Source: a virus | DNA: 64,000 nt | Reading direction: 5' to 3' (one strand) | Virus record (IMG/VR): IMGVR_UViG_3300010151_000007 | Span: 1 to 64,000 of that record | Shown here: positions 1 through 64,000 of the stretch, piece by piece | Layout: the number at the start of each line of letters is the position of its first letter | Position numbering within the stretch: position 1 is the stretch's first letter | Program-made: the position numbers and the translations under genes | The notes under the pieces: model-generated | What the model saw: only the letters and a program-made list of their open reading frames with translations | Told to the model about the DNA's origin: nothing | Databases searched by the model: none

Positions 1-90
1 CGCGCTTGCTATACATGGGCTGCTGGTGGACCTATCAGCGAAGACGACAAATCAATTGAATGGCAAAGTAAAAATGAAACTCCTACTTGA
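1..90 (+). CDS. 3' end of a phage protein truncated by the window start (…RACYTWAAGGPISEDDKSIEWQSKNETPT*)
   Basis: Frame 1 is open from base 1 to TGA at 88-90. The stop lies inside the leader repeat of the next gene. Not in the supplied track. Confidence 0.6.
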   Translation, partial: RACYTWAAGGPISEDDKSIEWQSKNETPT

Positions 91-454
91 AAATTGGAAT
101 TCGTTTTTAGCCGAAGAGAAAAAAACTATTATTGCTTATCACGGCAGTAATGTTCCGATTTACAAGTTTAGTCGAGATTATGGGGCACAAGGAGTCATGT
201 GGTTCTCTCAAAATAAAGACTTAATTCTCAGGGGAGAAAGCGGTGCTTGCTCAACCAAGTGGCTGATGACGGTAGAACTATCCGTTGATAGGACCGCTGG
301 CTGGGATGAGTACGATAAACTTGCTTTACAACAAATTGAAGATTCTGGATATGATAGCATTCTGCTCGATGATAATTGGGTTGTATTTGATCCAAAAAGA
401 ATCAAAGTTGTCAAGGTAGAAAAAACACCATGCAACATAAGGGGCGAACAATGA
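74..454 (+). CDS. Leader-bearing cargo protein, ADP-ribosyltransferase-like (H-type) domain
   Basis: Start moved to ATG 74 (MKLLLENWNSFLAEE). Motifs AYHGS, GVMWFS and GYDSI...VVFDPKRIK match the pattern of phage ART-like domains. Confidence 0.6.
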   Translation: MKLLLENWNSFLAEEKKTIIAYHGSNVPIYKFSRDYGAQGVMWFSQNKDLILRGESGACSTKWLMTVELSVDRTAGWDEYDKLALQQIEDSGYDSILLDDNWVVFDPKRIKVVKVEKTPCNIRGEQ

Positions 455-1083
455 AACTAATACTTGAAAATTGGCGGAAATACGTTAACGAAAATAAAGA
501 CTTGTTTACTTACATTAAGTCTGGTAGAAATCGGGATATATTTATGAATTATTCTGATACATATAACATTTATTTGGATTGGATCTCGTGGGATAAGAAG
601 GATCCTGCCGCCAGAGCTTATGTCAACCACTTTGATGAGATGGCCGCAAAGTATAGCGAGACAACAGGTGAATCTCCCTATTGGAAAAATCCCAGCGATA
701 TATGGGATGTCAAGCCGGAATTCTATAGATTTTTTGATCCCTCGGATCTTGTGGCCGCGATAAAACGGCAACAGGGTCGGTCAGATCCCGGTGCGGTGCG
801 TCGTCTCACCAAAAGACTTAAAAAGGATTATGATTCTATAGAAGCCGCAGAAGAAATGGCTAAAAAAACAAACGAACTGGCCAACCAAGCTTATAAGAGC
901 CTTATGAGTTATCGAAAAGAGTTTCTGGACCAAGGCGCCATTACCGGCGCGGAAGAAAATAAGCGAATCGTTGATCATTTGCCTTCTGCCTTTATTTATC
1001 GGCCATTCATGAATCCCCCAGGCTATGAAGGAACAGATCTGGCCGGTAAAGTCGATATCAGGGGAGCGCATTTAGAGCAATGA
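451..1083 (+). CDS. Leader-bearing hypothetical cargo protein
   Basis: Starts MKLILENWRKYVNE at ATG 451, in an ATGA overlap with the upstream stop. No recognisable domain. Confidence 0.75.
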   Translation: MKLILENWRKYVNENKDLFTYIKSGRNRDIFMNYSDTYNIYLDWISWDKKDPAARAYVNHFDEMAAKYSETTGESPYWKNPSDIWDVKPEFYRFFDPSDLVAAIKRQQGRSDPGAVRRLTKRLKKDYDSIEAAEEMAKKTNELANQAYKSLMSYRKEFLDQGAITGAEENKRIVDHLPSAFIYRPFMNPPGYEGTDLAGKVDIRGAHLEQ

Positions 1084-1631
1084 AACTCCTACTTGAAAAC
1101 TGGCGAAAGTATATAACAGAACAAACGGAAGTTTGGGGACATCATATTAGCCCAGAGGAAAAAGTCTTTGTTTCTGATAAACCTTATACAAGTTTTCGTA
1201 ACGTTCGACAGGAGACACCTGCACACTCGATGATTAAGCCTAAAGGTCTTTGGTATTCTTGCGGAGACAGTTGGGCCGAGTTCAGCAAACAGACATGGGA
1301 TCAAGTACGGGGAAATCACCTTTATGGGTTGGAACTAGGTGATAGTGTCCTTCAAATCTCAACAGAAGAAGAACTTGAACAGTTCATTGATAGGTTTTTG
1401 ACGCCGGGACAATTTGGAAAAGTTTTGGATTGGAAGAAAGTTCAAGACGAAGGGTATGCTGGTGTTGAAATCTGCCCTTATAACTGGGAAGCTCGCCAAC
1501 GTGCATTGAACGGGGATCCCAGATTTGAATGGTATTACACTTGGGACGTCGCTTCTGGATGTATATGGGATAGTAAAGGTGTAAAGAGTGTTAAGCTTTT
1601 AACGGAGAGAACAAATGAAACTCCTACTTGA
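1080..1631 (+). CDS. Leader-bearing cargo protein, possible ART-like fold
   Basis: Starts MKLLLENWRKYITE. KPKGLWYS, DWKKVQDEGYAGVEI and WYYTWDVASGCIWD resemble phage/giant-virus ART-like proteins. Confidence 0.55.
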   Translation: MKLLLENWRKYITEQTEVWGHHISPEEKVFVSDKPYTSFRNVRQETPAHSMIKPKGLWYSCGDSWAEFSKQTWDQVRGNHLYGLELGDSVLQISTEEELEQFIDRFLTPGQFGKVLDWKKVQDEGYAGVEICPYNWEARQRALNGDPRFEWYYTWDVASGCIWDSKGVKSVKLLTERTNETPT

Positions 1632-1689
1632 AAACTGGCGAAAGTATTTGAATGAGAGGGTTCTTCTTCCGTGTAGTTACTATTTATGA
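1615..1689 (+). pseudogene. Orphan leader without cargo (MKLLLENWRKYLNERVLLPCSYYL*)
   Basis: A perfect leader repeat followed by only 10 codons and TGA at 1687-1689. Confidence 0.7.
1679..1686 (+). promoter_or_regulatory. Putative late promoter element CTAnTTA (ACTATTTA)
   Basis: The same motif recurs just upstream of starts at 3074, 4902, 6960, 13370, 18409, 21421, 25187 and 51992. Confidence 0.55.
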
Positions 1690-1709
1690 GTGTCGACGGG
1701 GCACATAAA

Positions 1710-2000
1710 ATGAAAAAATTATTGAATGAATGGAAAGAGTTCGCGAGTAAAGAAAAGATTCAGGAATTGCCGGGCGGCGTTTCAACTTTCGATCGCAGCC
1801 GAATTGAAGGTTTTGCAAAGAAGTATCCAGATGCTGTCGCATTCATGCACGCCCATGAAGATGATCTGCTTCGCAAATGGCTTATGGTTATCAAACACCA
1901 AACCACCCCTGACGAAGCGAGGGCTTACGGAGAAGTCACCATTGGCTTCCAAGAAGCACCGAAATTGGATGCAGTCCAAGAGATGGATTTTAAAGAATGA
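1710..2000 (+). CDS. Small hypothetical cargo protein with variant leader
   Basis: Starts MKKLLNEWKEF at ATG 1710; ATGA-coupled to the next gene. Confidence 0.65.
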   Translation: MKKLLNEWKEFASKEKIQELPGGVSTFDRSRIEGFAKKYPDAVAFMHAHEDDLLRKWLMVIKHQTTPDEARAYGEVTIGFQEAPKLDAVQEMDFKE

Positions 2001-2725
2001 GAAGACTTCTTCAAGAGTTTCAGCATTTCCTCTCTGAAAATCGTGGGCTGCCCGGTTCTATTTTACGGATCGAAGAAAAGATGAGAGATCTCTATTCTCG
2101 ATATGAAGATGATCATTGGGAAACAATTTTTGTAAGATTCCGCACATTCCTCAAACGTCATTCTGGTTTTGAAAGATTGGGTGGCGGTTCTTTTCGTGAG
2201 ACATTCGCCTTCAAAGACAACAATGAGTTTGTGATCAAGATTGCAAAGTACAACGAATATAAAGGATACCGGGGTGGTGCAGGGTCTGCTCGCACATATA
2301 ATAAAAATGAAGCAAACCAGGAAATGCACACCAAGTATCCATCACTCTTTCCCAAAGTCTTCTATGCCGCCCCGGATGATTCTTGGTATATCACTCAACG
2401 AGTATATGTTGCAAAGGATGACCATACTTTAGCTCAAATGTTCGATGCGTCCTCGTGGTACGATGTTGTCGATTTTGTTTTGGTTATTCGTGTAGTAATC
2501 AGAAACGGTGATTCCTTCGAAGATGTCGAAACAGATAAAAAATATAAAATTCACCAACACGTATGGAGGAGAACAAAGAAATTTCTTCAATACCCTCAAC
2601 TTGTTGAATGGGCCAAAGCATCTGTTGAATTTGACGTTGACGTTGACGATGTTCGTTTCGGCAATGCCGGCTGGGTTATTGAAGATGGTCAGAAACGATT
2701 CATTATCCTTGACTATATGCTCTGA
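1997..2725 (+). CDS. Minimal protein-kinase-like cargo protein
   Basis: Leader MRRLLQEFQHFLSE, Gly-loop LGGGSFRETF, VIKIA lysine, NKNE glutamate, catalytic DVRFGN and DFG-like LDY. Confidence 0.75.
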   Translation: MRRLLQEFQHFLSENRGLPGSILRIEEKMRDLYSRYEDDHWETIFVRFRTFLKRHSGFERLGGGSFRETFAFKDNNEFVIKIAKYNEYKGYRGGAGSARTYNKNEANQEMHTKYPSLFPKVFYAAPDDSWYITQRVYVAKDDHTLAQMFDASSWYDVVDFVLVIRVVIRNGDSFEDVETDKKYKIHQHVWRRTKKFLQYPQLVEWAKASVEFDVDVDDVRFGNAGWVIEDGQKRFIILDYML

Positions 2726-2780
2726 ATAAAGAGGGTAACAAGAAACGTTTCGTAATCTTAGGCTATATTTTAGACTAGGC

Positions 2781-2808
2781 TTGACATTTTCCCTCTATCG
2801 GTTAAGTC
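2781..2808 (+). promoter_or_regulatory. Sigma70-like promoter TTGACA-N16-TAAGTC with CGGT before the -10
   Basis: Read directly; followed by the RBS AGGAGG and ATG 2824. Confidence 0.65.
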
Positions 2809-2823
2809 ATAGGAGGAAGAAAA

Positions 2824-3036
2824 ATGAAAACAGAAGAATTTTGGTTGAACGAGACTTATAACTTTCTTGGCACAATGCTTGAGATTGTGGAGCACGCGAA
2901 GTCTTTGACAGATTCATTTGAAGAGCAATTATTGTTCACAGAATCCGAACACCAGGACATGCGCGATCGATACGAAGACATACAACATCAATTGGCGGCA
3001 ATTCAGGAGAAGTTCGAAAAAATAATCAGTGCTTAA
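2824..3036 (+). CDS. Small acidic coiled-coil hypothetical protein
   Basis: 70 aa, with its own promoter, a strong RBS and a downstream terminator. Confidence 0.75.
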   Translation: MKTEEFWLNETYNFLGTMLEIVEHAKSLTDSFEEQLLFTESEHQDMRDRYEDIQHQLAAIQEKFEKIISA

Positions 3037-3040
3037 CCCA

Positions 3041-3064
3041 AAAGACTCGAAAGAGTCTTTCTTA
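3041..3064 (+). terminator. Rho-independent terminator
   Basis: AAAGACTC-GAAA-GAGTCTTT hairpin with a GNRA loop and a T-rich tail. Confidence 0.75.
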
Positions 3065-3085
3065 CTTTTGAGACCTATTTAACCC

Positions 3086-4405
3086 ATGAACAATAAATAC
3101 AAACAATTCCTCAATGAATCAACCTATTCTTTCGATTATGATTCCACACTTATCAAATATCGTTATGAGCGTGACGAGAATGGTGAGATCGAAGATGTGG
3201 TCTATGACCAGCCGCACGATGTCAATATCGGTAAACTTCAAGACCTTGCCTCAAAAGGCCATAGAATCGTCATAGTGACCTCTAGAGTGCTCCCTAAGGC
3301 AGATGGAACCCAGTTTGCCTGGGATGACACCCCTGGTCCGGAGCAGTTTATTAGGGACCACGGTTTACCTGTGGAGGAAGTTTTTTACACAGATGGAAAA
3401 CCAAAGATCGACACTCTTGTTAAGCTTGGCGTCGTGGCCCATTGGGATGATGATGAGAACGAAATCGAACACATCGATCGATGGAACCGAGAGAATCCAG
3501 ATAAAAGGATCAAGTGGTACCAAGTTCCAGTTGAAGAAGGTTTGACCGAGGCGCTTCGCTCCAAGGTTATCAAATTGATTGATGAAAATCAGAACGCAAA
3601 TTTAGAACAAATGATTATGGACCAGTTCTCTTCTCACCCATCAGGTCGTCCTTATGAAAATTCACAACTGACAGAAGAAGTAAATTTGGACAACATCCTT
3701 TCAGGATTTGATGACAGATATCTATTAGGTTTTATCAGGCGCTTGAAAGAGGGTACTTTAGAAAGAGAAGGTCTTCGCGACGTCCTGACTGCAAGATCAA
3801 TTTATTTGTTCACAACACATAGTGTCAAGACTTTAAGAGATCCTGAACTTTTCGATTCTGATAAAGCTCGCGGCATTATTGCGGGGACTTCATACTTTTT
3901 AGGCTTTAGAGGGCCAGGGGTGATATCCGGAAAAAAGGCGACGGCGTTGTTTGCCAAAATACCGACAAAACTTATCTACCAAATTGCAAATAACATCGTC
4001 GTCAAGCTTGCAAGGCTTGAAAATCCGTTGGGGACCACAACTATTTCTCGCGGAATGGTTTTGCCAACCACGGCGGTCGATGAATTGATTCAAAACGGTG
4101 TAGGTACGACTTTCAACATGCGGAGCATTGCTTCGTGGACAGATGATTTCGATACGGCGTTTAGTTTTGCGAGGGGAGCCCATGAGACAAAGATAAAAGA
4201 AGATGACAAAAATAGAGAAGAATATCAAAAAGTATTATTTGTCGCCGAAAACTCAAAGTTTGGAATCGGTATCGAAGATCTTAGTGGATATTCATCGGAA
4301 CAAGAATATATAGTGGGTGGTCGCCAAATGATTATTAAACAAGTCATTATTAAACGACCACTGAAAGGAGCGTCTTGGGCAATCATCAAGGTTGAACTTC
4401 GTTAA
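3086..4405 (+). CDS. HAD phosphatase fused to an R-S-E type ADP-ribosyltransferase domain
   Basis: Leader ends FLNE. HAD motifs DYDST, VTSR, GKPK and WDDD. C-terminal SRGM, SIASWT and SEQEY form an ART triad. Confidence 0.75.
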   Translation: MNNKYKQFLNESTYSFDYDSTLIKYRYERDENGEIEDVVYDQPHDVNIGKLQDLASKGHRIVIVTSRVLPKADGTQFAWDDTPGPEQFIRDHGLPVEEVFYTDGKPKIDTLVKLGVVAHWDDDENEIEHIDRWNRENPDKRIKWYQVPVEEGLTEALRSKVIKLIDENQNANLEQMIMDQFSSHPSGRPYENSQLTEEVNLDNILSGFDDRYLLGFIRRLKEGTLEREGLRDVLTARSIYLFTTHSVKTLRDPELFDSDKARGIIAGTSYFLGFRGPGVISGKKATALFAKIPTKLIYQIANNIVVKLARLENPLGTTTISRGMVLPTTAVDELIQNGVGTTFNMRSIASWTDDFDTAFSFARGAHETKIKEDDKNREEYQKVLFVAENSKFGIGIEDLSGYSSEQEYIVGGRQMIIKQVIIKRPLKGASWAIIKVELR

Positions 4406-4689
4406 GTCAACCTAGTCCAGCCTTGTTCGTGATAATAGGACTTAAACTTATCCAGTGTGACTTTTGAAAATCGTTGTGAATTAATGTGGAATATCTCTAT
4501 TATTTTTTTAGAGTATTCCACTTTTGTCGTTACGAAGTAGGTTTGTGTGATTTCGCAAAACCACAATTCACCCGTGCGAACGCGAAAAGTGTCCCTCCAG
4601 GCGACCGAATGACTTGTGTCCCATTCGTGCGGCGCATAAGTATCGGATATCGCTGGATTCCATTTTCTTTTCACGTATGTTTCATCCAC
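4402..4689 (-). CDS. Small hypothetical protein, paralog of 4671..4895
   Basis: RTGELWF...YFV and a C-terminal GW shared with its neighbour. Its stop overlaps the stop of 3086..4405. Confidence 0.6.
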   Translation of the reverse strand: MDETYVKRKWNPAISDTYAPHEWDTSHSVAWRDTFRVRTGELWFCEITQTYFVTTKVEYSKKIIEIFHINSQRFSKVTLDKFKSYYHEQGWTRLT

Positions 4690-4895
4690 CCGGTTTCCCG
4701 TGTCTTGTCGTCGACCATCGATGCAATGCTTTGTACATATGTTGTTTGAAAAGCTACGTCATATATTTTTACATATTCGCTCCCAGAACCAAACATATTC
4801 TGTCTGATGTACGGTTCAGATGAAATGATAAAATAGAAACGCATGTCTAATACGCGATGTGACCATAATTGGCCTTTCTTCGGCTCCTCTTTCAT
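4671..4895 (-). CDS. Small hypothetical protein (SH3/KOW-like)
   Basis: KKGQLWS...YFI and a C-terminal GW. Upstream GAGG RBS and promoter on the minus strand. Confidence 0.65.
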   Translation of the reverse strand: MKEEPKKGQLWSHRVLDMRFYFIISSEPYIRQNMFGSGSEYVKIYDVAFQTTYVQSIASMVDDKTRETGWMKHT

Positions 4896-4922
4896 GTTTC
4901 CTCTATTTACTTGTATACTGAC

Positions 4923-4951
4923 AATGTAACCGATTTGGAGTCAAATGACAA
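4923..4951 (-). promoter_or_regulatory. Sigma70-like promoter TTGTCA-N17-TACATT with CGGT before the -10
   Basis: Reverse-complement read. It precedes the two minus-strand genes and overlaps the ATG of 4945..6477. Confidence 0.55.
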
Positions 4952-6477
4952 ACGAAAAATACATCAAAGATTTTAGATTGAAACTTCTAAAAGAGAATTT
5001 GAGTGCGAACCTCGAAATGTTGATAAACCAACAATTGACTTCTCACCCCTCTGGTCGAGAATACAACGATGCGATCGATGGCATGATCGCTGAAGAGGTT
5101 AATATTGAAAACATTTTATCTGGTTTTGATATTACCTATCTCAAAGGACTCATTAATCGCTCCAAAACCAGAAGACCTCAAGACTTTGCCCACGACTCCA
5201 CAATTAAAGATTTGATCGCAGCTTATGCTATCTGGATGTTCACTGTCGCTAACGTGGAAACAGTGAGGAACCCAGACAATTTCAGTTCAGATTCTGCCAA
5301 GCCCCTCGCCTACAACAACCCTTCGTTAGTTTACAGCTACAGAGGTGAGATGAAGGAGCTTCCTGATGAGAGTCCTTACAAAAAGTTCGCTAGAATCAGG
5401 CACAAAATTCCTACAAAAATGTGGTATCAAATATCCAACCACATCGTTTCTACTCTTGCCTCAATGCCGCATCCATGGGGGCAACAAGTTGTTTTTCGTG
5501 GAATGAAGCTACCGCTAGAGGCTGTAAAGGCGCTGAAAGCTGGCGAGAATTTCAATATGATGAGAATAGGTTCATGGTCCACCGACGGCGTGATGGCAGA
5601 ATCATATGCCTTGAGGTACGATAGGAACTCGCTTAAAAATTGGAAACCTGTCTTGTTCCATGGTCTGACCAAGATTGGCGCACCAGTGGACATGTTCAGT
5701 GGATTCCGATTAGAGAACGAGGTGGTGGTTGGTGGTGGTCAAATGAAAATCCTCAAAATCGATTCAGACGACGATATCACCGTTGTACAAATCAGAATAG
5801 AACAAGGTACTCAATTACAACAAGAGGTGCTTCCGAAGCGGGCGCGCAAGGCGGTTGCCACAGCCGCACTAGGGGCCGCCCTGGGCGGCGGTATAGGGGC
5901 GGGAGCAGCTTCTAGCCTCGTGGGCGATCGAGGTATCACACCAAGAGTTGAACAACCTGTAGACACCACACAGAGCGTTGAAGACGAAGGGCCAGAAGCC
6001 ACCCGAAAAATGCCAACCGATGGCACATTTGATTGGTCGATGTCCCCCGATCCAACAATGATCTGGATTAGTCCAGATCAAATTCCAGATGATTATATTT
6101 TACCATCATCGGGTAAAACAGCGGGAGAATGGCGACACGAACTAATGAACAAAAAAATGAAGAGAGGCGGAAACACTTGGGATATAGATGACCTTAAAAG
6201 AGTTCTGTTTTCCAATGCGGCGGCATGGGGTTATTCAACTTCTAAAAACGTAATCGCGTTTGACAGACACCCCGATCATGGTTACAGGATGCTGCCCCCA
6301 AAATGGTCACTTGCTTATGAAGTTTACGAAAAAAAGATAGGTATAGAGAGAATGGAGGCAGTTTTGCAAAAAAGTGATCAAGAGCAAGCTCAAATTGCAC
6401 AGAATCTTGACCTAACTGCTGGGGAACTACGAAAAAAGTTACAATTAGCCTTGTCAAATTTGAGGGGCGCAAAATGA
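4945..6477 (+). CDS. R-S-E ADP-ribosyltransferase (paralog of the 3086 C-domain) fused to a membrane-anchored C-terminal domain
   Basis: VFRGM, IGSWST and LENEV motifs. Shares SHPSGR.Y...EEVN..NILSGFD with 3086..4405. A hydrophobic Gly/Ala helix follows LQQE-VLPKRARK. Confidence 0.72.
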   Translation: MTNEKYIKDFRLKLLKENLSANLEMLINQQLTSHPSGREYNDAIDGMIAEEVNIENILSGFDITYLKGLINRSKTRRPQDFAHDSTIKDLIAAYAIWMFTVANVETVRNPDNFSSDSAKPLAYNNPSLVYSYRGEMKELPDESPYKKFARIRHKIPTKMWYQISNHIVSTLASMPHPWGQQVVFRGMKLPLEAVKALKAGENFNMMRIGSWSTDGVMAESYALRYDRNSLKNWKPVLFHGLTKIGAPVDMFSGFRLENEVVVGGGQMKILKIDSDDDITVVQIRIEQGTQLQQEVLPKRARKAVATAALGAALGGGIGAGAASSLVGDRGITPRVEQPVDTTQSVEDEGPEATRKMPTDGTFDWSMSPDPTMIWISPDQIPDDYILPSSGKTAGEWRHELMNKKMKRGGNTWDIDDLKRVLFSNAAAWGYSTSKNVIAFDRHPDHGYRMLPPKWSLAYEVYEKKIGIERMEAVLQKSDQEQAQIAQNLDLTAGELRKKLQLALSNLRGAK

Positions 6478-6496
6478 AAAAGAAACAAAAGAAGAA

Positions 6497-6751
6497 ATGA
6501 AAGGGAGTCTGATAAGGAGGCGATTGTTTCATTACATAGTCCACCTTGTAAGAACAACCGAAAGCGTAAAATATGAATACGGAGTCGTGATTTCAGACGA
6601 AAAGACGGAAACAATCCAATATGGTTTATCCTTTTATTCTGGAGATGACACCTATGACGTTGAAATGTGCTACATTGAGATATATTGGCTCAAAACAGGT
6701 GAACAAACAAGAGAGTATCTACCATTGGACGTCAAACTTGAGCTTCTATAA
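6497..6751 (+). CDS. Small SH3-like hypothetical protein
   Basis: KGSLIRR...YGVVIS...IEIYW pattern. Confidence 0.6.
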   Translation: MKGSLIRRRLFHYIVHLVRTTESVKYEYGVVISDEKTETIQYGLSFYSGDDTYDVEMCYIEIYWLKTGEQTREYLPLDVKLELL

Positions 6752-6953
6752 TGAAAAATACGAGAAACTGCTTGGTCGTCTGTTGTTGATAACTTATTCA
6801 CCGGACGTAACCTATGGTATTATAACAAAATACGACCAATATCATGTTTACATCTTCGTGCTGAAGCGTTTTGGAAGAGAGCGGTGCGTGATGCCGATGC
6901 GGACCTTCATTTTTGACAACATGATTGATCATAAACTATATAAATTGCTATAA
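6738..6953 (+). CDS. Small SH3-like hypothetical protein
   Basis: Likely TTG start at 6738 within the track ORF 6621..6953. LGRLLL...YGIITK...VYIF pattern. Confidence 0.5.
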   Translation: MSFYNEKYEKLLGRLLLITYSPDVTYGIITKYDQYHVYIFVLKRFGRERCVMPMRTFIFDNMIDHKLYKLL

Positions 6954-6971
6954 AAAGAGTCTATTTATACT

Positions 6972-7706
6972 ATGAGCAGAGAAATATTAAATTATAACAC
7001 CAAATTTCTGTCAGATTTGGTTCAAATTCACGATCGCGACTCAAAACACACTCACAGAATGAATAACCTCCTCGGAGGGCTGGACAAAGAACAGATTTAC
7101 AATCTTTTGTCTTTGATTTCCACGACAAATTCATCTAAATTCATGAAGATTGCAGGTTCAGGCACGGTGGGACTTGTTTTTGAAATGGATAACGGAAATA
7201 TGCTCAAATTCTTTAGGAGTAGGTACACTGATGACCTTGAGTGGTATGAAGATATCAAGAGAAAGCGAGACTCCGGTACAGACAGCACTGCGGAACCTTA
7301 CATTTACGATTTTGGGGACATTGGGGAGTTCAAATGGGTTGAAATGGGCAAATTAGTCCCTTTTGAGGACTATTTTGAGCATTCTGGTCGTGATTCTGCT
7401 GCCATCGCCGATATTTTAGTCTATTTCACCTCGATAGTTGAAGATTATTATGAGAACAAAGAAGGAACTCTTGAAAACGAAGAGTATAAAGAAAGATATG
7501 CTCGCAATCTAGAGAGCCTGAAGGAAGAATCAAAACGATATAATGTTACTATGGCAGAAATAAGCGAAATATTTCATATGGCGTTCGAAATGGCAAAGAT
7601 CCACGGGGTTGAGCAAGCTTTCGGAGATTTTCATATGGGTAATATCGGTATAATTCATAGTACCGCCAAGACAGATCAACCAAAATTTGTACTGTTTGAT
7701 AAATAA
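6972..7706 (+). CDS. Minimal protein-kinase-like protein
   Basis: AGSGTVGLVF, MLKFF, DLEW, catalytic DFHMGN and terminal VLFD. Late-type motif immediately upstream. Confidence 0.75.
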   Translation: MSREILNYNTKFLSDLVQIHDRDSKHTHRMNNLLGGLDKEQIYNLLSLISTTNSSKFMKIAGSGTVGLVFEMDNGNMLKFFRSRYTDDLEWYEDIKRKRDSGTDSTAEPYIYDFGDIGEFKWVEMGKLVPFEDYFEHSGRDSAAIADILVYFTSIVEDYYENKEGTLENEEYKERYARNLESLKEESKRYNVTMAEISEIFHMAFEMAKIHGVEQAFGDFHMGNIGIIHSTAKTDQPKFVLFDK

Positions 7707-7715
7707 GGATAAAAC

Positions 7716-10700
7716 ATGTTTGAAAACGATGATTATTTGAAGGAATGGGCAGAAACCGCCATCTTTGAGGCCACCGCAGCCAAGAAAAGGGGTGTTCAGT
7801 TACCTCAAGTTTTGGATCAAATCGAGGAATATATCAAGAATAACCCCGAAAATGAAACAAATCCGCGTGTTTTTATCCATTTTACTAACCTTCTGAAGCT
7901 CGGAACCAACCCGAGACAGAGTTATGACACCCCGATTGGTATTTTCTCTTATCCTTTGACAAGTGAAATCTTGGATGATTATCGCAATAAGTCTCTTCCT
8001 TTCATGGGCGATTCGCAATATGTGTTCATTTTCGCCCAGAAGCCTGATAAAAACATAATTCTTGACAACATTTCGGAACAGACGTTCAAAGAATATATAA
8101 TAGATGCGAAAAGATTGATAGTCAACCCTGAAGACCAAGACAAGCCGATTGGTCGTGTTGAACTTTCGAACCCACGACGCGGTTTTCCTTCGTCCGCCGG
8201 GACCGAAGGAACTTATTATGATTTCGGGGACGGCCCACCAAGGAAAACCGTCGAGGAAATCCTTGCACTTTCGGATGAAGAAATTTTCGATATTCTTGAA
8301 ATGCGCAGCGTCTCGCTTCAAAAGTCGTGGGATGCACTCGGGCGTGTTGAAGGTGGTGACCTTGTCAAGATAAAGATAATTGAGGCCATCTACAACGAAG
8401 GGGTAGATCCTTCGAGTGCCATGGTGAATTTAGTGGCGTCACTACTTTCAAACGAAGCTAAGGTGAAATGGAATTATTTGATGGGCATTGATCCAAAAAA
8501 TCTGCCCCCTAGATTATCTACAGAGATAATGCAGCGTTTTGAAAAGGCTATCGACGATATGAAAGAGTTTCACCCACCGGCCACTCTAACTTGGATAGAT
8601 TTTTATTCAGAACGCAAGGAGTATTGGAGTGACTGGGTTTCTGCTTTGATAGAAACCGCTCGAAAAATGAAGCCAACAGTTCTCGCGGCGTTTTCAGCTT
8701 CGCTGCCCACACTATTATTAGAAATACTAAAATTCATACTGGAAAATTCAATCGGGACCACTAAACACTATGAACGAGTGTGGCAAAAAAACTTTAATCC
8801 CCCTTTTTCTAACATCCTCGTCGATCCCCACGACGACGATGAAGATTTCGACGGCGACGATGTTCCATTTCAAGAGCATCTAGAAATAGACGAAGGCATG
8901 CGCGAAGGTGTTGGTATATCAATTGAAAATTACAGGGCGACGATCGCAAAGGGTATGAACGGCGCAAACATTCAAACACCACTGGGTAAGTTTTGGAACA
9001 TTACGCGACTGCTTGGGCACAAAGTCTCGGATATCAAAAGAACCAAATCCCCTTCCAACCGAAATCGTACACACATGCTTGCATGGGGTCAGATGCTAAG
9101 ACTCTTAGGTATTGATGGTGTTGTGGATATGGGGCAATCTCTAATCCACCCGAATGAACCGCATCAGGCCGTGTTCTTTGGCAAGCAAGCAATTCGCATT
9201 TTGGGGTCGTTCGAAAACCCCCATGCAAACAAAAACAAAAAAAAGAAGAAGGATAAAGAACTCATCAGTGTGCGAGTTGGGTATCCTATGGTTACCATGT
9301 ATGATTTCAATCAAGTGTTTCAAGCATCGAAGAGTAATGAAACTTGGGCTAAATTTCTGAAACAGGTCGGGGCGTTTGATGAATATTATAGCAGTGAAAA
9401 AGACTCTTTAGCTAATCAGCAACTTTGGGGGCTCGATGGCAACCACTTGAAACCTCTGAACGAAATGTTAAACTGGATTCAGTCTGAAGGTTCTCAATTG
9501 CCTTATTTCCTCAAAGGTTCCAAAAGGAAAATTATTGAAAGCTACAATTTCGCCGATCATATGGGGGCGAACTTAAGCTCTTGTCTACTTTTCTATATTT
9601 CGTTAGTCAATACAACCTTTCCGGGCGAACCAGAGAGTGTCGAAGATAAAATAAAACATCGTTTAAACGTGGTTAATAATTTCTTACTTAATCCGAGAAC
9701 ATATGCTGCTTTCACAAAATCATTTCTCAACCTATTTGCGGCACACCGTGAATACCAGACTGTAATTGCAGATTTTCAAGAAGCATCGTACAGATATGTT
9801 ACAGACACCCTGGCACGTTTTACAAAAAGCAAACATGGGCAGGCGATTGGAATCAAAGATCCAACCTTTGGGCCGGAGAATATCCAAAGAATAGGCGCTG
9901 CCTTGGAAGTTATGGATAATGATGAAGATTTCCTTTTCCCAGAAGAGGGTGAGGAATATAGGCAAATGGTCGCATACCAAAAAACTGTATTAAGGAAGAA
10001 TATCCCCCCTATGGGCAAACTTTTGTTCGAATTGGGCTCTGGAGATGAGAGTAGGCAAAAGAAAGCCCTTGAAAAAATCTTTCAGATGGCTAATACCCCT
10101 GGTAGCTCAACCGGAAGCACCCTTGCCTTCACTGGTCTTACTAAGTTGATGCAAGTATTATCGGCGGCATCGTTGGAGTCTCGCCGCAATGTTTTTAGCA
10201 GTGAATCAATCGAGTATCTCGGAAGAGAAACGATTATAGATATAATCAAGGGCATTCTTTATCTTTCAAAGAATTCTAAAGAAATCGCAAGAGACGAGCA
10301 GGGTATGTTTGACTTCTTCCAGGGACTCGAAATGAGATTGGGATTCCTTAATTATTCAAACTCTGACGGTTTGACGGTGAACATTTTCAGATTTCAGGAG
10401 ATGATGAGCGAATTATTTAAAGATGATTCAGAATCAGCTTCTTTGGTAGAACAGGAAAAAACCTCTTTCATTAAAATGAGTAAAAAACGGGTTTCAAGCA
10501 TGTCTGATGTGGAAGATGCAATGGACGCACTTCGGAAGAAAATAAAAGCACAAGAAGAGGTGCTCGCCCAGTCGGAAGATTCCGACGAATTGCCGAGTGA
10601 GAACGACAACAACGTCATCCTCGATAATCGATCGCGTCTTAAAATCTACAAAGCGAGTTTAGAATCCTATAACTTGACTCTCAAGCATCCGTTTTTCTTA

Positions 10701-12086
10701 TTTGATAATGACATCAATAAACGAATGAAGAAGTCGGAAGCATTCTTTCTTGTTTCGAACGAGCTTAACAAGATTCGAGAGAACCCTGACTACAATCCAG
10801 TTAGTGGTTTTTTAACCGAAGCTAAAATTGATACTGGCCAAGTCATGTTCCCAAATTTTGTATTAAGGGGAGTAAAGCCACCCGAACCGTCTTTATACAC
10901 TTCTGGAGAGATTGAAGATGGCGAAGTTGATATAAGCCGAGTGCGTAAAGATGCAAGCGATGTGGAACTAAAGAAATTTATCAGAGTTCAGAAGGAAAAA
11001 ATCAGACAACAGAGAATGGGACCACTCTTAAGACATAATCAAAAGATGGTGAGAATCGTAAAAGATTATGGGACAAAAATTCAAGCCTATAATTACAGAA
11101 CAGCCGGGGCAACAACACCAAAAATACCCTTCTTGAATTCTAAACTTGATTTAGTGAGTATAAAACTTTCTTTCAAAGTTCTGTTCAATGGGGCAGCAGA
11201 AGCTTTGGGGCTAGTAATCAATGATTGGGATAGTGATGATGTTGCCAGTTTCAAATTTCAGGTTCTAAGGGGACTTTTCCCCTTTATTCCCGACGACTTT
11301 GATGAAGAGCCCGAACTTCAAAAAAGACTTACAGGGTTTTCCAATCAAGTTTCGGCGGCCCGTTCACAAGTAATTTACAACAACCCGGATTTTTTCCTTA
11401 AGGAAGCAACAAGCTTATATCGTAATTTCTTCCTAAGCGAAAGTTGGGCGAAATCCTTGTATAACCCCCAGGCCGTTGAACCGACACTCCTCCCAGAACT
11501 TAGCAAAAGAATCCATAAGATTGGGGACACTTGGACTAACCCCCAATGGGTGTATGAATCACCTGAAGGTTTTAACTTATATCAAACATATATTTCTCTA
11601 TTCTGGGAAAAGATAGTTCCTAAAGTTGGTATCTTCGATGAAGGGTTTGAAGTGTTCCTTGAAGATTTCGAGTTTCACAATAACAAACAATATTTGGAGC
11701 TTTTAGCTAGCCCAAGCAGGGAAACTCTTGATTTATTGGGTGCTAGCTATAAGTGGGCACGGGGTCAATCACAGGCGGCGAATAGGGTATCAGCTTTGTC
11801 GACTTTGTGGCAAAAAAAGAAATCTTTTAAAGACGATCCTCTTATTAGAAGGGTCATGGAAGATCTTGTAAATCGTATGTTATATGGATGGCCTGGCTTG
11901 GAGAAATTTCGAAGTAAGATCATTAAAGAAGACAAGTTACGGAAAAATATTGGTAATGCTTTGAAACAACTAAGTCCAGAAAAATTAAAAACCTTGCACG
12001 AGTCCTTAGAACAGGTTAAGTTATCTCATGGGGATATAACTGTTCTCTTAAAAGAGGTACTGCTTGAGAAGCGACATTCTGAATGA
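7716..12086 (+). CDS. 1456-aa cargo protein with a split N-terminal ART-like domain
   Basis: Leader ends AIFE. FIHFT..KLGTNPRQSYDTPIGIFSYP and, ~300 aa later, GIDGVVD.G..LIHPNEPHQAVFF. Internal FLTE, LHE and LLE sites. Confidence 0.6.
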   Translation: MFENDDYLKEWAETAIFEATAAKKRGVQLPQVLDQIEEYIKNNPENETNPRVFIHFTNLLKLGTNPRQSYDTPIGIFSYPLTSEILDDYRNKSLPFMGDSQYVFIFAQKPDKNIILDNISEQTFKEYIIDAKRLIVNPEDQDKPIGRVELSNPRRGFPSSAGTEGTYYDFGDGPPRKTVEEILALSDEEIFDILEMRSVSLQKSWDALGRVEGGDLVKIKIIEAIYNEGVDPSSAMVNLVASLLSNEAKVKWNYLMGIDPKNLPPRLSTEIMQRFEKAIDDMKEFHPPATLTWIDFYSERKEYWSDWVSALIETARKMKPTVLAAFSASLPTLLLEILKFILENSIGTTKHYERVWQKNFNPPFSNILVDPHDDDEDFDGDDVPFQEHLEIDEGMREGVGISIENYRATIAKGMNGANIQTPLGKFWNITRLLGHKVSDIKRTKSPSNRNRTHMLAWGQMLRLLGIDGVVDMGQSLIHPNEPHQAVFFGKQAIRILGSFENPHANKNKKKKKDKELISVRVGYPMVTMYDFNQVFQASKSNETWAKFLKQVGAFDEYYSSEKDSLANQQLWGLDGNHLKPLNEMLNWIQSEGSQLPYFLKGSKRKIIESYNFADHMGANLSSCLLFYISLVNTTFPGEPESVEDKIKHRLNVVNNFLLNPRTYAAFTKSFLNLFAAHREYQTVIADFQEASYRYVTDTLARFTKSKHGQAIGIKDPTFGPENIQRIGAALEVMDNDEDFLFPEEGEEYRQMVAYQKTVLRKNIPPMGKLLFELGSGDESRQKKALEKIFQMANTPGSSTGSTLAFTGLTKLMQVLSAASLESRRNVFSSESIEYLGRETIIDIIKGILYLSKNSKEIARDEQGMFDFFQGLEMRLGFLNYSNSDGLTVNIFRFQEMMSELFKDDSESASLVEQEKTSFIKMSKKRVSSMSDVEDAMDALRKKIKAQEEVLAQSEDSDELPSENDNNVILDNRSRLKIYKASLESYNLTLKHPFFLFDNDINKRMKKSEAFFLVSNELNKIRENPDYNPVSGFLTEAKIDTGQVMFPNFVLRGVKPPEPSLYTSGEIEDGEVDISRVRKDASDVELKKFIRVQKEKIRQQRMGPLLRHNQKMVRIVKDYGTKIQAYNYRTAGATTPKIPFLNSKLDLVSIKLSFKVLFNGAAEALGLVINDWDSDDVASFKFQVLRGLFPFIPDDFDEEPELQKRLTGFSNQVSAARSQVIYNNPDFFLKEATSLYRNFFLSESWAKSLYNPQAVEPTLLPELSKRIHKIGDTWTNPQWVYESPEGFNLYQTYISLFWEKIVPKVGIFDEGFEVFLEDFEFHNNKQYLELLASPSRETLDLLGASYKWARGQSQAANRVSALSTLWQKKKSFKDDPLIRRVMEDLVNRMLYGWPGLEKFRSKIIKEDKLRKNIGNALKQLSPEKLKTLHESLEQVKLSHGDITVLLKEVLLEKRHSE

Positions 12087-12927
12087 ATTAGCTTTAGAGG
12101 TTTCGAACAACTTTGTTGATTCTTTGAACTCCGGTATCAAGGGTCATGTTGCAACTATTTTGGAGTATGCGGGGAAGTATCCGGGGCAGGAACTTGTGAT
12201 TACAAGGCTTCCACAATTTTTCAGCCATAAATCTTCATTGAACGAAGTTGAGCTAGCATTTGTCGTTTCTTATTCAGAACACAAGAAATTATTCAGTGTG
12301 GGTAATTCAAATTACTATGTGGAAGATTTGTGTGGCAAAATAAACACAGAGCTTATCCTTCATCTGCCCGTCTTCGTTCGTGAAGGGGTCGAGGAGGCGT
12401 CGATGCGCTCACGCTTATCGGCGGTCGTGGGAGAGCTTGCAACAGCCTTACGGCACGAACTAGAACACTCTAGACAGCACGAGAGGGTTTCGAGAACCCA
12501 GCAGATTACACTGGCGGAAGCGCACGCTCATTTGATGTCGGATTATGAGAGGTTTGATCCCGCTTCGGAAGATTTATACAACAGTTATTTGAAGTATTTC
12601 GCAAATGATGCGGAGCTTGGTGCTTATACTTCCCAATTCCGTTTTCAACACACCGTGCTGAATGAAGAGCTTGGGACCATTATAGAAAATTTCATATTTG
12701 AGAAGTCCAGCCTCTTGGTTACTGAATATAATGAAAGAGAAAATTCTGAAGGGGGGATTCGACATTCAATCACGAATTTCATTAAAACACGCCTTTTTGG
12801 GGTTAAACAAAAACGGTTAAAGAATTTTAAGCTAGCTTTAAGGGAGATTATCTACCTTCATTACAGTTCACGCTATTTCGATAGTTACGATTCCGCTGCT
12901 TTGGCCAAGTATCACGATATATTTTGA
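12064..12927 (+). CDS. Zincin-like metallopeptidase
   Basis: LRHELEH plus downstream ELGAY; TTG start. Confidence 0.65.
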   Translation: MRSDILNELALEVSNNFVDSLNSGIKGHVATILEYAGKYPGQELVITRLPQFFSHKSSLNEVELAFVVSYSEHKKLFSVGNSNYYVEDLCGKINTELILHLPVFVREGVEEASMRSRLSAVVGELATALRHELEHSRQHERVSRTQQITLAEAHAHLMSDYERFDPASEDLYNSYLKYFANDAELGAYTSQFRFQHTVLNEELGTIIENFIFEKSSLLVTEYNERENSEGGIRHSITNFIKTRLFGVKQKRLKNFKLALREIIYLHYSSRYFDSYDSAALAKYHDIF

Positions 12928-13011
12928 GAAGTTTGGACAGTTCTTTCAATTCTTTTTTAAGACCAAGAGATATATGTTCCCTCAATGGTAATTACTGTTG
13001 GGGGTTTTATT

Positions 13012-13374
13012 ATGCGCAAACTGATCTTTTTATTATTCTTCTTGACAGCATGTTTTCCAAAATTTGCTAATCTTGATGTGATTTCCAAAGTCGAACAAAT
13101 TGAATTTGAAAACACTTGGTGGGAACTAGATAACATATTGGCACCAGAAGGAGCTTGTATGAAGTTGTCGACATATGATTATATGTTGTATGTGATGGAT
13201 AGTGAACAGTCTTATCGACTGACGGAGTGGTACGGTACAGGTGGCGTGTATCACCTTCCAGAATACAAAATAGATCTTTTTGTTTACTTTGTTCCAGAAA
13301 CCGGTTATACTATTTTAGCAGAGCAAGGTATTTTGAAAACAACTTCAAGAACTTATGCATGTGAAATCGACTAA
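13012..13374 (+). CDS. Putative lipoprotein
   Basis: Signal peptide MRKLIFLLFFLTA-C with lipobox LTAC, from ATG 13012. Confidence 0.7.
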   Translation: MRKLIFLLFFLTACFPKFANLDVISKVEQIEFENTWWELDNILAPEGACMKLSTYDYMLYVMDSEQSYRLTEWYGTGGVYHLPEYKIDLFVYFVPETGYTILAEQGILKTTSRTYACEID

Positions 13375-13379
13375 TTATT

Positions 13380-13541
13380 ATGATGGGGAAATTAATAAAC
13401 AAGATTTTTTTCTATATAAACTCAATCCCCGATCGTCACGGAGAGTATATCTCGATATCTATCCTCTTGGGGTGGAATTTTTTTATCCTCTTTCTGGCTT
13501 GGTGTTGTGAGGAGAACAACTTATGGATTCAAAAATTCTAA
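13380..13541 (+). CDS. Small membrane protein (53 aa, below the track cutoff)
   Basis: MMGKLINKIFFYINSIPDRHGEYISISILLGWNFFILFLAWCCEENNLWIQKF*. Preceded by the ACTAATTA motif and fills the gap before 13523. Confidence 0.45.
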   Translation: MMGKLINKIFFYINSIPDRHGEYISISILLGWNFFILFLAWCCEENNLWIQKF

Positions 13542-15739
13542 AAGAATATACGAGAGTCAACGCTCAAGAGATGATGAGCAGTGAATCGGAATTTACGATT
13601 TCTTATGAAATTGAATTAGCTGCAAAAGAGCAGATGCGGCCCGAAAATGTAAAAGATTTGAAAGGCATTGAAAGTAGTCCCGAAGCCACAGCTAAAAAGG
13701 AAGCTTATTTCCTATCTCCGGAAGAGAAGAAATACCTTATTCTCAACTTATTTCGTATAGAACCAACAAAGTTGGCTGATTCAAAATACGTGGCTTCTAT
13801 GTTTTTTATGAGAGTCTTGCGAGACGAAATCTCTACAGAGGATATAAAAGAAACAATTTTAAACGTAGCACAAGATCTGACAGGTCGAGAATACGTTTCA
13901 GAATTCTTCAAAGCGTTCGAAATTGATGATACAAACACTATGGTTGAACTTGTTCAAGATTCTCTGGTTCATATCGGAAAGTTCCTGGATGAAGTCGCAA
14001 TTCAACCAAGAAACATCAAAGATCTATTAGAAAGCTTGAATTCAACGATCGCTAGAGGGGATACCGGCGACGAGGCGCGATGGGTTCTTGGTAAGCTAAA
14101 AAAACACTTGGCCATTGCTATTGCGGAAAGGGTCGGTCAGATAGAAGGCCGAACCGTATTCGCTTCAGGGGACGGTGACAACTACAACTACAAAAATGTT
14201 CAAGATCCGGTATTTATCGCTTACTTACAACATTTCCTACCAAATTTCATGAACAAATGGGAAGATAGACTAAAAATCGAAGTTGAATATAGCTTCCTGC
14301 GCGGTCAAGGCGTTGAATTTTCAATGAAGAAATACCTCAACGGTATTGATGAAGCTTTTGAATTTCTAGATGACTTGTATACAGAACTTGATGCACAGGA
14401 TTTCTTTTTTATGAAAGAAGACTTAACCGGACTGCACATCAATATTGGTACAACCGCAAAAAGACCATACAATCTAATGAAAGGTTTTCTTTATCTCGAC
14501 GAAGAGCAGAAGGGGGGTGGTTCGATGGCGAGGCGAGGACTATCTGACGCCAGAGTGTTCTCCAGGTGGGCTGGTACAGTAAAAGATGTTGCTTACTTGA
14601 AAATCCTTGAAACAATTGAAACCTTAATTGAAGAAGAGCCTGAATTTTGGTACCAAGGGATTATCCACGACCTTAAAAGGAGTCTCAAAAACCCAGAAGC
14701 GGGTTTAAGCAGTATCGAGAAGATTTTAAGTAATTGTATATTTAACGCCGCGCAAAATAAAGGCGCAAAAGATCTTGGTTTCAACGTATTATATACAAGA
14801 GGTCGAGACGGTGACTCCAACATAAGTTATGTTGAATTTAGATATCCAGGGGGTGTGGTTGATAGCAAAACGATGAAAGATTTGACCCTATATTACTGCT
14901 ACCTTGTTCTCCTCATGTCTGATCCGGACTTCAAAAAGAACGATTATCTTTCCAAGCTGGTTGGGTTCCTTAATAAAGTGTCCACACACCAAATGGAAGT
15001 TGTTGGTAAGAGGGCTAAACTTTTCAGGGCTGGAATGGGCTTCTATGTTGGAGGCTCCTTCAATCTTGATATCTTGATGATGAATACTCGCGATTTGGAG
15101 AAACGCAAGGTAGCATCATATGATATTCCGGTACCGATTAAAATACGTCATGTTTATTCATTAGTCGATATCATTTCTGTAAAAGATGAATATGGTGATG
15201 AAGAGTCTAGAAGCATAAGAAGAGCTATCGCCACAAAACCTTCACACATGATGGAGGAAACAGATTATGTCCCTGTTATGGTAAAGATTAAAGATGTCAA
15301 GCCAGAAGAAGATGAATATCTTGTCAGTTTCTTCTATGTTGATCAGAATTTAGAAGTCAAGGAATATGAAAGCTGGTTAGCCTCCTTTGAACTGTTAGAA
15401 TTCGTCTATATCAACCTCAATGATGAGATTTTCGAGGCCGATAGCTTAGTTGACGGCTACAAGCTTTCAAAGGACATAGCGAGAACATATGATGCATATG
15501 CGGAAGAAGTTCGCAAGGGTATCAAGTTCAGTTACGACATAGAGCAGGTCCAGAGCAATTATCGACAAGATCAAGATCTGAAAAACATAAAACAAAACAT
15601 AATTACTCTTGTCAAGGCAAGAGACAAGGGTACAATAAGCCAAGACCAACTACGTGCTGCCTTATTGAACATCAAGCAATCACAACCAGAGGCGGCACAA
15701 AAGTACAAAGCTTTGTTCGGCGCTCTATTAGGAAACTAA
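13523..15739 (+). CDS. Putative amidoligase (COOH-NH2 ligase type 2, glutamine-synthetase fold)
   Basis: SYEIEL, GVEFS, TGLHINIG, LGFN and YVEFRYPGG motifs. Confidence 0.78.
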   Translation: MDSKILKEYTRVNAQEMMSSESEFTISYEIELAAKEQMRPENVKDLKGIESSPEATAKKEAYFLSPEEKKYLILNLFRIEPTKLADSKYVASMFFMRVLRDEISTEDIKETILNVAQDLTGREYVSEFFKAFEIDDTNTMVELVQDSLVHIGKFLDEVAIQPRNIKDLLESLNSTIARGDTGDEARWVLGKLKKHLAIAIAERVGQIEGRTVFASGDGDNYNYKNVQDPVFIAYLQHFLPNFMNKWEDRLKIEVEYSFLRGQGVEFSMKKYLNGIDEAFEFLDDLYTELDAQDFFFMKEDLTGLHINIGTTAKRPYNLMKGFLYLDEEQKGGGSMARRGLSDARVFSRWAGTVKDVAYLKILETIETLIEEEPEFWYQGIIHDLKRSLKNPEAGLSSIEKILSNCIFNAAQNKGAKDLGFNVLYTRGRDGDSNISYVEFRYPGGVVDSKTMKDLTLYYCYLVLLMSDPDFKKNDYLSKLVGFLNKVSTHQMEVVGKRAKLFRAGMGFYVGGSFNLDILMMNTRDLEKRKVASYDIPVPIKIRHVYSLVDIISVKDEYGDEESRSIRRAIATKPSHMMEETDYVPVMVKIKDVKPEEDEYLVSFFYVDQNLEVKEYESWLASFELLEFVYINLNDEIFEADSLVDGYKLSKDIARTYDAYAEEVRKGIKFSYDIEQVQSNYRQDQDLKNIKQNIITLVKARDKGTISQDQLRAALLNIKQSQPEAAQKYKALFGALLGN

Positions 15740-15740
15740 A

Positions 15741-16091
15741 ATGAAAGAAATTATACTATTAGCACAGCCAAAGAATCCATACGCTGACTTGAGCAAGATG
15801 ATAACAGAAGTTATCCAAGAAATGAGAAGCGATGCGCCGTATTACGGTGACGAATTGAAGGATGATCAGAAGGTGGTGTATGAACGCTATAACACTTTTA
15901 TGGAGACCTTTCAGCAAACAGCAGAGAAGTTTCTCGAACAAGCCCAAATGGATTTTCAAGCTGGACATATCCAGTCAAACGACATTCAGATGCTCCTGAA
16001 TGATCAGCTAGAGAGATTACAAGATCAGGTTTCGTACATGATAGCGTCTTTGGAAGCCTATAATAAAAAAGAACATGGACATATCGACTAA
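15741..16091 (+). CDS. Hypothetical helical protein
   Basis: 116-aa ORF tightly packed in the operon. Confidence 0.7.
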   Translation: MKEIILLAQPKNPYADLSKMITEVIQEMRSDAPYYGDELKDDQKVVYERYNTFMETFQQTAEKFLEQAQMDFQAGHIQSNDIQMLLNDQLERLQDQVSYMIASLEAYNKKEHGHID

Positions 16092-16320
16092 AACTTTTTA
16101 TGATATGAATTTTTCCAACATTCTTCATGAGGTTGGGAATGCTGTTAAATGGAAACACAACATCGCAGCAAAAATTGAATATGGTGTTATTTGCAAAATA
16201 TACAACACATTTATAGGTGGCCGGATGATAAAGTACGCAAACGTCTTTTCCTTAAGTGAACAGAGAATTAAGAAAATAGCAGTATGGAAATTGGAGATAT
16301 TAACTAAAAATGAAATATAA
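16075..16320 (+). CDS. Small SH3-like hypothetical protein
   Basis: VGNAVKWK...YGVICK...ANVF pattern. Confidence 0.6.
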   Translation: MDISTKTFYDMNFSNILHEVGNAVKWKHNIAAKIEYGVICKIYNTFIGGRMIKYANVFSLSEQRIKKIAVWKLEILTKNEI

Positions 16321-16888
16321 CTTGACAAACGAGTCTCATATTGATACTAATGAAATCGAACCTATTCTGGATAAGTTCATTCCTTACGCCCAGCAGAAGA
16401 TGGGGTTCAATAGGCCCCCGAACCTTTTTCTGACTTCAGACGAGGCTAATGCGTTAGATCCGTTGGGTAAAACCGCATATTTCAACCCAGAAAATGATCA
16501 AATCGTCATTTATACAGACAATCGCCATATCAAAGATGTGTTGCGTTCTATTGGTCACGAATTAGTGCATTTTACACAACGTTGCAATGGGGAACTGGGT
16601 GATGCATCCGGTGCCGCCGAAGACGGCTATGCACAAAAAGACAGTCATTTAAGAGACATGGAAAAACAAGCTTATCAAACCGGTAATATGGTTTTTAGAG
16701 ATTTCGAAGATAACTACAAAAAACAAAGAGAGGGAGTTATGGAAGAAAGCAAAAAAGGTAAAACTCACGATCCCTATGAGCATGAAGGGTGGTATGAAGA
16801 CAAGAAAAAAGATAGAGCAAAAGAACTTTATGATTTGATGCTCAATAAATTTGGCTTAAAAACCAAGAAGAAAACCCTCAAGGATTAA
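16310..16888 (+). CDS. Zincin-like metallopeptidase
   Basis: LGKTAYF.P, DVLRSIGHELVH and EKQAY. Confidence 0.75.
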   Translation: MKYNLTNESHIDTNEIEPILDKFIPYAQQKMGFNRPPNLFLTSDEANALDPLGKTAYFNPENDQIVIYTDNRHIKDVLRSIGHELVHFTQRCNGELGDASGAAEDGYAQKDSHLRDMEKQAYQTGNMVFRDFEDNYKKQREGVMEESKKGKTHDPYEHEGWYEDKKKDRAKELYDLMLNKFGLKTKKKTLKD

Positions 16889-16891
16889 TAG

Positions 16892-18409
16892 ATGGCTTTA
16901 GGTACATACGGTTATATTGTAGCAACAACCAGTTCAACTTTGTCTAGTGCAGAGTTCAATATGTTTGATGAGGATAACTACGGAACATACGCATCCTCTG
17001 GTTCAAACAACAACACACTCTACACCAGTACCAACGGAAGAATGACTGTACAAGAATCTGGTCATTATTTAGTTGCCGGTAATTCATTCATACACGGAAG
17101 CACTACCACCAAACTAGTGCTTCGATTAAAAGTAAACGGGGTAGTTAAATACGACACCGGACGATTTAGTATGGATATCTCAAGAGGGGTGTACAGTAGA
17201 CCATTTCATAAAATTCTTGAGTTAGATTCGGGGAGCTATATAGAGGCGTTTGTTGAAGATGAAGCAAATTCCACCTGTAGAGTTATGTCTGGTAGTTCGC
17301 TGTCTGTAATTAAGCTGTATCACCCGTATGGTACTATGGAATTAAATAAACCTACAGATGCATCTAGCGCGCAGTACAATCCTTTCAACACCGGGTCTGC
17401 GCCCGGTTCGGCTGGAATACTCTCTAGCAGTTTCAGCGGGGCGATGGCACAAGATCCGAGTGCGGGTCGTATACAAACTAATCTGTCTGGTAATTTTATG
17501 TATCTCATAAATGGGCGTGTTGGTGGATCTGGTGGGCCTAGTTTAGATGTAGAATATTACAAAAACGGCACTTCCAGAAAAACATATACAATAGAAAGAA
17601 CAGATGATGCTTTTGTGAATATTGCATTGATGAGCAATTTCGTTTCAGGGAATTCAGCGCACGTCGAAATAGATAATTCAAGTGTTTTTAGTACGAGCAC
17701 AGAAAGTGGTTCTGCTTTTTCATTATTCATGATGCCCACTGCTTCACACTATCTTTCTTTGATCGGGGATACTACGGCTAATTCGCAAACTGGGATTATG
17801 AATCCTTTTGACGAAGATATTTATTCATCTTATTCTTCCAGTGTTATGTTAAGTAATGGAATCACTTATAACCCTGCTAACGGAAGATTCTCTCCTTCTA
17901 GGAGTGGTGTCTATTTTGGATACTCCAACCTCCATATTGCAGTTTCGTCTGACGCAGATGATATCAAAATTAACATAAAGAAGAATGGTGCGACAAACAT
18001 TTATCAGAGTGTTCTTAAAGTAGACGCTAGCGATGATCCCGCTATTAGAAGTACAGTTTGGGTTGCAAGTTTAGATTCGAGCGATTATATGGAGATCACA
18101 CTTTCTTCGTCAGTGGGTCTTGTTTTTGGACCGGGCAGTTCGATGGCGTTCTACGAACTACTGTCTACAGGTTCTGCTGGTTCTGGTGGATCTTCTTCGC
18201 CAGCTAATGAATTTACTCAAAGCGGATCAAATAATTTAATCAATCGAGATTTTACTCTGAATACTTATGGGGCGAACAACCTAACAAATCAATATACTAG
18301 AACAGTAAAACAAGTACCCTTCATACTAGGAACTCCGGGACCTCTTTCTCTTAGAGGTCGTACAACTGGTACTGTTGATATTAGCCTGGGCGATTCTAAA
18401 GAGAATTAA
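16892..18409 (+). CDS. Virion protein with three tandem C1q/TNF-like domains
   Basis: Three repeats of G-R-x-T/S-x3-SG-x-Y/F ... L-x3-S/D-Y/A-x-E. Ser/Gly-rich; C-terminal QVPFILGTPGPLSLRGR. Confidence 0.65.
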   Translation: MALGTYGYIVATTSSTLSSAEFNMFDEDNYGTYASSGSNNNTLYTSTNGRMTVQESGHYLVAGNSFIHGSTTTKLVLRLKVNGVVKYDTGRFSMDISRGVYSRPFHKILELDSGSYIEAFVEDEANSTCRVMSGSSLSVIKLYHPYGTMELNKPTDASSAQYNPFNTGSAPGSAGILSSSFSGAMAQDPSAGRIQTNLSGNFMYLINGRVGGSGGPSLDVEYYKNGTSRKTYTIERTDDAFVNIALMSNFVSGNSAHVEIDNSSVFSTSTESGSAFSLFMMPTASHYLSLIGDTTANSQTGIMNPFDEDIYSSYSSSVMLSNGITYNPANGRFSPSRSGVYFGYSNLHIAVSSDADDIKINIKKNGATNIYQSVLKVDASDDPAIRSTVWVASLDSSDYMEITLSSSVGLVFGPGSSMAFYELLSTGSAGSGGSSSPANEFTQSGSNNLINRDFTLNTYGANNLTNQYTRTVKQVPFILGTPGPLSLRGRTTGTVDISLGDSKEN

Positions 18410-18441
18410 CTAATTAATACACAAACTTGAGGAGAAGTTTT

Positions 18442-18678
18442 ATGCACGCACGTAGAAGAAGATGGCTCAAACAAAGAGCTAAAGATAAAAAGCTCGCTGC
18501 CGAAGCAGCGGCGGCAGTAGTTGTTGAAAAAACTCCGGTGGCACCCAAGCCAATAGTCGCTGAAGATGCTGTCGTCGAAACTGTCGTCGAAGAGCCAGTT
18601 CCGGTGAAAGCAGTAAAAACTGTTGCTGTAAAGCCAAGACGCCGAGTCCGCAAAAAAAAGACAGAAAAAACTGACTGA
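18442..18678 (+). CDS. Small basic/Ala-Val-Pro-rich protein
   Basis: GAGGAG RBS, ATG 18442, Arg/Lys-rich termini. Confidence 0.7.
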   Translation: MHARRRRWLKQRAKDKKLAAEAAAAVVVEKTPVAPKPIVAEDAVVETVVEEPVPVKAVKTVAVKPRRRVRKKKTEKTD

Positions 18679-18689
18679 AGGGAAGTATA

Positions 18690-21449
18690 ATGGGTAAAAT
18701 TTTACTTGAAGGTGGAAACATCTTTAAAGATGCCAATAAGACCCCACTAACTCAAAGGATTAATCGGGCAGATGTAGATCCAACTATTCGATGGCTGGAG
18801 GTTCTTCTCGACATATCTTTGATCGATCACAAACTTGGGACAACTGGTAAAAAACCAACTTCAGGAGATCTCGATCTCGCTGTTGATGAAACCCAAGTCT
18901 CGAAAGAGGATTTGATGAATGTTCTCAAGGCTTGGGTCAAACAAAACCACCCCAAAGATCGTATGAGATCTTGGGTTGCAAAATCTGGTATTAGCCTTCA
19001 TTTCAAAACACCAATCAACGGTGATGACAGCCAAGGCTATGTCCAGACAGATTTGATGTTTGGTGATCCTCAATATATGGCTTGGTCTAGCCAAGGTGAA
19101 CCGGGTGAACAATATCGCGGACAACATAGAATGATCCTCCTTAATTCTATCGCTTCGGCAAAAGGTTATAAGTGGTCGGGATTTAATGGTCTAACCAATC
19201 GAAAAACCATGGAGAAAACAACTGATATCCAGCAGATAACAGATATTCTTTTAGGTCCTGATGGGAGTCCTGATGATTTAACAACAATTCCTAGAATCCT
19301 TGCCGCAATATCGGGTGATGAGAATTACGATCAGTTAGTCGCGATGGCGATTGAAACTTTCCCCAAGTTCGGAGTTAAATTCCCAGAAAGAACCTCTTCA
19401 CTATCAGAATCTATTCTTTTAGAGGGTGGTCTTGCCGGACACATGAGTCATCTTCATGAAAATCCAAACCTGACCTTTCATGAGATCAAAGAGATCTTCA
19501 AAAAGGCCGCCAACGGTCAACTTGAGGGCACAGAGAAAACAGATGGCCAAAACATCTTTATTTCATACAACGTAAATGATGGAACAGCAAGGGCTGGTCG
19601 AAATAAAACGAATATAAAAAACGGTGGTATGACTTCTGACGAACTCGCTGCCAAGTTTGCCGGTCGCGGCGAAGTCGAATGGGCTTTCCGCGATGCATTT
19701 GGTGCTTTCGAAAGGGCTGTAGCGAAATTTACACCTGATGAGCAGATAGCAATCTTTGGTGATGACACAAACATCTATTATAACGCAGAGATTCAGGATC
19801 CTCGTAATGCAAATACTATTAACTACGATCGTAAAACTTTGACTATTCACAGAGTGGGTCACGGAGAGTTCAACCGCACCACTGGCGTCAAAACCGAACG
19901 CGACGTGACAAGACAGGCGTTCATGCTTGGCAAAACATTGGAGAGGACGCAAGAACAGATTCAGGACGAAGAATTTCGTATTGAAATCAATGCAATCAGA
20001 AAATTGCAGCAATTATCCGAACAAAAGCCTTTGAACGATGCTTTAGAACAATTAGAAAGTATCATGGATTTGGAAGGAATCAGTGACAATCATTCGGTTG
20101 GAGATTATCTTGTTTCACGCCTTGCTAAAACTGTCGATTATTGGGTGCCGGGTATCCCTGCCGGGACGAAGCAAGTAATCTTAAAAAGATTGTTGGGCGA
20201 AAAGGGTACAAATATTCGACACATTTTAGCTTCTGTTCCAGAAGATATGAAAGATGATATCAGGGAAATGTTGGGTGACTCAAAGTCAATTATTAAAGAC
20301 GCCGTCTCTCCTTTGGAGGGTATCATTCACACATTTTCTGTAGAAATGCTAAGCAACTTGGAGAGTGCTTTCATTCTGGATAATGAAAAAGAAGTCAATC
20401 GCCTTCAAGCGATGATACGTAAGGCGATCAAGTTAATCAAGAAAAGCAAACGCGAAGACGCAATGGAAATCCTACAAACACAACTGACTAAACTCAAGAG
20501 TGTCGAAAAGATTTCCTCCGCTGTTGAAGGGTTCGTTTTTGATTACAATGGAAGCACCTATAAGTTTACTGGGAACTTTACGCCGATTAATAACATTCTT
20601 GGGATGTTCACTTATGGTACCAAAGATTTTACTCCGTTGGATTTCGATTCTGACGACGATACGATAGCCGAGAGCGAGTCGGACGGTTCAAAGGGGTCTC
20701 CAGTGGTTCGACGCCTTGCGATCGTACCAGGAGCCTTCAAGCCGCCTCACAAGGGACATCTAGCGATGGTCATGCATTACGCAGAACTGGTCGACAAGGT
20801 AATCGTGATGGTTTCCCCTCTTTCAAGGCAGACGCCTTCAGGGAAAGACATCGGTTTCGGGGCGTCGGAAGCTATTTGGGGGCTTTACCTAGATGCTTAT
20901 GGGTTACGAGAAAAGGTTCAGGTTGTTCGTTCGCCGGTAAACTCTCCAGTCCGTGCGGCATTTGATTTTGTTGCGAATGAAGACAGTAACCCATTGTTTG
21001 CGCAAGCTGGGGATTTAATAATTCTTGGAACCAGCACGAAGGGCGGTGATCAATCGAGGTTCAACCAGAACCTTCAACAATACGCTGGGGCAGGTGTGAC
21101 TATCGCTAATGCGCTAGAATATGCTTACACTCCTCAAGAAGAACATGCATTAAGCGCATCGGATTTTAGAAAGATTCTGGAAACTGGCGGAAGTGAAGAG
21201 CTTGAAAGATTTATTCCAAAGAAAGTAGATCATCAACAAGTGTATGATATCCTTCAGCGGGCCGCAGGACTAGAAGAGAAGAAAAAACCTTATATGGAGC
21301 CACACATGCACCAAGACCAAGAAATGGTTGACGAAACGTCAACTGTGGCTGCTGTTGGTGGTTTTGCAGGTTCGGTTAAACCAAAATACAATAGAAAAGA
21401 AATAGTCGAATCAGTTTTCAACTACTTATTAGGGAAAGAGGTGTTATAA
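18690..21449 (+). CDS. Polyprotein: Pol-beta-type nucleotidyltransferase + KxDG ligase-like domain + HxGH nucleotidylyltransferase
   Basis: LGTTGKKPTSGDLDL...VQTD; GHMSH...TEKTDGQN...EGFVF; PGAFKPPHKGH...SAS.FR. ILLEGG precedes domains 1 and 2. Confidence 0.75.
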   Translation: MGKILLEGGNIFKDANKTPLTQRINRADVDPTIRWLEVLLDISLIDHKLGTTGKKPTSGDLDLAVDETQVSKEDLMNVLKAWVKQNHPKDRMRSWVAKSGISLHFKTPINGDDSQGYVQTDLMFGDPQYMAWSSQGEPGEQYRGQHRMILLNSIASAKGYKWSGFNGLTNRKTMEKTTDIQQITDILLGPDGSPDDLTTIPRILAAISGDENYDQLVAMAIETFPKFGVKFPERTSSLSESILLEGGLAGHMSHLHENPNLTFHEIKEIFKKAANGQLEGTEKTDGQNIFISYNVNDGTARAGRNKTNIKNGGMTSDELAAKFAGRGEVEWAFRDAFGAFERAVAKFTPDEQIAIFGDDTNIYYNAEIQDPRNANTINYDRKTLTIHRVGHGEFNRTTGVKTERDVTRQAFMLGKTLERTQEQIQDEEFRIEINAIRKLQQLSEQKPLNDALEQLESIMDLEGISDNHSVGDYLVSRLAKTVDYWVPGIPAGTKQVILKRLLGEKGTNIRHILASVPEDMKDDIREMLGDSKSIIKDAVSPLEGIIHTFSVEMLSNLESAFILDNEKEVNRLQAMIRKAIKLIKKSKREDAMEILQTQLTKLKSVEKISSAVEGFVFDYNGSTYKFTGNFTPINNILGMFTYGTKDFTPLDFDSDDDTIAESESDGSKGSPVVRRLAIVPGAFKPPHKGHLAMVMHYAELVDKVIVMVSPLSRQTPSGKDIGFGASEAIWGLYLDAYGLREKVQVVRSPVNSPVRAAFDFVANEDSNPLFAQAGDLIILGTSTKGGDQSRFNQNLQQYAGAGVTIANALEYAYTPQEEHALSASDFRKILETGGSEELERFIPKKVDHQQVYDILQRAAGLEEKKKPYMEPHMHQDQEMVDETSTVAAVGGFAGSVKPKYNRKEIVESVFNYLLGKEVL

Positions 21450-22271
21450 ATGGCAAAGCATGAAGATTTAGCAGAAGAGCTTATGCTAAGATCCAATATT
21501 CGTAGACTTATGCGCAAACAATATAAGCGTAAGTATTTTGAAACATTAACGGAAAATGTTAATCGTTCAAACGAAGAGGTGTATCTACGCAAAGTTGTTC
21601 GCAAGTTAATTCGCGAAAGAGTGGCGGTTGCTGATAAAGTACCTCACCGTAGTACCGGTATTAATGTGCTTGAAGACTTACTCAAAAAGATCGTGCCAGT
21701 GCTGGAAACCGATTACAAGTCTCTGACGACTGATCGTGAACAAAGAGAATCTTTCCGCAAGCATGTTACTAATGGTATCGACAATTTGTTAGCTCCTACT
21801 GAAATTAATCTTAAAGCAGCAAGAGAGCAAAATCCACTGCCAGACATGGACGCGCCGATGCCTGAAACAGAGTTGGGTGAAGAAGTTGATATAAGTGTTG
21901 GTGATAAATTAGGTGGTGATGACAAATATATCGATATAGGCCGGGACGAGCCCGCACCCGAAGTTGATGACATTGACGACATTGAAAAAAATATCACAAC
22001 AGGCTTAGAAGATCAGGATTTAGACACTACTGGTAAAAACGTAGCCCATTCCTCGTTTAAGAAGATTGAGCAAAATATTCTAGATTCATTCGACTTACTT
22101 AGTAACAGTGAAGATAGAGAAGTGTTTCACGATTACTTAAAGACAAATTTACTATTGTATATGGATAAATTTGAAGATGAATTAACTAATAGCCTCCCAG
22201 ATGTGACGACCGCTCAATACGACCAAGCTACTCGCGGCGGTGAAGAAGGGGATCCGCAGCAACAGTTATAA
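21450..22271 (+). CDS. Acidic phage protein with multiple L/I-x-E sites (probably head-associated)
   Basis: 273 aa containing LAEE, LTE, IRE and LGEE. Late-type motif upstream at 21421. Confidence 0.65.
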   Translation: MAKHEDLAEELMLRSNIRRLMRKQYKRKYFETLTENVNRSNEEVYLRKVVRKLIRERVAVADKVPHRSTGINVLEDLLKKIVPVLETDYKSLTTDREQRESFRKHVTNGIDNLLAPTEINLKAAREQNPLPDMDAPMPETELGEEVDISVGDKLGGDDKYIDIGRDEPAPEVDDIDDIEKNITTGLEDQDLDTTGKNVAHSSFKKIEQNILDSFDLLSNSEDREVFHDYLKTNLLLYMDKFEDELTNSLPDVTTAQYDQATRGGEEGDPQQQL

Positions 22272-22298
22272 AGTATCCGACTGTGTTGAACTTGTCAA
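22270..22298 (-). promoter_or_regulatory. Antisense sigma70-like promoter TTGACA-N17-TACTTT
   Basis: Reverse-complement read. CGGA precedes the -10, as in the other promoters. No credible minus-strand gene lies downstream. Confidence 0.5.
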
Positions 22299-22308
22299 GG
22301 GGTTATTT

Positions 22309-22653
22309 TTGAGTTGGAAGAGAAAGAAAGTATATAAAGGTAAAAACGAAAAATATAGTATTCTGGAGAAGTTAAGAAAGAAAAACAAATCCGATACCCA
22401 TTTTGAATTAATGATTTCTAAACTAACACTTGAAGAAGTTATCGCAGTAAAAATGGAATTAGCTGGACAATCTCTGGGCGGTCGTATTTATAACTGGCCT
22501 ATCTGGGATTCCTTGACAGATGTGGTCAGACATGCTATACTTATGTTTACAATGTCAGTAACAAAAAGTAACCGAGAGGCTGCACAGTTTTTAGGGGTAA
22601 CTGAAATTAAGTTAAGAAGAAATAAACTGAAATATCTTGAAGACAAGGATTAA
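22309..22653 (+). CDS. Fis-like helix-turn-helix protein
   Basis: Likely TTG start (MSWKRKK). C-terminal SNREAAQFLGVTEIKLRR HTH. Confidence 0.65.
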   Translation: MSWKRKKVYKGKNEKYSILEKLRKKNKSDTHFELMISKLTLEEVIAVKMELAGQSLGGRIYNWPIWDSLTDVVRHAILMFTMSVTKSNREAAQFLGVTEIKLRRNKLKYLEDKD

Positions 22654-22655
22654 TA

Positions 22656-23345
22656 TTGAAAAGAGTAGTCATATCCGATTTACATTTGGGGAATTGTAGT
22701 AGCAATGAAGGGCAACTACTTAATTTCTTATCTGAAATTGAATGTGATCAGTTAATCCTTGCAGGTGATATCATTGATTTTATTAGAATACCTATGTTTT
22801 CAGATTTAACATCTCAAATCTTTAAAATCATTGACAACTTTCAAGGTGAGATAATTTATATTGTCGGTAACCACGATATACCATTAAAAGCTCTTGTTAA
22901 TACAACATTGTTTGGTATTCAATTTAAAGATTTTTATGAATTCATTGATAATAATAAAAAAATAAGAATTGAACATGGCGATCAGTATGAGAAAGGTATT
23001 GTTCATCATCTCACTGTAATGAAAGTGATTTCAATTTTTCAAAATATCATTGAAAGCATTTTCAATATAGATCTTTTAAGTGCATGGGTTAAATTCAGAT
23101 TAAAAAGAAGAAAACTCTTTAACATATGGGATATGATTGTTCCTGAAAAGAAAGAGGATATCGATGTATTGATAGTAGGTCACACCCACACTCCAGAAGT
23201 AATAATCTGGATAGACGAAGTTCAGGCGATAAAAACATACATTAATGTTGGTGATTGGGTTCAGCATACAACATATGTCACAATAGAAAATGGGATAACA
23301 AGGCTTAAATCATATGGAGGAAGTCATGATAGAAATATTGAGTAG
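22656..23345 (+). CDS. Calcineurin-like metallophosphoesterase, LpxH/UDP-2,3-diacylglucosamine hydrolase-like
   Basis: ISDLHLG, AGDIID, GNHD, HGD, GHTH and N.GDW. Confidence 0.85.
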   Translation: MKRVVISDLHLGNCSSNEGQLLNFLSEIECDQLILAGDIIDFIRIPMFSDLTSQIFKIIDNFQGEIIYIVGNHDIPLKALVNTTLFGIQFKDFYEFIDNNKKIRIEHGDQYEKGIVHHLTVMKVISIFQNIIESIFNIDLLSAWVKFRLKRRKLFNIWDMIVPEKKEDIDVLIVGHTHTPEVIIWIDEVQAIKTYINVGDWVQHTTYVTIENGITRLKSYGGSHDRNIE

Positions 23346-23787
23346 TATTGCGTTATTTAGTGTTGGTTATATACTGGCATCGATCCTATGGTATATGAAT
23401 CATAGATTTATTTTACATGGTAGGGTAGGTGATTTTCCTTTTTTGAAACACTTTAAACATCTTCATACATTACATCATGTACATGCATATGATGGGCAAA
23501 AAAATAAATACATTGTTGTCCCCTGGTGGGCTCACTTAATAATTGTTTCTGTGTCGGCTCCGTTTTTATTCTTTTCATTTTCACTATGGTGTGGGGCGGC
23601 TACATTCCCCTTAGTTTATACGTGGAGACATTATAGTATACATAATTCAGATACGTCATCCGTATATTACAGAATGCACGCAATCCATCACACAGTCAAT
23701 CCATTTGTTAATTATTCAGGGGTTCATCCCGTAGTTGATCGTATTTTTGGTACAGAGTTGAACATTTTTCCCTTGACAAGACCATGA
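23326..23787 (+). CDS. Fatty-acid hydroxylase/sterol desaturase family membrane protein
   Basis: His boxes HRFILH, HTLHH, HYSIH and HAIHH, then NYS...D.IFGT. Transmembrane segments; GGAGG RBS. Confidence 0.82.
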   Translation: MIEILSSIALFSVGYILASILWYMNHRFILHGRVGDFPFLKHFKHLHTLHHVHAYDGQKNKYIVVPWWAHLIIVSVSAPFLFFSFSLWCGAATFPLVYTWRHYSIHNSDTSSVYYRMHAIHHTVNPFVNYSGVHPVVDRIFGTELNIFPLTRP

Positions 23788-23800
23788 ACCCGGTTATGTT
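23773..23800 (+). promoter_or_regulatory. Sigma70-like promoter TTGACA-N16-TATGTT with CGGT before the -10
   Basis: Read directly, upstream of the RBS GAGG and ATG 23821. Confidence 0.7.
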
Positions 23801-23820
23801 ATAAGGGAAGAGAGAGGAAC

Positions 23821-24285
23821 ATGTCAAAACCGTTGGTAATGGTCTCTGGCGGACTAGATCCGATTCACAGTGGCCACGTTGCCATGATTCTCGAAGCAGC
23901 AACTTTTGGAGAGGTAGTTGTTGTTTTGAATTCTGATGATTGGCTTGTGAAGAAAAAAGGTTATAAATTCATGTCTTTTGATGAGCGCGCAGCTATTTGC
24001 CAAGGGCTCAAAGGCGTAAAGTTTGTGTCGGCAGTAAAAGATGAAGATGGGACAGTTTGTGAAGCTCTTGAAAGACTCAAACCTGATTTCTTTGCCAACG
24101 GTGGCGACAGAAAAAAAGAGAATACACCAGAGTTAAGGAAATGTAAAGAACTTGGGATCAAGATGTTGTGGAACATCGGTGGCGGGAAGACCCAAAGTTC
24201 ATCCGTCCTTGTAGAGAGGGCTGCCATTTCTGGCGCTGGAGGTTTCGAGAGTTATGTGACTCGCGAAGAAACTGATTTAGATTGA
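23821..24285 (+). CDS. Cytidylyl/adenylyltransferase (TagD/RfaE-II-like, HxGH)
   Basis: SGGLDPIHSGH, LNSDDWL, FANGGDR and KTQSSS. Confidence 0.85.
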   Translation: MSKPLVMVSGGLDPIHSGHVAMILEAATFGEVVVVLNSDDWLVKKKGYKFMSFDERAAICQGLKGVKFVSAVKDEDGTVCEALERLKPDFFANGGDRKKENTPELRKCKELGIKMLWNIGGGKTQSSSVLVERAAISGAGGFESYVTREETDLD

Positions 24286-24338
24286 TTTCCCCCGATCCGC
24301 AGGGAGGCATGGGATTACAGATGCCTCAACCACTCATT

Positions 24339-24359
24339 AAGCGCCTTCTGGCGCTTTTT
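24339..24359 (+). terminator. Rho-independent terminator
   Basis: AAGCGCC-TTCT-GGCGCTT followed by a T-run. Confidence 0.75.
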
Positions 24360-24382
24360 GTATTTTAGGGGATACCAAAGCA

Positions 24383-24904
24383 TTGCGTAATTTGACCCGT
24401 AGAGAACGTTACAACGAAAAGAAGAAGGGAAGCAAGATCTTTCCGTTTAGTTTGGTTACGTGTAATTTTATGCACGATGGGAATTTGGCTTACATTATCC
24501 GCGCCGCCGCGTGCTTCGGAGCCGAGAGTGTACATGTAATAGGCAGCATTCCGGCAAGAAAAGAATTGAATCCACTTTCTGGTTCAACTTGTGACTATGT
24601 AAAGATAGTACAACACAAAAGTCCGTCAGATTTCTTAGAACATGCGAGAAATCATGATTGTGAGATTGTATCTGCGGAATTGGACAAAGGTTCGGTTGCA
24701 TTGAGAGACTATCGACCGGACTTCGAAAAACATACAATGATTGTTTTAGGTCATGAAGAGATAGGTGTCCCTGTTGAAATACTTGTGAATAGCACAAAAG
24801 TGTTTATTCCAATGCCCGGCGTAGGTTTCTGCTTGAATACTTCTCAAACGGGAAATATTATGTTGTACGAAATGGTTAATAAATATATGGAGGCAGATTG
24901 TTAA
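24383..24904 (+). CDS. SpoU/TrmH-family (SPOUT) RNA 2'-O-methyltransferase
   Basis: GNLAYIIRAAACFG, LGHEEIGV and IPMPG..FCLN.S. Confidence 0.85.
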   Translation: MRNLTRRERYNEKKKGSKIFPFSLVTCNFMHDGNLAYIIRAAACFGAESVHVIGSIPARKELNPLSGSTCDYVKIVQHKSPSDFLEHARNHDCEIVSAELDKGSVALRDYRPDFEKHTMIVLGHEEIGVPVEILVNSTKVFIPMPGVGFCLNTSQTGNIMLYEMVNKYMEADC

Positions 24905-25173
24905 CAAAAATGAAATACGAAAGTAAAACGAAAATGCTCTCTAAAGGGACAGTTTGTGTTCTTTCTGAAAGAAGGGGTGACAACATGGTTTACCCTTCGG
25001 GCGAGGAAACAACTGTTCTTTTAGACGCTATAATTGATGAATTATCTTGGGCCCATTGCGATGGCTTACAGCCTATCGCAATCGACTCGATGAAATTGGC
25101 GAACCCGCCGTGGTCAAAAACTGGTCGTAAAATCATTGTTTGGATTAATCCAAAAGATGTTTTGAGATTTTGA
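24898..25173 (+). CDS. Hypothetical protein
   Basis: 91-aa ORF filling the operon; start uncertain. Confidence 0.6.
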   Translation: MLTKMKYESKTKMLSKGTVCVLSERRGDNMVYPSGEETTVLLDAIIDELSWAHCDGLQPIAIDSMKLANPPWSKTGRKIIVWINPKDVLRF

Positions 25174-25189
25174 AAAAACATGTTATACT
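25162..25189 (+). promoter_or_regulatory. Sigma70-like promoter TTGAGA-N16-TATACT with extended TG
   Basis: Read directly upstream of phoH. Overlaps an ACTAGTTA late-type motif. Confidence 0.55.
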
Positions 25190-25218
25190 AGTTATTGATG
25201 TGGAGTCGAGGTATTAAA

Positions 25219-26580
25219 ATGGCAGCTAAGAAAACGTATGTGATAGACACGAGTGTTTGTTTGACAGACTATTCCTGTATTGAGAGTTTTGGGAATAATG
25301 ATATAGTTCTCCCACTCAAAGTGCTTGAAGAGATTGACAAACACAAGAAGAGGCAGGATGGTGTGGGTCTTAATGCCCGCTCAATCATTCGGAAGCTTGA
25401 CGAATTGAGGATGAAGGGCAACCTTCAGAAAGGCGTGCGTATCGGTAAAGGCAAAGGGCTTCTAAGAGTCGTAAATAGCGATTTAGAACAATTGCCCGAT
25501 TCTCTTGATAAAAGCATCCCAGATAACAACATCCTTTCTACTGCTTTGTTTGTCAAAAAAGAGAATATAAAAAGAAAGACAATCTTAGTTTCACGAGATA
25601 TCAACATGAGGGTTATCTGTGACTCACTAGGTATGGAATCTGAAGATTTTAGACAGAACCAAGTCATCAAAGAACAGACAGATTTGTTTTCCGGGTTTAA
25701 ACACTTAGTGTGTGATGAGCAGGTTGTTGACGCAATTTATAACAAGGAGACTGTATTCTTAAATGCAGAAGAATACCCTGGCTTGTGTTCGAATCAATTT
25801 CTGATGATGGTTTCTTCAGGGAATGAAAAGAAGACTGCTTTGGTTCGATTTAAAGGGTATGATAAGTCTCTGCGTCACCTAAGGGACCAGAAGAGAGAGA
25901 TTTGGGGAATCACTCCAAGAAACAAAGAACAGATGTTTGCTTTGGATTTGCTAATGGATCCGGATATCAAATTGGTCTCTTTGGTAGGTCGAGCAGGTTC
26001 AGGTAAGACTTTGGTTGCTGTGGCAGCCGCAATGGAACAGACTATTAATGGAAATATGTCTGTTCATGATGTTGCGAAAGGGAAGCATAAGAGCGATTGT
26101 CTGTATAAGAAAATTGTTGTTTCTCGACCAGTTATGCCAGTTGGTAAGGACATTGGCTTCTTGCCAGGAGATATTCGAGAAAAGATGGCTCCTTGGATTG
26201 CACCAATTTATGATAACTTGAAGTTTCTGACAGATGATAATCAAAAGCTATTGGAAACCTATTTGGACAATTCTTTAATTGAAATTGAAGCTGTTACATA
26301 TATTCGCGGACGTTCAATTGCAAATGCTTTTATTATTGTAGATGAAGCCCAGAATTTAACACAACACGAGATCAAAACAATCTTGACGCGAGTGGGCGAA
26401 GGCACTAAAATCATCTTGACTGGCGATATCGAACAAATCGATAACATCTATATCGATAGCACAAGCTCTGGTTTGGTATACGCTATTGAAAGACTGAAAG
26501 ACTATGATTTTGTTGGTCACATAACTCTTACAAAGGGTGAGCGCTCGACGGTTGCAACCGTTGCATCGAAGGTTCTGTGA
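25219..26580 (+). CDS. phoH: PIN-domain PhoH-like ATPase (PhoH2 type)
   Basis: N-terminal PIN (VIDTS, EEID, DN.IL, SRDIN.R); Walker A GRAGSGKT, GFLPG, IRGRS, VDEAQN and GD.EQID. Confidence 0.92.
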   Translation: MAAKKTYVIDTSVCLTDYSCIESFGNNDIVLPLKVLEEIDKHKKRQDGVGLNARSIIRKLDELRMKGNLQKGVRIGKGKGLLRVVNSDLEQLPDSLDKSIPDNNILSTALFVKKENIKRKTILVSRDINMRVICDSLGMESEDFRQNQVIKEQTDLFSGFKHLVCDEQVVDAIYNKETVFLNAEEYPGLCSNQFLMMVSSGNEKKTALVRFKGYDKSLRHLRDQKREIWGITPRNKEQMFALDLLMDPDIKLVSLVGRAGSGKTLVAVAAAMEQTINGNMSVHDVAKGKHKSDCLYKKIVVSRPVMPVGKDIGFLPGDIREKMAPWIAPIYDNLKFLTDDNQKLLETYLDNSLIEIEAVTYIRGRSIANAFIIVDEAQNLTQHEIKTILTRVGEGTKIILTGDIEQIDNIYIDSTSSGLVYAIERLKDYDFVGHITLTKGERSTVATVASKVL

Positions 26581-27074
26581 TGGTTGGTGATTTATTGCAT
26601 ATATTCAACATTCCCATTTATCAATTATCGGCAGATTCGGATTTGAGCTATTCTCCCGGTAAGTGCGCTGTATTCTTTGAAGAGGTAATGGAGTTCAATA
26701 TAATAAAGAATATTGATGCAATAATTATTAGTTCCAACACCACAGAAATGTTCCACCCAGACTTAGGTATCTTTTCCCAGTATCAGGATGATGCCTTTTA
26801 TTTTTCTGACAAGATATTAGACGACGATCACTTCATCGAACTCTTAATATATCAAACAGCTATTTATCTTAGAGGGAAGTATGAATTACTTCTTGATGAA
26901 CAAACATATATTTTAGAACGTGAACAGAAATTTTCTGATGGTATTAAGACAGAATATTTTGTTCTGGGGTTTGAAGAATATTTTATTGGTGACCGCGCCA
27001 AATTGAAAGAAAACAACCCTATTTTACACTTAAAAATTGAGGAGATATTGAAAATTGAAATTGAAAATTATTGA
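26577..27074 (+). CDS. Hypothetical protein (possibly degenerate zincin-like)
   Basis: 165 aa. Has EYFVLGFEEYF but no HExxH. Confidence 0.6.
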   Translation: MMVGDLLHIFNIPIYQLSADSDLSYSPGKCAVFFEEVMEFNIIKNIDAIIISSNTTEMFHPDLGIFSQYQDDAFYFSDKILDDDHFIELLIYQTAIYLRGKYELLLDEQTYILEREQKFSDGIKTEYFVLGFEEYFIGDRAKLKENNPILHLKIEEILKIEIENY

Positions 27075-27351
27075 AGAAGAGGGTAAAATTATTGTTTTGG
27101 TATCTTTAACTCATCGTACAGTTTATCGTAAGAGGAACGAAGGTCTTAAATGGGAAAAGTACAACACATCGGATATCCTGGCCATACTAAAAGAAAAGGG
27201 CGTCCGCGTCAATCGAGTATTAATCGAAGATAGTGTTGATAATAACGATGTTGATAAGCTCCAAGGTCGCTGGGAGTTCAAAAAACCAGTTGACAAAAAA
27301 GCTAGACCGGTTAAGTTAAGAAGAGAGAAACAGACAACAAGAGAGGGTTAG
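27055..27351 (+). CDS. Hypothetical basic protein
   Basis: 98-aa ORF with TTG start and GAGGAG RBS. Confidence 0.65.
   Translation: MKLKIIEEEGKIIVLVSLTHRTVYRKRNEGLKWEKYNTSDILAILKEKGVRVNRVLIEDSVDNNDVDKLQGRWEFKKPVDKKARPVKLRREKQTTREG
27290..27317 (+). promoter_or_regulatory. Sigma70-like promoter TTGACA-N16-TAAGTT with CGGT before the -10
   Basis: Read directly, upstream of the nuclease gene. Confidence 0.65.
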
Positions 27352-28127
27352 TGGCTCACATATCTTTTTCTGAACTGAAAATATGGAAGCAATGCACACA
27401 TCGTCACAAAAAAGAATATACCGAGAAGATAAGGAGTTTTCACGGTAATATACATACCGCATTCGGAAAAGCAATGCACAGCGTATGTGAGGATAAATTA
27501 TACAACACGTTACCTGAACAAATTGATTATCTCAAAGAGCGCCTTAAAGAAGAGGTGAGAGTTCTCACTGAAGATAAAAAGGTTGTAATCGAAAACGATG
27601 TTGGGGAATTTGAAAGCCAAGGTATCGACATGATACCTGAAATCCTTCCGGCTTTGGAAGACTATTTTGATGAATACGAAATCTTAGAAACCGAAGCACG
27701 TCTTATGGAGCCTTTGGACTTAGAAGGGATAGATCCCGACTTCAAGTTCAAAGGTTTTATCGATCTTATTGTCCATTCAGGTGGTAAGGTCCACATTATT
27801 GATTGGAAAACTTGTGGTTGGGGTTGGGATGCAAGAAAACGTTCTGACCCCATGAACACTTATCAGTTAACCTTTTACAAACATTATTATGCACAAAAGT
27901 ATGATTTGGATCCATCCGACGTTGAGACGCATTTCGCTCTTTTGAAGAGGACAGCAAAGAAAGGGAAGAAGGTAGAATTCTTCCGTGTTACTAGCGGAAA
28001 AAGAAAAACCACAAATGCCCTTGACTTATTAAGAAAAGCTGTTATTAATATATTGAGAGGAAAGTCTATCAAAGATCGACGTTCTTGCAAATATTGCCCT
28101 CTCCACAAAACTGAACATTGTAGGTAA
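27351..28127 (+). CDS. PD-(D/E)XK nuclease, Cas4/RecB-like with Fe-S cysteines
   Basis: HISFSE...C, G.AMH, FKGFIDL, IIDWKT, QL.FY and terminal CKYC...C. Confidence 0.85.
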   Translation: MAHISFSELKIWKQCTHRHKKEYTEKIRSFHGNIHTAFGKAMHSVCEDKLYNTLPEQIDYLKERLKEEVRVLTEDKKVVIENDVGEFESQGIDMIPEILPALEDYFDEYEILETEARLMEPLDLEGIDPDFKFKGFIDLIVHSGGKVHIIDWKTCGWGWDARKRSDPMNTYQLTFYKHYYAQKYDLDPSDVETHFALLKRTAKKGKKVEFFRVTSGKRKTTNALDLLRKAVINILRGKSIKDRRSCKYCPLHKTEHCR

Positions 28128-28134
28128 GACGTAA

Positions 28135-29388
28135 ATGGAAAAAAAGAAGATATTGGTTTTAGCCGATCATCCCCTGGCACCCTCTGGTGTTGGCACACAG
28201 ACGAGATATATGATCGAAGCTTTGTTAGCCACTGATAGATACAAGTTTATTTGTTTTGGTGGTGCAGTCAAGCATCAGAACAACAATCCACAGAAAGTAG
28301 AAGGGTACGGTGACGATTGGATCATTTACCCTGTTGAGGGGTACGGTACTCAAGAGATGGTCCGTTCAGTTATGTGGACTGAAAGACCTGATGTGTTGTG
28401 GTTTATGACTGATCCCAGATTTTACGATTGGTTATGGGACATGGAAAACGAAATACGTCCAAATATGCCAATGGTTTATTACCATGTATGGGACAACTAC
28501 CCCTTACCCGTTTATAATAAACCTTCTTATGAATCAACGGATGTTATTGCCTGTATTTCTAAATTGACACACGAGATTGTCAAAAAGACTGCGCCAGATG
28601 TGGAGTCTTGTTATCTCCCTCATGCTGTTGACACAGGTATCTTCAGACCTTTAGAGAGGAGCGAAATAGCAGAATTTAAAAAGCAACAATTTGGTGAAGA
28701 TGATGCACGCTTCACTTTCTTCTGGAATAATCGAAACGCTCGTCGTAAGATGAGTGGTTCTCTTCTGTGGTGGTTCAACGAATTCGCTGAAGAGGTCGGC
28801 CCGGAAAACGTGCGATTAATTATGCACACCGATCCAAAAGACCCACATGGTCAGGATTTGGAAGCGATGATTTATTCCCTTGGCGCTGCTGACGGGCGCA
28901 TTATGTTGAGTAAACAGAAGGTACCCCCTGAAGTTCTGGCGATGATGTATAATGCTTGTGACGTGACTTTGAATATTTCAGACGCCGAAGGTTTTGGTTT
29001 GTCGACTTTGGAATCGTTGTCTTGTGCGACACCCATCGTTGTGAACCTTACAGGGGGTCTACAGGAGCAGGTGACGAACGGCGAAGACTGGTTCGGGATT
29101 GGTCTCAACCCGGCTTCTAAGGCTGTCATAGGCTCCCAGATGGTGCCTTACATCTATGAGGATCGAGTGTCCAAAGAGGATTTTATCGCAGCCCTTAAAA
29201 CTCTGTATAATATGCCTCGCGAAGAATTGGAACAGCTTGGGAGACACGGACACGGACATGTATTAAAGAATTACAATTTTGACCAGTTTTGTTCGCGCTG
29301 GGTCGATCTAATTGATAAGGTTGTGGAACAACACGGCTCTTGGGAAGAACGCAAGGGTTATAAATCATGGAGTTTGAGAGAAATATGA
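28135..29388 (+). CDS. GT-B (GT4-like) glycosyltransferase
   Basis: SGVGTQ, PHAVD, NNRN.RRK and EGFGL..LE. Confidence 0.88.
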   Translation: MEKKKILVLADHPLAPSGVGTQTRYMIEALLATDRYKFICFGGAVKHQNNNPQKVEGYGDDWIIYPVEGYGTQEMVRSVMWTERPDVLWFMTDPRFYDWLWDMENEIRPNMPMVYYHVWDNYPLPVYNKPSYESTDVIACISKLTHEIVKKTAPDVESCYLPHAVDTGIFRPLERSEIAEFKKQQFGEDDARFTFFWNNRNARRKMSGSLLWWFNEFAEEVGPENVRLIMHTDPKDPHGQDLEAMIYSLGAADGRIMLSKQKVPPEVLAMMYNACDVTLNISDAEGFGLSTLESLSCATPIVVNLTGGLQEQVTNGEDWFGIGLNPASKAVIGSQMVPYIYEDRVSKEDFIAALKTLYNMPREELEQLGRHGHGHVLKNYNFDQFCSRWVDLIDKVVEQHGSWEERKGYKSWSLREI

Positions 29389-30593
29389 GCTTAGTAAAAA
29401 GAAAGAAAGTTGTTGTAAAAGGTCCCGCTTTAACTCAATCTGGTTATGGCCATCATACTAGATTTGTTTTGTCCGCTCTCAAAGAACATCAGGACGAATT
29501 TGATGTGTTCTGTGTTCCGACTCAATGGGGTCAGACTGGCTGGATCCATGAGAATGGGGAGTTTCGTAAGTGGTTAGATAATGTCATCCTCAAAACAAAC
29601 CTGTATCTCCAGAATCGAGGTGAGTTTGATGTTTCTTTGCAAGTGACAATCCCTAATGAATGGCAGAAGATGGCCCCGATCAATGTTGGCGTGACTGCTG
29701 GTATTGAAACCACTAAAGTAGCTCCCGTCTGGCTTGAGAAAGGGAATTTGATGGATCATATCATTACCGTTTCAGAGCATTCTAAACAAGTTTACGAAAT
29801 GACGAAATATCAAGCCCAGCACTCCGTAACAAAGCAGCCGGTTGAATTGGAATTATTCACCGATATCGATGTTGTACACTACCCTCATCGTCTTGGAACC
29901 GAGACTATAGACTTGGAATTGGATTTTGATTTCAATTATCTGATGGTAGCTCAATGGGGTCCAAGAAAAAATATGGAACGCGCCCTCCGCTGGTGGTTGG
30001 AAGAAAACTTTGATAACGAAGTTGGGTTGGTCTTAAAAACTTCAGTTCGTAAGAATTGCACGATGGATAGGCACCAACTGGAGTTGCAACTCCAGAATTT
30101 TTTGCACAATTTTGAAGATCGGAAATGTAAGGTTTATCTTCTTCATGGAGATATGTCAAATAGTGAAATGGATGCAATTTATCGCCACCCAAAGATTAAA
30201 GCTATGTTGTCGGCGACACATGGTGAGGGTTTTGGGCTACCTTTGTTTGAGGCGGCTTATAATGGGTTGCCGGTCGTAGCGCCGGGTTGGTCTGGGCACT
30301 GTGATTTTCTTTACAGCAAAAACGAAAAAGGAAAAGTAAAGCCTTTGTTTTTGGAAGTTGATTATGAATTGGGGCAAATTCCAAAAGACGCTCATTGGGA
30401 AGGGGTGCTACAAGCTGACAGCATGTGGTCTTATGCGCAGGAGGGTTCTTTTAAAATGAAGGTTCGCCAAGTTCGAACATCTAATAAGAAATGGCAGAAA
30501 AAAGCCGAAATATTGCAGAAATATTTACTGGAAAGTTTTACACCAGAGATTCAAAATGCGAAAATGATTGAGTCGATAAAGAGTGTTTTGTGA
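29385..30593 (+). CDS. GT-B (GT4-like) glycosyltransferase
   Basis: SGYG.H, ETT, RKN and HGEGFGLPLFEA; ATGA-coupled start. Confidence 0.88.
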   Translation: MSLVKRKKVVVKGPALTQSGYGHHTRFVLSALKEHQDEFDVFCVPTQWGQTGWIHENGEFRKWLDNVILKTNLYLQNRGEFDVSLQVTIPNEWQKMAPINVGVTAGIETTKVAPVWLEKGNLMDHIITVSEHSKQVYEMTKYQAQHSVTKQPVELELFTDIDVVHYPHRLGTETIDLELDFDFNYLMVAQWGPRKNMERALRWWLEENFDNEVGLVLKTSVRKNCTMDRHQLELQLQNFLHNFEDRKCKVYLLHGDMSNSEMDAIYRHPKIKAMLSATHGEGFGLPLFEAAYNGLPVVAPGWSGHCDFLYSKNEKGKVKPLFLEVDYELGQIPKDAHWEGVLQADSMWSYAQEGSFKMKVRQVRTSNKKWQKKAEILQKYLLESFTPEIQNAKMIESIKSVL

Positions 30594-31351
30594 TACGGAA
30601 AACGAAGATTCTGAAAAAGAAGATTCAAACTTGCCTTGAATACGAAGATAAAATCCCATTCATAAAGGGTGCGTATCATGGCAAAACGTGTTACATTATA
30701 TCATGTGGCCCTTCATTAAAAGACATAGAACGGGACATTCTTCGTGAAAAACTTAAAGATGAATTCGTGGTTTGCATTAAACAGAGTTATGATCTCTATG
30801 GAGATATCTGTGATTTACACGTTTATAATTGTGCTAATTTTAAAGAATACGACTATTCTGTTAATCCAAGCTCTCTTATTATGGAATCCACATCACACCG
30901 ATATTTCTTGAATCCTAATTGTGACATCAAGACGTTCGTTGTGGGTCCTCGCGGTTTTGATCAAACAGTATCCGCTTTGGGTAATTTTGATGAATGGACT
31001 TTTGGTAAAACAAATATTAAAAGGCCGTATGGTCCGGGAATTATGTATGAGAATGTTTTTTTCATGATGGAGTTTCTGGGGGTCAAAAAGGTGGTAACGA
31101 TTGGTTGGGATTGTAATAGGAACACCGCTTCTGGCGTTCATTTTTATGATAATCGTAAAGTTAACGTTACACTCAATGATGCAGAGGTTAATGCAACGAT
31201 GGCATCTTTGCAAGCGGAAGATAAAGTTGCGGCCAATGCAATTGGTAAATGGAATGATTGGTTGGCCTCTAAAGAAATTGAGTTGAATGTTCTTTCGAAG
31301 CTCAACCCAGGCCCAGAGAGAATGAAGAGAATTACACTGGAGGAACTTTGA
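30590..31351 (+). CDS. Maf/DUF115/GT42-like putative nonulosonate transferase
   Basis: GKTCYIISCGPSL ... FLGVKKVVTIGWD ... HFYD. Confidence 0.65.
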   Translation: MIRKTKILKKKIQTCLEYEDKIPFIKGAYHGKTCYIISCGPSLKDIERDILREKLKDEFVVCIKQSYDLYGDICDLHVYNCANFKEYDYSVNPSSLIMESTSHRYFLNPNCDIKTFVVGPRGFDQTVSALGNFDEWTFGKTNIKRPYGPGIMYENVFFMMEFLGVKKVVTIGWDCNRNTASGVHFYDNRKVNVTLNDAEVNATMASLQAEDKVAANAIGKWNDWLASKEIELNVLSKLNPGPERMKRITLEEL

Positions 31352-32331
31352 AGAAAACGATTATGATTACCGGGGGAACCGGTTCTCTTGGAAAGGCTCT
31401 TATAAAGAAAATAAAGAAAGAACACCCTGATTGGAAGATCGTGGTATTTAGCCGCGACGAGGGAAAGCAGGCGCTCTCCTTTGGTAACGACCCAAGTATT
31501 GTCCGTATAATTGGCGATATCCGCGATCTAACCAAAGTCGACGTTAGCATGAGGTTACATAAACCAAATTATGTTATCCATGCTGCCGCTCTAAAACGAG
31601 TGGACGATATGGAATTCCATCCAGACGAGTGTGTAAAAACCAATGTCATAGGATCCCAAAACGTCGCCACTGCCGCATTAGCGAATAATGTTGAAAAGTG
31701 CATGCTGGTGTCTACCGATAAGGCATGCCAGCCAGTGAATGTGTACGGTTCTAGCAAGTTTATCGCTGAACGTGTATTTTCAAACTTTGATTATAACTCC
31801 GATTCTACCATCTTTGCTTCTGTACGATATGGAAACGTCATTGCGAGCCGAGGCTCCTTCATTCCAAACTGGATTGAAAAAATCAAGAATGGTGAAGAGA
31901 TCACAATTACAGACCCCGAGTGTACTCGGTTCTTGTTTACACTTGAAAACGCTGTTGACACTGTAATGACTTCAATGTTTTCTGCCATTGGTGGCGAAGT
32001 ATTTGTCCCCGGCTTAGATTCCTATACTATTCCGGATGTTATATGCGCCCTTGAACTAATCACTGGAGTGTGTAATGTGGAAACTCGTATTATTGGATTA
32101 AGACCGGGCGAGAAGCTTCACGAGGACATGATGTCCGAAACCGAAATGGACCGCGTGGTATCCGTTCAGCCAACAGAGAATTATCCTCTTTACGCGATTC
32201 TCCCTCAATTCACCAGAAAAGAAGGATATTCAACGGAGAAGTATGAAGGCGATCGGCTAAATTCAGGATTTTGTCTAGACAGCACACTGGAAAATCTTGT
32301 AGATAAGATTCGTGCTGGCGTTGTGCAATGA
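31348..32331 (+). CDS. pseB: UDP-GlcNAc 4,6-dehydratase (PseB/FlaA1-like)
   Basis: TGGTGSLG, FSRDE.KQ, HAAALK, STDKA..P.N.YG.SK, VRYGNV..SRGS and RPGEKLHE. Confidence 0.85.
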   Translation: MKKTIMITGGTGSLGKALIKKIKKEHPDWKIVVFSRDEGKQALSFGNDPSIVRIIGDIRDLTKVDVSMRLHKPNYVIHAAALKRVDDMEFHPDECVKTNVIGSQNVATAALANNVEKCMLVSTDKACQPVNVYGSSKFIAERVFSNFDYNSDSTIFASVRYGNVIASRGSFIPNWIEKIKNGEEITITDPECTRFLFTLENAVDTVMTSMFSAIGGEVFVPGLDSYTIPDVICALELITGVCNVETRIIGLRPGEKLHEDMMSETEMDRVVSVQPTENYPLYAILPQFTRKEGYSTEKYEGDRLNSGFCLDSTLENLVDKIRAGVVQ

Positions 32332-33410
32332 TCAAGTGCTTTGAGCCCACCATTGGGGAAGAAGAATCTCAATTCGTTTTAGGTCAATTGAAATTAAAAG
32401 AAATTGGTTTTGGTGATCAGGTTGCACGTTTTGAGAACCGATTTAGAGGCATGTCTGGATATGTTTACAACACTGGATTTAATTCGGCAAGCTCGGCAGC
32501 ATACGCTTTGTTTTCGTGGCTGAAAGAGTTGTATGGCTCGTGTGAGGTGTATACACCTTCACTGACATTCTGTTCTCCAATTTGGGCAGCCCTTGAAAAC
32601 GGACATGAAATTGTCTTTGTCGACATTGATAAAAATGGCTTATTCTCAATTGATGATTACAAGAAGAAGAAAAAGCAGGACTCTTCAAAGCGTAAAGTTG
32701 TTATGCCAATGATGTATGGCGGCGTGACGACTTTTGATTTTAGCAGATTCGACGGAAACGAGGTCACAATTTCAGATTCAGCACACGCTATTCATGCACC
32801 GAGCGAAGCTGGCAACCCCTCTGCGACACCTGAATTTACGATATTCTCTTTCCACCCAGTTAAGCCCATTTGTATGAGCAACGGTGGTATGTTATCGACC
32901 AGAAATAGGTCTGCTCATAAATATTTCAACCGGTATCGTAATTTTGGTAGAGTTAATACCGGTGTCTCGTATGATATTGTGCAGAATGGGTTTAACTTTT
33001 ACATGAATTCGCTGAACGCTGTCATTGGATTGGCGCAATTGAACAAAGTGTACGAAATGAGGAACCAGAGAGCACAGAATTTCAAATACTTAAAAAAGAG
33101 ACTGGAAGCTTTGAATATCTCGGGCTTTTATATGTTTGAGCACGATCTGCTTTCGTCTTTTTACCTCTGCACGTTTACTAGCGATTTTTTCTCCGGTGAT
33201 GTGATAAGGTTTCTTGAACAGCGAGGAATCCAGGCGACATATCATTATCCACCACTTCATAGAACAACACAGTTTAAAACGGAATGCGTCTTACCGAATA
33301 CAGAGGAGGTCTCTCAACATTTGGTGAATCTCCCGATTCATCAGAACTTGACCGATGAGAACTTAGACAAAATTGTATTAGCAATCGCAGACATGAAGAA
33401 GAAACTATAA
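32328..33410 (+). CDS. DegT/PseC-like PLP-dependent sugar aminotransferase
   Basis: DSAHA, FSFHPVK....NGG, GFN and LPIH. Confidence 0.85.
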   Translation: MIKCFEPTIGEEESQFVLGQLKLKEIGFGDQVARFENRFRGMSGYVYNTGFNSASSAAYALFSWLKELYGSCEVYTPSLTFCSPIWAALENGHEIVFVDIDKNGLFSIDDYKKKKKQDSSKRKVVMPMMYGGVTTFDFSRFDGNEVTISDSAHAIHAPSEAGNPSATPEFTIFSFHPVKPICMSNGGMLSTRNRSAHKYFNRYRNFGRVNTGVSYDIVQNGFNFYMNSLNAVIGLAQLNKVYEMRNQRAQNFKYLKKRLEALNISGFYMFEHDLLSSFYLCTFTSDFFSGDVIRFLEQRGIQATYHYPPLHRTTQFKTECVLPNTEEVSQHLVNLPIHQNLTDENLDKIVLAIADMKKKL

Positions 33411-34171
33411 TGGATATTGTTGTTTTAGGTACCGGTCATTCGGTTGCACACAACACCCAGAGTATAAAAGGGACAGATAAAAAGATCCTTGCATTCCATG
33501 AAGCTTTTCCTTATTGTCATTCGATGTACGACATAATTCCAGATTATTGGACATGGTTAGATCCCAATGCGGCAGTTAAGGGCATGAAATACTTACTAGC
33601 TTCAAAGGACGAGAGGTTGAAGAAAATGAAGATCCTCGTCCCTTCATTCGTAACAGATTCTTTTGCACATTTCAGGATGTATATGGGTACCACGCCTTTA
33701 GGGAGGCAACCGGGCGGCTGGGATGAATATCTTAATCTCCTCTATGCAATGGAAAATATTCAATCCATTGAAGCCACAACGATGAAATATAAAAAACTTG
33801 TCGGTCAAAAGCCCGGCTTAATGTTTGGTACATTTGAATTCGACTCTGAATCGGTTGTGGGAACACGATTCAAATGGGGTTTAGAAAACAAGCTTACAAG
33901 TGCTGTGTTACCCGTGTGCGCTTGGTTTTTGAATACCAAGAATATATACATCCTTGGATTTGATTTTATAGGACCAAGGTTCTTTTCGGAGGATGACCGC
34001 CACCCTTGGTCAGACTCCACTCAAAAGAAAATAGAGGCTCAAATACCATTAGAAGCTGTGCGAATTTGGATAAAATTGGTTGAACAGTCTGGGGTAAAGC
34101 TTTTCGTATCTTCTAAACCCGAACAAGTCGAATCCTTCCTACACGATGAATTAGAGTATGGTGAAATATGA
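33410..34171 (+). CDS. Maf/DUF115/GT42-like putative transferase
   Basis: IVVLGTGHS, IIPDYWTWLD and KNIYILGFD. Confidence 0.6.
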   Translation: MDIVVLGTGHSVAHNTQSIKGTDKKILAFHEAFPYCHSMYDIIPDYWTWLDPNAAVKGMKYLLASKDERLKKMKILVPSFVTDSFAHFRMYMGTTPLGRQPGGWDEYLNLLYAMENIQSIEATTMKYKKLVGQKPGLMFGTFEFDSESVVGTRFKWGLENKLTSAVLPVCAWFLNTKNIYILGFDFIGPRFFSEDDRHPWSDSTQKKIEAQIPLEAVRIWIKLVEQSGVKLFVSSKPEQVESFLHDELEYGEI

Positions 34172-35178
34172 AAAAGACCTTTATCATTGCGGAAGCTGGC
34201 GCGAACCACAACAAAGACTTGGCAATTGCTAAGCAATTGGTTAGGGTCGCAAGAGATGCCGGCTGTGATGCAGTAAAATTCCAGACATATTCTTCAGAGA
34301 CCTTGTATTCCAAGAATACACCTGATTTCGCAGGCTACCAGAATATCAACGATTTAATCAAATCAATTGAACTTCCGCGTGAGTGGCAGAAAATCCTCAA
34401 AGACTACTGCGATGGGTGTGGTATTGAATTTATGTCAACACCTTTTGACGAAGCTGCGGTTGATCAGTTGGTTGAACTTGGCGTTAAACGTTTCAAGATT
34501 GCAGGGTTTGAATCAACTGATCCGCGCTTTGTAAAATATGTAGCATCAAAGAACTTGCCTATTGTGTTTTCTTGTGGTATTGGTTCAAATTGCAGGAAAG
34601 CAGAAGAGACTTTCGAGTGGATTCGTTCTGTTGGGAATGATAAAGAAATTTGGATTTTACATTGCAATAATGCATATCCAACTCCAATATCCGATATTAA
34701 TCTAATCAACATTGCAGAGTTGGAGGATCTTTTTGATATGAGAAGGGTCAAGATTGGTCTGTCCGACCACACTATGAATCCATATATTCCTGCCATGGCA
34801 ATTATGAAAGGGGCGCAAGTAATAGAGAAACATTTTACTCTTTCGCGCTCTCTAAAGGGCCCTGATCATCCTTTTGCACTGGAACCAAGAGAATTGTACG
34901 AAATGGTTAAACAGATTAGGGTTGCGGAAAAAGCCATTGGTTGTCATAAAACTTCTCTCTACACTCAAAGTGAGGAAGAGTTCAAACAGGCAAGACGTTC
35001 AGTGGTTGCCAGGAAGGCTATTCCTGCTGGCACCATACTAACGGAAGCGTTGCTTACTACAAAAAGGCCGTTCATAAGTAACGCTATCTCTGCTGAACTT
35101 TATTATAAGATGATTGGTAAAACACTCTTGACAGACCTACAAGAAGACGATATATTAAAGGTAGAAAACATAAGGTAA
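34168..35178 (+). CDS. neuB: Nonulosonic acid synthase (NeuB/PseI family) with C-terminal SAF domain
   Basis: IIAEAGANHN, DAVKFQ, STPFD, LHC..AYP, GLSDHT, IEKHFT, GPDH and RRSVVA. Confidence 0.92.
   Translation: MKKTFIIAEAGANHNKDLAIAKQLVRVARDAGCDAVKFQTYSSETLYSKNTPDFAGYQNINDLIKSIELPREWQKILKDYCDGCGIEFMSTPFDEAAVDQLVELGVKRFKIAGFESTDPRFVKYVASKNLPIVFSCGIGSNCRKAEETFEWIRSVGNDKEIWILHCNNAYPTPISDINLINIAELEDLFDMRRVKIGLSDHTMNPYIPAMAIMKGAQVIEKHFTLSRSLKGPDHPFALEPRELYEMVKQIRVAEKAIGCHKTSLYTQSEEEFKQARRSVVARKAIPAGTILTEALLTTKRPFISNAISAELYYKMIGKTLLTDLQEDDILKVENIR
35128..35156 (+). promoter_or_regulatory. Sigma70-like promoter TTGACA-N17-TATATT
   Basis: Lies within the 3' end of neuB, upstream of 35181. Confidence 0.55.
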
Positions 35179-35180
35179 GA

Positions 35181-36512
35181 ATGAAGTTAACACATATTGC
35201 ATCTGCTACGACAATTGTAGAACACAACGGAGTCAAGATTCTCACGGATCCCTGGCTCATTGGTAAAGAGTTCTATGGTTCTTGGACCCACTATCCGCCA
35301 CTGAAGGTCGATTGGGATCTTGTCAACAGTGTAGACTATATTTATATCTCGCATATTCACCCGGATCATATGAGCCAAGCCACCTTAGCCATGATTGATC
35401 CGGATATTCCTGTTTTGATCCACAACTATGAGGCCAAGTTCGTCAAGAATAATCTTGAGCGATGGGGTCATGAAGTAATTGAGCTTAATCATGGGGAAAA
35501 GTTTGCTTGCGGAGGTGGTTTGAATATTCAAATCTTCGCCGCTGATAATTGCAATCCAGCATTATGTTACAAATTTTTTGGTTGTGGGAAAATGGAATCT
35601 AAAATGGGCTCTACAGGTATTGATACAATGGCTGTTTTTGAAAATAGTGAGAATGTTATTTTGAATATCAATGATTGCCCATATGATATAGCCCATGACA
35701 CTTTGGATTTGATTAAATCCGAATATTCAAAAATTGATCTTCTTTTAGTTGGTTACGCTGGCGCTGGTTCGTATCCACAGTGTTGGGATTATTCAGATGA
35801 AGATAAACTTGGTAAATACGGAAAGAAGAAAAAAACATATTTCCTTAATTCGGGAGTTAATATGATAAATCATGTGAACCCGGCTTACTACATGCCTTTT
35901 GCTGGAACATATACTTTAAACGGAAAGCATGCAACACTCGATAAATTCAGGGTGGTTCCTGAACTTCAAGATGCTCTCTCTTATTTTAAACACAACGATT
36001 GTCCCGGTCGTGGGGTGTTACTCAACCCTTGGGAACATTTTGAGTTAACTACTGGTTTGGTTTCCGCAGAATATGAACCGGTGGATTTAGTCGTTAAACA
36101 AAAATATATTGAAGAAACTCTTGTTCATTACAAATATACTTATGAAGATGATGAGCCGGTTGTTTTGTCTCAAATCACCGAACTGATCCCGGCTGCTTAT
36201 GAGGGATTCGAACGTAAAAGAAAGGAAATGAGGTTCTCAACAAAGACCAACGTTTATCTTTATCTTCCCGATGATAAAATGTTAAAGATTTCGATGTGTG
36301 GGAAGGGGTATGAATTGATTTCTCGAATTGATTTTAACGACGAGAAATATGTAACCTATAAAGTTGATGAAAAATTACTTTATCGTATATTGAAAGGTCC
36401 TCGTTTTGCCCATTGGAACAATGCTGAAATTGGTTCTCATATCATGTTTGCAAGAAAACCAGAAATCTATGAGCGTGCGTTGTATTTCTGCATGAATTAT
36501 TTCCACGCATGA
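35181..36512 (+). CDS. Metallo-beta-lactamase-fold protein resembling the catalytic region of CMP-Neu5Ac hydroxylase, without a Rieske domain
   Basis: DPWLIG..F...W.H.PP, IYISHIHPDH.S..TL, ILN.NDC, YAGAGSYP and YMPFAG.Y. Confidence 0.7.
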   Translation: MKLTHIASATTIVEHNGVKILTDPWLIGKEFYGSWTHYPPLKVDWDLVNSVDYIYISHIHPDHMSQATLAMIDPDIPVLIHNYEAKFVKNNLERWGHEVIELNHGEKFACGGGLNIQIFAADNCNPALCYKFFGCGKMESKMGSTGIDTMAVFENSENVILNINDCPYDIAHDTLDLIKSEYSKIDLLLVGYAGAGSYPQCWDYSDEDKLGKYGKKKKTYFLNSGVNMINHVNPAYYMPFAGTYTLNGKHATLDKFRVVPELQDALSYFKHNDCPGRGVLLNPWEHFELTTGLVSAEYEPVDLVVKQKYIEETLVHYKYTYEDDEPVVLSQITELIPAAYEGFERKRKEMRFSTKTNVYLYLPDDKMLKISMCGKGYELISRIDFNDEKYVTYKVDEKLLYRILKGPRFAHWNNAEIGSHIMFARKPEIYERALYFCMNYFHA

Positions 36513-36518
36513 GGTAAA

Positions 36519-37046
36519 ATGCTACAAGGTAAAAAGACGAGATTGGTTTCTGTAAAGAGGTGTAATCTTGAACGATTGCGAAACTGGCGAAATGAGCCAG
36601 AGCTACGCAAGTATTTCCGAGAATACCGCGAAATAAGCCCCGAAATGCAGGAAAAGTGGTTCCAGAAGATTCAGAACGACCCCGATCAGGTGAATTTCGA
36701 GATACGGACTGAATTTGGTACTAAGTTAATTGGTCATTGCGGTTTATACTACATTGACTGGCGTGCGCGCCATGCAGAGTTCGGTGTGTATATTGGCAAC
36801 AAGGAATTTCGTTCAGGTGGCTATGGTTCTGATGCATTGCGAACCCTGTTCAAATATGGTTTCAACGATTTGAATTTGAACAAGATTCATTGCGAAGTAT
36901 ATTCGAATAATGCTTCTTACGATGTATATCGCCATCTTGGCTTCAAAGACGAGGGTGTTTTGCGACAACACTATTTCAGCGAAGGACAATATTGGGATTC
37001 AAAAATGATGAGTCTATTGAGGGAAGAACATGAAAGTATGGAATAA
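36519..37046 (+). CDS. GNAT N-acetyltransferase (PseH/RimJ-like)
   Basis: WRN, IGHCGL..ID, AEFGVYIG, GYG, LNLNKI.CEV..NN and GFK.EG.LR. Confidence 0.85.
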   Translation: MLQGKKTRLVSVKRCNLERLRNWRNEPELRKYFREYREISPEMQEKWFQKIQNDPDQVNFEIRTEFGTKLIGHCGLYYIDWRARHAEFGVYIGNKEFRSGGYGSDALRTLFKYGFNDLNLNKIHCEVYSNNASYDVYRHLGFKDEGVLRQHYFSEGQYWDSKMMSLLREEHESME

Positions 37047-37998
37047 TTGCAGACTCTGTGAAGAAGAAACAATCGGCGGTCATCGAGCTACTGCTTATGA
37101 TATTTATCGTTCACAATTGAAGATGCAGGTTGAGAATGTGTGGTATGATCAGGAAACGAATGAGTGTTTTGGTTTGGATTACAATTATACAAACAGACCA
37201 GATTTAGCCGCTGTTTTAACTCCAAAGAATAGATTTCATCAATCAGAAAGATGGGGTAAAGAGTATGTTTCGACAAGGTATAACACTATCTTTAATTCTA
37301 CAATGGAATGTTCTGATGAAATGATTCTCATTAATCCACAATTGCTTGAGCAATTCGAAGGAAAGACAATTCTCATTGTTGGTGCAGGCCCCTCTGCAAA
37401 AGAGTGTGATTGGGAAAAAGAAGATTATGATACAATTTGGACGTGTAACCATTTTTTTAGATTTGACAGATTGGTGAAACGCGAAGATGTGTCTTTAATC
37501 AGTCTTGGGAGCGAAGTTGACTTGACAGAATCCAATAATGTGTTACATTTATATATGAGAAAGAATGATGACGTTCTTTTTGCATTTGATTGTGGAGCGA
37601 CCCGCCCGTTTATGCATATGTACGATTTTAACGACCAATATCATGGTCGCGGATTGTGCTATCATCCTAGATTCTTTGGTAAAGTTGGAACAATCACGAG
37701 GTTGATTTGTTTGGCGATTGCTGCAAAAGCAAAGAAAATCAAGTTTGTTGGAATGGATGGAGTTTTGAAAGATGGTCCAAACGTTAATATATTCGAACCC
37801 GGCAAACCTTTCACCGGCCCAAATAAATATTCATTGTTTAATCAACAGTATGTTATGTTTTGGGATTACGTGTTGAATACGTTGCAGCCGAATATAGAAT
37901 TTGAGAATCTTGGTGAATATCACGAATCGAATATAACTGCGGGAATTTCAAAGTTAGAATTTGAAACATATAATAAGAGAGTTAGAGAAAATGTTTAG
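37030..37998 (+). CDS. Maf/DUF115/GT42 (CstII-like) putative nonulosonate transferase
   Basis: GKTILIVGAGPS, IWTCNHF and AKKIKFVGMD. Confidence 0.65.
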   Translation: MKVWNNCRLCEEETIGGHRATAYDIYRSQLKMQVENVWYDQETNECFGLDYNYTNRPDLAAVLTPKNRFHQSERWGKEYVSTRYNTIFNSTMECSDEMILINPQLLEQFEGKTILIVGAGPSAKECDWEKEDYDTIWTCNHFFRFDRLVKREDVSLISLGSEVDLTESNNVLHLYMRKNDDVLFAFDCGATRPFMHMYDFNDQYHGRGLCYHPRFFGKVGTITRLICLAIAAKAKKIKFVGMDGVLKDGPNVNIFEPGKPFTGPNKYSLFNQQYVMFWDYVLNTLQPNIEFENLGEYHESNITAGISKLEFETYNKRVRENV

Positions 37999-38125
37999 TC
38001 CTTATGTGGACTCTTTAGAGTTGCCATTCTTTTTGGCAGAAATTGACTCTCACGTAATGTTTGCGAGAAAGCCAGAGATCTATGAACGTGCATTGAATTT
38101 CTGTATAAATTACTTCCACGTATGA
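37991..38125 (+). pseudogene. 44-codon ORF carrying a diverged copy of the last 29 residues of 35181..36512
   Basis: 38036-38125 matches 36423-36512 at 74/90 nt and 24/29 aa, including the TGA. Confidence 0.85.
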
Positions 38126-38133
38126 GAAATATA

Positions 38134-38970
38134 ATGACTTATATAATAGCTGAAATTGGAATTAATCATAATGGAGATTTAGAAACGGCGAAACGCCTAA
38201 TTGATGTAGCAGCCGCTTCCGGTTGTGATGCTGTCAAGTTTCAAAAAAGAAATCCCGACGTATGCGTGCCAGAACATCAAAAGGGGATTATGAGAGAAAC
38301 TCCTTGGGGCTGCATGACATATTTAGAATATAAATACAGAGTAGAATTTGGTAAGAAAGAATATGACGAAATTGATCGTTATTGTAGAACAAAAGAAATA
38401 GAATGGTCTGCTTCCCCATGGGATATTGATAGTTTAAATTTTTTGAAAGAATATGATTTACCATGGATAAAGGTACCTTCTGCTATGCTTACAAATGTTG
38501 AACTGTTGACTGCCGCGTTGGAGACAGAGAAAAAGTTGATAATTTCAACAGGTATGAGTACAAAACTAGAAATTCAACATACAGTTGATTACATTGTCAA
38601 ACGAAATCCAAATATAGAATTAGTTTTGCTTCATTGCAATTCAACATACCCCGCCCCATTAAAGGAACTGAATTTAAAATGTATTCAAACCCTTAAAGAA
38701 GATTATCCCTTTGCGGAAATAGGGTATAGCGGTCACGAATTTAGATTAGGCACTACGGTATCATCAATTTATTTAGGGGCAACATATCTAGAAAGACACA
38801 TCACGTTAGATAGAACTATGTGGGGTTCTGACCACCTTTCCTCTGTCGAACCACAAGGTTTGTTTAAATTAGTAAAAGGTGTTAGAGAACTAGAACTAGC
38901 CCTTGGTGACGGACAAATACAAGTGTATGATGGTGAAAAAGCAGCTAGGTTAAAGTTGAGAGGATATTGA
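38134..38970 (+). CDS. neuB: Second, short NeuB-family synthase lacking the SAF domain
   Basis: IIAEIGINHNG, DAVKFQKR, SPWD, LHCNSTYP, GYSGHE, ERHITLDR and GSDH. Confidence 0.9.
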   Translation: MTYIIAEIGINHNGDLETAKRLIDVAAASGCDAVKFQKRNPDVCVPEHQKGIMRETPWGCMTYLEYKYRVEFGKKEYDEIDRYCRTKEIEWSASPWDIDSLNFLKEYDLPWIKVPSAMLTNVELLTAALETEKKLIISTGMSTKLEIQHTVDYIVKRNPNIELVLLHCNSTYPAPLKELNLKCIQTLKEDYPFAEIGYSGHEFRLGTTVSSIYLGATYLERHITLDRTMWGSDHLSSVEPQGLFKLVKGVRELELALGDGQIQVYDGEKAARLKLRGY

Positions 38971-38977
38971 ATGTGTA

Positions 38978-39445
38978 ATGATTGCAAACAAGAGAAACGA
39001 TTGTTTTATAGGTCAGATAAGAATGAATAACAATACACCAGAAATAGAGGGTATCATGTTTGGAAGTTTGTTGGCACTGGGAAAAGAGCAAGATAAGCTC
39101 AACATGAAGATTGTCCCCAAAGGTTGGGGATATGAGAAATGGATTGTCAACAAAGAAGAATATTGTGGCAAGTTATTGCACTTTCATAAAGGTAAACAAT
39201 GTTCTTGGCATTTTCATAAAGTGAAAGATGAAGTCTTTTATGTTTTGTCTGGTTGTCTCCGTGTTACTTTCGCTGAACACGATGACATTGAAAATGCTTA
39301 TACGATGGAATTAGGTCCTGGCGAACGCTTTCACGTTCCAGTTGGCTTGAGGCACAGAATGTACGCACTTGAGGAAACTCAAATGTTTGAATTCTCAACG
39401 ACTCATTGGGATGAGGATTCGATAAGAATCGAGAAGGGGGATTGA
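38978..39445 (+). CDS. Cupin, sugar(-phosphate) isomerase-like (start may be 39104)
   Basis: VPKGWG.E.W, CSWHFHKVKDE.FYV, P.GLRHR and EFST.H. Confidence 0.75.
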   Translation: MIANKRNDCFIGQIRMNNNTPEIEGIMFGSLLALGKEQDKLNMKIVPKGWGYEKWIVNKEEYCGKLLHFHKGKQCSWHFHKVKDEVFYVLSGCLRVTFAEHDDIENAYTMELGPGERFHVPVGLRHRMYALEETQMFEFSTTHWDEDSIRIEKGD

Positions 39446-40201
39446 ATGAAAAAGATTGAAGACATTTGTGTAATCGTTCAAGGACGACTCTCCTCTGAAC
39501 GTTGCCCAAAAAAGATGATTAGACCATTTGCGGGCTCAAACTTGCTCGACAAGTGTTTGCGACTTCTCATGAAGTGCGAAGTTCTCCCCAAAGAGAATAT
39601 CTTCCTCTCTGTTCACGAACCCGAACTTCAGGAAATTGGAACAGATTTGGGGATCAATGTGTTTCCTCGTTCAGAAAAGTCTGCACTGTGGGATGGTGGC
39701 GAAGGTGCTCACCTTTGTGATATGTATGAATGGTGGGATAAACTTCCATTTAAGTACGTGGTATTAATTAACGCATGTACACCAATGATTAAGCCAGAAA
39801 CAATTGATGGTTTTTTGAATTACTATATGGAATCTGATTCTGATGGTTTGTTTGGTGTTATTGAAAAACAAAACTACTTTTGGAACCAATCTGGAAAGAT
39901 GATTTCAATTTGGCCAGAGTCGGAAACAGTGATGAATACTAAAGCTGTAGAAGCTACATATGAAGCTGCCCATTGCCTTTATGCTGGTCGCATGGACTTG
40001 ATCGGCGAAGGTATCTGGATGGGAGACTTTCAGAAAGAGGGTGATATTGAATTATACCCTATGGCTGAAGAAGAAATCTATGATATTGATTATGAGTGGC
40101 AATTTGGCTTAGTGGAAGCAATCTTCAAACACGTGTACCCTGAATGGTATTTAGAGGCTCCTGGATATATGTACGAGGATTGGAAAGATGATATGGTTTG
40201 A
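39446..40201 (+). CDS. neuA: CMP-nonulosonate synthetase (NeuA/PseF-like cytidylyltransferase)
   Basis: VQGRLSSERCPKKMIRPFAG, C.P and DIDYEWQF. Confidence 0.82.
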   Translation: MKKIEDICVIVQGRLSSERCPKKMIRPFAGSNLLDKCLRLLMKCEVLPKENIFLSVHEPELQEIGTDLGINVFPRSEKSALWDGGEGAHLCDMYEWWDKLPFKYVVLINACTPMIKPETIDGFLNYYMESDSDGLFGVIEKQNYFWNQSGKMISIWPESETVMNTKAVEATYEAAHCLYAGRMDLIGEGIWMGDFQKEGDIELYPMAEEEIYDIDYEWQFGLVEAIFKHVYPEWYLEAPGYMYEDWKDDMV

Positions 40202-41057
40202 TGATGAACGCTGTTTTCATGGCGGCACCGAAGAAATGTCAAGATATATTAGTGCTCTAGAGGAGAGAAAAACACAATATGGTGATTCTGTAGATTTGAA
40301 ATTGAAGGAAAAGCACTATGATGTTATACAAAATTTGAAACAAAAAGGGTTTCACATAATCCCTAATGTGTTTTCGGAAGAAACACTTGATACAATTCGG
40401 GCTGAAATGTCACAAAAACTGCAACGAGGTGAGGATCTTTGGAAAGGAATAACACTTCCGGAGGAATTTCTTAAATCTGTTGTACCATTTGTATCAATTG
40501 AACAACCTCTTTTCAATTGTCCGTCCGTCAAAGAGATTATATTTCACGATCTACTAGAAGAGATTGCAACTGTATATCTCAATTGTAAGCCTGCTGTTGG
40601 CACATTTAATCTTCGAAAAAGCTTTATAAATACTTTACCAGACCAAGAAACACAACTTTATCATTGTGACAAAAATAGCATTAAGTTAATGAAGTTTTTT
40701 GTTTATTTAAACGACGTTGGCCCCTACGGTGGTCCCTTGACTATTGTCGAAGGTAGTCATCGCTTAAAACCAGAGATTTGGGAATCTAAATATCGTTGGA
40801 CAGATAAGGAGGTAGAAGAAATGTATCCCGGCATGGTTCGTCATATTGAAGCTAAAGCGGGAGATTTGATTATTGGTATTACTACTGGTTTTCACAAAGG
40901 ATTGAAGCCTATCGCAAATGAAAGAAGCATGTTGACAGTTAATTACACGGTGCATCCAGAAAACTGGAAGCCTATCACTTTTAAGATGCGTCAGGCAGAT
41001 TATTTGGATTTACCGGAAAAAAAGAAACCTCTAACTGATTTTTTGAGGAAAGAATGA
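40188..41057 (+). CDS. PhyH-like Fe(II)/2-oxoglutarate dioxygenase
   Basis: YHCD, KFFVYLNDV...GP...V.GSH, AGD and FHKG...R. Confidence 0.85.
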   Translation: MIWFDDERCFHGGTEEMSRYISALEERKTQYGDSVDLKLKEKHYDVIQNLKQKGFHIIPNVFSEETLDTIRAEMSQKLQRGEDLWKGITLPEEFLKSVVPFVSIEQPLFNCPSVKEIIFHDLLEEIATVYLNCKPAVGTFNLRKSFINTLPDQETQLYHCDKNSIKLMKFFVYLNDVGPYGGPLTIVEGSHRLKPEIWESKYRWTDKEVEEMYPGMVRHIEAKAGDLIIGITTGFHKGLKPIANERSMLTVNYTVHPENWKPITFKMRQADYLDLPEKKKPLTDFLRKE

Positions 41058-41392
41058 TATATTTTGTTGACATTGATGAGACAATCTGTTATTATGAAAC
41101 AGAAGAGAAGATTTTTGTCGATGGTATTGAGACTAGAAATTACCTTTTGGCAAAACCTTGTAGAGAAAGAATTGTAAAAATTAATAAACTATACGAAGAA
41201 GGAAATAGTATTGTATATTGGACTGCTAGAGGCTCCATCACTGGTTTGGACTGGACGGCGCTAACAGGAGCACAATTGAAACACTGGGGTGCAAAACATC
41301 ATAAGCTAATATTGGGTAAGCCATATTATGATGTTTTCATCGACGACAAGAACATAAATTCAGATAGATTTTTTGGAGAAAATAATGAATAA
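41054..41392 (+). CDS. Small HAD phosphatase (capsule-biosynthesis type)
   Basis: VDIDETI, WTARG, GKP and FIDDK. Confidence 0.85.
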   Translation: MIYFVDIDETICYYETEEKIFVDGIETRNYLLAKPCRERIVKINKLYEEGNSIVYWTARGSITGLDWTALTGAQLKHWGAKHHKLILGKPYYDVFIDDKNINSDRFFGENNE

Positions 41393-41600
41393 CAGAGACA
41401 TGTTTTTACACGACCAAGCAATTGGTGCAGTTATGATGGCACTTCAGAAGTGCCTTTCAGAGCAATCGGATATTACAGATATCCTTAGAGCGATGAAGTT
41501 TAGATTATCGGATGAAGGTTTAATGGTATTGAACCCACCTGTTACTAAATTGAGTTTCAATCTGGAACAAGCAGATGAAGTAGAAGATGCCTCGGTATGA
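41385..41600 (+). CDS. Small hypothetical protein
   Basis: GGAG RBS; DQAIGAVMMALQK...VLNPP. Confidence 0.7.
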   Translation: MNNRDMFLHDQAIGAVMMALQKCLSEQSDITDILRAMKFRLSDEGLMVLNPPVTKLSFNLEQADEVEDASV

Positions 41601-41832
41601 TTATGAGTGTGGGGAATGCAAAAAGAAGGTAGAATTATTTCATTCGATGCATGAGACGATAAGCACTTGTCCTCTTTGTGGGGTTAGAGGGAAATTTCGC
41701 AAACACATTCCACAATTTTCCAAACTGGATCGAACTGGTCCACCTGTTGGGAGAATTGTGGATTCTCATATCCAGGAAGCAAAGAAAGAAATAGAAGAAC
41801 ACAAAAGAGAAATGAAAAAGGAAATGGAATAA
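41587..41832 (+). CDS. FmdB-type zinc-ribbon protein
   Basis: MPRYDYECGEC...CPLCG. Confidence 0.85.
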   Translation: MPRYDYECGECKKKVELFHSMHETISTCPLCGVRGKFRKHIPQFSKLDRTGPPVGRIVDSHIQEAKKEIEEHKREMKKEME

Positions 41833-42176
41833 TGGTTATCAACGGTTGGTTTGTACTTTTTGGCATTTCTTTAACTATCAACGCCGCTTTAGCATGGGTG
41901 CTCAAAACTACAATGGAAGATATCGCTGATCTAAGAGCGGTTGCATTTGATTTATATGAAGAGTGTTTCGATTTTGCACAACATCTGGAAGTCTTGTATA
42001 ACATGAATTCTTATCATGGTGATGAGGTTTTACACAATCTTGTTAAACACTCAAAAGCTTTGATGAACTCCTTCACCGAATACGGGGAAATAACCGAATA
42101 TTTGGAAGATCCTCTCGCCGACGACGAAGAATACGACGAAGAAAACGATTATGAAGAAGGAGGGGTCGTACAATGA
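41832..42176 (+). CDS. Membrane-anchored hypothetical protein
   Basis: N-terminal hydrophobic helix and acidic tail. Confidence 0.7.
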   Translation: MVINGWFVLFGISLTINAALAWVLKTTMEDIADLRAVAFDLYEECFDFAQHLEVLYNMNSYHGDEVLHNLVKHSKALMNSFTEYGEITEYLEDPLADDEEYDEENDYEEGGVVQ

Positions 42177-42880
42177 TGGCTAGACGACGAGTAATTCGCA
42201 GACGAAAAAAGGGCAGTAAGAACTATTTTACCAAAGATCATGAACAAGCGATTCTGGACTATTGCAAGACGGACTGCCAAAGAGAAAGAACGGAACTGTA
42301 TGCTAATTGGATTGGACCTGCCTTCGACGAGTTGGTTGACAAGATTGTTTTCACCTATAAGTTCACAACCTTACCGAATATCGATTATTTAAGAGACGAA
42401 TGCAAGATTTGGTTGATCACCATTCTGGACAAGTATGATGTAACCCGAGGCTCGAAAGCTTTCTCTTATTTCAGTGTCATCACGAAGAACTGGTTTATTC
42501 AGAAAGTTAAGAAACAGTCCAGACAAAATAAAACAGAAATTGAGATTTCACAATTACCCAAAGAATTGGAGCTAGAGCATATTTCAACAACCAATCAGTA
42601 TACCAATTTAAGAGAACATGCTGAATTTTTCACATTGTTACTGGGTGAAATAAATTCTTGGGAAGTTGAGAAGATGAAACCCAATGAGAAAAAAGTAGTT
42701 GATGCAATTAAAATCTTGTTCGATAGTCACGATGATATCGAGATTTTCAACAAAAAAGCTATTTACCTATACCTCCGAGAGATTACTGGATTGAACACCA
42801 AGCAGGTGGTGAATTCATTGAACAAAATACGGGCACGATACAAAGTGTTTAAGATCCGATGGGATCGAGGCGATATGTGA
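42173..42880 (+). CDS. Phage late sigma factor, T4 gp55-like
   Basis: KNYFT, region-2-like DECKIWL...KYD...KAFSYFSVITKN and a C-terminal HTH-like segment. Confidence 0.72.
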   Translation: MMARRRVIRRRKKGSKNYFTKDHEQAILDYCKTDCQRERTELYANWIGPAFDELVDKIVFTYKFTTLPNIDYLRDECKIWLITILDKYDVTRGSKAFSYFSVITKNWFIQKVKKQSRQNKTEIEISQLPKELELEHISTTNQYTNLREHAEFFTLLLGEINSWEVEKMKPNEKKVVDAIKILFDSHDDIEIFNKKAIYLYLREITGLNTKQVVNSLNKIRARYKVFKIRWDRGDM

Positions 42881-43189
42881 ATGAAGAAAACCCTTGAAGA
42901 AAATATGAACGAAGCACTGGACAGTATTGAAAAAGATCGCACATATGCCGAAGAACTTTTGAAAGACGTCATTAACGAGATTAGCAAAAGCGGTAATTCT
43001 CACCAATATATTGGTACTGTGGCTGCGAAATATTTGGAAACTATGCAGCGCTCTAATGAACAAAGGGTAAAACTTATCGCACTGCAATACAAGTCTGGTC
43101 CATCCCTTGAAGAAGATATAGAGTTCTCGGAGAAAGAAACTGATTCGATCTATGATCAACTCCAGAAGGAACAGGACGATGCCAAATGA
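42881..43189 (+). CDS. Small coiled-coil hypothetical protein
   Basis: 102 aa; KYLETMQRSNEQ.VKL. Confidence 0.7.
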   Translation: MKKTLEENMNEALDSIEKDRTYAEELLKDVINEISKSGNSHQYIGTVAAKYLETMQRSNEQRVKLIALQYKSGPSLEEDIEFSEKETDSIYDQLQKEQDDAK

Positions 43190-44450
43190 TATTGATTACG
43201 ATCTCCTATTAGGAGAAATGAACAATCTCACTGACTATGAGAGCGATCGTCCAACCATATATCCAGAGGATTTGGTCAATGATCCCCTTTCTGTTTACCG
43301 TCATGCTCTAAAGAAGATCGTAAAGCCAAACATATTAGCTGAATCAGGCCCATATAAAGCGATTTGTTTAAATTCGTTTTCTATCGCAGCCGATTCAGCT
43401 AATCGTTTTTCTTTGTTTGCTTTTGGTTTTACGGAAAAGGTAGTATATAAAAGGGTTGCTTGTTATGCTAGGATTCCAGAATTGCATTCAATCCTTCCAA
43501 ATCCATTTTCGATAAAAGATCCAGAAAAGAAGGCTGAAGCAATTCGTATGCACCCGGTTTTCATTAGCGAGCTTGCTGCGGAAGATCTGGGTGAAGGGGA
43601 ATTTCCAAACCCAGGGGCTGTCATCGAAGTTGATTTTGAGGATAGGAAGAACAGGAGGGTCGGCATTTATAAGCGCAAACTTGTAAGCAGCCCTACACCT
43701 GGAGTATCCAGCGGCCCAAAAAGTAGAAAATTCAAACCCGGTGACCAAATAGTCTCTCTTTCTACCGTCACTAATTTGGCGAGCGATAGCACTTCCACTT
43801 CTGTCGGCTCGTGCAACCCAAAACAAAAAACAATAGACTCTACAGTAAAAAGAAAGCCGTTAATTATCAAGGCTTGGGAGATGTTGAGCCCGTTTTTCCC
43901 TTCCAACGCAGTCATGACTTCAGGTTTTAGAAACCCTGGAGACCAAATTGCAACCATAGAAAAGCTCGCAAGAAATAACGGCGTAATTGGTGCAGAATAT
44001 CCAACATGGCGAGAAAAGCGAAAAGAACTAAGGGCCAGAGGGTTTCTAATTGCAGATCCCAACACTCCCCAAACCAGCGGCCATTATGTCGGAAACACAT
44101 TCGATGTGTCTGGGAACGGCATTAGGTCTTTATCCGAGTCGGAAAGAAGGGATTGGTTATTAAGGGTCGCCGAGATTTCTCAACTTCTTTCTGAAGATGA
44201 ATTTTTTCCCGTTAAATTAATAACAATACTTGTCGAATATACAAATAACGCAGTACATATAGAGATCGAAAGTGCCGAAGTAGACCAACTCATACTCATG
44301 GATCGGTTTATGGAATTAAATCCGAATTGTGATTCTTCCAGAGTACAATCCGCGATCGATGACACTGCTTTGGATATTTCTTTAATGGAAAGTGATCTGC
44401 CAGAAGAACCAGAGGTGGTTGAATTACATGACGCCGATGCAAAAATATGA
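43179..44450 (+). CDS. Probable baseplate hub protein with a C-terminal M15-type Zn peptidase domain
   Basis: N-terminal ARIPELH...P.PG.VI.V.F; TSGFR...Q, SGH..G..FD and VHIE motifs. Located at the start of the baseplate cluster. Confidence 0.65.
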   Translation: MPNDIDYDLLLGEMNNLTDYESDRPTIYPEDLVNDPLSVYRHALKKIVKPNILAESGPYKAICLNSFSIAADSANRFSLFAFGFTEKVVYKRVACYARIPELHSILPNPFSIKDPEKKAEAIRMHPVFISELAAEDLGEGEFPNPGAVIEVDFEDRKNRRVGIYKRKLVSSPTPGVSSGPKSRKFKPGDQIVSLSTVTNLASDSTSTSVGSCNPKQKTIDSTVKRKPLIIKAWEMLSPFFPSNAVMTSGFRNPGDQIATIEKLARNNGVIGAEYPTWREKRKELRARGFLIADPNTPQTSGHYVGNTFDVSGNGIRSLSESERRDWLLRVAEISQLLSEDEFFPVKLITILVEYTNNAVHIEIESAEVDQLILMDRFMELNPNCDSSRVQSAIDDTALDISLMESDLPEEPEVVELHDADAKI

Positions 44451-44469
44451 TTAAAAAAAGAGAGGGGTA

Positions 44470-45414
44470 ATGGACAAATTTAAAGGAAGAACTGTATTGG
44501 GCGGCCAATCCAAATTAGCCGGTCTGAACAACACACAGGTCAACGAGCCTTTACCTCTTTTTCACAAAGCCGAAGGAGAAAGGGTTGTTAAGGGTCATAA
44601 CAATGCGTATATCGTGTTGGGTCGTGACCGACCTGCTGGTTTAGAATCTGGGTATGGTGGTAAAGGCGAAACTCGCTGCGGTACCATCGATCTTGTAGTT
44701 GGTCGCATGGGATGGGATCCAAAAGAAGGTCGAGTTGTTGATAACAACTTCGGCTCTTTTATCGCTGCCGACAAACCCGGTGACGCTGCAAGGATTTATA
44801 TTTCCCAAAGAACAGATATCGATAACAATTTCGGTTTAGTAGACGGTGGCGTCGGTAACTCTAAAAACCTTTCAGCCATCGGTATAAAAGCAGATTCAGT
44901 TCGGATTGTTGCCCGACGCGGCATAAAGTTGGTCACCGGACGCTCTCCTCAAGGTCGAAATTCGTTGAACGGTAAAGCAGACGCCCAATATGGTATTGAT
45001 TTAATCGCAGGCAATCGTGACGAACTAAAAAGAAATTATAGTGGTGCCCCTAAATCTCAAATACCCTACCTCCAACCAATCCCGAAAGGTTCGAATTTGC
45101 AAGAAGCTATGAAAAATATGAATGATGCAATAAATGAATTGAATTCAATTGTACACGACTTTATTCAATTACAGCTAACTTTCAATGGCTCGGTAATGAC
45201 CAGTTTCCACCAAGGTACCGCTGGGCCGATTCCCGTGATTACAAACCCCGATCCGGCAGTTATAGCCCAGGGTACTCAAATGCAAATGAGGGCTTTTTCC
45301 GACTGCATTAGCGAATTAGCAAAACAGAGGCAAGTGTTAATGTCTTTAGAAATGGACTATTTACGCACCGCTGGTTCGAAATGGATTTGTAGTAGATACA
45401 ATAGGACCAACTAG
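44470..45414 (+). CDS. Baseplate spike-like protein (gp5 C-terminal-like)
   Basis: Beta-strand repeats NAYIVLGRDRP, DAARIYISQ and IKADSVRIVAR; genomic context. Confidence 0.55.
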   Translation: MDKFKGRTVLGGQSKLAGLNNTQVNEPLPLFHKAEGERVVKGHNNAYIVLGRDRPAGLESGYGGKGETRCGTIDLVVGRMGWDPKEGRVVDNNFGSFIAADKPGDAARIYISQRTDIDNNFGLVDGGVGNSKNLSAIGIKADSVRIVARRGIKLVTGRSPQGRNSLNGKADAQYGIDLIAGNRDELKRNYSGAPKSQIPYLQPIPKGSNLQEAMKNMNDAINELNSIVHDFIQLQLTFNGSVMTSFHQGTAGPIPVITNPDPAVIAQGTQMQMRAFSDCISELAKQRQVLMSLEMDYLRTAGSKWICSRYNRTN

Positions 45415-45415
45415 A

Positions 45416-48400
45416 ATGGCAAAGAAAAAGAATAGTGAAGGGCGCGAGAGTTTAGAAGAATTTGGAAGGCTCAAAGAGCCTGATGATTCCGAGACTGGTG
45501 TTGAAGCTGGTGTTGTAATACCAGATATCCTCAATAGGGTTCCAAATACAAACACCGAATTAACGAATAACGACTTGATTTCAATTCCTGAATTTGATAG
45601 GCCAGTGATTTTTACTTCATTGGGTGATGAAGATTCTGAAGCAATTTCTGGTTTTAAGTTTGACGGGTGCGAAGCATCTGATTTCTTTAGCACTGAACCG
45701 GAGGAGTGTGAACCCTGTTTGAAGAATCCTTTCGCATTTGTTCCAGATTGGACCTCTATGTTGGAAGGTGAAGTTTTCTTTAATGGAAAAGAATGTCAAC
45801 ATTGCGTCGTAATGTATAGTGATGATGTCAATCCACAGGGTGCCGCTCTTAAGAAGGTGAAAGAAGATGGTGTCAAGAAGCTGATCGAAGTGTTCCGCAA
45901 AGCATCAGTCGCAAAAGCTGTCTATTATGTGCCAAGATCTCAAAGAAATAAAGATATAATCCCACCTATATCCATAGGAGAGGAATTTACCTTAGCAGAA
46001 ATTGGTGGTGTATTACCCACTTTTCATATATTTGGTGCTTTACTTGATCTGGCTGCTGCACCGCCCCCTGCCAGAAAAGGGTTTGTAAGGGTAACTGAAA
46101 CCTTTAACATGGTAGAGGAATTAGATGCGGCGGCTACAATTGAAAAGCATACTCCAATCTCAAGCGCGATTGGGACTAAGGTTCTGGTTTGCGTTCCTTC
46201 CGCACAATTGGAAAAAATCCCTCAAGCAATCCTTTCAGAGCCCGACACAGAATTTGAATCTAAACTGACTGTCACTATACTAGGCCCAGACTTTGCTCGG
46301 TTCGTGAATAAGACGAAGAAGACTTTTACAAGATACAACAAGCAAGTTTTGAGATGGGCTGTCTTTGATGGTGGATTACTCTTGAAGAAGGGTTCGACCA
46401 ACAGAGACGACTATGTTGTTTTGGATTTGCTTAAAGAAAAAGACTTCCTTTCTCAATTTCAAAAAGAATTGCTAGATATGCTCAAGACCAAGGGTTTAAC
46501 CACAGGGCCATCAACCACGGTTTTGGAAAAGTTCACAATCAACTTTGAAGAAGAGGGGGACAAGCTAAAGATAAAAGAGGTCATCGCTAATAGTGGCGGC
46601 TGTAGAGACATCGTGTTTTCGAGAACTTCCAATTCTTCTGAATTTAACAAGTTCATGAAAAAACGTTCAAGTTTGAGATCAACAACACTTGGATACATCG
46701 GTGCTCTTCCAGAAATGGATTCAGCCATTTCGGCTAGAAAACCAATGTCTTGGCTTGAATATGTTACTAAATTTACATATCCCGGCTTAGAGGTTAGTCT
46801 TGGGCCAAATGCAATAGTGAAATCAAATGATAGTTGTTTCGCTGATGATCAGATTAATATCTTCTTAAATTCCATGTTAGATGCCCTCATAGATCTCGGC
46901 GGCGATATTTTATCTGAAACTAATAAAACACTATGTCGAACAGTTGATGAGTCCGAGACATACAAAAGAGATTTGAACAAACAGGCAGATGACAATCTAA
47001 GAAGAATATTGATTGCAGAAGTTAAAATGCATGGTAACAGTAAGCCGTTTGTTGATCTGCTAATTAAGATGCTTGAAAAACAAGATCTTGATTTCGAAAG
47101 TCTTTGGAGCGACTTGATTGATAAAATGGGCTACTGTGGCTGGATTCAGATGGCTAAGAATTCGATTGACTGCTTGGCTCAAGGCTTGGGTGCCGACAGT
47201 TTAGAGAAAGCTATGGTTGAAGCTATTTTTAAAGCAATACCGGAAGATCAAATAGAAAAGGTCTTCGTTGGATTACCACCCGATGTTCAAAAAAAGATAA
47301 CAGACAAAATAGGGGCATCATTCAACAATGCTCCTGCTCCGTGGGATGCGGGTTATCGTTCTGGGAATTATAGCGGCCCAGGCTTCAATCCAAAAGAAAG
47401 AGCAAAAGCTGTCAAAGAGACAAAAGCCGAACCCGGTTTTACCCCTACTCCAATCCCAACTCGCGGTGCCGGGCGTAGTCGCACGGAATTACCCAACACC
47501 ACGGCTCGCAAGATTGTTAAAGCAAGGGAAAAAGAAAACCAAGTAGATCCTACACAGGTAAGTGAGAACCAAGCTTTGAGAGGTTCTGGCGGAACATATG
47601 GGAATATGCTGGGAGATATCCAGAAAGAGATATTTGCAGCATATAAAGACGCCATCTTAGAGTTTGCGGGTGTCCAGCAGTTAATGACGATTTTGGAAGA
47701 TCTTCCGGGCGTGGGTATAGTAGCACAAGTATTTCGTTCTAGTCCTTGCACTCTACCCGGTCCTTTGAACTTTGAGCCACCACTCGATAGTTTCTTGAAC
47801 ACTTTAGAGTTTGATTTTTGTAACATCCCTGGTGGCAATTGGGCAGACTTGACTTTGCCTAAAATGAACCCCCCAATGGACAAGGGTGTCCCAATCAAGA
47901 TTGCTGCCAGTAATATAATGAAAGTTATTGGGGAGATCGCGAAGGAAGTGTTGATTGCACTTGCGATGCAATTGTTCAAGAAAATATTGACAGGAATGAT
48001 AAAAGCCATCAGTGGTATTGCATGCGAAGCACTCAAAACTCTAGGCGGCGCTCTCGGAGATTTGGTCAACGGAAACGACAAACTTAAAGACGGGTTGAAA
48101 AAACAACTATGTCCCGACAAAGATCTTTCTGATGAAGAGTTCGCTGCCACACTCAATAAGTTGTTCAATAGTTTGAACCCCGTTGATCCAACTTGTTTGG
48201 AAACAATCACGAACGAAGAGATTGGTACTTTTATCGATGATATTTTGTTAGTGCTGACTCAAGGTCAAATCTTGGACCTATTGGCTGGTGTTGCCAGCCA
48301 AGAGGTTCTGGAGATTGTAACAAGAACTGCCTTAAGTTCAGAATCAGAATGCATTTCAGATATCTTTTCTGATCCTTCCGCTGTTGATTCATATTTTGAT

Positions 48401-51400
48401 GGTCTGGGAGATTTGCTTAATTTGGATGATTTGATTGACGAATTGGGTCAATTCCCTCGCGAACTTCCAAACACGGTCTGCACTCCAGAAATGCTGGAAG
48501 ATATTGACGATTTACGCTGTCAATTGCTGCAACAAAAGGGTATGTCCCTTCAAGATTGTCGTGACGAATTAGACAGACTGAAAGCAGAGGCCGAAAAGAA
48601 CCTTGGAGATTTGGCAGATGTCCTACAAAATGGCCCATTCGCCGACCTGCCCGGTCTTCTTTCCACTGCTGATTGTCCGACAGATGGTTTGTTTCCATAT
48701 AACGATCTGAACGTTATGGATTTGACACCGCACGTCATTGGCCCGGTATTCACATCCATTTCAAACGAACACACCGCAGACCTATTGGGCTCCGATGGCG
48801 TATTAAATAATATCCTTTCAGATACAAACGGGAAAAGACTCCGTGCTCACAACTTCTATGTTAGGCATTTCGGCAACCCAAATTCATCAAACTTAAGTTT
48901 CTTCGAATGGTATTCGGATAATTCGATTGAAGATCACGACGCCACATTCCTTAAGCCAAACCCAATCGATCAGTTTGGTAATAAATTAAAAGGCGCGGAG
49001 GCTAGTGGCAACAGTATTGTCGCGGCAATTTTTGGTTCGCACGGTGGTTTCCCACCGACAGTCGGCTCGTGGTTGATGAAACAATATGAAGAATTGGATA
49101 TTAGTTTCTCGACAAAGCGTTTAACGGAAGATCAACTAGCTCTAGAAGAGATTTTGGAAGATAATCCATTTATTTCCTTTAGCCCAGCTTCGAATGATTT
49201 AGAATTGAACTACATTGATTTCAAAAGCGAATATTCATTTAAACTGGTGTATGACTACAACATAGAAGAAAATGGAGAGTTATTAAAAAACAAGTATCGT
49301 GTAAAGATAATAGAGGATTTGGATCCATCTGATGATGGAAATCTTTCCCGAGTAAATATCCCTAAAGGTACTCCCCCCTCTATTCTCCAATCTCGCGGAG
49401 GTACTATAACTTCTGGTGATTTCACGATTAGTTCTGTTCCCTCTGAAGAAGTTCGAATATTATTGGGTACTTTGAATCTCGAAAACGATAGCAAAATCTC
49501 CTACGAGTCCGAAGCTCTGAAAGAATACATTTCAAGTGTATTAAAGAGTAACATCGACCTATCACAAGACTCCAAAGACAAGTTGGAATCAAATTCACAC
49601 AGAAGTTATGTGACAAACATTTTTGATATTATCAACAAGGGATTCTTACGCAGAATCTCTGATAAAATCATAACCCCAGCAGAGGGTAAAGAGATACCTA
49701 AGGGTTTTGCTTTTGGTTATGATGCCGACAGGCAGCCAGAAGTGGTGTTATTAGATCCGGAGAAATATGGCGGCAACGAGATCTCACCAGCTTTCTACGT
49801 GAAGCCTCCGAAAAGAGACGGGTGGATGGGTATGCTGGACGAACTAGTTCCGGAATGGGACGCCTGTGAACCTCGTAGAACCCCTATGTGCGACTTTGAA
49901 GGTATAAAAGACAATGTTCAGGATTTGTATGGGAAGCTAAAAGAAGACAAACGCCGCGAATTCACGCCTTTGTGTACCGAAGAAGCACCTTACGATAAAA
50001 TGCTCGACCGTATGGCAGCAGCCTCTTTAGACGGAGTGGTTAGGACTGCTTTAAGAATTTACATTGTCGATGTCTTGCTTCGTGTCATTCCGGTAATAAC
50101 GCAGTTTGAACTTAACATACCAGAGAATTTTGACGCCCTTCTAGAAGAATATATCGTTGATTATTCGATAGAACGAATCAAAGAAGAAGATAAGAAAGTT
50201 TTCGGTGGAAGCAATCATTATTATTACAGATTTTTGGAGCAGGTTGTTAACAATATTGCAAGAAAGATAGATTCAAAAATAATCAGCATGGATGATTTGA
50301 CACCAGAAGAAAAAGAAGCGTTTGACTCGATCGCTGACACTGTGGCTCGTTTCTATACCACTTATCAAGGCAAGCTGGAGTCTCTTTCAACTACGGCGAT
50401 TACAACACAAGACTTTGTGCAGAGGGCTTTTTCTCACAAGAATGCTGAATTGGGCGATGGTTCTGCCGCTTTCAACAAGCTTGAAGCAAAAAGAGCCAAA
50501 GAAGAGGTCTTTAATAAGATAATCGGCTCAACTCAAAAAGAAGCTAAAATTCTCATGAGAAGGTATGTTCGCGAAGAGTTTGAACACATGCGTGGCGATT
50601 TTAATGACAGGCTAAAGCCGACAATTTCTAATTTGGACTCTTTGTTTCTCGGAAGCGAGAGTTGGATTCAAGGTGCTGTAAGTTCCGGTGGCCCCAAGAA
50701 TGTGTTTTCAGATCCCACCGAAAACAATCTTTTCGAGACTCGCGAAGGTGAGATCCCTAATTGGCCGTTTGTGCTAGAGAAATATGTGCTCATTGAAGAA
50801 AAAGATGATCCTCAATTGGCGAACCGCGAAGAAAACTTGTTTCACATCGTTAACATGTCTGACTGGGAAGATTACGTCCAGAAACAAAGAGACGATGGCA
50901 TCACTGGTGACATTTCAAAATATTGGAAATCTTGGAAATTTGGTATTAGAGTTGTTTATAAACCAATAAACGCTTTTGACAATGCTTATTGGTCACCACT
51001 AACGACTGGCGCGACTAGAGAACAGAGAATGAAACATAAAGCGTTCCTAATCGGCGAAAATGATGCATATATTCCTTTAGTTAATGCAGAACTAGAGATA
51101 GAAGATCAAGAATTTACTGATTTCGACCCCGAAGCATATGATGTTTTCTGCTTAATTAAGGAACTTCGGAAGAAAACTGAATACAAAATGCTGTTCAAAT
51201 ACTGTTTCCCGATGCAAAGGTTTCTTTCTTTACTTACGCTGTATTCTGCAAAAGGGTTCTATCCTTCAATCGGTAACATTGGTGCGCCCGAAGAAGGTGG
51301 GGATCGTTGGGTTCTTGCGGGCGGTCGCGCTCTCTTTGGATTCAGAGCGTGGGATAGACAGACCTTTGAACGCTCTTCAAAGCAGGCAAGAATTATGTTT

Positions 51401-51589
51401 GAAACCATCTACGAGACAACAAACAAAGATACTACTTATAAAGTGAGAGGCCAAAGGACCGTATCGGCCAACTTCAGGGACACTTTGAGGCCGAAGATTA
51501 ACTTTGATACTGGTTTAAGGTGGTGGCAAAGAAGGAATAGACGCAACAGACCATACGATAAGTTTGGTAACGACTGTGAGGATGAATAA
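45416..51589 (+). CDS. Large (2057 aa) Cys-containing structural protein of the baseplate/tail cluster
   Basis: Long ORF between the spike-like and gp25-like genes; no domain recognised. Confidence 0.7.
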   Translation: MAKKKNSEGRESLEEFGRLKEPDDSETGVEAGVVIPDILNRVPNTNTELTNNDLISIPEFDRPVIFTSLGDEDSEAISGFKFDGCEASDFFSTEPEECEPCLKNPFAFVPDWTSMLEGEVFFNGKECQHCVVMYSDDVNPQGAALKKVKEDGVKKLIEVFRKASVAKAVYYVPRSQRNKDIIPPISIGEEFTLAEIGGVLPTFHIFGALLDLAAAPPPARKGFVRVTETFNMVEELDAAATIEKHTPISSAIGTKVLVCVPSAQLEKIPQAILSEPDTEFESKLTVTILGPDFARFVNKTKKTFTRYNKQVLRWAVFDGGLLLKKGSTNRDDYVVLDLLKEKDFLSQFQKELLDMLKTKGLTTGPSTTVLEKFTINFEEEGDKLKIKEVIANSGGCRDIVFSRTSNSSEFNKFMKKRSSLRSTTLGYIGALPEMDSAISARKPMSWLEYVTKFTYPGLEVSLGPNAIVKSNDSCFADDQINIFLNSMLDALIDLGGDILSETNKTLCRTVDESETYKRDLNKQADDNLRRILIAEVKMHGNSKPFVDLLIKMLEKQDLDFESLWSDLIDKMGYCGWIQMAKNSIDCLAQGLGADSLEKAMVEAIFKAIPEDQIEKVFVGLPPDVQKKITDKIGASFNNAPAPWDAGYRSGNYSGPGFNPKERAKAVKETKAEPGFTPTPIPTRGAGRSRTELPNTTARKIVKAREKENQVDPTQVSENQALRGSGGTYGNMLGDIQKEIFAAYKDAILEFAGVQQLMTILEDLPGVGIVAQVFRSSPCTLPGPLNFEPPLDSFLNTLEFDFCNIPGGNWADLTLPKMNPPMDKGVPIKIAASNIMKVIGEIAKEVLIALAMQLFKKILTGMIKAISGIACEALKTLGGALGDLVNGNDKLKDGLKKQLCPDKDLSDEEFAATLNKLFNSLNPVDPTCLETITNEEIGTFIDDILLVLTQGQILDLLAGVASQEVLEIVTRTALSSESECISDIFSDPSAVDSYFDGLGDLLNLDDLIDELGQFPRELPNTVCTPEMLEDIDDLRCQLLQQKGMSLQDCRDELDRLKAEAEKNLGDLADVLQNGPFADLPGLLSTADCPTDGLFPYNDLNVMDLTPHVIGPVFTSISNEHTADLLGSDGVLNNILSDTNGKRLRAHNFYVRHFGNPNSSNLSFFEWYSDNSIEDHDATFLKPNPIDQFGNKLKGAEASGNSIVAAIFGSHGGFPPTVGSWLMKQYEELDISFSTKRLTEDQLALEEILEDNPFISFSPASNDLELNYIDFKSEYSFKLVYDYNIEENGELLKNKYRVKIIEDLDPSDDGNLSRVNIPKGTPPSILQSRGGTITSGDFTISSVPSEEVRILLGTLNLENDSKISYESEALKEYISSVLKSNIDLSQDSKDKLESNSHRSYVTNIFDIINKGFLRRISDKIITPAEGKEIPKGFAFGYDADRQPEVVLLDPEKYGGNEISPAFYVKPPKRDGWMGMLDELVPEWDACEPRRTPMCDFEGIKDNVQDLYGKLKEDKRREFTPLCTEEAPYDKMLDRMAAASLDGVVRTALRIYIVDVLLRVIPVITQFELNIPENFDALLEEYIVDYSIERIKEEDKKVFGGSNHYYYRFLEQVVNNIARKIDSKIISMDDLTPEEKEAFDSIADTVARFYTTYQGKLESLSTTAITTQDFVQRAFSHKNAELGDGSAAFNKLEAKRAKEEVFNKIIGSTQKEAKILMRRYVREEFEHMRGDFNDRLKPTISNLDSLFLGSESWIQGAVSSGGPKNVFSDPTENNLFETREGEIPNWPFVLEKYVLIEEKDDPQLANREENLFHIVNMSDWEDYVQKQRDDGITGDISKYWKSWKFGIRVVYKPINAFDNAYWSPLTTGATREQRMKHKAFLIGENDAYIPLVNAELEIEDQEFTDFDPEAYDVFCLIKELRKKTEYKMLFKYCFPMQRFLSLLTLYSAKGFYPSIGNIGAPEEGGDRWVLAGGRALFGFRAWDRQTFERSSKQARIMFETIYETTNKDTTYKVRGQRTVSANFRDTLRPKINFDTGLRWWQRRNRRNRPYDKFGNDCEDE

Positions 51590-51990
51590 TGGCTCAAGGG
51601 ATAGCAATAAAATTACCACTAGAAGTTGACAGTGTTGACGGACCTTTTTCTCTGCATAAAACAGAATTAGAGGCGATTCAGCAAAACTTGAAAATGTTAT
51701 TACTCACCTCTCCTGGTGAACGGATTATGGTGCCAGACTATGGTGTTGGTATTAGAAACTTCTTGTTTTCTCAAAATACAGAATCGTTGATAAGAGACAT
51801 TCAGGATACCATCGCAAATCAGATATCGAAGTTCATGCCATATATTAAAATTAACGATATCGAAGTCGGAAGTCCTGAACTATCTGCTGGCTCGGTATTT
51901 ATTGACAAGAATATAATCGAAATAAGGATTTCTTATTTTGTTCCAAACCTTAGACTCGGTAATGTTTTGAGACTACCAGTTTCAGGTTGA
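51589..51990 (+). CDS. Baseplate wedge protein, gp25/GPW-like
   Basis: IQQNLKMLLLTSPGERIM.PDYG.G...LF. Confidence 0.9.
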   Translation: MAQGIAIKLPLEVDSVDGPFSLHKTELEAIQQNLKMLLLTSPGERIMVPDYGVGIRNFLFSQNTESLIRDIQDTIANQISKFMPYIKINDIEVGSPELSAGSVFIDKNIIEIRISYFVPNLRLGNVLRLPVSG

Positions 51991-52019
51991 AACTAATTAT
52001 TTAAGGAAAAGAAACAATA

Positions 52020-53816
52020 ATGCCCAAAAAGAATTTACCAATTAAATATACAAGCCGCGACTTCGACTCTATTCGTCAAGAATTAGAAGAGTTTGCTAAA
52101 AGATATTACCCGGATACAATCAAGGACTTTTCAGAATCATCTGTTAGTTCAATGATGGTTGATGCGGTTTCATATGTTGGTGATGTGCTTTCTTTTTACA
52201 TCGACTATCAGGCTAACGAAGGCTTGATTGATAGTGCAATAGAATATGACAACATTTTAAGACTTGCTAAACAGATGGGTTATAAGTTCAATGGCAGCAC
52301 TTCCGCTACTGGTAAAGCTGCCTTTTTTGCCATTGTACAGGCAAATAGTCTAGGTTTAGGTCCGAAAACAGCAAATTTACCCATCCTAAAGCGAAATAGT
52401 GTCTTTGGAGCCGATAGTGGTGGCACCTTTATTCTCACTCAAGATGTTAGATTTGACAACCCAAACAACGAAGTTGTGGTTGCGAGGGTTGATACGACCA
52501 CTGGTTTGCCAACTTCTTACGCGATCAGAGCCTATGGTGATGTCATTTCGGGTAAATTTGAACAAGAATCCATTATTCTCGGGGCTTTTGAGAGGTTCAG
52601 GAGGCTAGAATTGTCGGCAAATGACATCGTAGAGGTCATAAGCGTCTTCGATTCTGACGGAAATGAATATTCAGAGGTAGAATATCTCTCACAAGACGTT
52701 ATTTATCGAGGCGTAATCAACAAAGACTCTTCTACAAGAGATGAAGTGCCGAAGATTTTCCAAACAGTCGCAGTTCCGAGAAGGTTTGTAACCGAAAGAG
52801 AAGAGAAAAAGACCTTTTTGCAGTTTGGCTATGGAGACGAAAGTCAAACAACTACTGGCGCATTGGTAGATCCTTCAACAGTTGTGATGCAAATGTACAG
52901 TAAAGACTATGTAACCGATACTTCTTTCGACCCATCTAAGCTTTTGAATACTGATAAGTTTGGTGTCGGCCCCGCCAACACAACTTTGACTGTTAGGTAT
53001 CGAAGAAATACAAATACGAATGTGAATGTTGCCGTCGGCTCGTTGAACAAGGTGGTCAGAGCAAATCTAACCTACAATGATCCTTCCGTTGTTTCTGCTG
53101 CAAACAGGGCTGACATTTTATCGTCTATAGAGGTTTCAAACGAAGAAGCCATAGTAGGTTCAGTCAGCTTACCAACAATCGAGGAGATAAGAAGGTCTGC
53201 TTTGGACAACTTTGCATCCCAAAGCCGTGCAGTAACTCTGAAAGATTACCAAGCTATCGCCTACAATATGGACAGTCAGTTTGGTAAAGTGAAAAGAGTG
53301 AATGTAGTTAGGGATAATGATTCGTTGAAGAGAAATCTAAACATGTATGTTCTTTCAGAAAACTTTAATGGTCGACTAATTTCTCCAAACGTTAAATTGA
53401 AAAACAATCTTAAGCGATGGATTTCTCAATATAAGATGATCAATGACACTATTGATATTTTGGACGCCAAGATTGTTAATTTTGGGATAGAGTTTGAGAT
53501 TATTGCACAAGATAGAACGAATCGATTCGATGTTTTAGAAAAAGCCTTGTCCGTAGTGAGGGCAAAATACAACATTGCTTACATGATAGGCGAATCATTT
53601 TTCTTGACAGATGTGTATAGCGTGTTGAATAAAATAGATGGGGTCGCCGATGTGGCAAATGTTAAATTGGTTAACAAGAGGGGTGGCTCTTATTCTGAAT
53701 CTTTCTACAACATCAAACGAAACATGTCTGGTGATGGAAGGTTTTTGAAAGTGCCGGAAAATGTTGCTTTGGAGATTAAATTTCCGTTCTCCGATATCAA
53801 AGGGAGTGTCCGATAA
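52020..53816 (+). CDS. Baseplate wedge protein, T4 gp6/baseplate-J-like
   Basis: YTSRDFDSI, SYVGDVLSFY.D, LAKQMGY, QFG.G and SQ.RAVT.KDY. Confidence 0.85.
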   Translation: MPKKNLPIKYTSRDFDSIRQELEEFAKRYYPDTIKDFSESSVSSMMVDAVSYVGDVLSFYIDYQANEGLIDSAIEYDNILRLAKQMGYKFNGSTSATGKAAFFAIVQANSLGLGPKTANLPILKRNSVFGADSGGTFILTQDVRFDNPNNEVVVARVDTTTGLPTSYAIRAYGDVISGKFEQESIILGAFERFRRLELSANDIVEVISVFDSDGNEYSEVEYLSQDVIYRGVINKDSSTRDEVPKIFQTVAVPRRFVTEREEKKTFLQFGYGDESQTTTGALVDPSTVVMQMYSKDYVTDTSFDPSKLLNTDKFGVGPANTTLTVRYRRNTNTNVNVAVGSLNKVVRANLTYNDPSVVSAANRADILSSIEVSNEEAIVGSVSLPTIEEIRRSALDNFASQSRAVTLKDYQAIAYNMDSQFGKVKRVNVVRDNDSLKRNLNMYVLSENFNGRLISPNVKLKNNLKRWISQYKMINDTIDILDAKIVNFGIEFEIIAQDRTNRFDVLEKALSVVRAKYNIAYMIGESFFLTDVYSVLNKIDGVADVANVKLVNKRGGSYSESFYNIKRNMSGDGRFLKVPENVALEIKFPFSDIKGSVR

Positions 53817-55288
53817 TGTCTATTAAGAGATATTTTGCTAATGCCGATAATACAATCACCAATGCATTCATGGATGATTTAAGAACACGAGGCACTGGTG
53901 CAAACATGGGCCAAGCAGATATATTGGAAGTGTTTTCCGTTTATGCGCAGGCTTCCACCTCTTCCGTTGAAAAATCAAGAGCCCTGATTAAGTTTCCGGT
54001 CTCAACTTTTTCTACTGACCGAACCGCTGGCACAATCCCTGCATCTGGTAGCGTTAGTTGGTATTTAAAACTTTACAACGCAGAACATGGAAGAACTCTT
54101 CCAACCAACGTGGCTTACCTCGTTTCGTCTATTTCGAGAGACTGGACCGAAGGTACTGGTCTGGACATGGAAGGATACAGTGATTTAGGAAAATCTAATT
54201 GGGATAGTGCTTCCGCCGCTGTCTCTTGGACCACTGCTGGCGGGGACTTTTCCACTTCGGGGACATATACTTTTTCTGCGAGTGCTGGTGATGAGAACAT
54301 AAATATCGATGTCACTAGCTTGGTAGAAGCGTGGATGGGTGGCGTCCGCGATAATCACGGTTTTATCGTGAAATTGATTGACACTTTTGAAAACGGAACT
54401 CGCTCCTATTACACAAAGAAATTCTTCGGGAGAGGGACCGAATTCTTTTTCAAGCGCCCAGTTTTGGAGGCTCGTTGGGACTCCTCTGAAAAGGATCAGA
54501 GAAACAACTTCTTTTACAGTAGCTCTCTCGCATCTGCCGCAGAAAACCTAAATACAATATATCTTTACAATTATGTAAGGGGTCGCCTTAGGGATATTCC
54601 CGCTATTGGTACCGGTGCTATATACGTGTCTCTTTATTCGGGCTCGACAGGTCCGACGGGCAGTGCTCTCGCACTCACCGCTGACGGCGCTCACGTAGCC
54701 TCTACGACCCCCCGCCGGGCAACAGGGTCTCATGTGTCGACTGGTATCTACAAGGCCACCATGGCCCTCACAGCGGCTTCTACGCCGTTGACAAAATTGT
54801 TTGATGTGTGGCAGAATAAAGCCGGAACAGATGATTACAAAACAGGATCTATAGAACCAAAAACATTGGCTTCGTTAGACAGCTACCCAGACGACGAATA
54901 TGTGTCTGCAATTTCTAACATGAAGAGTTCTTATCGCTATAATGAGATTCCAGTCTTCCGCGTTCACATACGCAAAAAAGATTGGAGCCCCACTATTTAT
55001 ACAGTAGCCAGTAAACAGGTTATAAATTCTGAAACAATAGAAAGTGCTTCATATTCTATACACAGGGTTGTTGATGATTTGGAAGTCGTGCCGTATGGGA
55101 CAGGGAGTGATATGGAAACTAGAATGTCTTTCGACGTAAGTGGAAATTATTTCTCTCTTGACATGGAAATGTTGGAGCCCGGTTATATGTATGGTATGAC
55201 CTTCTCGTACTACAATGATGCTTTGGCTTCCTGGCTAGAACAGCCCGAAACATTCAAATTTAGAATAGACAAAAAACAGAGTAAGTAA
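53816..55288 (+). CDS. Virion structural protein (DNRLRE-like N-terminal domain)
   Basis: ADNTI, SRALIKF, W.EGTG, WTTAGGD, IDVT.LV..W, N.GF.VK and P.LE.RWD. Confidence 0.65.
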   Translation: MSIKRYFANADNTITNAFMDDLRTRGTGANMGQADILEVFSVYAQASTSSVEKSRALIKFPVSTFSTDRTAGTIPASGSVSWYLKLYNAEHGRTLPTNVAYLVSSISRDWTEGTGLDMEGYSDLGKSNWDSASAAVSWTTAGGDFSTSGTYTFSASAGDENINIDVTSLVEAWMGGVRDNHGFIVKLIDTFENGTRSYYTKKFFGRGTEFFFKRPVLEARWDSSEKDQRNNFFYSSSLASAAENLNTIYLYNYVRGRLRDIPAIGTGAIYVSLYSGSTGPTGSALALTADGAHVASTTPRRATGSHVSTGIYKATMALTAASTPLTKLFDVWQNKAGTDDYKTGSIEPKTLASLDSYPDDEYVSAISNMKSSYRYNEIPVFRVHIRKKDWSPTIYTVASKQVINSETIESASYSIHRVVDDLEVVPYGTGSDMETRMSFDVSGNYFSLDMEMLEPGYMYGMTFSYYNDALASWLEQPETFKFRIDKKQSK

Positions 55289-58200
55289 TGGGAATTAAAG
55301 ACTTATTTGATTCTGAAAACACTAAGATCTTAACTTCTACTACGTTAGAAGAAGAACACGAAGCAATAGAATCAATTGAAAATATCAAGCAAAAGCGCCT
55401 CTCAAAAGAAAGATTCATACCACAGGTAGATTTTTCTAAGCCAGAGAACTTTGCTCATTACGGATCTGCCGAAAGGTATTATGAGAATTCCATGAAGAGG
55501 GTTCTTAACCAATATCCATATGACGGTTCAGAGGCAGAAATCCAAGGATTCTTAAATAATTCAACCTATGTTGACTTGTATGTTCTCGATAAGAAATATC
55601 CAAGAACAAATGGTTATATTAAATTCTCTGCTACAGGTTGGGGGACTTTAACTGGTTCAGTCATCAAAGATGGCTGGGGTGCCCCCAGTACAACTGGTTC
55701 TATCGGGCATGAATACATTGATATTCGTGGCGGCCCACATACTGCATCCGGTGGCATGATTGGAAAAGATTTGGCCGACGTATTCGCTAAATCAAACATC
55801 TATGACACAGATATCTATGACACAGAAGGCGTTCTTTCCTTAGAACGTGATGGTTCACGCGAATCTAATCTACAATTCAATATTAGTTCTAGTGGTGGTA
55901 CGTTTGAGTTCTGGTTCAAAAAAGCTCACTGGAATGCAGGATTAACTTCCAAAGAAGTTGTTTTCGACCTTTGGAATCAAGAACCCATTGGCTCCAGTCA
56001 ATATGGTCGTGTTTTGTTGTTCCTATCGGGTGCCAGTAGCACCACTTCAACAATGCGCTACCAAATCAATTCAGGTTCAACTCTTAGTTCCCTCTTGGCC
56101 AGTAGTGGAAGTGTACCTCTCTTGGGTGGGAAAACGGTTGACGATGATTGGCACCACTTTGCTGTAGTATTCAAACAAAATGGAAGCAATCTAGACTTCC
56201 GGGATTATTTAGATGGGACGCCAGAGGGTGTTACTGATGCATCGATAGTGTTTAATGACATGTCTGGCTCGTGGAAATTACGTCTTGGGGCTTTGCAGAC
56301 AGCGCCGGAAGGTATAACACCCGACAAAGGTGAAGCAGACGGAATGTCTGGGTATGGTAAACTTTCTGCCTCATTAGACGAATTTAGATATTGGAAAACT
56401 GTTCGAACTGAAAAAGAGATTAATGAGAACCTTTGGAAACAAGTCCGGGGTGGTACTAACACTGATATTTCGAATACGAATTTGGGCGTATATCTAAAAT
56501 TTAACGAAGGCATTACAAATATAGGTTCAATTGATTCGACTGTTTTGGATTATTCTGGTCGCATTTCAAACGGCGTATGGACAGGCTACCCCGGCTCATC
56601 AGCAAGAAACACAGGTTCAGCTATGGTGGAGGCTTCTGTAGCCGCTTCGGAATACTTAGATCCTATTATTTACGAACAGCACCCTGAATACTCTGCCACT
56701 GTTACGGCTTTGAAAGACTCTGGAAGCGTGCATGACAGTCAAAATTCTTCACGTTTCATTGATTTGCTGCCAGCTTGGGTGATCGATCAGGATCTCGACG
56801 AGGGTTCGGAACACCTTCACAATTTAACACAAATAATGTCATCATATTTTGACACCCTGCATTTGCAAATTGAGTCTCTTTCGAAGATTAAAAATGCTTC
56901 TTACATAACTTCAAGTATCAAACCCCTTCCTTTCGCAGACAGATTACTTGAATCTCAAGGTATGGTGGCACCCGAAATATTTATTGATTCGACCATAACT
57001 GAACACTACATGAATCATGATGGTGAACGTGAATTTGAACTTGATCTAACGGATATCAAAAACCATATTTACAAGAACATTTACAACAACTTAATCCATC
57101 TTTATAAGTCGAAAGGCACCGAAAAGGCGTATCGTAACCTTTTGAGGTGCTATGGGATCGGTGATGAAATTGTAAAATTCAATACCTATGCGAATAATCA
57201 AACATTCAAAATAGAAGATACCCATTATCTTTCGAGTTGTCGAAAGAAATATATCGACTTTAGTTCGCCGAACAAGTATGGCGCTGTTGTGATTAATGCG
57301 ACAGCTAGTTCAATTGGTGGTCACCTCTCTGTCCCGACTCACTATAATGTTGATATGGCGGTTACGGATGAGGTGGAAGTAATCTTCCCGAACAACCCAG
57401 ATACCTTTGAAAACAATAGGGTGTTCAAGACTTTCACAACTGCCTCGATCTTTGGTTACCATATCGTATCTGGTGGGCCAGCAGCCTCTATAATGGAATG
57501 GACCGCTTCTGCAAAAGACAGTAACTATGAACTATACGCGGTTCGCCCCTTGCCCAATTCCAGTGATGCTTATTTCTGGTTGACAGATAGAAACAGAACT
57601 TTCAACTTAACAAGTAGTTTGTATACTGACGTATATTCCGGTGAAAAATGGAACTTCGCAATCAGACAGCACAAAGAGCAGCACCCAATTGGCACACAGA
57701 TTTCTGGTGCCGTTCTAGGTCATATCTGGGAGTTTTTGGGGTTCAATGTAGATGGTGGGATAGTAAAGAACCAATTCAACTTCTCTGCCTCTCTTAGCTC
57801 GGCTCACAAAGGGCTTGCCACTAAGGGTCGGAAATATTATGCAGGAGCCAATAGGACAAACTTTACAGGAACTTTACAAACACAGACAGACGTTAAGATT
57901 TCGTCAGTTCGCAGTTGGCACTCATATCTTTCAAACGATGTTTTGATTGCGCATGCTAAGGATCCAAATAATTTCGGCACTGGAAGGCCGACCAGAAACA
58001 CTCAATTTTTTAATAGTTCTATTACATCTATACTGCCTGAATATGCAACTTTGAGATTTGCTTGGGAGATGAATGAGTTAACCACATCGGATAACAATGG
58101 TGAATTTAGAATAACTGATTTCTCTTCTGGTTCGGGTGATTTTATCGCCAGTTTGGATGCCGGGTATACCAATACGTTTGGACACCACGATGCTCACGGC

Positions 58201-61200
58201 TATCTGTTTCCAGCTTCGAGTACCACTGTTGTTTCAAACGAATATATAAACGCAGCAAAGCAGAAACTTCCAGAAGTTATCGATAGTAGTGATATGGTAA
58301 ATGTCCTAACACAAGACGACGAAATCTTCACAAGAGATCCTGCTGTTTCTCAACATGTTTTTGCGTTTGAGAAGAGTATGTATGGAGTCGTCTCACAGGA
58401 AATTCTAAACATATTTGCTGGCGTCACTCACATGAATGATTTGATTGGCGAGGTGACCAACAAATACCGTTCAGGCTATAAAGACATGAGGTTGTTGAGG
58501 GAGCTTTTCTTTGAGAAGGTTCGTAATACCCCTGATTTAGACAACTTTATGGATTACTATCGTTGGATCGATTCATCGATAATGAAGTTCTTGAAACAAT
58601 TGACGCCGGGCTCCGCTATTCTATCGGACGATATCAGGAACATTGTTGAAAGCCACATCCTAGAAAGAAACAAATATGATCACAAATACCCATTTTTAGA
58701 CTTCCGGGGAAATACACGCTGGGCAGAAACAACTATCGAAGGCTCTGTCAAGGGCCTTGGAGAATTAGAATACAATTGGAAGTATGGTCATGCTCCGGTT
58801 GACAATAACGATGCCGATAATGCATTGTGGTGGAAGACTAGAGCCAGAGCGAATGATACTGTCCTCACCTCTGGTGATACAACAAAAGACGTTCAGCGCC
58901 AAAGGCTGCGCGCTGCAATCAATAATGATAGTTTTGCTTCCCCTGTTCGTTTAAGGGAGGTAACAAACTCGAAGTATCGTTCTGTAGTCAACTCCTTAAG
59001 AGACTTCAGAACTGTTATGAAGCCAGACATTATTCGAACAAAAACTATTAAAGGCGGAATCAACTTCGAAAACAATAAGAAGTTTAGCGTCTTTAAGAAC
59101 TTGATAATGAATTATCCAACAGGTCTAAGTGATTCGGGTTATGAACTTGACATTGTAAAAAAAGCGGATAAGAATATCAATGACATTGAAGATCCTTCTA
59201 AACTGGTTCGTAAGAATTGGGGCATTGAAAGCTACTTCGACAAGGTTACGACCTTTGCGTCCGGTGGCTCCCAATTCTTCTTCGACAACGCGGAAAAGGT
59301 TATCCCCGGCAACCTAATAAGCTCATCTGTTGTTTCTGGTTACAACGCTAGTAACAATAATTCATATAACCGTTCGGCTTTGAATTCAACCGCATTAACG
59401 AATATCCACTTCGATGCTTATGGCACAGAATTGGAGACTCCAATGCAGGGCCCATTCTCTGACGCTCACGTCGGTGGCTTACAACACCGTCATGTTAAAA
59501 TGAACAGAGGTTCGGATACACTATATACCCGCCCAGAAGCCTGGAGGGTGCGTTCTTTTCCGACTGATTCGATGTTGCGATACAAAAATCCTTCCGTTAA
59601 TCCCTTGAATGACGTTGAAAACCCTGCATACCCGATTGCAATCTACTATCGCGATGAAACTGCAAAAAGACCGGTAGTAATCAAGAACGTTAAATACACA
59701 ACCGGCTCCGCTATCCTTGGAAACTATCGCAGAGAAATGGAAATAGTTCCGATCACGGGTCGAAAGAGTCATAACAAGTCGTTCATTCAAAACGAAGGGT
59801 TCTCCGTGACTGGTGTATCTTCCTCTTTTGTAACCGATCTGGTAGATTACACAAAACCGTTAAGAACAACAAACTCCGGAACAACGTATCCTGGCAAGAA
59901 TAATTCACATGCCCAGCATGTTATAGTCCAAAGATTTTCCGCTCCAGGCTCTCCAGAAACAATGGGAGATCATCAGGGCGGCAGCGGCTTAGATGTTGAG
60001 GCTGGCGAATATTCACCATATAATAGCTTAAATTACAGAAATTTATCTGTTCGGCAGCCGCTAAACAGAAGTCTTCTTGTACACCACACAAGGCAGTTTG
60101 GTTTCTATAGCGGTTCTGCGGTTACATCAGCAAATTATGCTGGTACCGGCTCATACCACAAGCAGCATAGGAACAGAGGTTTGAGGATGGAATATTCTCA
60201 AGCAAGATCCCCTGTCGATGCGGCGGTTATCACAGCTTCGGTGTTTGACAATGCGTTCATCTCAAGCCTGATTCCAAGATCTGATTTACATTATGCTTGG
60301 GTAACAGCTTCCTATGAAAGCACAAAGCAAGTAGGGTTCGCTCCACCAACTGGGTTTGTTTCAACTTCTGCTGGCCGCGTGAATGCTATAGCCTTTAGTT
60401 CCGGTAGTGAAATAGGTGCTGGTAAGAACGCTAGTGGTCAATTGAAATATGGTTTCTATGGCCCACCCGCCCCAAACATTACTACTGATTTTGTATTTAA
60501 TGATTATGTTGGCTTGAATACGAACATTAGAGAACCAATCAATACTAGCTCATATGATTTTGTTGGGTTCACCGCTAGTGGTGGCGAGATTGATCCTTCC
60601 ACTGGCAGATATAGATATCTCAACGAGGTTTACATTGATGGTGTCACTGGACAAGCCTCCAACCCTTATACTTTGAATGGCCTGCTTCACCATCGCAACG
60701 GACCTTATCAGCACGCCAATTTTAAGACCATTGCTCACCAAACACACCCGATTGTTAGAAGGCAGAGGAAAGATAATGTGATAACCCACACTATCGAAGG
60801 TGGTGTAGAAAGAATCATTGCAGGTTCAACAACAAAAGATACAAACGGAAAAACAAAGGTATTTATCGAGCCAGCGATAAATAACAAATATAAGCCTATT
60901 AAGATCGATATGGTCGTTGTGACTGGCGAAGATCAAAATAACGACACGAAAACATCTAACATCGTCGCTTCAGTTTCGGTTGTTGGGAAAAACCTGTTCT
61001 TTGAAAACCCAGAACTTAACAACTTGATTGGTTTGCGAGCAGATCAAGAGACGCCATACGACAAAATCAAGAAGATGTATCTAGATGGTGCCCTAAAGGA
61101 TCCCAACAGCCCAATCGTAGATATCAAAAGACTGATCTATACAGAGACGGTTTATCCTGCTGGAAAGAATGCTCATCTAAAGAAGACTCGCGGTCGTACA

Positions 61201-64000
61201 TCGTTTAATAACAACTTCTGGAGATCGACAAGAGAAGATAGGAATGTGACTGGTAGTTATTCAACAATTTCGGGACAATATTCCGCTAGTTTCTGGCCAC
61301 TAGATGCAGCAACTTCATATACCCTCCTTGGTAACAATGCTTTTGCTTATACAAACTCTGCCGGTGCCTGGAGCCTTTACAATCCGGAATCCCAATATAA
61401 CAGGATGGGGGAGTTGATGGGTCAATGGTATTACGATCTTAGGTATTTGGTAAACAACATAGGGACACCTGATTTCTCAAGAATGAAGGCGCTACCGATG
61501 TATTACAGGCCCCATAAGATTTATTTCAAAAATACGCTGGCGGCTCCGTATAATAAAAGGTATGACGAAATGTCAACTACCGGAGCATTTCAAGATCTTG
61601 GTGGTGCCCTTGGTGGTGGTCAAGCAGTTTGGGAAACTGGGCGATTGGCCGGAAAATTTGTTAATGGAGAGTTTGTTTACACCGAAAGGTACCCTTTTCA
61701 CGACACATATGACGACTATTCGCTAGATATTAAGAACAAAGCAAAGGGTTACTCGGTCCTCCCAGAATTCAGAATTAGTGAGCATATCAATATGTTCTAT
61801 AAAGATGGTGGGGAGAGCACGCTGCAAGAGAATTCGAAAGAATATTCAATTTACGGAATCCCAACTGCCAGTTCCAATCCACAGAATTCATCTGAAAACG
61901 ATTTCTTTGAAATCTACTCAAATTCAGATTTCATGAAATACTTTGAATTAGTCAAAAACGACAACAAGGGTTTGTTGCAGCCTGCAACAATTTCCTTAAA
62001 ATGTAAAGGTATAAAGAAATTCCTGCCATATGAAGGTTTTTACCCGGTTCTTCGTACTTTGGATTTAGCAACTCAATTCTCAAAATCTTATGAGCCTTAT
62101 ATCAAATCAAGAGGGGCTGACTCACAATACGACAACGCCAGATTAAGAACGGTCTTTGCTCCAATGTTTGCTCCCGGAATTCTTTACAATACAATCAAGT
62201 CTGGCCTCGCTGTTGATTTCCCTGTCATGACAGGCTCAATTAGAGCTTCGCACACACACAAGGTGGCCGTCGGCGCGGGAGATCTGGAAAGCATCCACAC
62301 GACCATTGGTTCCAACTCAAGATACAAATCAGCACTTCCAGCCTCTTCCAACCATGTGGATGGGTGGGATTATCGTATTCCATTTGAAGCAATCATAAAT
62401 CCTGAAAACTTCATTTCAAATAAATGGATTGCCGACTCTGAAAAGTTTAACTCAAATCAGGACATCACTGCTTCTCTAGGTCTCGGCGGTGATAGTCTTT
62501 ACACAATGATGGCTAACAATTTCTTTGCGGAAACAATCGATTTCTTCTTAGAGGAGCAAACTGTAACGAAGATCGTTTCGAAACCTGAAAGCGAATTTAA
62601 GTCTGTAACCCCTGGCCAGCCATATGGCATGAGGGTCAAGGTTTGGAGGACTATGGATGGTCCGAAGCCTGTAACCGGAAGTTGGGGGCAATTCCCAATT
62701 CCACAGAATAGTGGCTCGGCAATAAAAGAATCCTTCGTGATGTATTCTCGCCCAAGTGCTTTTGGACCCCCTGTGTCTGCTACCGGCTCCAATAACGCCG
62801 GGGCACCCCGAAAATGGTCGAATTGGCCAAGTGGGACATTCGGGTGTGAAAATGGTGTTTACGCCTCTCATACCCCTCCATATTATGATGGCGAATCGTG
62901 GATTGATATTATCTATTATCCATGGAAAACTACCGCCGGTACAGATGCTAAATATAACTCGGACGTTAATAAGCCTTACAAGCCCTCGCTAGATGAAATT
63001 TTGAATTTCATCAACCCTACAGCTAGCATCGATACCACTGCCGGCTTCCCTGGTGGGACATATGTCCGCAAATGGAGATATGATAGGGAAGTAATCGACT
63101 CATCCACTCCTTTCTATAATGATATGGAAGCTTATCATGGCCCCATGGCCGGTGCTTTTGCCAACAGGTGGTCCATGCAAGCTGACGCATCGTTCGTTAT
63201 CGATGAAAGAGAGAAAGATAAGTGGTCGATTAAGTCGCGCTTTGAAACCCCTATGCTTAATTTTGCTTATGTAACCTCTAGTGATGGAACTAAGACCACA
63301 AGGGAACAGGCGGGCGATGGTCGCGGCGCAGAAGCTTCATCCGGTATAGGAATGTGGCATCAGTTCGGGCGCATACCAAAAATTGATGAAGGTGTTTATC
63401 TTCAAATAACTGATATTCCCGAAAACTGGATTACAAACCACCCATCTGCAACGATTCTGTTTGATCCGCAAGGGGATTACACCGGAATTAATATTCCATT
63501 CTTATCTTCCAGCACAGACAGTTTGAGATATAGGGTGCCAATTGGCGTTTCTGGTGATATGTCAAATTCGCCTCTTTCGCTTGTTGATATCTGTGGTTTC
63601 TCCACAACGGCTGAAAAGATTGGTAAGATCGCAGATTCCAAGACAGTGAGTGAGGCAGTTGTAGCAATTCCGTTTATCGAAATTGATGCAACCAGAAAGT
63701 TCTTCAATATCAATTTGGAGAAAAGTGGCGAGTCTGTTCAAGAACAGATAGAGAAAATGAAGAAGTTCGTTATTCCGCCGCGCCTAGACTTTGTTCACAA
63801 TAAAGACCTTGAAGCAATTGCCATGTATATCTTTGAATTCAACCATGTATTCGATAAAGACGACCTTTCTCACATGTGGCAAAATGTATTACCAGAAGCC
63901 GGAATGAAGATGGAAGAAGTAAGTTCTATTATTTCTCATGACTTGAGGAAGGGCGAGATATTAGAAAAAATGCCTGAAGAATTGAAGTGGATGGTGTTTA
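55288..64000 (+). CDS. Giant (>2900 aa, truncated) baseplate/tail protein with LamG domain(s) and a gp7-like LYKSKGT motif
   Basis: TAATG-coupled ATG at 55288 (MGIKDLFDS...). TFEFWFK, DWHHFAV, LDEFRYW and NLIHLYKSKGT. The same frame is still open at the end (LEKMPEELKWMVF). It is absent from the track because there is no stop in the window. Confidence 0.88.
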   Translation, partial: MGIKDLFDSENTKILTSTTLEEEHEAIESIENIKQKRLSKERFIPQVDFSKPENFAHYGSAERYYENSMKRVLNQYPYDGSEAEIQGFLNNSTYVDLYVLDKKYPRTNGYIKFSATGWGTLTGSVIKDGWGAPSTTGSIGHEYIDIRGGPHTASGGMIGKDLADVFAKSNIYDTDIYDTEGVLSLERDGSRESNLQFNISSSGGTFEFWFKKAHWNAGLTSKEVVFDLWNQEPIGSSQYGRVLLFLSGASSTTSTMRYQINSGSTLSSLLASSGSVPLLGGKTVDDDWHHFAVVFKQNGSNLDFRDYLDGTPEGVTDASIVFNDMSGSWKLRLGALQTAPEGITPDKGEADGMSGYGKLSASLDEFRYWKTVRTEKEINENLWKQVRGGTNTDISNTNLGVYLKFNEGITNIGSIDSTVLDYSGRISNGVWTGYPGSSARNTGSAMVEASVAASEYLDPIIYEQHPEYSATVTALKDSGSVHDSQNSSRFIDLLPAWVIDQDLDEGSEHLHNLTQIMSSYFDTLHLQIESLSKIKNASYITSSIKPLPFADRLLESQGMVAPEIFIDSTITEHYMNHDGEREFELDLTDIKNHIYKNIYNNLIHLYKSKGTEKAYRNLLRCYGIGDEIVKFNTYANNQTFKIEDTHYLSSCRKKYIDFSSPNKYGAVVINATASSIGGHLSVPTHYNVDMAVTDEVEVIFPNNPDTFENNRVFKTFTTASIFGYHIVSGGPAASIMEWTASAKDSNYELYAVRPLPNSSDAYFWLTDRNRTFNLTSSLYTDVYSGEKWNFAIRQHKEQHPIGTQISGAVLGHIWEFLGFNVDGGIVKNQFNFSASLSSAHKGLATKGRKYYAGANRTNFTGTLQTQTDVKISSVRSWHSYLSNDVLIAHAKDPNNFGTGRPTRNTQFFNSSITSILPEYATLRFAWEMNELTTSDNNGEFRITDFSSGSGDFIASLDAGYTNTFGHHDAHGYLFPASSTTVVSNEYINAAKQKLPEVIDSSDMVNVLTQDDEIFTRDPAVSQHVFAFEKSMYGVVSQEILNIFAGVTHMNDLIGEVTNKYRSGYKDMRLLRELFFEKVRNTPDLDNFMDYYRWIDSSIMKFLKQLTPGSAILSDDIRNIVESHILERNKYDHKYPFLDFRGNTRWAETTIEGSVKGLGELEYNWKYGHAPVDNNDADNALWWKTRARANDTVLTSGDTTKDVQRQRLRAAINNDSFASPVRLREVTNSKYRSVVNSLRDFRTVMKPDIIRTKTIKGGINFENNKKFSVFKNLIMNYPTGLSDSGYELDIVKKADKNINDIEDPSKLVRKNWGIESYFDKVTTFASGGSQFFFDNAEKVIPGNLISSSVVSGYNASNNNSYNRSALNSTALTNIHFDAYGTELETPMQGPFSDAHVGGLQHRHVKMNRGSDTLYTRPEAWRVRSFPTDSMLRYKNPSVNPLNDVENPAYPIAIYYRDETAKRPVVIKNVKYTTGSAILGNYRREMEIVPITGRKSHNKSFIQNEGFSVTGVSSSFVTDLVDYTKPLRTTNSGTTYPGKNNSHAQHVIVQRFSAPGSPETMGDHQGGSGLDVEAGEYSPYNSLNYRNLSVRQPLNRSLLVHHTRQFGFYSGSAVTSANYAGTGSYHKQHRNRGLRMEYSQARSPVDAAVITASVFDNAFISSLIPRSDLHYAWVTASYESTKQVGFAPPTGFVSTSAGRVNAIAFSSGSEIGAGKNASGQLKYGFYGPPAPNITTDFVFNDYVGLNTNIREPINTSSYDFVGFTASGGEIDPSTGRYRYLNEVYIDGVTGQASNPYTLNGLLHHRNGPYQHANFKTIAHQTHPIVRRQRKDNVITHTIEGGVERIIAGSTTKDTNGKTKVFIEPAINNKYKPIKIDMVVVTGEDQNNDTKTSNIVASVSVVGKNLFFENPELNNLIGLRADQETPYDKIKKMYLDGALKDPNSPIVDIKRLIYTETVYPAGKNAHLKKTRGRTSFNNNFWRSTREDRNVTGSYSTISGQYSASFWPLDAATSYTLLGNNAFAYTNSAGAWSLYNPESQYNRMGELMGQWYYDLRYLVNNIGTPDFSRMKALPMYYRPHKIYFKNTLAAPYNKRYDEMSTTGAFQDLGGALGGGQAVWETGRLAGKFVNGEFVYTERYPFHDTYDDYSLDIKNKAKGYSVLPEFRISEHINMFYKDGGESTLQENSKEYSIYGIPTASSNPQNSSENDFFEIYSNSDFMKYFELVKNDNKGLLQPATISLKCKGIKKFLPYEGFYPVLRTLDLATQFSKSYEPYIKSRGADSQYDNARLRTVFAPMFAPGILYNTIKSGLAVDFPVMTGSIRASHTHKVAVGAGDLESIHTTIGSNSRYKSALPASSNHVDGWDYRIPFEAIINPENFISNKWIADSEKFNSNQDITASLGLGGDSLYTMMANNFFAETIDFFLEEQTVTKIVSKPESEFKSVTPGQPYGMRVKVWRTMDGPKPVTGSWGQFPIPQNSGSAIKESFVMYSRPSAFGPPVSATGSNNAGAPRKWSNWPSGTFGCENGVYASHTPPYYDGESWIDIIYYPWKTTAGTDAKYNSDVNKPYKPSLDEILNFINPTASIDTTAGFPGGTYVRKWRYDREVIDSSTPFYNDMEAYHGPMAGAFANRWSMQADASFVIDEREKDKWSIKSRFETPMLNFAYVTSSDGTKTTREQAGDGRGAEASSGIGMWHQFGRIPKIDEGVYLQITDIPENWITNHPSATILFDPQGDYTGINIPFLSSSTDSLRYRVPIGVSGDMSNSPLSLVDICGFSTTAEKIGKIADSKTVSEAVVAIPFIEIDATRKFFNINLEKSGESVQEQIEKMKKFVIPPRLDFVHNKDLEAIAMYIFEFNHVFDKDDLSHMWQNVLPEAGMKMEEVSSIISHDLRKGEILEKMPEELKWMVF

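Follow-up and report, generated by a model that had tools for sequence, protein, structure and literature searches.

A 14-residue N-terminal leader on unrelated proteins of uncultured marine T4-like phages resembles the T4 capsid-targeting sequence

The internal proteins (IPs) of bacteriophage T4 are small and highly basic, and the T4 targeting system relies on a short peptide at the extreme N terminus that is common to otherwise unrelated proteins. The T4 leader occurs once as MKTFKEFIKE and twice as MKTYQEFIAE, the latter two copies being identical over 30 of 30 nt (PMC8442874); its targeting function has been mapped to residues 4 and 7 and its processing to residues 8 and 10, and reviews have suggested that T4-like phages load various proteins by such leaders (PMC9026906). 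Alt, an ADP-ribosyltransferase (ART) packaged in the T4 head, is processed after an I/L-x-E motif, its 6-residue propeptide being cut at ITE (PMC5694885). In the giant phages phiKZ and SPN3US, diverged paralogues among the ejection proteins have N-terminal propeptides in common, and cleavage by a homologous protease follows the Glu of a three-residue motif (PMC5694885). Delivery along with the DNA has also been predicted for polyvalent proteins and MuF-linked effectors (Iyer et al. 2017, PMC5512222). Among T4-like cyanophages, LC-MS detected the cytidylyltransferase S-SZBM1_140 in purified virions (PMC9146016), and kinases and cytidylyltransferases recur in virion proteomes (PMC10665884); the passages of these studies considered here contain no discussion of a targeting leader.

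We analysed a window of 64,000 nt from a 100-kb viral contig of an uncultured marine T4-like phage, which represents about 55% of a far-T4-like myovirus genome. A 14-residue leader with the consensus MKLLLENWRKY-[LIV]-x-E heads seven plus-strand open reading frames (ORFs) of this contig, starting at 74, 451, 1080, 1615, 1710 and 1997 and, in genome coordinates beyond the window, at 74272. The bodies behind these leaders are unrelated. Scored by ungapped BLOSUM62 comparison with the consensus against a null of 18,600 shuffled N-termini (mean −7, s.d. 8), the leaders at 74, 451, 1080, 1615, 1710 and 74272 reach 34–76, values attained by 0 of the 18,600 shuffles, and the leader at 1997 scores 29 (P = 5e-5 on the same null). 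At 3086 the match is confined to the C-terminal half of the leader (P = 5e-4). A six-frame regular-expression scan placed the leader on the plus strand only, and at ORF starts only. The terminal hydrophobic-x-E is present at 74, 451, 1080, 1615, 1997 and 3086, and absent at 1710.

A sequence-only reading of this DNA had described related leaders on ten proteins, and all ten N-terminal strings are present where it placed them. Relatedness holds for 74, 451, 1080, 1710 and 1997 and, in a short form, for 3086. The leaders at 4945, 7716, 13523 and 18690 score at shuffle background (P = 0.05–0.2); 4945 and 18690 are recovered through their homologues only, and 7716 and 13523 drop out. Two copies had been missed by that reading, the stub at 1615–1689 and the gene at 74272. 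As judged from sequence, at least six complete genes (74, 451, 1080, 1997, 3086 and 74272) carry a functional-looking leader.

Several features of this leader are those of the T4 system: a short peptide at the extreme N terminus of unrelated proteins, an aromatic-x-x-aromatic-(L/I)-x-E ending, a gp21-type protease in the genome, neighbouring genes with identical leader DNA and hypervariable cargo. Aligned from the cleavage end, T4 residues 4, 7, 8 and 10 correspond to W8, Y/F11, L/I/V12 and E14. Counted from the cleavage site, W8 occupies P7 and Y/F11 occupies P4, the positions of Y4 and F7 in T4. Unlike the T4 leader, however, the present one has 14 residues rather than 10, with an added MKLL-type start; it heads acidic enzymes of 100–900 aa, in contrast to the IPs, and more than 100 cargo families in an uncultured marine clade known here from sequence alone.

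The contig also encodes the head genes expected of a T4-type phage. The portal gp20 (PF07230, E = 4e-74), the prohead protease (Peptidase_S77, gp21-type, E = 2e-30) and the capsid protein (Gp23, E = 8e-75) were identified with Pfam, the latter two above its cutoff, and a scaffold protein is assigned by position only, without a family match. The S77 protease is present in eight of eight near-complete leader-bearing genomes. The capsid propeptide contains four L-x-E motifs, kept in six clade genomes, and the last of these, L-Q-E at residues 60–62, falls opposite LTE-65, the site of T4 gp23 maturation, in the alignment. Considering the sequence data together with the analogy to T4, we regard the 14-residue leader as the probable counterpart, in this lineage, of the T4 capsid-targeting sequence. 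The N-terminal amphipathic helix of the leader would bind the scaffolding core of the growing prohead, and the tagged protein would be enclosed as the gp23-type shell forms. The S77 protease would then cut behind the hydrophobic-x-Glu that ends the leader, and might do the same behind L-L-E at residues 4–6, leaving a mature enzyme that would remain in the head, enter the cell along with the DNA and possibly serve there against host defence.

The array opens with a 126-aa protein (74–454, plus strand) whose canonical leader ends in LAE and scores 54. Its direct match to Pfam ART-PolyVal (PF18760) is below the cutoff (21.3 versus 31.2 bits, E = 4.8e-4); it has 601 relatives, of which P0058, P0076 and P0009, similar to it at E = 1e-19 to 1e-21, carry ART-PolyVal above the cutoff over the same region, and the protein has a YHGS motif. 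These data support its assignment as a putative ART, as had been proposed. It is like Alt in being a putative ART-superfamily enzyme, and unlike it in probably belonging to the ART-PolyVal (H-Y-E) type rather than the Alt/Mod type, with 112 aa after the leader. The leaders of its relatives are T4-type 10-mers, the long leader or a MKIT...IIKEE type, and the genes with T4-type 10-mers lie within a T4-like structural module. The same domain occurs in multidomain relatives of 1,100–4,500 aa, one of which also contains Tad3 and a borderline Acb1. The cargo thus draws on the same domain pool as the polyvalent and MuF-linked effectors, whereas here each domain has one small gene and a leader of its own, 3086, 4945 and 18690 being small fusions.

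The next gene (451–1083, plus strand), which overlaps the preceding one at an ATGA, joins a canonical leader ending in VNE (score 71) to a 196-aa body that has no homologues in Pfam, PHROG or locally. It is followed by a canonical leader ending in ITE with a phrog_8582 domain (1080–1631, plus strand). In the AlphaFold2 model of this protein (pLDDT 88), leader residues 1–13 form a low-confidence helix detached from the globular domain. Foldseek returned nothing at E < 1e-3, and VIA-align gave a best Z of 4.7, with ADP-ribosyltransferase folds making up most of the 49 listed matches; the model is suggestive of an ART-like fold. The ORF at 1615–1689 (plus strand) is a leader-only stub of 24 codons, a leader remnant. 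At 1710–2000 (plus strand), a diverged MKKLLNEW-type leader, with a score (34) above all shuffles, precedes an 80-aa body for which no homologues were found; this leader has no hydrophobic residue at P3 ahead of the next Glu, and its status is doubtful.

A protein-kinase-like domain follows a diverged leader ending in LSE at 1997–2725 (plus strand). Its homologue in another genome (L066) has a canonical leader, and the alignment of the two begins at residue 1 (E = 6e-16). A second protein-kinase-like gene, without a recognisable leader, lies at 6972–7706 (plus strand), and its homologues carry either leader type. Neither protein has a Pfam match; in an eight-sequence alignment that includes this family (A1) the GxG motif, K81, N223/G225 and D239 are invariant, and the kinase-like PDB profile matches the SteC kinase (E = 1.8e-4). 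A protein-kinase-like identity for both is supported by these profiles and alignments, in agreement with the earlier listing of a kinase among the cargoes.

The remaining leader genes of the window are fusions. The protein at 3086–4405 (plus strand) has an 11-aa leader of T4 length ending in FLNE, a HAD-like domain and, behind an internal decayed leader, a second domain; we have moderate confidence in the HAD identity. At 4945–6477 (plus strand) two cargo domains are fused that in other phages are separate proteins with canonical leaders. The N-terminal half aligns in register with a canonical-leader protein of L020, and residues 12–25 are therefore a decayed leader, with TTG as its first codon. 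The gene at 18690–21449 (plus strand) combines a seven-residue leader, a Pol-beta-type nucleotidyltransferase (moderate confidence) and a conserved ligase-like and cytidylyltransferase-like part, with ILLE-GG at the junction. Its first domain is homologous to two proteins (in L004 and L048) whose leader stops right before a common GGN(I/V)F, and its MGKILLE is thus the same leader minus seven residues, resembling the short propeptide of Alt.

The cyanophage enzymes resemble 18690 only in the region of the HxGH motif (E = 0.03). The enzyme classes in the array, kinases and cytidylyltransferases, are those reported from cyanophage virions (PMC9146016, PMC10665884), whereas the cyanophage leaders are of the short T4 type: S-SZBM1_140 (a 9-mer), Syn9 gp184 and P-SSM2_194 start with 9–10-mers like the T4 capsid-targeting sequence. 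The phiKZ and SPN3US proteins differ from the present ones, with an A/S-x-E motif, long propeptides, another lineage and other cargo.

The payload had been proposed to form a single locus of about 22 kb, and the locus did not survive in that form. The stretch from 7716 to 18409 (plus strand) contains genome-specific ORFans (1456 and 738 aa), a lipoprotein-like ORF and a C1q-like protein whose C1q match in Pfam is weak, all with leader scores at background. The leaders claimed at 7716 and 13523 are unsupported because neither protein has relatives in five complete clade genomes or in IMG/VR, and the amidoligase identity of 13523, which comes from Atlas, is only a lead. On present evidence this stretch is outside the leader system. 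Likewise, the C-terminal two thirds of 18690 and the gene at 21450 are conserved clade genes that have no leader in other phages.

Beyond this genome, the leader heads at least 225 distinct complete proteins, which form 110 unrelated cargo clusters and come from at least 120 IMG/VR contigs. The pattern used for this search ends at residue 11 and fixes W8 and Y/F11, which are independent observations only in the copies of this genome and the relatives of the 1080 protein (P1080). It had more than 160 matches, nearly all at ORF starts, where by our estimate about one was expected by chance in all of IMG/VR. Downstream of the pattern, [LIVMF]-x-E ends at residues 14–17 in 132 of 144 unique leaders (92%), compared with 19% of other N-termini, and leaders with a one-residue insertion still keep L-x-E; the description of leaders mostly ending in hydrophobic-x-E on unrelated proteins is thus borne out, 1710 excepted. 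Short forms of 10–11 residues also occur in the clade. These numbers bear on the reading of the leaders as N-terminal helices inherited by ordinary paralogues, or as chance likeness of Lys/Leu/Glu-rich N-termini, which is very improbable and for the core set is already contradicted by the unrelated bodies, the 110 clusters, the scores that no shuffle reached and the excess over chance matches, even though K, L and E abound at the N-termini of this AT-rich genome and four of the ten leaders originally claimed do not rise above chance when only sequence is considered.

Two other explanations deserve fuller consideration. The leader could be a DNA-level cassette junction, a shared start module of 30–40 nt that serves recombinational gene swapping and translation start and has no sorting role. 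The 1080 and 1615 leaders are identical at 33 of 33 nt, the array contains ATGA overlaps and a leader-only stub, and in many genomes leader arrays occupy a fixed hypervariable site upstream of the conserved 18690/21450 pair, all of which fit such a module. Synonymous codons of the leader are also non-random, CTC-CTA-CTT and CGA being 4–7 times commoner than in gene bodies, which implies that the leader is conserved partly as DNA. However, the peptide is kept through different codons in other genomes (for example G001 and G004): many different codons are used for Arg9, for the aliphatic residue 12 and for Glu14, and residues 12–14 stay hydrophobic-x-Glu throughout such codon changes, indicating that selection acts on the peptide. 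Leaders internalised after fusion have lost exactly the aromatics W and Y. Moreover, the T4 ipII and ipIII leaders are equally identical in DNA and yet are a proven sorting signal, so both roles can coexist. We consider a junction with no sorting role unlikely.

Recognition by another partner, such as a co-encoded modifying enzyme or a host factor, or a role in degradation or timing, seems to us similarly improbable. The acidic, enzyme-like nature of the cargo is in its favour: the mature proteins have a median pI of 5.0, compared with 5.4 in neighbouring genes (4.9–7.3 for the proteins of the window), and therefore are not IP-like, although the leader may work like an IP leader. The commonest cargo families of the clade, NUDIX, HAD and NT5C hydrolases, look like ordinary enzymes of nucleotide metabolism; this and the acidity of the cargo count against capsid loading. 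Yet a tag of this kind would explain neither why the leader ends in hydrophobic-x-Glu nor why it matches the T4 determinants. As for a modifying enzyme, a Radical_SAM gene is present in one of four complete leader genomes, away from the leaders, and absent from this contig; RB43 gave no leader match even with two mismatches allowed.

Support for late expression of the leader genes is weak, which counts against capsid loading. A strand-biased CTA[ATC]TTA precedes the capsid and tail genes of this genome as well as 1710, 3086, 4945 and 6972, but across the clade the motif is not enriched before leader genes (23% versus 19%).

Since the principle is established for T4 and reviews already suggest wider loading (PMC9026906), what is gained is breadth and a new leader form rather than a new mechanism. 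If the leader does address proteins to the capsid, leader-bearing metagenomic genes become predictable as delivered with the DNA. This would provide a large, testable catalogue of the first-minute effectors of unculturable phages, to which the 120 contigs sampled already contribute more than 100 cargo families, and capsid loading in the T4 superfamily would span T4, cyanophages and far-T4 lineages and include enzymes, not only small basic proteins. We tentatively propose, as a possibility somewhat short of an even chance, that the extended leader allows injected cargo to be recognised in the sequences of a large marine T4-like clade, whose genomes measure about 180–200 kb and for which we found no cultured member. 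Enzymes would make up most of such cargo (NUDIX, HAD/NT5C nucleotidases, protein-kinase-like, ART-PolyVal and Pol-beta nucleotidyltransferases) and could act before phage gene expression, with host proteins or nucleotide-based immune signals as examples of their targets, and the leader itself may be a composite of an LL-x-x-W half and an IP-type targeting half. The LL-x-x-W of its first half also occurs at the N-termini of T4 gp21, T4 gp23 and the capsid protein of this phage.

A 14-residue N-terminal leader, consensus MKLLLENWRKY-[LIV]-x-E, is a real and widespread feature of these phages. A six-frame regular-expression search of the genome retrieved seven copies (74, 451, 1080, 1615, 1710, 1997 and 74269/74272), all on the + strand and all at ORF starts. 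The sequence-only reading had proposed ten such N-termini as cleavable leaders of capsid-packaged enzymes spread over 22 kb (74–22271). We scored these N-termini ungapped against the consensus (BLOSUM62), with a null distribution from 18,600 shuffled N-termini, since an initial leader HMM built from pattern-selected copies (E-N-W invariant) under-scored diverged ones. Scores at 74, 451, 1080, 1615, 1710 and 74272 (34–76) were reached by no shuffle and 1997 scored 29 (p = 5e-5), confirming the leaders proposed at 74, 451, 1080, 1710 and 1997. The ORF at 1615 is a 24-codon stub whose first 33 nt are the same as in gene 1080. The match at 3086 is confined to the final seven residues (p = 5e-4), and 4945, 7716, 13523 and 18690 scored at background (p = 0.05–0.2).

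Homology clarifies several of the weaker cases. The protein at 1997 has a canonical-leader homologue in IMG/VR, with the alignment starting at residue 1 (E 6e-16); a separate homologue search with it returned the query as the sole match. The N-terminal domain of 3086 is, with moderate support, HAD-like, in line with the HAD phosphatase among the proposed cargoes, and matches canonical-leader proteins. A different canonical-leader protein matches the C-terminal half of 3086, ahead of which lies an internal, decayed leader copy without the Trp and Tyr. The protein at 4945 is a fusion of two cargo domains of the canonical-leader kind, in which residues 12–25 are a decayed leader with TTG as first codon. 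The protein at 6972 has no leader; among its homologues, some carry the canonical form and others a second leader type, MKIT...IIKEE. In 18690 the first domain is, with moderate support, a Pol-beta-type nucleotidyltransferase, in agreement with the proposed cargo, and because the canonical leader of its homologues stops directly before the common GGN(I/V)F, the seven-residue N-terminus corresponds to the leader minus seven residues. ILLE-GG recurs at the junction of domains 1 and 2 (19413–19430, residues about 241–247), which is the start site (Met-Gly-Gly) of stand-alone homologues, and may mark a protease-cut joint of a polyprotein. For 7716 and 13523, a related-locus search, five complete genomes of the leader-bearing clade and IMG/VR yielded no relatives, leaving their proposed leaders unsupported. 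The 22 kb do not form a single payload block, as 7716–18409 shows no leader evidence; the locus is a hypervariable island whose live, decayed or truncated leaders are found in 74–7706 and at the beginning of 18690. Within the proposed payload locus, a 129-aa ORF at 12985–13374 has a lipoprotein-type signal (a Leu-rich stretch then Cys), which is a misfit for capsid cargo.

We extended the search to IMG/VR with a degenerate DNA pattern representing residues 1–11, residues 12–14 being left out. At least 163 copies were found in at least 120 contigs, nearly all at ORF starts, where the degeneracy of the pattern predicts about one match by chance. Among the matches listed, 132 of 144 unique copies end in [LIVMF]-x-E at residues 14–17, versus 19% of other N-termini, and the L-x-E is retained where one residue has been inserted. 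Many different codons are used for each of Arg9, the aliphatic residue 12 and Glu14, so the peptide is under selection. The codons of Leu3–5 and Arg9 are strongly biased to CTC-CTA-CTT and CGA relative to gene bodies, and this bias points to copying of leader DNA between genes; in T4, the leader DNA of ipII and ipIII is identical at 30/30 nt. Scanning relatives with an iterated leader profile, a check that the sequence-only reading had suggested, gave about 305 leader N-termini in loci among the matches listed, including short forms of 10–11 residues. At least 225 unique complete leader proteins among these matches resolve into 110 cargo clusters, with 73 singletons; NUDIX (E 5e-18), HAD-like and NT5C (E 3e-9) proteins make up the largest clusters. 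Complete genomes hold 1–5 long-form copies each; within a genome these share a strand without exception and are mostly arrayed, and the arrays are usually found upstream of 18690 and 21450 homologues. The long leader is absent from Microcystis phage Mel-JY01, Flavobacterium phage immuto and T4, the HAD cargo of one leader locus (L028) was found in no isolate, the protein P0142 has no match among isolate phages, and the leader string was not found in the literature searched.

The viral contig is a single 100,326-bp sequence (the window being its first 64 kb), estimated by CheckV as 55% of a genome, with every gene on the + strand. Beyond the window lie genes for a T4-type large terminase, the gp20 portal (+ strand, PF07230, E 4e-74), a gp21-type prohead protease (genome 87860–88462, + strand, Peptidase_S77, E 2e-30), the gp23 major capsid protein (91164–92894, + strand, E 8e-75) and the tail sheath. 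The nearest isolates by capsid protein are Mel-JY01, immuto and RM378, together with two uncultured huge phages, and blastn of 1–8000 against phage isolates gave no match. Judged by a capsid protein so distantly related to isolates (33–52% identity), the source is an uncultured far-T4-like myovirus. Its capsid propeptide has four L-x-E motifs kept across six clade genomes, the last of which, L-Q-E (residues 60–62 here), aligns with the maturation site of T4 gp23. Between the protease gene and that of the putative scaffold (genome 90043–91143, assigned by position), a 91-aa Arg/Lys-rich ORF (genome 89683–89958) resembles a Mel-JY01 gene in the same position annotated as ribosomal protein S21-like. 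The ORF list also contains a long block of sugar-nucleotide and nonulosonic-acid-type biosynthesis and glycosyltransferase-like genes at 28135–41392.

The targeting sequence of T4 internal proteins is MKTYQEFIAE (PMC8442874), in which residues 4 and 7 determine targeting and residues 8 and 10 processing (PMC9026906). Aligned at the cleaved Glu, these four positions correspond to W8, Y/F11, L/I/V12 and E14 of the leader. Peptidase_S77 is encoded in 8/8 records (180–203 kb) with the leader and a completeness of 98% or more, the set on which co-occurrence was judged, fragments being uninformative. In one clade genome an acidic leader-bearing protein is located within the head module, adjoining the protease gene. 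[quoted passage not shown] T4 gp21, T4 gp23 and the phage's own capsid protein have N-termini resembling the leader's first half, LL-x-x-W, a motif with eight occurrences in this proteome, of which three leaders and the capsid protein supply the four N-terminal ones; this likeness was noticed post hoc and is a lead only. Recognition of the leader as a tag by a radical-SAM enzyme is at odds with the data: the leader is absent from RB43, and only 1/4 complete leader genomes has a radical-SAM gene.

Several observations count against capsid targeting. The commonest cargo families resemble ordinary nucleotide-metabolism enzymes. With a median pI of 5.0 the cargo is acidic, whereas T4 internal proteins are basic. 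Finally, the evidence for late expression of the leader genes is weak. The late-promoter-like motif CTA[ATC]TTA occurs 31 times forward versus 3 in reverse (at 1680, 3075, 4903, 6961, 18410, 21422 and 51993, and at genome 89106–98824). It lies 11–47 nt before the genes for capsid, putative scaffold, sheath, tube and baseplate, and it likewise precedes 1710, 3086, 4945 and 6972, at just 4 nt from the ATG of 3086 and 6972; a terminator-like hairpin (3041–3060) stands ahead of the 3086 copy. Across the clade the motif is not enriched before leader genes, and sigma-70 promoter matches in 1–8000 are at chance level.

For enzymes under capsid-targeting sequences, T4-like cyanophages offer a parallel: the cytidylyltransferases of S-SZBM1, Syn9 and P-SSM2 have T4-like 9–10-mers at their N-termini. 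The S-SZBM1 enzyme is the sole one identified by LC-MS in that phage's virion proteome (PMC9146016), and there are repeated reports of kinases and cytidylyltransferases among cyanophage virion proteins, possibly as contaminants according to the authors (PMC10665884). In P-SSM2 (NC_006883, 99763–100529), the adjacent small genes PSSM2_114 and PSSM2_115 carry N-terminal near-copies of the T4 targeting sequence and adjoin an annotated virion structural gene, suggesting that they encode internal proteins so far unannotated in cyanophage isolates.

The proposed ART-like cargo is supported for 74, which has 601 relatives; in large multidomain relatives the region it aligns with exceeds the Pfam cutoff for ART-PolyVal, and one of these has an additional Tad3 domain and a borderline Acb1 domain. 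Small relatives begin with T4-type 10-mers, the long leader or the MKIT type, and two 10-mer genes sit between neck genes and terminase in a T4-like structural module whose terminase is 54% identical to cyanophage gp17. The assignment is less secure for 1080 (102 relatives, mostly with the long leader, some with intermediate or MKIT-type leaders, the distant ones leaderless). Its alignment-based AF2 model (pLDDT 88; a single-sequence model at pLDDT 40 was discarded) shows the leader as a detached, low-confidence helix and has weak fold matches (best Z 4.7), mostly to ADP-ribosyltransferases. Alignment profile A2 gave no PDB sequence match and no meaningful Pfam match. The proposed kinase cargo is supported at 1997 and 6972, two members of one protein-kinase-like family in which the kinase motifs are invariant and whose profile matches SteC kinase (E 1.8e-4). 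The amidoligase is a lead only, from an ESM Atlas link of 13523 to Amidoligase_2. Family and homologue searches assigned no function to 451 or 1710, and a ParB-like identity for 74272 (DGHHR motif) was rejected for want of Pfam support.

Both leader types occur in each of the kinase-like, ART-PolyVal and 1080 families, so one can probably stand in for the other. The second type, MKI-T/S ... I-I/K-x-E-E, also heads small genes after the primase gene (genome 76171–76874). A ~140-aa protein (genome 88682–89101), encoded just after the protease gene and conserved in all clade genomes examined, has a related N-terminus containing several [LIV]-x-E motifs.

Follow-up and report, generated by a model that had tools for sequence, protein, structure and literature searches.

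What is the short DNA repeat that opens one unrelated gene after another at the start of an uncultured virus genome, and why is it so alike from gene to gene? The window analysed here is the first 64,000 nt of IMG/VR record IMGVR_UViG_3300010151_000007, and the repeat, hereafter the leader, lies in its first 1,689 nt. A first-pass annotation had read the leader as a plug-in junction at which cargo genes are gained, lost or shuffled by recombination, giving an integron-like array, and which also terminates the gene upstream. From the sequence comparisons below, we consider it probable that positions 1–1689 form the tail of an array of capsid-targeted effector cassettes, with leader DNA as the recombination junction.

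Anatomy of the leader array

Searching with the pattern ATGAAACTCCTACTTGAAAAYTGG, allowing up to three mismatches, returns plus-strand matches at 74, 451, 1080 and 1615 (none in 100 shuffles), each opening a gene (Table 1). The genes abut and, as the first-pass annotation had it, their cargoes are unrelated; these fall into separate clusters (C72, C71 and C16). The leader is conserved as DNA: 1079–1112 and 1614–1647 are identical at 34/34 nt (an earlier count gave 33/33), and the copies at 73 and 450 share 79% and 82% identity with these two.

Table 1. Features at the left end of the window.
Feature	Coordinates	Strand	Basis
Truncated upstream cassette, 3′ end, C6 type	1..90	+	ORF; tblastn
Cassette 1: leader MKLLLENWNSFLAE (74–115) and ART-PolyVal-like cargo, 126 aa	74..454	+	ORF, pattern match
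Cassette 2: leader MKLILENWRKYVNE (451–492) and 196-aa cargo	451..1083	+	ORF, pattern match
Cassette 3: leader MKLLLENWRKYITE (1080–1121) and phrog_8582 cargo (unknown function)	1080..1631	+	ORF
Orphan leader: full 14-aa tag MKLLLENWRKYLNE, 10 residues, then stop, 24 aa	1615..1689	+	ORF
Gene with diverged leader MKKLLNEWKEF, 96 aa	1710..2000	+	ORF
Gene with diverged leader MRRLLQEFQHFLSE, 242 aa, phrog_4301	1997..2725	+	ORF, family match

Each leader carries a TGA in both other frames. This had been described for three copies; it holds for all four, including that at 451, whose second-stop stretch reads AAT GAA ACT AAT ACT TGA. The ATGA stop is an automatic consequence of the Met-Lys start, and the second out-of-frame stop follows from CTT-GAA (Leu5-Glu6). 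These stops end the upstream genes just where the first-pass annotation had placed them, at 454 and 1083 within the ATGA of the next leader (451–454 and 1080–1083), and at 90 and 1631 as NETPT and a TGA inside the repeat (tails KNETPT and TNETPT, respectively). The first of these, ORF 1..90, has no stop of its own and runs 17 nt into the next leader. By tblastn it aligns with the C-terminal ends of C6 ORFs that bear a leader, in contigs L031, L047, L073, L099 and others, so the contig begins within an array. No terminal repeat or circular closure of the contig was found.

The cassette 1 protein scores 21.3 bits (E = 4.8e-4) against Pfam ART-PolyVal (PF18760, gathering cut-off 31.2 bits); its tblastn-confirmed homologues (29–41% identity) reach 42–52 bits, above that cut-off. 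Family searches (Pfam, phrog) gave no match for the cassette 2 cargo, and the cassette 3 cargo has a homologue in L013. The orphan leader repeats the first 34 nt of copy 1080 exactly and aligns to L052 with identity to about +51 and decay beyond. Orphan leaders also end arrays in L053/L115 and L111, and the copy at 1615 reads as what a deleted C45-type cargo left behind, as the homology arm that terminates the array, or as both.

Downstream, the gene at 1710 has an in-frame ATG at 1686 that overlaps the orphan leader's stop, and the gene at 1997 overlaps its predecessor by ATGA. Querying viral contigs with 1997–2725 and 3086–4405 found no related loci, and a protein homologue search with 1997–2725 returned its own cluster only. 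Across the array, where overlaps are ATGA or 17 nt, there is no plus-strand terminator-like site and one promoter-like match only (1205–1234); promoter- and terminator-like sites in 1–5000 are not above shuffles.

Spread of the leader and its synonymous sites

Among the matches listed, the leader occurs in more than 120 IMG/VR contigs, in at least 139 unique contexts and ahead of at least 72 unrelated cargo clusters. Its consensus is MKLLLENWRx[YF][LI]xE, 14 residues at the N terminus. M1, K2, E6, N7 and W8 are invariant over 65 cluster representatives, in an alignment whose mean column identity is 6% overall; Glu stands at codon 14 in 105/139 contexts, and codon 12 is mostly Leu or Ile. Cargo types include ART-PolyVal, kinases, nucleotidyltransferases, NUDIX and HAD. 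Leader DNA was not found in cultured phages, nor was a mention of MKLLLENW in the literature searched. Judged by major capsid protein, the cultured phages nearest to this one are the Flavobacterium 'immuto' phages and Microcystis Mel-JY01 (37–45% identity). Upstream ORFs (n = 142) end at the ATGA in 69 cases and at the +14 TGA in 16; a leader thus supplies the stop for 85/142, extending to the wider set what the first-pass annotation had proposed for this locus.

Synonymous sites are frozen as well. Leu3 is CTC in 57% (background 8%), Leu4 CTA in 71% (12%), Leu5, the most conserved Leu codon, CTT in 83% (25%) and Arg9 CGA in 57% (13.5%), whereas codon use at positions 11–14 is close to background. 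Information content climbs steeply at the ATG and has faded by +42. In homologous cassette pairs of 20–80% amino acid identity, codon identity is 49–93% at codons 3, 4, 5 and 9 of the leader, against 28–39% in the cargo; even with unrelated cargo, pairs share 49%. Conservation beyond that of the cargo, which the first-pass annotation had tied to the junction role, is therefore present (dominant codons at 57–83% against 8–25% in the background). All three Leu codons are frozen, each to a different codon, so the −1-frame TGA may be incidental. Leaders are barely more alike within an array than between contigs (74% versus 70%), which argues for weak gene conversion inside one genome.

Two candidate roles for the leader DNA were rejected. 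A hairpin sequestering the Shine–Dalgarno sequence (upstream AGGAG with leader CUCCU) is at odds with CTCCT leaders having fewer upstream Shine–Dalgarno motifs, and the candidate late-promoter octamer ACTAHTTA, as something the leader might copy, matches it at only 6/8 positions by eye.

Cassette gain, loss and exchange

Two Tara contigs, L163 and L164, match 72–476 at 92–94% DNA identity; beyond that segment, what they share with the 100-kb contig is limited to 76 nt of C6 tail and 30 nt of leader-only match in L163. A common upstream flank unites five contigs, each from a different sample, with 90–97% identity for the pairs that were compared (L020 is included on a flank-motif match alone). 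Four different arrays follow it: L-C1 (L020, L030), L-C20-L-C1 (L054), L-C7-L-C1 (L106) and L-C20-L-C21-L-C7-L-C1 (L037). All of their junctions are seamless and within the leader. L131 and L132 differ by three indels, four cassettes in total, with every boundary inside leaders. Two contig sets at 90–99% identity thus differ through seamless leader-to-leader indels. Internal homology ends fall in leader windows in 94/542 cases (17%), where such windows make up 1.06% of the sequence, a 16-fold enrichment; crossover points within the leader range between −3 and about +50.

Comparison of assembled contigs, which are short-read metagenome assemblies with many arrays at contig ends (ours included), shows leader-coding DNA of 27–45 nt as the point of cassette deletion, insertion and replacement. 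The changes in cassette content with breakpoints inside the repeat that the first-pass annotation had called for are found in these relatives, and its view that cargoes come and go between leader repeats gains support, with homologous recombination the probable route. Homology of 27–45 nt is short for efficient homologous recombination.

Could the leader DNA instead be frozen by selection on the mRNA, through translation initiation, coupling or 5′ codon effects, with cassettes turning over illegitimately in a hypervariable region where homology only seems to stop at the leader, the one conserved island? The conserved block begins exactly at the ATG, ATGA overlaps are common across the whole genome, and CTCCT in the leader anti-correlates with an upstream Shine–Dalgarno motif (23/68 versus 48/71, p = 9e-5), which hints at a link to translation. 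Rare codons at 5′ ends are a known feature of expression. Illegitimate events, however, would not repeat seamless in-frame leader-to-leader junctions at both ends of an indel, and a single cassette is found at 92–97% identity in unrelated surroundings, bounded by leaders on both sides. Native leaders also fold at a mean of −4.9 kcal/mol against −2.7 and −6.1 kcal/mol for recodings, and so are not weaker than all recodings. We judge this explanation unlikely.

Shuffling might also be an artefact, with De Bruijn assemblers jumping between phages at the shared leader. The data consist entirely of metagenome contigs; the window and several other loci start or end inside arrays, and the two Tara contigs are short; a 30–45-nt repeat of co-occurring phages could seed chimeric joins. 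Against this, exact repeats fall short of the usual length of reads and final k-mers. The same arrays also recur in independent samples (L053/L115, 100% over 6.6 kb; L017/L023, 99.99% over 12.4 kb), the U-L-C1 haplotype was seen twice, and orphan leaders and a microdeletion within a leader of L037 are sequence states and not joins. An assembly origin of the pattern is accordingly quite improbable in our estimate.

The integron comparison stands as an analogy and no further. The 100,326-bp record (about 55% complete) has no match to the tyrosine integrase family PF00589, in line with the first-pass remark that no integrase was in view, and the leader contexts have no attC-like fold (z-scores −0.05, +1.0, −1.8 and −0.8). 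With neither found in these 100 kb, the leader array is not an integron. A true integron-like system, with a dedicated site-specific recombinase that acts on the leader and whose gene lies in the 45% of the genome missing from the record, would fit the array layout, the promoterless cassettes and the orphan terminal site, which recall attI/attC arrays. The variable crossovers, from one end of the leader to the other, are instead what homology-driven exchange predicts, and we hold such a system to be very improbable. No RecA/UvsX was found in the same 100 kb of this partial record; a Mre11-Rad50-type fusion gene is present.

A candidate capsid-targeting tag and its known relatives

In most copies the last residues of the tag (MKLLLENWRxYLxE) fit hydrophobic-x-Glu, and a gene for a T4-type S77 head protease is present in the genome (Peptidase_S77, L002:6860–7462; PF03420, E = 2e-30, 106 bits, cut-off 27; phrog_207, 9e-52). 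On these two grounds, the tag is most likely a capsid-targeting propeptide on injected effectors. The T4 capsid-targeting sequence (CTS) is a propeptide of 10–19 residues, whose processing in IPIII depends on residues 8 and 10; in T4, Asp at the position of cleavage prevents the cut while loading still takes place (PMC9026906). Comparison of MKLLLENWRKYLNE with the T4 CTS MKTYQEFIAE gives Met-Lys and a terminal x-Glu in common and nothing more, in peptides too short for statistics. Closer-looking starts belong to neighbouring genes, MKTEEFWLNE (2824) and MRRLLQEFQHFLSE (1997), and ART-like genes with short CTS-like starts adjoin the array at 3086 and 4945.

Alternatively, the leader could be a tag for a partner-binding helix, for membrane or secretion targeting or for regulated degradation, and its role as a DNA junction would still hold. 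It has no detectable homology to the T4 CTS, and some cassettes have no x-Glu end (C7 of L037 reads MKLLLENWRDTSWE after an internal deletion). The protease, the hydrophobic-x-Glu end of most copies and the CTS-like neighbours at 3086 and 4945 weigh the other way. So does the cargo: ART-PolyVal domains also follow different short tags with a hydrophobic-x-Glu end (MIKLKDLLNE, MLTFKQFLNE) and form part of giant polyvalent proteins, which are predicted to be injected (PMC5512222). Taken together, another function for the tag seems rather unlikely. The leader is presumably too polar and too short for a signal peptide.

Under the capsid-targeting reading, positions 1–1689 would be the end of a polycistronic array that a marine myovirus, uncultured and distantly T4-like, carries for its effectors; in each cassette, a 14-residue N-terminal leader would be fused to unrelated cargo. 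The leader would act like a T4 CTS, loading the protein into the prohead core; the S77 (gp21-type) protease would clip after hydrophobic-x-Glu, and the cargo would then be injected with the DNA. The first 27–45 nt of leader DNA, near-identical over cassettes and otherwise diverged phages, would be exchanged by the phage's general homologous recombination with no dedicated recombinase. A crossover just inside the ORF would leave each product in frame, with start codon and tag intact. As there are no spacers between cassettes, the stop would come from the following leader, as the TGA in the ATGA overlap or as a second TGA at +14 of the leader, the source of the 'NETPT' tails. The orphan at 1615 would be the remnant of a lost cargo, and may act as the last cassette's downstream homology arm.

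Among known systems, those nearest to this array are the T-even internal protein (IP) loci and PeSL cassettes. The IP loci are reportedly the subject of Repoila et al. 1994 (cited in PMC3012670, PMC2839356 and PMC12373910), and the capsid targeting sequence that of Mullaney and Black 1996 (through PMC9026906). Those loci likewise hold unrelated small proteins with a common short N-terminal leader ending in a gp21 cleavage motif, in genomes encoding an S77 prohead protease. They are highly polymorphic in gene number, order and identity, with injected anti-host proteins as cargoes. The leader sequence here is a different one (14 aa, against 10 in the IPIII CTS), and the exchange element proposed there is an intergenic promoter and stem-loop (PMC2839356), whereas here it is the coding leader and there is no intergenic DNA. 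The scale is also larger, with the cargo families and contigs counted above among the matches listed, although this array is known from sequence alone.

PeSL (promoter-early stem-loop) cassettes of T4-type phages (Arbiol et al. 2010, PMC2839356; Comeau et al. 2014, PMC4122927) are likened by their authors to integrons without an integrase. There too, short conserved repeats flank ORFan cassettes and close relatives differ by repeat-to-repeat indels of ORFs. PeSLs are non-coding and regulatory, and every cassette receives a separate promoter and terminator from them; the repeat here is coding, providing start, tag and stop within one operon, with no promoter or terminator signal above chance in the array. 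Integron arrays share the tandem promoterless unrelated cassettes, the repeated junction element and the gain and loss of whole cassettes, but have IntI and structured attC sites; here the junction lies inside ORFs, the crossover is variable and a lytic-type phage carries the array. Polyvalent proteins (Iyer et al. 2017, PMC5512222) overlap in domains (ART-PolyVal, HAD_SAK_1, Zeta/AAA kinases, nucleotidyltransferases) and in predicted entry into the host along with DNA; their domains are fused in a giant polypeptide, in contrast to the separate genes here, each with its own putatively cleavable tag. Cassette shuffling is already known in the injected 'internal protein' genes of T4, and the array is a seamless form of it.

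More tentatively, second-order selection may keep leader DNA as a universal in-frame 'linker' of a pan-oceanic pool of distantly T4-like phages. One element of about 40 nt would then be start, head-loading tag, protease site, both-frame upstream stop and recombination site, sustaining a commons of at least 70 injected-effector families, open to every phage of the pool, with no integrase. Botstein and Susskind's 'linker' idea holds that short conserved sequences guide modular exchange between phages. If our reading is true, the leader is a sequence-level example of such a linker placed inside coding sequence, so that each exchange would yield a working, correctly addressed protein. A simple motif would then point to a large and unexplored set of proteins, probably injected by abundant ocean phages into their hosts, among them ADP-ribosyltransferases, kinases, nucleotidyltransferases, NUDIX and HAD enzymes. 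The reading would also suggest a way, borrowed from nature, of packing foreign proteins into T4-type capsids.

Leader repeats, cassettes and supplied stops

A direct repeat of ~34–45 nt occurs four times in window 1–1689 (74, 451, 1080 and 1615, by pattern search), each copy forming the start of an ORF. The leader pattern matches four times in the window and not once in 100 shuffles. The first-pass annotation had described a leader conserved at the DNA level ahead of unrelated cargoes, and both points are borne out: 1079–1112 and 1614–1647 are identical at 34/34 nt, and the three window cargoes bear no relation to one another. ORF 1–90 is the C terminus of a leader-bearing cassette family (cluster C6) present in other contigs, and the contig therefore starts inside the array.

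Leader-tagged and other tagged genes of the window, with genes carrying a second tag type in this genome and in other contigs
Position	Feature	Tag or leader	Length
74–454	ORF with leader	MKLLLENWNSFLAE...	126 aa
451–1083	ORF with leader	MKLILENWRKYVNE...	210 aa
1080–1631	ORF with leader	MKLLLENWRKYITE...	183 aa
1615–1689	Orphan leader	MKLLLENWRKYLNE + 10 residues	24-aa ORF
1710–2000	Gene with diverged leader	MKKLLNEWKEF	
1997–2725	Gene with diverged leader	MRRLLQEFQHFLSE	
2824–3036	Gene with N-terminal tag	MKTEEFWLNE	
3086–4405	Gene with N-terminal tag	MNNKYKQFLNE	
Genome 76171–76874 (L001:13171–13874)	Second tag type	MKI[TS]K.KL..IIKEE	
L131:12623–12907	Second tag type	MKI[TS]K.KL..IIKEE	
L164:4284–5968	Second tag type	MKI[TS]K.KL..IIKEE	

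The leader also terminates the gene before it. As claimed, the ORFs ending at 454 and 1083 stop at the TGA of an ATGA overlap, and those ending at 90 and 1631 read 17 nt into the following leader, finishing NETPT-stop. Both out-of-frame stops are indeed present, carried by 4/4 copies rather than three. Among the matches listed, a leader-supplied stop closes 60% of junctions (142 unique contexts), with 69/142 upstream ORFs stopping in ATGA (automatic with a Met–Lys start, such overlaps being common genome-wide here) and 16/142 at the TGA at +14 of the leader. 'NET..'-type tails recur with several leader variants, and a given cargo keeps one stop type regardless of the cassette downstream.

The complete tag is retained in the 24-aa ORF at 1615, which aligns with the beginning of a C45-type cassette (contig L052) as far as ~+51, beyond which the match decays. 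Similar orphan leaders close the arrays of L053/L115 and L111. We read such orphans as probable deletion scars; they would supply downstream homology for exchange of the last cassette.

The shorter tags beyond the array, MKTEEFWLNE and MNNKYKQFLNE, look closer to T4's MKTYQEFIAE, and MNNKYKQFLNE also resembles MLTFKQFLNE, the tag that an ART-PolyVal protein of contig L144 carries. The MNNKYKQFLNE gene, which has a HAD/PNK-like N terminus (phrog_415, phrog_1238), encodes one of two large paralogous proteins; the other lies at 4945–6477. Both have a common C-terminal domain, in which R / S-x-S / E-x-E-like motifs accompany a weak match to Pfam ART (E=0.044), and they may be Alt-like ADP-ribosyltransferases. 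The second tag type, found on other small genes, often follows MKLLLENW arrays.

Cassette turnover in related contigs

Five contigs from five samples have one upstream flank in common (90–97% identical in the pairs compared; L020 assigned by flank-motif match only), followed by the arrays L-C1 (L020, L030), L-C20-L-C1 (L054), L-C7-L-C1 (L106) and L-C20-L-C21-L-C7-L-C1 (L037), where L is the leader and C a cargo cluster. All junctions are seamless and lie inside the first ~50 nt of a leader. L131 and L132, with flanks 92–99% identical, differ by three indels (four cassettes in total), all bounded at −3 to +42 of a leader. Window 72–476 matches two Tara contigs, L163 (93.8% identity) and L164 (92.3%), the match starting 2 nt ahead of leader 74 and ending 25 nt inside leader 451. 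The rest of the 100-kb contig shares just a 76-nt C6 tail (81.6%) and a 30-nt leader-only match with L163, and nothing with L164, where the ART cassette has different neighbours on both sides. The C6 tail in L163 sits 2 kb further upstream of the ART match, and the window thus lacks two cassettes between C6 and ART relative to L163. Cassette content therefore changes among relatives with breakpoints inside the leader, as the first-pass annotation had anticipated.

L037 and L047 both carry cassette C21 (97% identity), bounded by leaders, and otherwise share only short 37–53-nt leader-to-leader matches. Overall, leader windows make up 1.06% of the sequence yet contain 94 of the 542 internal homology ends. 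At 90%, the cluster of the ART cassette contains 16 members on ~75 contigs and those of its neighbours three, which fits a travelling cassette. Identical 33-mers are eight times commoner within arrays than between contigs, in adjacent leaders only, so the 1080/1615 pair looks like a recent event.

All comparative data are short-read metagenome assemblies with arrays frequently at contig ends, and chimeric joins at the shared repeat are possible; as the whole story, chimerism is countered by the same arrays in different samples (L053/L115, 100%; L017/L023, 99.99%), by one haplotype observed twice, and by orphans and an in-leader microdeletion, which are real sequence states. Arrays lie at or across contig ends in L033/L074, L026/L095, L048/L084 and at the window start, some contigs carrying one at each end, which suggests assembly breakers or markers of population-variable islands. 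The C7 leader of L037 (2249–2300) lacks codons 9–16 relative to L106 (2429–2500; MKLLLENW-RDTSWE versus MKLLLENWRQYITEDWRDTSWE); the deletion lies between two TGGCG repeats, and the tag's x-Glu end is lost with it.

Leader codons, cargoes and host phage

The search pattern left the codons of Leu3, Leu4 and Leu5 unconstrained, and these are nonetheless fixed to three different, mostly rare codons: CTC (57% of leaders versus 8% background in the same ORFs), CTA (71% versus 12%) and CTT (83% versus 25%), with CGA at Arg9 (57% versus 13.5%; binomial p 1e-25 to 1e-46 across the four). Codons 11–14 are close to background usage, and information content rises from ~0.3 to 2 bits right at the ATG and has decayed by ~+42. 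To control for shared ancestry, homologous cassette pairs were compared (20–80% amino acid identity; conserved 4- and 6-fold amino acids): codon identity is 28–39% in cargo versus 49–93% at leader codons 3, 4, 5 and 9, where unrelated-cargo pairs still reach 49%. Synonymous sites in the leader are thus more conserved than expected, the outcome in favour on a test that the first-pass annotation had proposed.

A Shine–Dalgarno-like motif precedes 34% of leaders with CTCCT (codons 3–4) and 68% of others (p=9e-5; 139 contexts, L003–L122, among the matches listed), a difference that lineage, or a connection with translational coupling, may explain. Several leaders of L132 (10001, 5766, 11996, 13616) begin with GTG in a GTGA overlap, with ATG in L131 instead, so the tag's start codon is not fixed.

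Scanning with a degenerate DNA pattern for MKL[LI]LENW matched at least 120 viral contigs. Among the matches listed, 139 unique leader contexts give the consensus MKLLLENWRx[YF][LI]xE, followed by 72 unrelated cargo clusters whose representatives match Pfam families including AAA_33, Zeta_toxin, PolyA_pol, NUDIX, Pkinase and HAD_SAK_1. The window's first cargo is placed in the ART-PolyVal family through its homologues (42–52 bits against a cut-off of 31.2; the window protein itself scores 21). This domain also occurs within giant polyvalent proteins (1,200–3,800 aa), predicted to be injected along with phage DNA (PMC5512222), and in small proteins that carry other short tags with a hydrophobic-x-Glu end (MIKLKDLLNE, MLTFKQFLNE). 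In L130 (9662–10312), one MKTSSWRKFLLE tag precedes a small GYKIVA-containing domain fused ahead of the ART-PolyVal cargo; in L132 that domain is a separate cassette immediately upstream, a possible cassette fusion or fission.

The linear IMG/VR record (100,326 bp, ~55% complete; the window is its first 64 kb) encodes a T4-type terminase, portal, major head protein, tail tube and baseplate wedge protein, a Peptidase_S77 prohead protease (PF03420, E=2e-30) and a Mre11–Rad50-like fusion. Its major capsid protein has just 37–45% identity to Microcystis phage Mel-JY01 and Flavobacterium 'immuto' phages, which places the source phage in a distant, uncultured T4-like lineage. The leader DNA is absent from every record of the phage collection searched, and the string MKLLLENW was not found in the literature searched.

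Known exchange systems and a proposed mechanism

Integrons combine a site-specific integrase with attC sites; here neither was found and the crossover point varies within the leader. In the 100,326-bp record (~55% complete) no tyrosine integrase and no RecA-family gene were found, the leader has no attC-like fold, and no promoter or terminator signal exceeds chance inside the array. On this record, the array therefore qualifies neither as an integron nor as a set of promoter-early stem-loop (PeSL) cassettes. The earlier picture of an integron-like array without integrase stands for cassette gain and loss and for the missing integrase, the likeness being functional only.

On these sequence comparisons, the coding repeat is frozen, cassette gain, loss and replacement are seamless and leader-bounded, and stops come from the leader. 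T4-type phages are highly recombinogenic, and exchange would proceed by general homologous recombination over 27–45 nt of identity. The same has been argued for PeSLs (PMC2839356). By analogy to the T4 capsid targeting sequence (PMC9026906, PMC3012670), we infer that the leader peptide would act as a propeptide for capsid targeting and that the S77 protease would cleave it after hydrophobic-x-Glu.

Injected, polymorphic proteins with a leader tag have their classic example in the T-even internal protein loci (PMC12373910). Shuffling of these loci is attributed to intergenic promoter and stem-loop blocks, and PeSL cassettes have been explicitly compared to integrons (PMC2839356, PMC4122927). 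Whereas those exchange blocks are intergenic, here the junction is the coding leader itself, with no spacer. What is new, judging from the contigs compared, is this spacer-free coding leader as a junction, spread over a large marine lineage.

What the first reader, a model, noticed from the sequence alone, without database searches (positions are those of the whole stretch)
28135..41392. Phage-encoded double nonulosonic-acid pathway with three Maf-like transferases
Seen in sequence: 15 contiguous genes. Arm 1 is a PseB-like dehydratase, PseC-like aminotransferase, PseH-like GNAT and a SAF-containing synthase. Arm 2 is a short synthase, an isomerase-like cupin, a CMP-synthetase and a HAD phosphatase. 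There are also two GT4 enzymes, three Maf/GT42-like proteins and two possible tailoring oxygenases. Established knowledge: arm 1 mirrors pseudaminic acid synthesis, and a synthase plus phosphatase mirrors the 9-phosphate (KDN/Neu5Ac-9-P) route. Maf proteins O-glycosylate flagellin with such sugars. Inference: the phage makes two different, possibly novel, sialic-acid-like sugars to coat its virion or the host surface.
Basis: partly seen in the sequence, partly recalled or inferred. Interest (0 to 1): 0.8.

Follow-up and report, generated by a model that had tools for sequence, protein, structure and literature searches.

The report
Phage island for sialic-acid-like sugars
An uncultured marine T4-like phage carries 15 tightly packed genes that look able to make, decorate, activate and attach two different sialic-acid-like sugars, and versions of this island sit at the same spot in hundreds of related uncultured phages, although no experiment yet shows what gets coated.

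Summary
Window 28135-41392 carries 15 co-directional, mostly overlapping genes in a phage record that encodes a T4 gp23-type capsid protein.

- **Arm 1:** PseB-, PseC- and PseH-like enzymes plus a long NeuB with a SAF domain.
- **Arm 2:** a short NeuB without SAF, a metal cupin, the record's only CMP-sugar synthetase, a PhyH dioxygenase and a 112-residue HAD phosphatase.
- **Transferases:** two GT4 enzymes and three small proteins of the sialyltransferase/Maf/MptE fold.

- The "MBL oxygenase" is a Rieske-less homologue of NamH/CMAH, the hydroxylases that turn N-acetyl into N-glycolyl.
- PseG and NeuC are absent.
- The "Maf" proteins are only the catalytic core. One is closer to GT42 Cst-I/II.

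In 80 related IMG/VR loci the island follows PhoH and the exonuclease. Its core is GT4a, GT4b, Maf1, NeuB2, Maf3 and the CMP-synthetase. The Pse arm (36%), HAD (41%), cupin (16%) and NamH-like gene (10%) are optional cassettes.

Two sugars are plausible. Their identity and the acceptor are untested. All 15 proteins lack membrane segments, which favours a soluble acceptor such as virion protein.

This scan has already noted phage nonulosonate islands, and the Rieske-less NamH-like enzyme, on other DNA.

The parts
28135..29388 (+). GT4a, a GT-B family 4 glycosyltransferase
   Evidence: PF00534 40.7 bits, phrog_2170 1.4e-22. Follows the exonuclease gene in 49 of 80 related loci.
29367..30593 (+). 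GT4b, a second and more diverged GT4 glycosyltransferase
   Evidence: PF00534 26.7 bits (cut-off 26.4), phrog_2170 6.6e-15. Present in 56 of 80 related loci.
30590..31351 (+). Maf1, a 253-aa MptE-like (sialyltransferase/Maf-fold) protein with a GPS nucleotide-binding motif
   Evidence: Own Pfam MptE-like E 0.003. Five of seven homologues carry PF01973 and one is fused to a GT4 domain. Fused to GT4 in L001. Atlas clusters are MptE-like and mostly viral. hhalign to the Maf2 family gives 78% probability.
31348..32331 (+). PseB-like UDP-GlcNAc 4,6-dehydratase (short SDR, Polysacc_synt_2)
   Evidence: PF02719 7.8e-83. TIGR03589 PseB 274.5 bits (cut-off 407.75) against FnlA 215 and LegB 38.
32328..33410 (+). 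PseC-like PLP-dependent sugar aminotransferase
   Evidence: PF01041 1.2e-50. TIGR03588 PseC 143.5 bits is the best match but below the cut-off of 423.5.
33410..34171 (+). Maf2, a 253-aa Maf-core-like protein set inside the Pse arm
   Evidence: AF2 model pLDDT 88.3. VIA-align: Maf 5mu5_A Z 13.4 (188 aa, rmsd 3.7), Cst-I Z 10.4, MptE HPPK Z 10.2. Foldseek top hits are sialyltransferases. Rare in relatives, 2 of 80.
34168..35178 (+). NeuB1, a long nonulosonate synthase with a C-terminal SAF domain (PseI-like by context)
   Evidence: NeuB 2.2e-72 plus SAF 2.3e-10. TIGR03569 302.6 and TIGR03586 262.5 bits, both below cut-off. Best PDB match is C. jejuni PseI 8h2c. Falls in the clade of PseB/PseC-adjacent synthases.
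35181..36512 (+). Rieske-less NamH/CMAH-like MBL-fold protein (HIHPDH motif, C124-x4-C129-x5-C135 loop). Candidate N-acyl hydroxylase that tailors the arm-1 sugar.
   Evidence: hhalign to the mycobacterial MBL+SCP2_Rv3818+Rieske protein: 99.8%, E 2e-29 over residues 1-439. Atlas TM 0.85 to Rieske-bearing NamH-like and CMAH-family clusters. Foldseek top hit is the CmlA diiron hydroxylase, tied with MBL hydrolases. Occurs only with PseB in relatives, 8 of 8.
36519..37046 (+). PseH-like GNAT N-acetyltransferase
   Evidence: TIGR03585 PseH 89.8 bits against a cut-off of 93.1. Acetyltransf_3 5.7e-20. In relatives it occurs only where NeuB1 is present, 15 of 15.
37030..37998 (+). Maf3, a GT42-like (Cst-I/Cst-II-like) candidate nonulosonate transferase with an extra N-terminal domain of about 100 aa
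   Evidence: The family profile hits Cst-I at 3.9e-7 and Cst-II at about 1e-6. One homologue carries PF06002. Present in 72 of 80 related loci, often in two or three copies.
38036..38125 (+). Diverged copy (about 82% identical) of the last 90 nt of the NamH-like gene, lying in the only intergenic gap. A recombination scar bracketing the PseH+Maf3 cassette.
   Evidence: Alignment of 36400-36530 with 38013-38143 and the sequence itself.
38122..38970 (+). NeuB2, a short nonulosonate synthase without a SAF domain. The core synthase of the island.
   Evidence: NeuB 8.5e-72, no SAF. Best PDB match is the 290-aa synthase 6ncs. At least 554 IMG/VR stretches encode relatives. Falls in a separate 67-row clade with 99% support.
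38978..39445 (+). Metal-binding cupin (HxH..E..H). Candidate sugar or sugar-phosphate isomerase, or a dioxygenase.
   Evidence: Cupin_2 1.3e-9, phrog_7851 1.2e-51, weak WbuC and PMI-domain hits. PDB matches are oxalate decarboxylase cupins and ribose/lyxose isomerases. Adjacent to NeuB2 in L001, L009 and L010.
39446..40201 (+). CMP-nonulosonate synthetase, the only cytidylyltransferase in the record
   Evidence: CTP_transf_3 1.2e-9. PDB NeuA 7e-5 and murine CMP-Neu5Ac synthetase 1.3e-4. Single hit in the record. Present in 65 of 80 relatives.
40188..41057 (+). PhyH-family Fe(II)/2-oxoglutarate dioxygenase (H159-x-D161), a candidate tailoring hydroxylase
   Evidence: PF05721 32.8 bits against a cut-off of 22. 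The order CMPt-Maf3-PhyH recurs in relatives, and all 17 PhyH loci also hold Maf3.
41054..41392 (+). Minimal 112-aa capless HAD phosphatase (D6-x-D8-x-T10, GKP, DD)
   Evidence: phrog_1238 2.9e-26, motifs in the translation, PDB 9iqw 'capsule biosynthesis protein' 2.5e-9. Within a few kb of NeuB2-type genes, and directly adjacent in most, in L006, L008, L092, L093, L131, L135 and L137.

Best explanation
The island is a modular, phage-borne system for glycosylation with nonulosonic (sialic-acid-like) sugars. It works in the cytoplasm of the infected cell.

**Core, shared by most relatives**
- NeuB2 condenses PEP with a host-supplied aldose or aldose phosphate.
- Where they are present, the cupin may supply that substrate by isomerisation and the small HAD may remove a terminal phosphate.
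- The single CMP-synthetase activates the product.
- GT42-like Maf3 and MptE-like Maf1 transfer it.
- GT4a and GT4b add hexose-type residues. PhyH may hydroxylate the sugar.

**Optional arm 1, present here**
- PseB-like dehydratase, PseC-like aminotransferase and PseH-like acetyltransferase make a UDP-2,4-diacetamido-2,4,6-trideoxyhexose.
- NeuB1 converts it to a 5,7-diacetamido nonulosonate of pseudaminic type.
- The Rieske-less NamH/CMAH-like enzyme most likely hydroxylates an N-acetyl group to N-glycolyl.
- Maf2 is the arm's own transferase.
- The UDP-releasing step (PseG) must come from the host or from an unrecognised phage protein.

**Acceptor**
The island has no membrane protein, flippase or lipid-carrier transferase. 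The acceptor is therefore most likely a soluble protein, plausibly a virion protein.

**Shown:** gene content, family and fold relationships, modular distribution.
**Inferred:** substrates, products, order of steps and acceptor.
For: - Family and fold assignments.
- Two synthase clades that match the two gene contexts.
- Arm-1 genes travel together in 80 related phage loci. NeuB1 occurs with PseB in 27 of 29, PseH with NeuB1 in 15 of 15, and the NamH-like gene with PseB in 8 of 8.
- The core (NeuB2 80, Maf3 72, CMPt 65, GT4b 56, GT4a 49, Maf1 45 of 80) sits at a fixed site after PhoH and the exonuclease.
- GT4 and Maf1 are fused in L001 and in protein P0020.
- NeuB2 and HAD lie in the same locus, mostly side by side, in phage and cellular loci. 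A Pelagibacter locus has a SIS isomerase, a short NeuB and a CMP-transferase in a row.
- The NamH/CMAH homology covers the full length.
- In four of five cellular genomes checked, the NamH-like gene lies in a cluster that also has PseG, so it is an extra tailoring enzyme and not a PseG substitute.
- None of the 15 proteins has a hydrophobic 19-mer above 1.6.
- The genes are tightly packed like an operon.
Against: - PseG and NeuC are absent, and there is only one cytidylyltransferase.
- All Pse-type HMM scores are below the curated cut-offs.
- HAD and cupin are missing from most related islands within 7 kb, so a 9-phosphate route is not obligatory.
- The NamH-like protein lacks the Rieske domain. 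No Rieske gene is in the phage record or next to cellular homologues. Its fold matches MBL hydrolases as well as the CmlA hydroxylase.
- The MptE/Maf fold is shared with pyrophosphokinases.
- No acceptor was identified, and nothing has been tested at the bench.
- The phage record is only 55% complete.
Confidence: 0.6

Rival explanations
1. Host-surface remodelling. The island makes CMP-activated sugars and short glycans that the host's own membrane machinery puts on LPS, capsule, S-layer or flagellin. This would block superinfection or stop progeny phage from sticking to debris.
For: - Sugar clusters in the T4-like cyanophage P-SSM2 were read this way (PMC1079782).
- The missing PseG implies dependence on a host that already runs such a pathway.
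- NeuB2-type and NamH-like genes are common in marine Pelagibacteraceae, Flavobacteriales and archaea.
Against: - The island has no flippase, polymerase, lipid-carrier transferase or any membrane protein.
- It carries five transferase-like genes of its own, which it would not need if it only supplied precursors.
- The phage is lytic and T4-like.
Confidence: 0.25
2. Only one sugar is really made. Arm 1 is inert without PseG, or both synthases feed one product pool that the single CMP-synthetase activates. The second synthase would then be a redundant or alternative-substrate paralogue.
For: - There is one cytidylyltransferase and no PseG.
- L001 carries two short NeuB genes and no Pse arm.
- Most relatives carry only NeuB2.
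Against: - The two synthases share about 30% identity and lie in separate clades with different neighbours.
- Arm-1 genes are retained as a coherent, intact cassette in 29 of 80 relatives.
- Arm 1 has its own transferase-like gene, Maf2.
Confidence: 0.2
3. The small MptE-like proteins (Maf1, Maf2) are not glycosyltransferases. They would be pyrophosphokinase-type or other nucleotide-binding enzymes that act on a pathway intermediate.
For: - The Maf2 model also matches MptE HPPK (Z 10.2) and thiamin pyrophosphokinases (Z 6-8).
- The Pfam hits are to the MptE-like family, not to a transferase family.
Against: - The best structural matches are Maf (Z 13.4) and the sialyltransferases Cst-I, ST8SiaIII and ST3Gal.
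- Maf1 is fused to a GT4 domain in relatives.
- The context holds a CMP-sugar synthetase.
Confidence: 0.1
4. The transferases decorate phage DNA or another nucleic acid rather than protein.
For: - GT4a reaches the cut-off of Pfam 'GT4 in conflict systems' (27.5 against 26 bits).
- T-even phages glycosylate their DNA (established knowledge).
Against: - The record has no credible dCMP or dUMP hydroxymethylase. The only Thymidylat_synt hit is 13 bits at E 0.001.
- No nonulosonate-modified DNA is known.
- Maf and GT42 enzymes act on proteins and glycans.
Confidence: 0.04

Closest known systems
Bacterial CMP-pseudaminic acid pathway with flagellin O-glycosylation (PseB, PseC, PseH, PseG, PseI, PseF plus Maf; Campylobacter, Helicobacter, Aeromonas)
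   Same: - PseB-, PseC- and PseH-type enzymes are each the best NCBIfam match.
- A NeuB-family synthase with a SAF domain has PseI as its nearest solved structure.
- A CMP-synthetase is present.
- A protein with the Maf catalytic-core fold lies in the same operon.
   Different: - No PseG.
- Every score is under the equivalog cut-off.
- The cytidylyltransferase is not PseF-like (26 bits).
- The Maf-like proteins are 253-322 aa cores without the flanking domains of the roughly 600-aa Maf.
- The genes are in a lytic T4-like phage and there is no flagellar context.
CAZy GT42 sialyltransferases Cst-I and Cst-II of Campylobacter jejuni (Pfam PF06002)
   Same: The Maf3 family profile aligns to Cst-I and Cst-II across the nucleotide-binding GxGPS motif and the GxD motif (E 4e-7 to 2e-6). 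One family member carries PF06002.
   Different: - Extra N-terminal domain of about 100 aa.
- No Pfam PF06002 hit for the window protein itself.
- The position where most family members have His is Asn in this protein (alignment). A counterpart of the Cst-II catalytic His was not established.
NamH (Rv3818, UDP-N-acetylmuramate hydroxylase of mycobacteria) and animal CMP-Neu5Ac hydroxylase CMAH
   Same: Full-length homology of the MBL body plus the SCP2_Rv3818-like domain (hhalign 99.8%; predicted-structure TM 0.85). Conserved HxHxDH motif. Sits in a pathway that makes N-acetylated nucleotide sugars.
   Different: - No Rieske [2Fe-2S] domain, and no Rieske gene nearby in the phage or in cells.
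- It has a C-x4-C-x5-C loop that NamH lacks.
- Hydroxylase activity is unproven for the whole Rieske-less family.
KDN / Neu5Ac 9-phosphate routes (Bacteroides thetaiotaomicron KDN-9-P synthase plus KDN-9-P phosphatase; animal NANS plus NANP)
   Same: A NeuB-family synthase sits beside a HAD phosphatase and a CMP-synthetase. A possible isomerase could feed it a sugar phosphate.
   Different: - The HAD is a 112-aa minimal form with no match to KdsC- or NANP-type families.
- HAD and cupin are optional in related islands.
- The substrate is unknown.
Sugar ('LPS') gene clusters of marine T4-like cyanophages such as P-SSM2, and virion glycosylation in mycobacteriophages
   Same: A large block of carbohydrate genes in a lytic marine myovirus (PMC1079782). 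Self-encoded glycosyltransferases lie close to structural genes.
   Different: - tblastn of the two synthases against 50,697 GenBank phage records found matches in only two phage records, both uncultured, plus one Moritella viscosa bacterial contig that is filed in the phage collection.
- The NamH-like protein found none.

Membership tests
CMP-pseudaminic acid pathway | PseB: inverting UDP-GlcNAc 4,6-dehydratase (TIGR03589 equivalog) | tested here: inconclusive
   Best NCBIfam hit, 274.5 bits, but the cut-off is 407.75. FnlA scores 215 and LegB 38.
CMP-pseudaminic acid pathway | PseC aminotransferase (TIGR03588) | tested here: inconclusive
   Best hit, 143.5 bits, against a cut-off of 423.5.
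CMP-pseudaminic acid pathway | PseH GNAT N-acetyltransferase (TIGR03585) | tested here: inconclusive
   89.8 bits against a cut-off of 93.1, full-length match.
CMP-pseudaminic acid pathway | PseG UDP-sugar hydrolase (TIGR03590) | tested here: not met
   No match at E<=1 in the 100-kb record. Also none in related phage locus L002. The record is 55% complete.
CMP-pseudaminic acid pathway | PseI synthase (TIGR03586) | tested here: inconclusive
   NeuB1 scores 262.5 bits (cut-off 340.25), and the NeuB model scores higher at 302.6. The nearest PDB sequence is PseI 8h2c. It falls in the clade of PseB/PseC-adjacent synthases.
CMP-pseudaminic acid pathway | PseF cytidylyltransferase (TIGR03584) | tested here: not met
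   26.2 bits against a cut-off of 205.7. Only the generic CTP_transf_3 family is met.
Maf (motility accessory factor) flagellin glycosyltransferases | Central MptE-like/GT catalytic domain | tested here: met
   Maf2 model against 5mu5_A residues 273-506: Z 13.4, rmsd 3.7 over 188 aa. Shown for Maf2 only. Maf1 rests on Pfam hits of its homologues.
Maf (motility accessory factor) flagellin glycosyltransferases | Flanking N- and C-terminal domains of the roughly 600-aa protein, and a flagellar or flagellin context | tested here: not met
   The proteins are 253, 253 and 322 aa. The host element is a T4-like phage.
CAZy GT42 (PF06002, Cst-I/Cst-II) | Sequence membership in PF06002 | tested here: inconclusive
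   The window protein has no PF06002 hit at E 0.01. The family profile hits Cst-I at 3.9e-7, and one homologue carries PF06002.
CAZy GT42 (PF06002, Cst-I/Cst-II) | Catalytic base equivalent to Cst-II His188 | not tested
   The profile alignment ends before that region. No model was made of Maf3.
NamH / CMAH N-acetyl-sugar hydroxylases | MBL (UlaG-like) domain with HxHxDH plus the SCP2_Rv3818-like domain | tested here: met
   hhalign 99.8%, E 2e-29 over residues 1-439. TM 0.85 to NamH-like and CMAH-family clusters. HIHPDH at 58-63.
NamH / CMAH N-acetyl-sugar hydroxylases | Rieske [2Fe-2S] domain | tested here: not met
   No Rieske motif in the protein or in 89 full-length relatives. No PF00355 hit in the record. 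None adjacent in five cellular genomes.
KDN-9-P / Neu5Ac-9-P route | NeuB-family synthase paired with a dedicated HAD phosphatase | tested here: inconclusive
   A HAD with an intact DxDxT motif lies in the same operon and next to NeuB2-type genes in several loci. It is present in only 33 of 80 relatives and has no KdsC or NANP family match.
KDN-9-P / Neu5Ac-9-P route | A phosphorylated aldose (Man-6-P or ManNAc-6-P) as substrate | not testable with these tools
   Needs an enzyme assay.
GT4 glycosyltransferases | Pfam Glycos_transf_1 over the gathering score | tested here: met
   40.7 and 26.7 bits against a cut-off of 26.4.
PhyH Fe(II)/2OG dioxygenases | PF05721 over the cut-off, with an HxD motif | tested here: met
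   32.8 bits against 22. H159-C-D161 in the translation.

The most novel reading that the evidence does not exclude
A whole lineage of abundant marine T4-like phages coats its own particles with two self-made sialic-acid-like sugars. One would be a KDN-type acid made straight from a central sugar phosphate. The other would be an N-glycolylated pseudaminic-type acid, produced by a Rieske-less CMAH/NamH-type hydroxylase that draws electrons through a private Cys3 loop. That would be the first N-glycolyl nonulosonate pathway outside animals, and the first activity assigned to a prokaryotic family of more than 6000 proteins.
Probability: 0.15. Interest if true: 0.85.

Novelty: new variant of a known kind. 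Interest (0 to 1): 0.6.

Why it matters
Nonulosonic acids are best known as bacterial surface and flagellar sugars and as animal sialic acids. Their synthesis by phages did not turn up in the seven full-text literature searches run here. Among 50,697 GenBank phage records, only two uncultured phage records hold a NeuB-family gene, yet at least 554 IMG/VR stretches do.

If these abundant ocean phages glycosylate their particles or their hosts with such sugars, that would affect adsorption, host range, grazing and recognition. It would also add an overlooked sink and source of acidic sugars in seawater.

The island also gives a compact, natural test bed for three open questions:
- What short, SAF-less NeuB enzymes make.
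- What the large Rieske-less NamH/CMAH-like family does. N-glycolyl bacterial nonulosonates have been suspected but have no known enzyme (PMC5378307).
- What minimal Maf/GT42-core transferases accept.

Tried and rejected
**Tried without result**
- megablast of the whole island, and tblastn of Maf3 and of the NamH-like protein, against GenBank phages found nothing.
- A single-sequence pattern scan for Maf3 in IMG/VR found nothing. The NeuB2 alignment scan succeeded.
- The Maf1 family profile found no PDB sequence.
- hhalign among the three Maf-like families was weak: 8%, 13% and 78%.
- The T4 late-promoter motif TATAAATA is not enriched, 6 found against 3.4 expected.
- Literature searches found no paper on phage-encoded nonulosonate synthesis.
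Neighbourhoods were therefore read from the search for related loci with local tblastn.

**Considered and rejected**
- The MBL protein is not a substitute for PseG. PseG lies in the same cluster as its cellular homologues in four of five genomes.
- It is not a split CMAH with a stand-alone Rieske partner. None is adjacent in five genomes and none is in the phage record.
- The region is not host contamination or a chimera. GC content, strand, synteny and phage flanks all agree.

**Limits**
- No characterised NeuB, LegI, PseI or KDN-9-P synthase sequences could be brought into the tree. Clades are labelled only by gene context.
- The tree is the quick version. The careful search did not finish.
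- Fisher tests are descriptive only, because the loci are related and cut at +/-7 kb.

Full report
**1. What is there**

Window 28135-41392 holds 15 ORFs on the + strand. Most are joined by 1-22 nt overlaps or gaps of 8 nt or less. The one exception is a 123-nt gap before 38122. GC content (0.37-0.43) matches the flanks.

The window is part of a 100,326-bp IMG/VR virus record, estimated 55% complete. The record encodes a T4 gp23-type major capsid protein (E 1e-62). PhoH and an exonuclease lie just upstream, and a baseplate-wedge protein lies downstream. The island is therefore part of a T4-like phage genome and not a host fragment.

**2. Gene by gene**

| Gene | Coordinates | Evidence |
|---|---|---|
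| GT4a, GT4b | 28135-30593 | Both pass the Glycos_transf_1 cut-off |
| PseB-like | 31348-32331 | TIGR03589 274.5 bits (FnlA 215, LegB 38) |
| PseC-like | 32328-33410 | TIGR03588 143.5 bits |
| PseH-like GNAT | 36519-37046 | TIGR03585 89.8 bits against a cut-off of 93.1 |
| NeuB1 | 34168-35178 | NeuB plus SAF; nearest solved sequence is C. jejuni PseI |
| NeuB2 | 38122-38970 | Full NeuB domain, no SAF; nearest to the 290-aa synthase 6ncs |
| Cupin | 38978-39445 | HxH..E..H metal motif; matches only generic cupins, weakly WbuC, a PMI domain and sugar isomerases |
| CMP-synthetase | 39446-40201 | CTP_transf_3; nearest solved relatives are CMP-sialic acid synthetases |
| PhyH | 40188-41057 | Passes PF05721 |
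| HAD | 41054-41392 | 112 aa with DxDxT, GKP and DD motifs; phrog_1238 3e-26; 'capsule biosynthesis protein' 9iqw 2.5e-9 |

All the Pse-type matches are the best available but fall below the equivalog cut-offs.

**3. The three 'Maf-like' proteins**

Taken alone they are marginal MptE-like hits, and they are not detectably similar to each other by BLAST. Stronger tests support the fold:
- **Maf3.** A 13-member family profile hits the GT42 sialyltransferases Cst-I and Cst-II at 4e-7 to 2e-6 across the GxGPS and GxD motifs. One member carries PF06002.
- **Maf2.** An AlphaFold model (pLDDT 88.3) is closest to the catalytic domain of Magnetospirillum Maf (Z 13.4, 188 aa, rmsd 3.7). Next come Cst-I (Z 10.4) and MptE HPPK (Z 10.2). 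Foldseek lists ST8SiaIII, Cst-I and Cst-II first.
- **Maf1.** Its homologues carry PF01973 and are fused to GT4 domains both in a database protein and in locus L001. Atlas neighbours are viral MptE-like clusters.

'Maf/GT42-like' is therefore right at the fold level. These are 253-322 aa cores without the flanking domains of true Maf. The fold is also shared with pyrophosphokinases.

**4. The 'MBL oxygenase'**

Gene 35181-36512 belongs to a very large family, with 2462 representatives at E<1e-3. Some IMG records name it 'UDP-MurNAc hydroxylase'.

Evidence for the NamH/CMAH relationship:
- A family profile aligns over residues 1-439 with a mycobacterial protein whose Pfam architecture is MBL + SCP2_Rv3818 + Rieske, the NamH architecture. 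The hhalign probability is 99.8% at E 2e-29. PMC10050696 describes NamH's domains.
- The Atlas structure search gives TM 0.85 to Rieske-bearing NamH-like clusters and to a cluster named for CMP-Neu5Ac hydroxylase.

Evidence that limits the reading:
- The phage protein and 89 full-length relatives lack any Rieske motif. 55 of the 89, and the phage protein, carry a C-x4-C-x5-C loop (C124, C129, C135) that falls in a gap of the NamH alignment.
- No Rieske gene is in the phage record, and none is adjacent in five cellular genomes.
- Foldseek's top hit is the diiron hydroxylase CmlA, but ordinary MBL hydrolases score equally.

Context:
- The family sits within 10 kb of NeuB, PseB or PseC genes in about a quarter of 80 cellular loci.
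- In four of five such genomes a PseG hit lies in the same cluster.
- In related phage loci it occurs only with PseB, 8 of 8.

I read it as a tailoring enzyme of the Pse-type arm, most likely an N-acyl hydroxylase. It is not a PseG substitute. Activity is unproven.

**5. What is missing**

PseG (TIGR03590) and NeuC/LegG (TIGR03568) give no hit in the record. CTP_transf_3 gives only the one gene. The related phage locus L002 reads NeuB2-PseB-PseC-NeuB1-methyltransferase-GNAT-NamH-like-CMPt-Maf3-PhyH and also lacks PseG.

Arm 1 therefore needs a host PseG or an unrecognised hydrolase. One cytidylyltransferase must serve both arms.

**6. Two arms, tested by distribution**

*Abundance.* A NeuB2 alignment found at least 554 relatives in IMG/VR.

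*Core.* In the best 80 loci (+/-7 kb) the island follows PhoH and the exonuclease.

| Core gene | Loci of 80 |
|---|---|
| NeuB2 | 80 |
| Maf3 | 72 |
| CMP-synthetase | 65 |
| GT4b | 56 |
| GT4a | 49 |
| Maf1 | 45 |

| Optional gene | Loci of 80 |
|---|---|
| HAD | 33 |
| PseB | 33 |
| NeuB1 | 29 |
| PhyH | 17 |
| PseC | 15 |
| PseH | 15 |
| Cupin | 13 |
| NamH-like | 8 |
| Maf2 | 2 |

*Linkage.* NeuB1 and PseB co-occur in 27 of 29 loci. PseH occurs only with NeuB1. The cupin never occurs with NeuB1 in these truncated windows.

*Tree.* A quick maximum-likelihood tree of 88 synthases puts NeuB1 in a 17-row clade (SH-aLRT 95) of long enzymes beside PseB/PseC. That clade includes those in PseG-containing clusters. 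NeuB2 falls in a 67-row clade (99) of short enzymes that holds every HAD-adjacent case.

*Cellular and GenBank relatives.*
- NeuB2-type genes are next to a HAD in the Kyanoviridae record MH319754, and about 3 kb from one in the 484-kb phage LR756508.
- Adjacent HADs also occur in several cellular loci.
- A Pelagibacter locus reads SDR-SIS isomerase-short NeuB-unknown-CMP-transferase-aminotransferase.

The two arms are real and separable, and arm 2 is the ancestral core. Because HAD and cupin are optional, the 9-phosphate (KDN-like) route stays a reasonable guess and not a finding. Man-6-P is attractive only because a minimal island must use a ubiquitous host metabolite.

**7. Mosaic history**

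The last 90 nt of the NamH-like gene recur, about 82% identical, at 38036-38125 in the only intergenic gap. The two copies bracket PseH+Maf3. This is a recombination scar. It fits the cassette-like variation among relatives.

**8. Acceptor**

None of the 15 proteins has a hydrophobic 19-residue window above 1.6. The island has no flippase, polymerase or lipid-carrier transferase. It does hold five transferase-like genes.

This favours direct glycosylation of a soluble acceptor in the cytoplasm, as Maf does with flagellin. Virion proteins are the obvious candidates, but nothing here shows it. Host-surface remodelling, as proposed for P-SSM2 (PMC1079782), remains a serious rival.

**9. Novelty**

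- GenBank phages (50,697 records) hold NeuB-family genes in only two uncultured phage records, plus one Moritella viscosa bacterial contig filed in that collection. They hold no NamH-like gene.
- The searched literature has no paper on phage nonulosonate synthesis.
- N-glycolyl bacterial nonulosonates have been suspected without a known enzyme (PMC5378307).
- CMAH homologues in about 60 prokaryotes were noted without any function (PMC5767959).
- This scan has already recorded phage nonulosonate islands in at least eight other genomes. It has also recorded the Rieske-less NamH-like enzyme in PseG-less phage operons. I reached the same reading of that enzyme before seeing those notes.

What is particular here:
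- Two synthase arms in one island.
- The T4-like lineage and the fixed genomic site.
- The near-maximal set of accessory cassettes, including the rare Maf2.
- The visible recombination scar.

**10. Verdict**

This is a new, phage-borne and modular variant of known nonulosonate glycosylation systems. It is of solid interest, with chemistry and target still to be shown.

Noticed in passing
window 36423-36512 and 38036-38125: The 3' end of the NamH-like gene is duplicated (about 82% identical) in the only intergenic gap of the island. The two copies bracket the PseH+Maf3 pair, which looks like a scar of cassette exchange between related phages.
   Followed up: partly
window 35550-35585 (residues 124-135 of the protein at 35181-36512): A C-(N/D)-P-x2-C-x5-C loop is conserved in 55 of 89 full-length Rieske-less family members. 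It falls in a gap of the alignment to Rieske-bearing NamH, and AlphaFold confidence is low across residues 134-142. It may be a metal or Fe-S site standing in for the missing Rieske domain.
   Followed up: partly
L094 (JACAFS010000045.1, binned as a Thaumarchaeota MAG), 1-7478: This 7.5-kb contig reads GT4b-Maf1-NeuB2 (72% identical)-CMPt-PseB-NeuB1. It has the same architecture as the phage island, so it is probably a phage contig binned into an archaeal MAG.
   Followed up: no
L001:3756-5768: A 670-aa ORF fuses a GT4 domain to a Maf1-type MptE-like domain. A 415-aa database protein (P0020) has the same pair of Pfam families. The two enzyme types probably act on one glycan.
   Followed up: partly
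L151-L230 (80 IMG/VR loci): The cupin and the Pse arm (NeuB1) never occur together in these +/-7 kb windows (0 of 13 against 29 of 67), although both are present in this window. This may be real mutual exclusion or an effect of the window size.
   Followed up: no
L122:7411-7989 (Candidatus Pelagibacter sp. HIMB1444): A SIS-domain sugar-phosphate isomerase sits directly upstream of a short NeuB2-type synthase and a CMP-transferase. It is a cellular counterpart of the cupin-NeuB2-CMPt arrangement and hints at a phosphorylated substrate.
   Followed up: no
window 41587-41832: A small ORF just downstream of the island carries a Zn_ribbon_8 domain (E 9e-10). The neighbouring ORF 41832-42176 has an N-terminal hydrophobic segment, the only one near the island.
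   Followed up: no
window 9330-9611, inside the 1456-aa ORF 7716-12086: A very weak thymidylate-synthase-like stretch (13 bits, E 0.001). It is probably noise.
   Followed up: no
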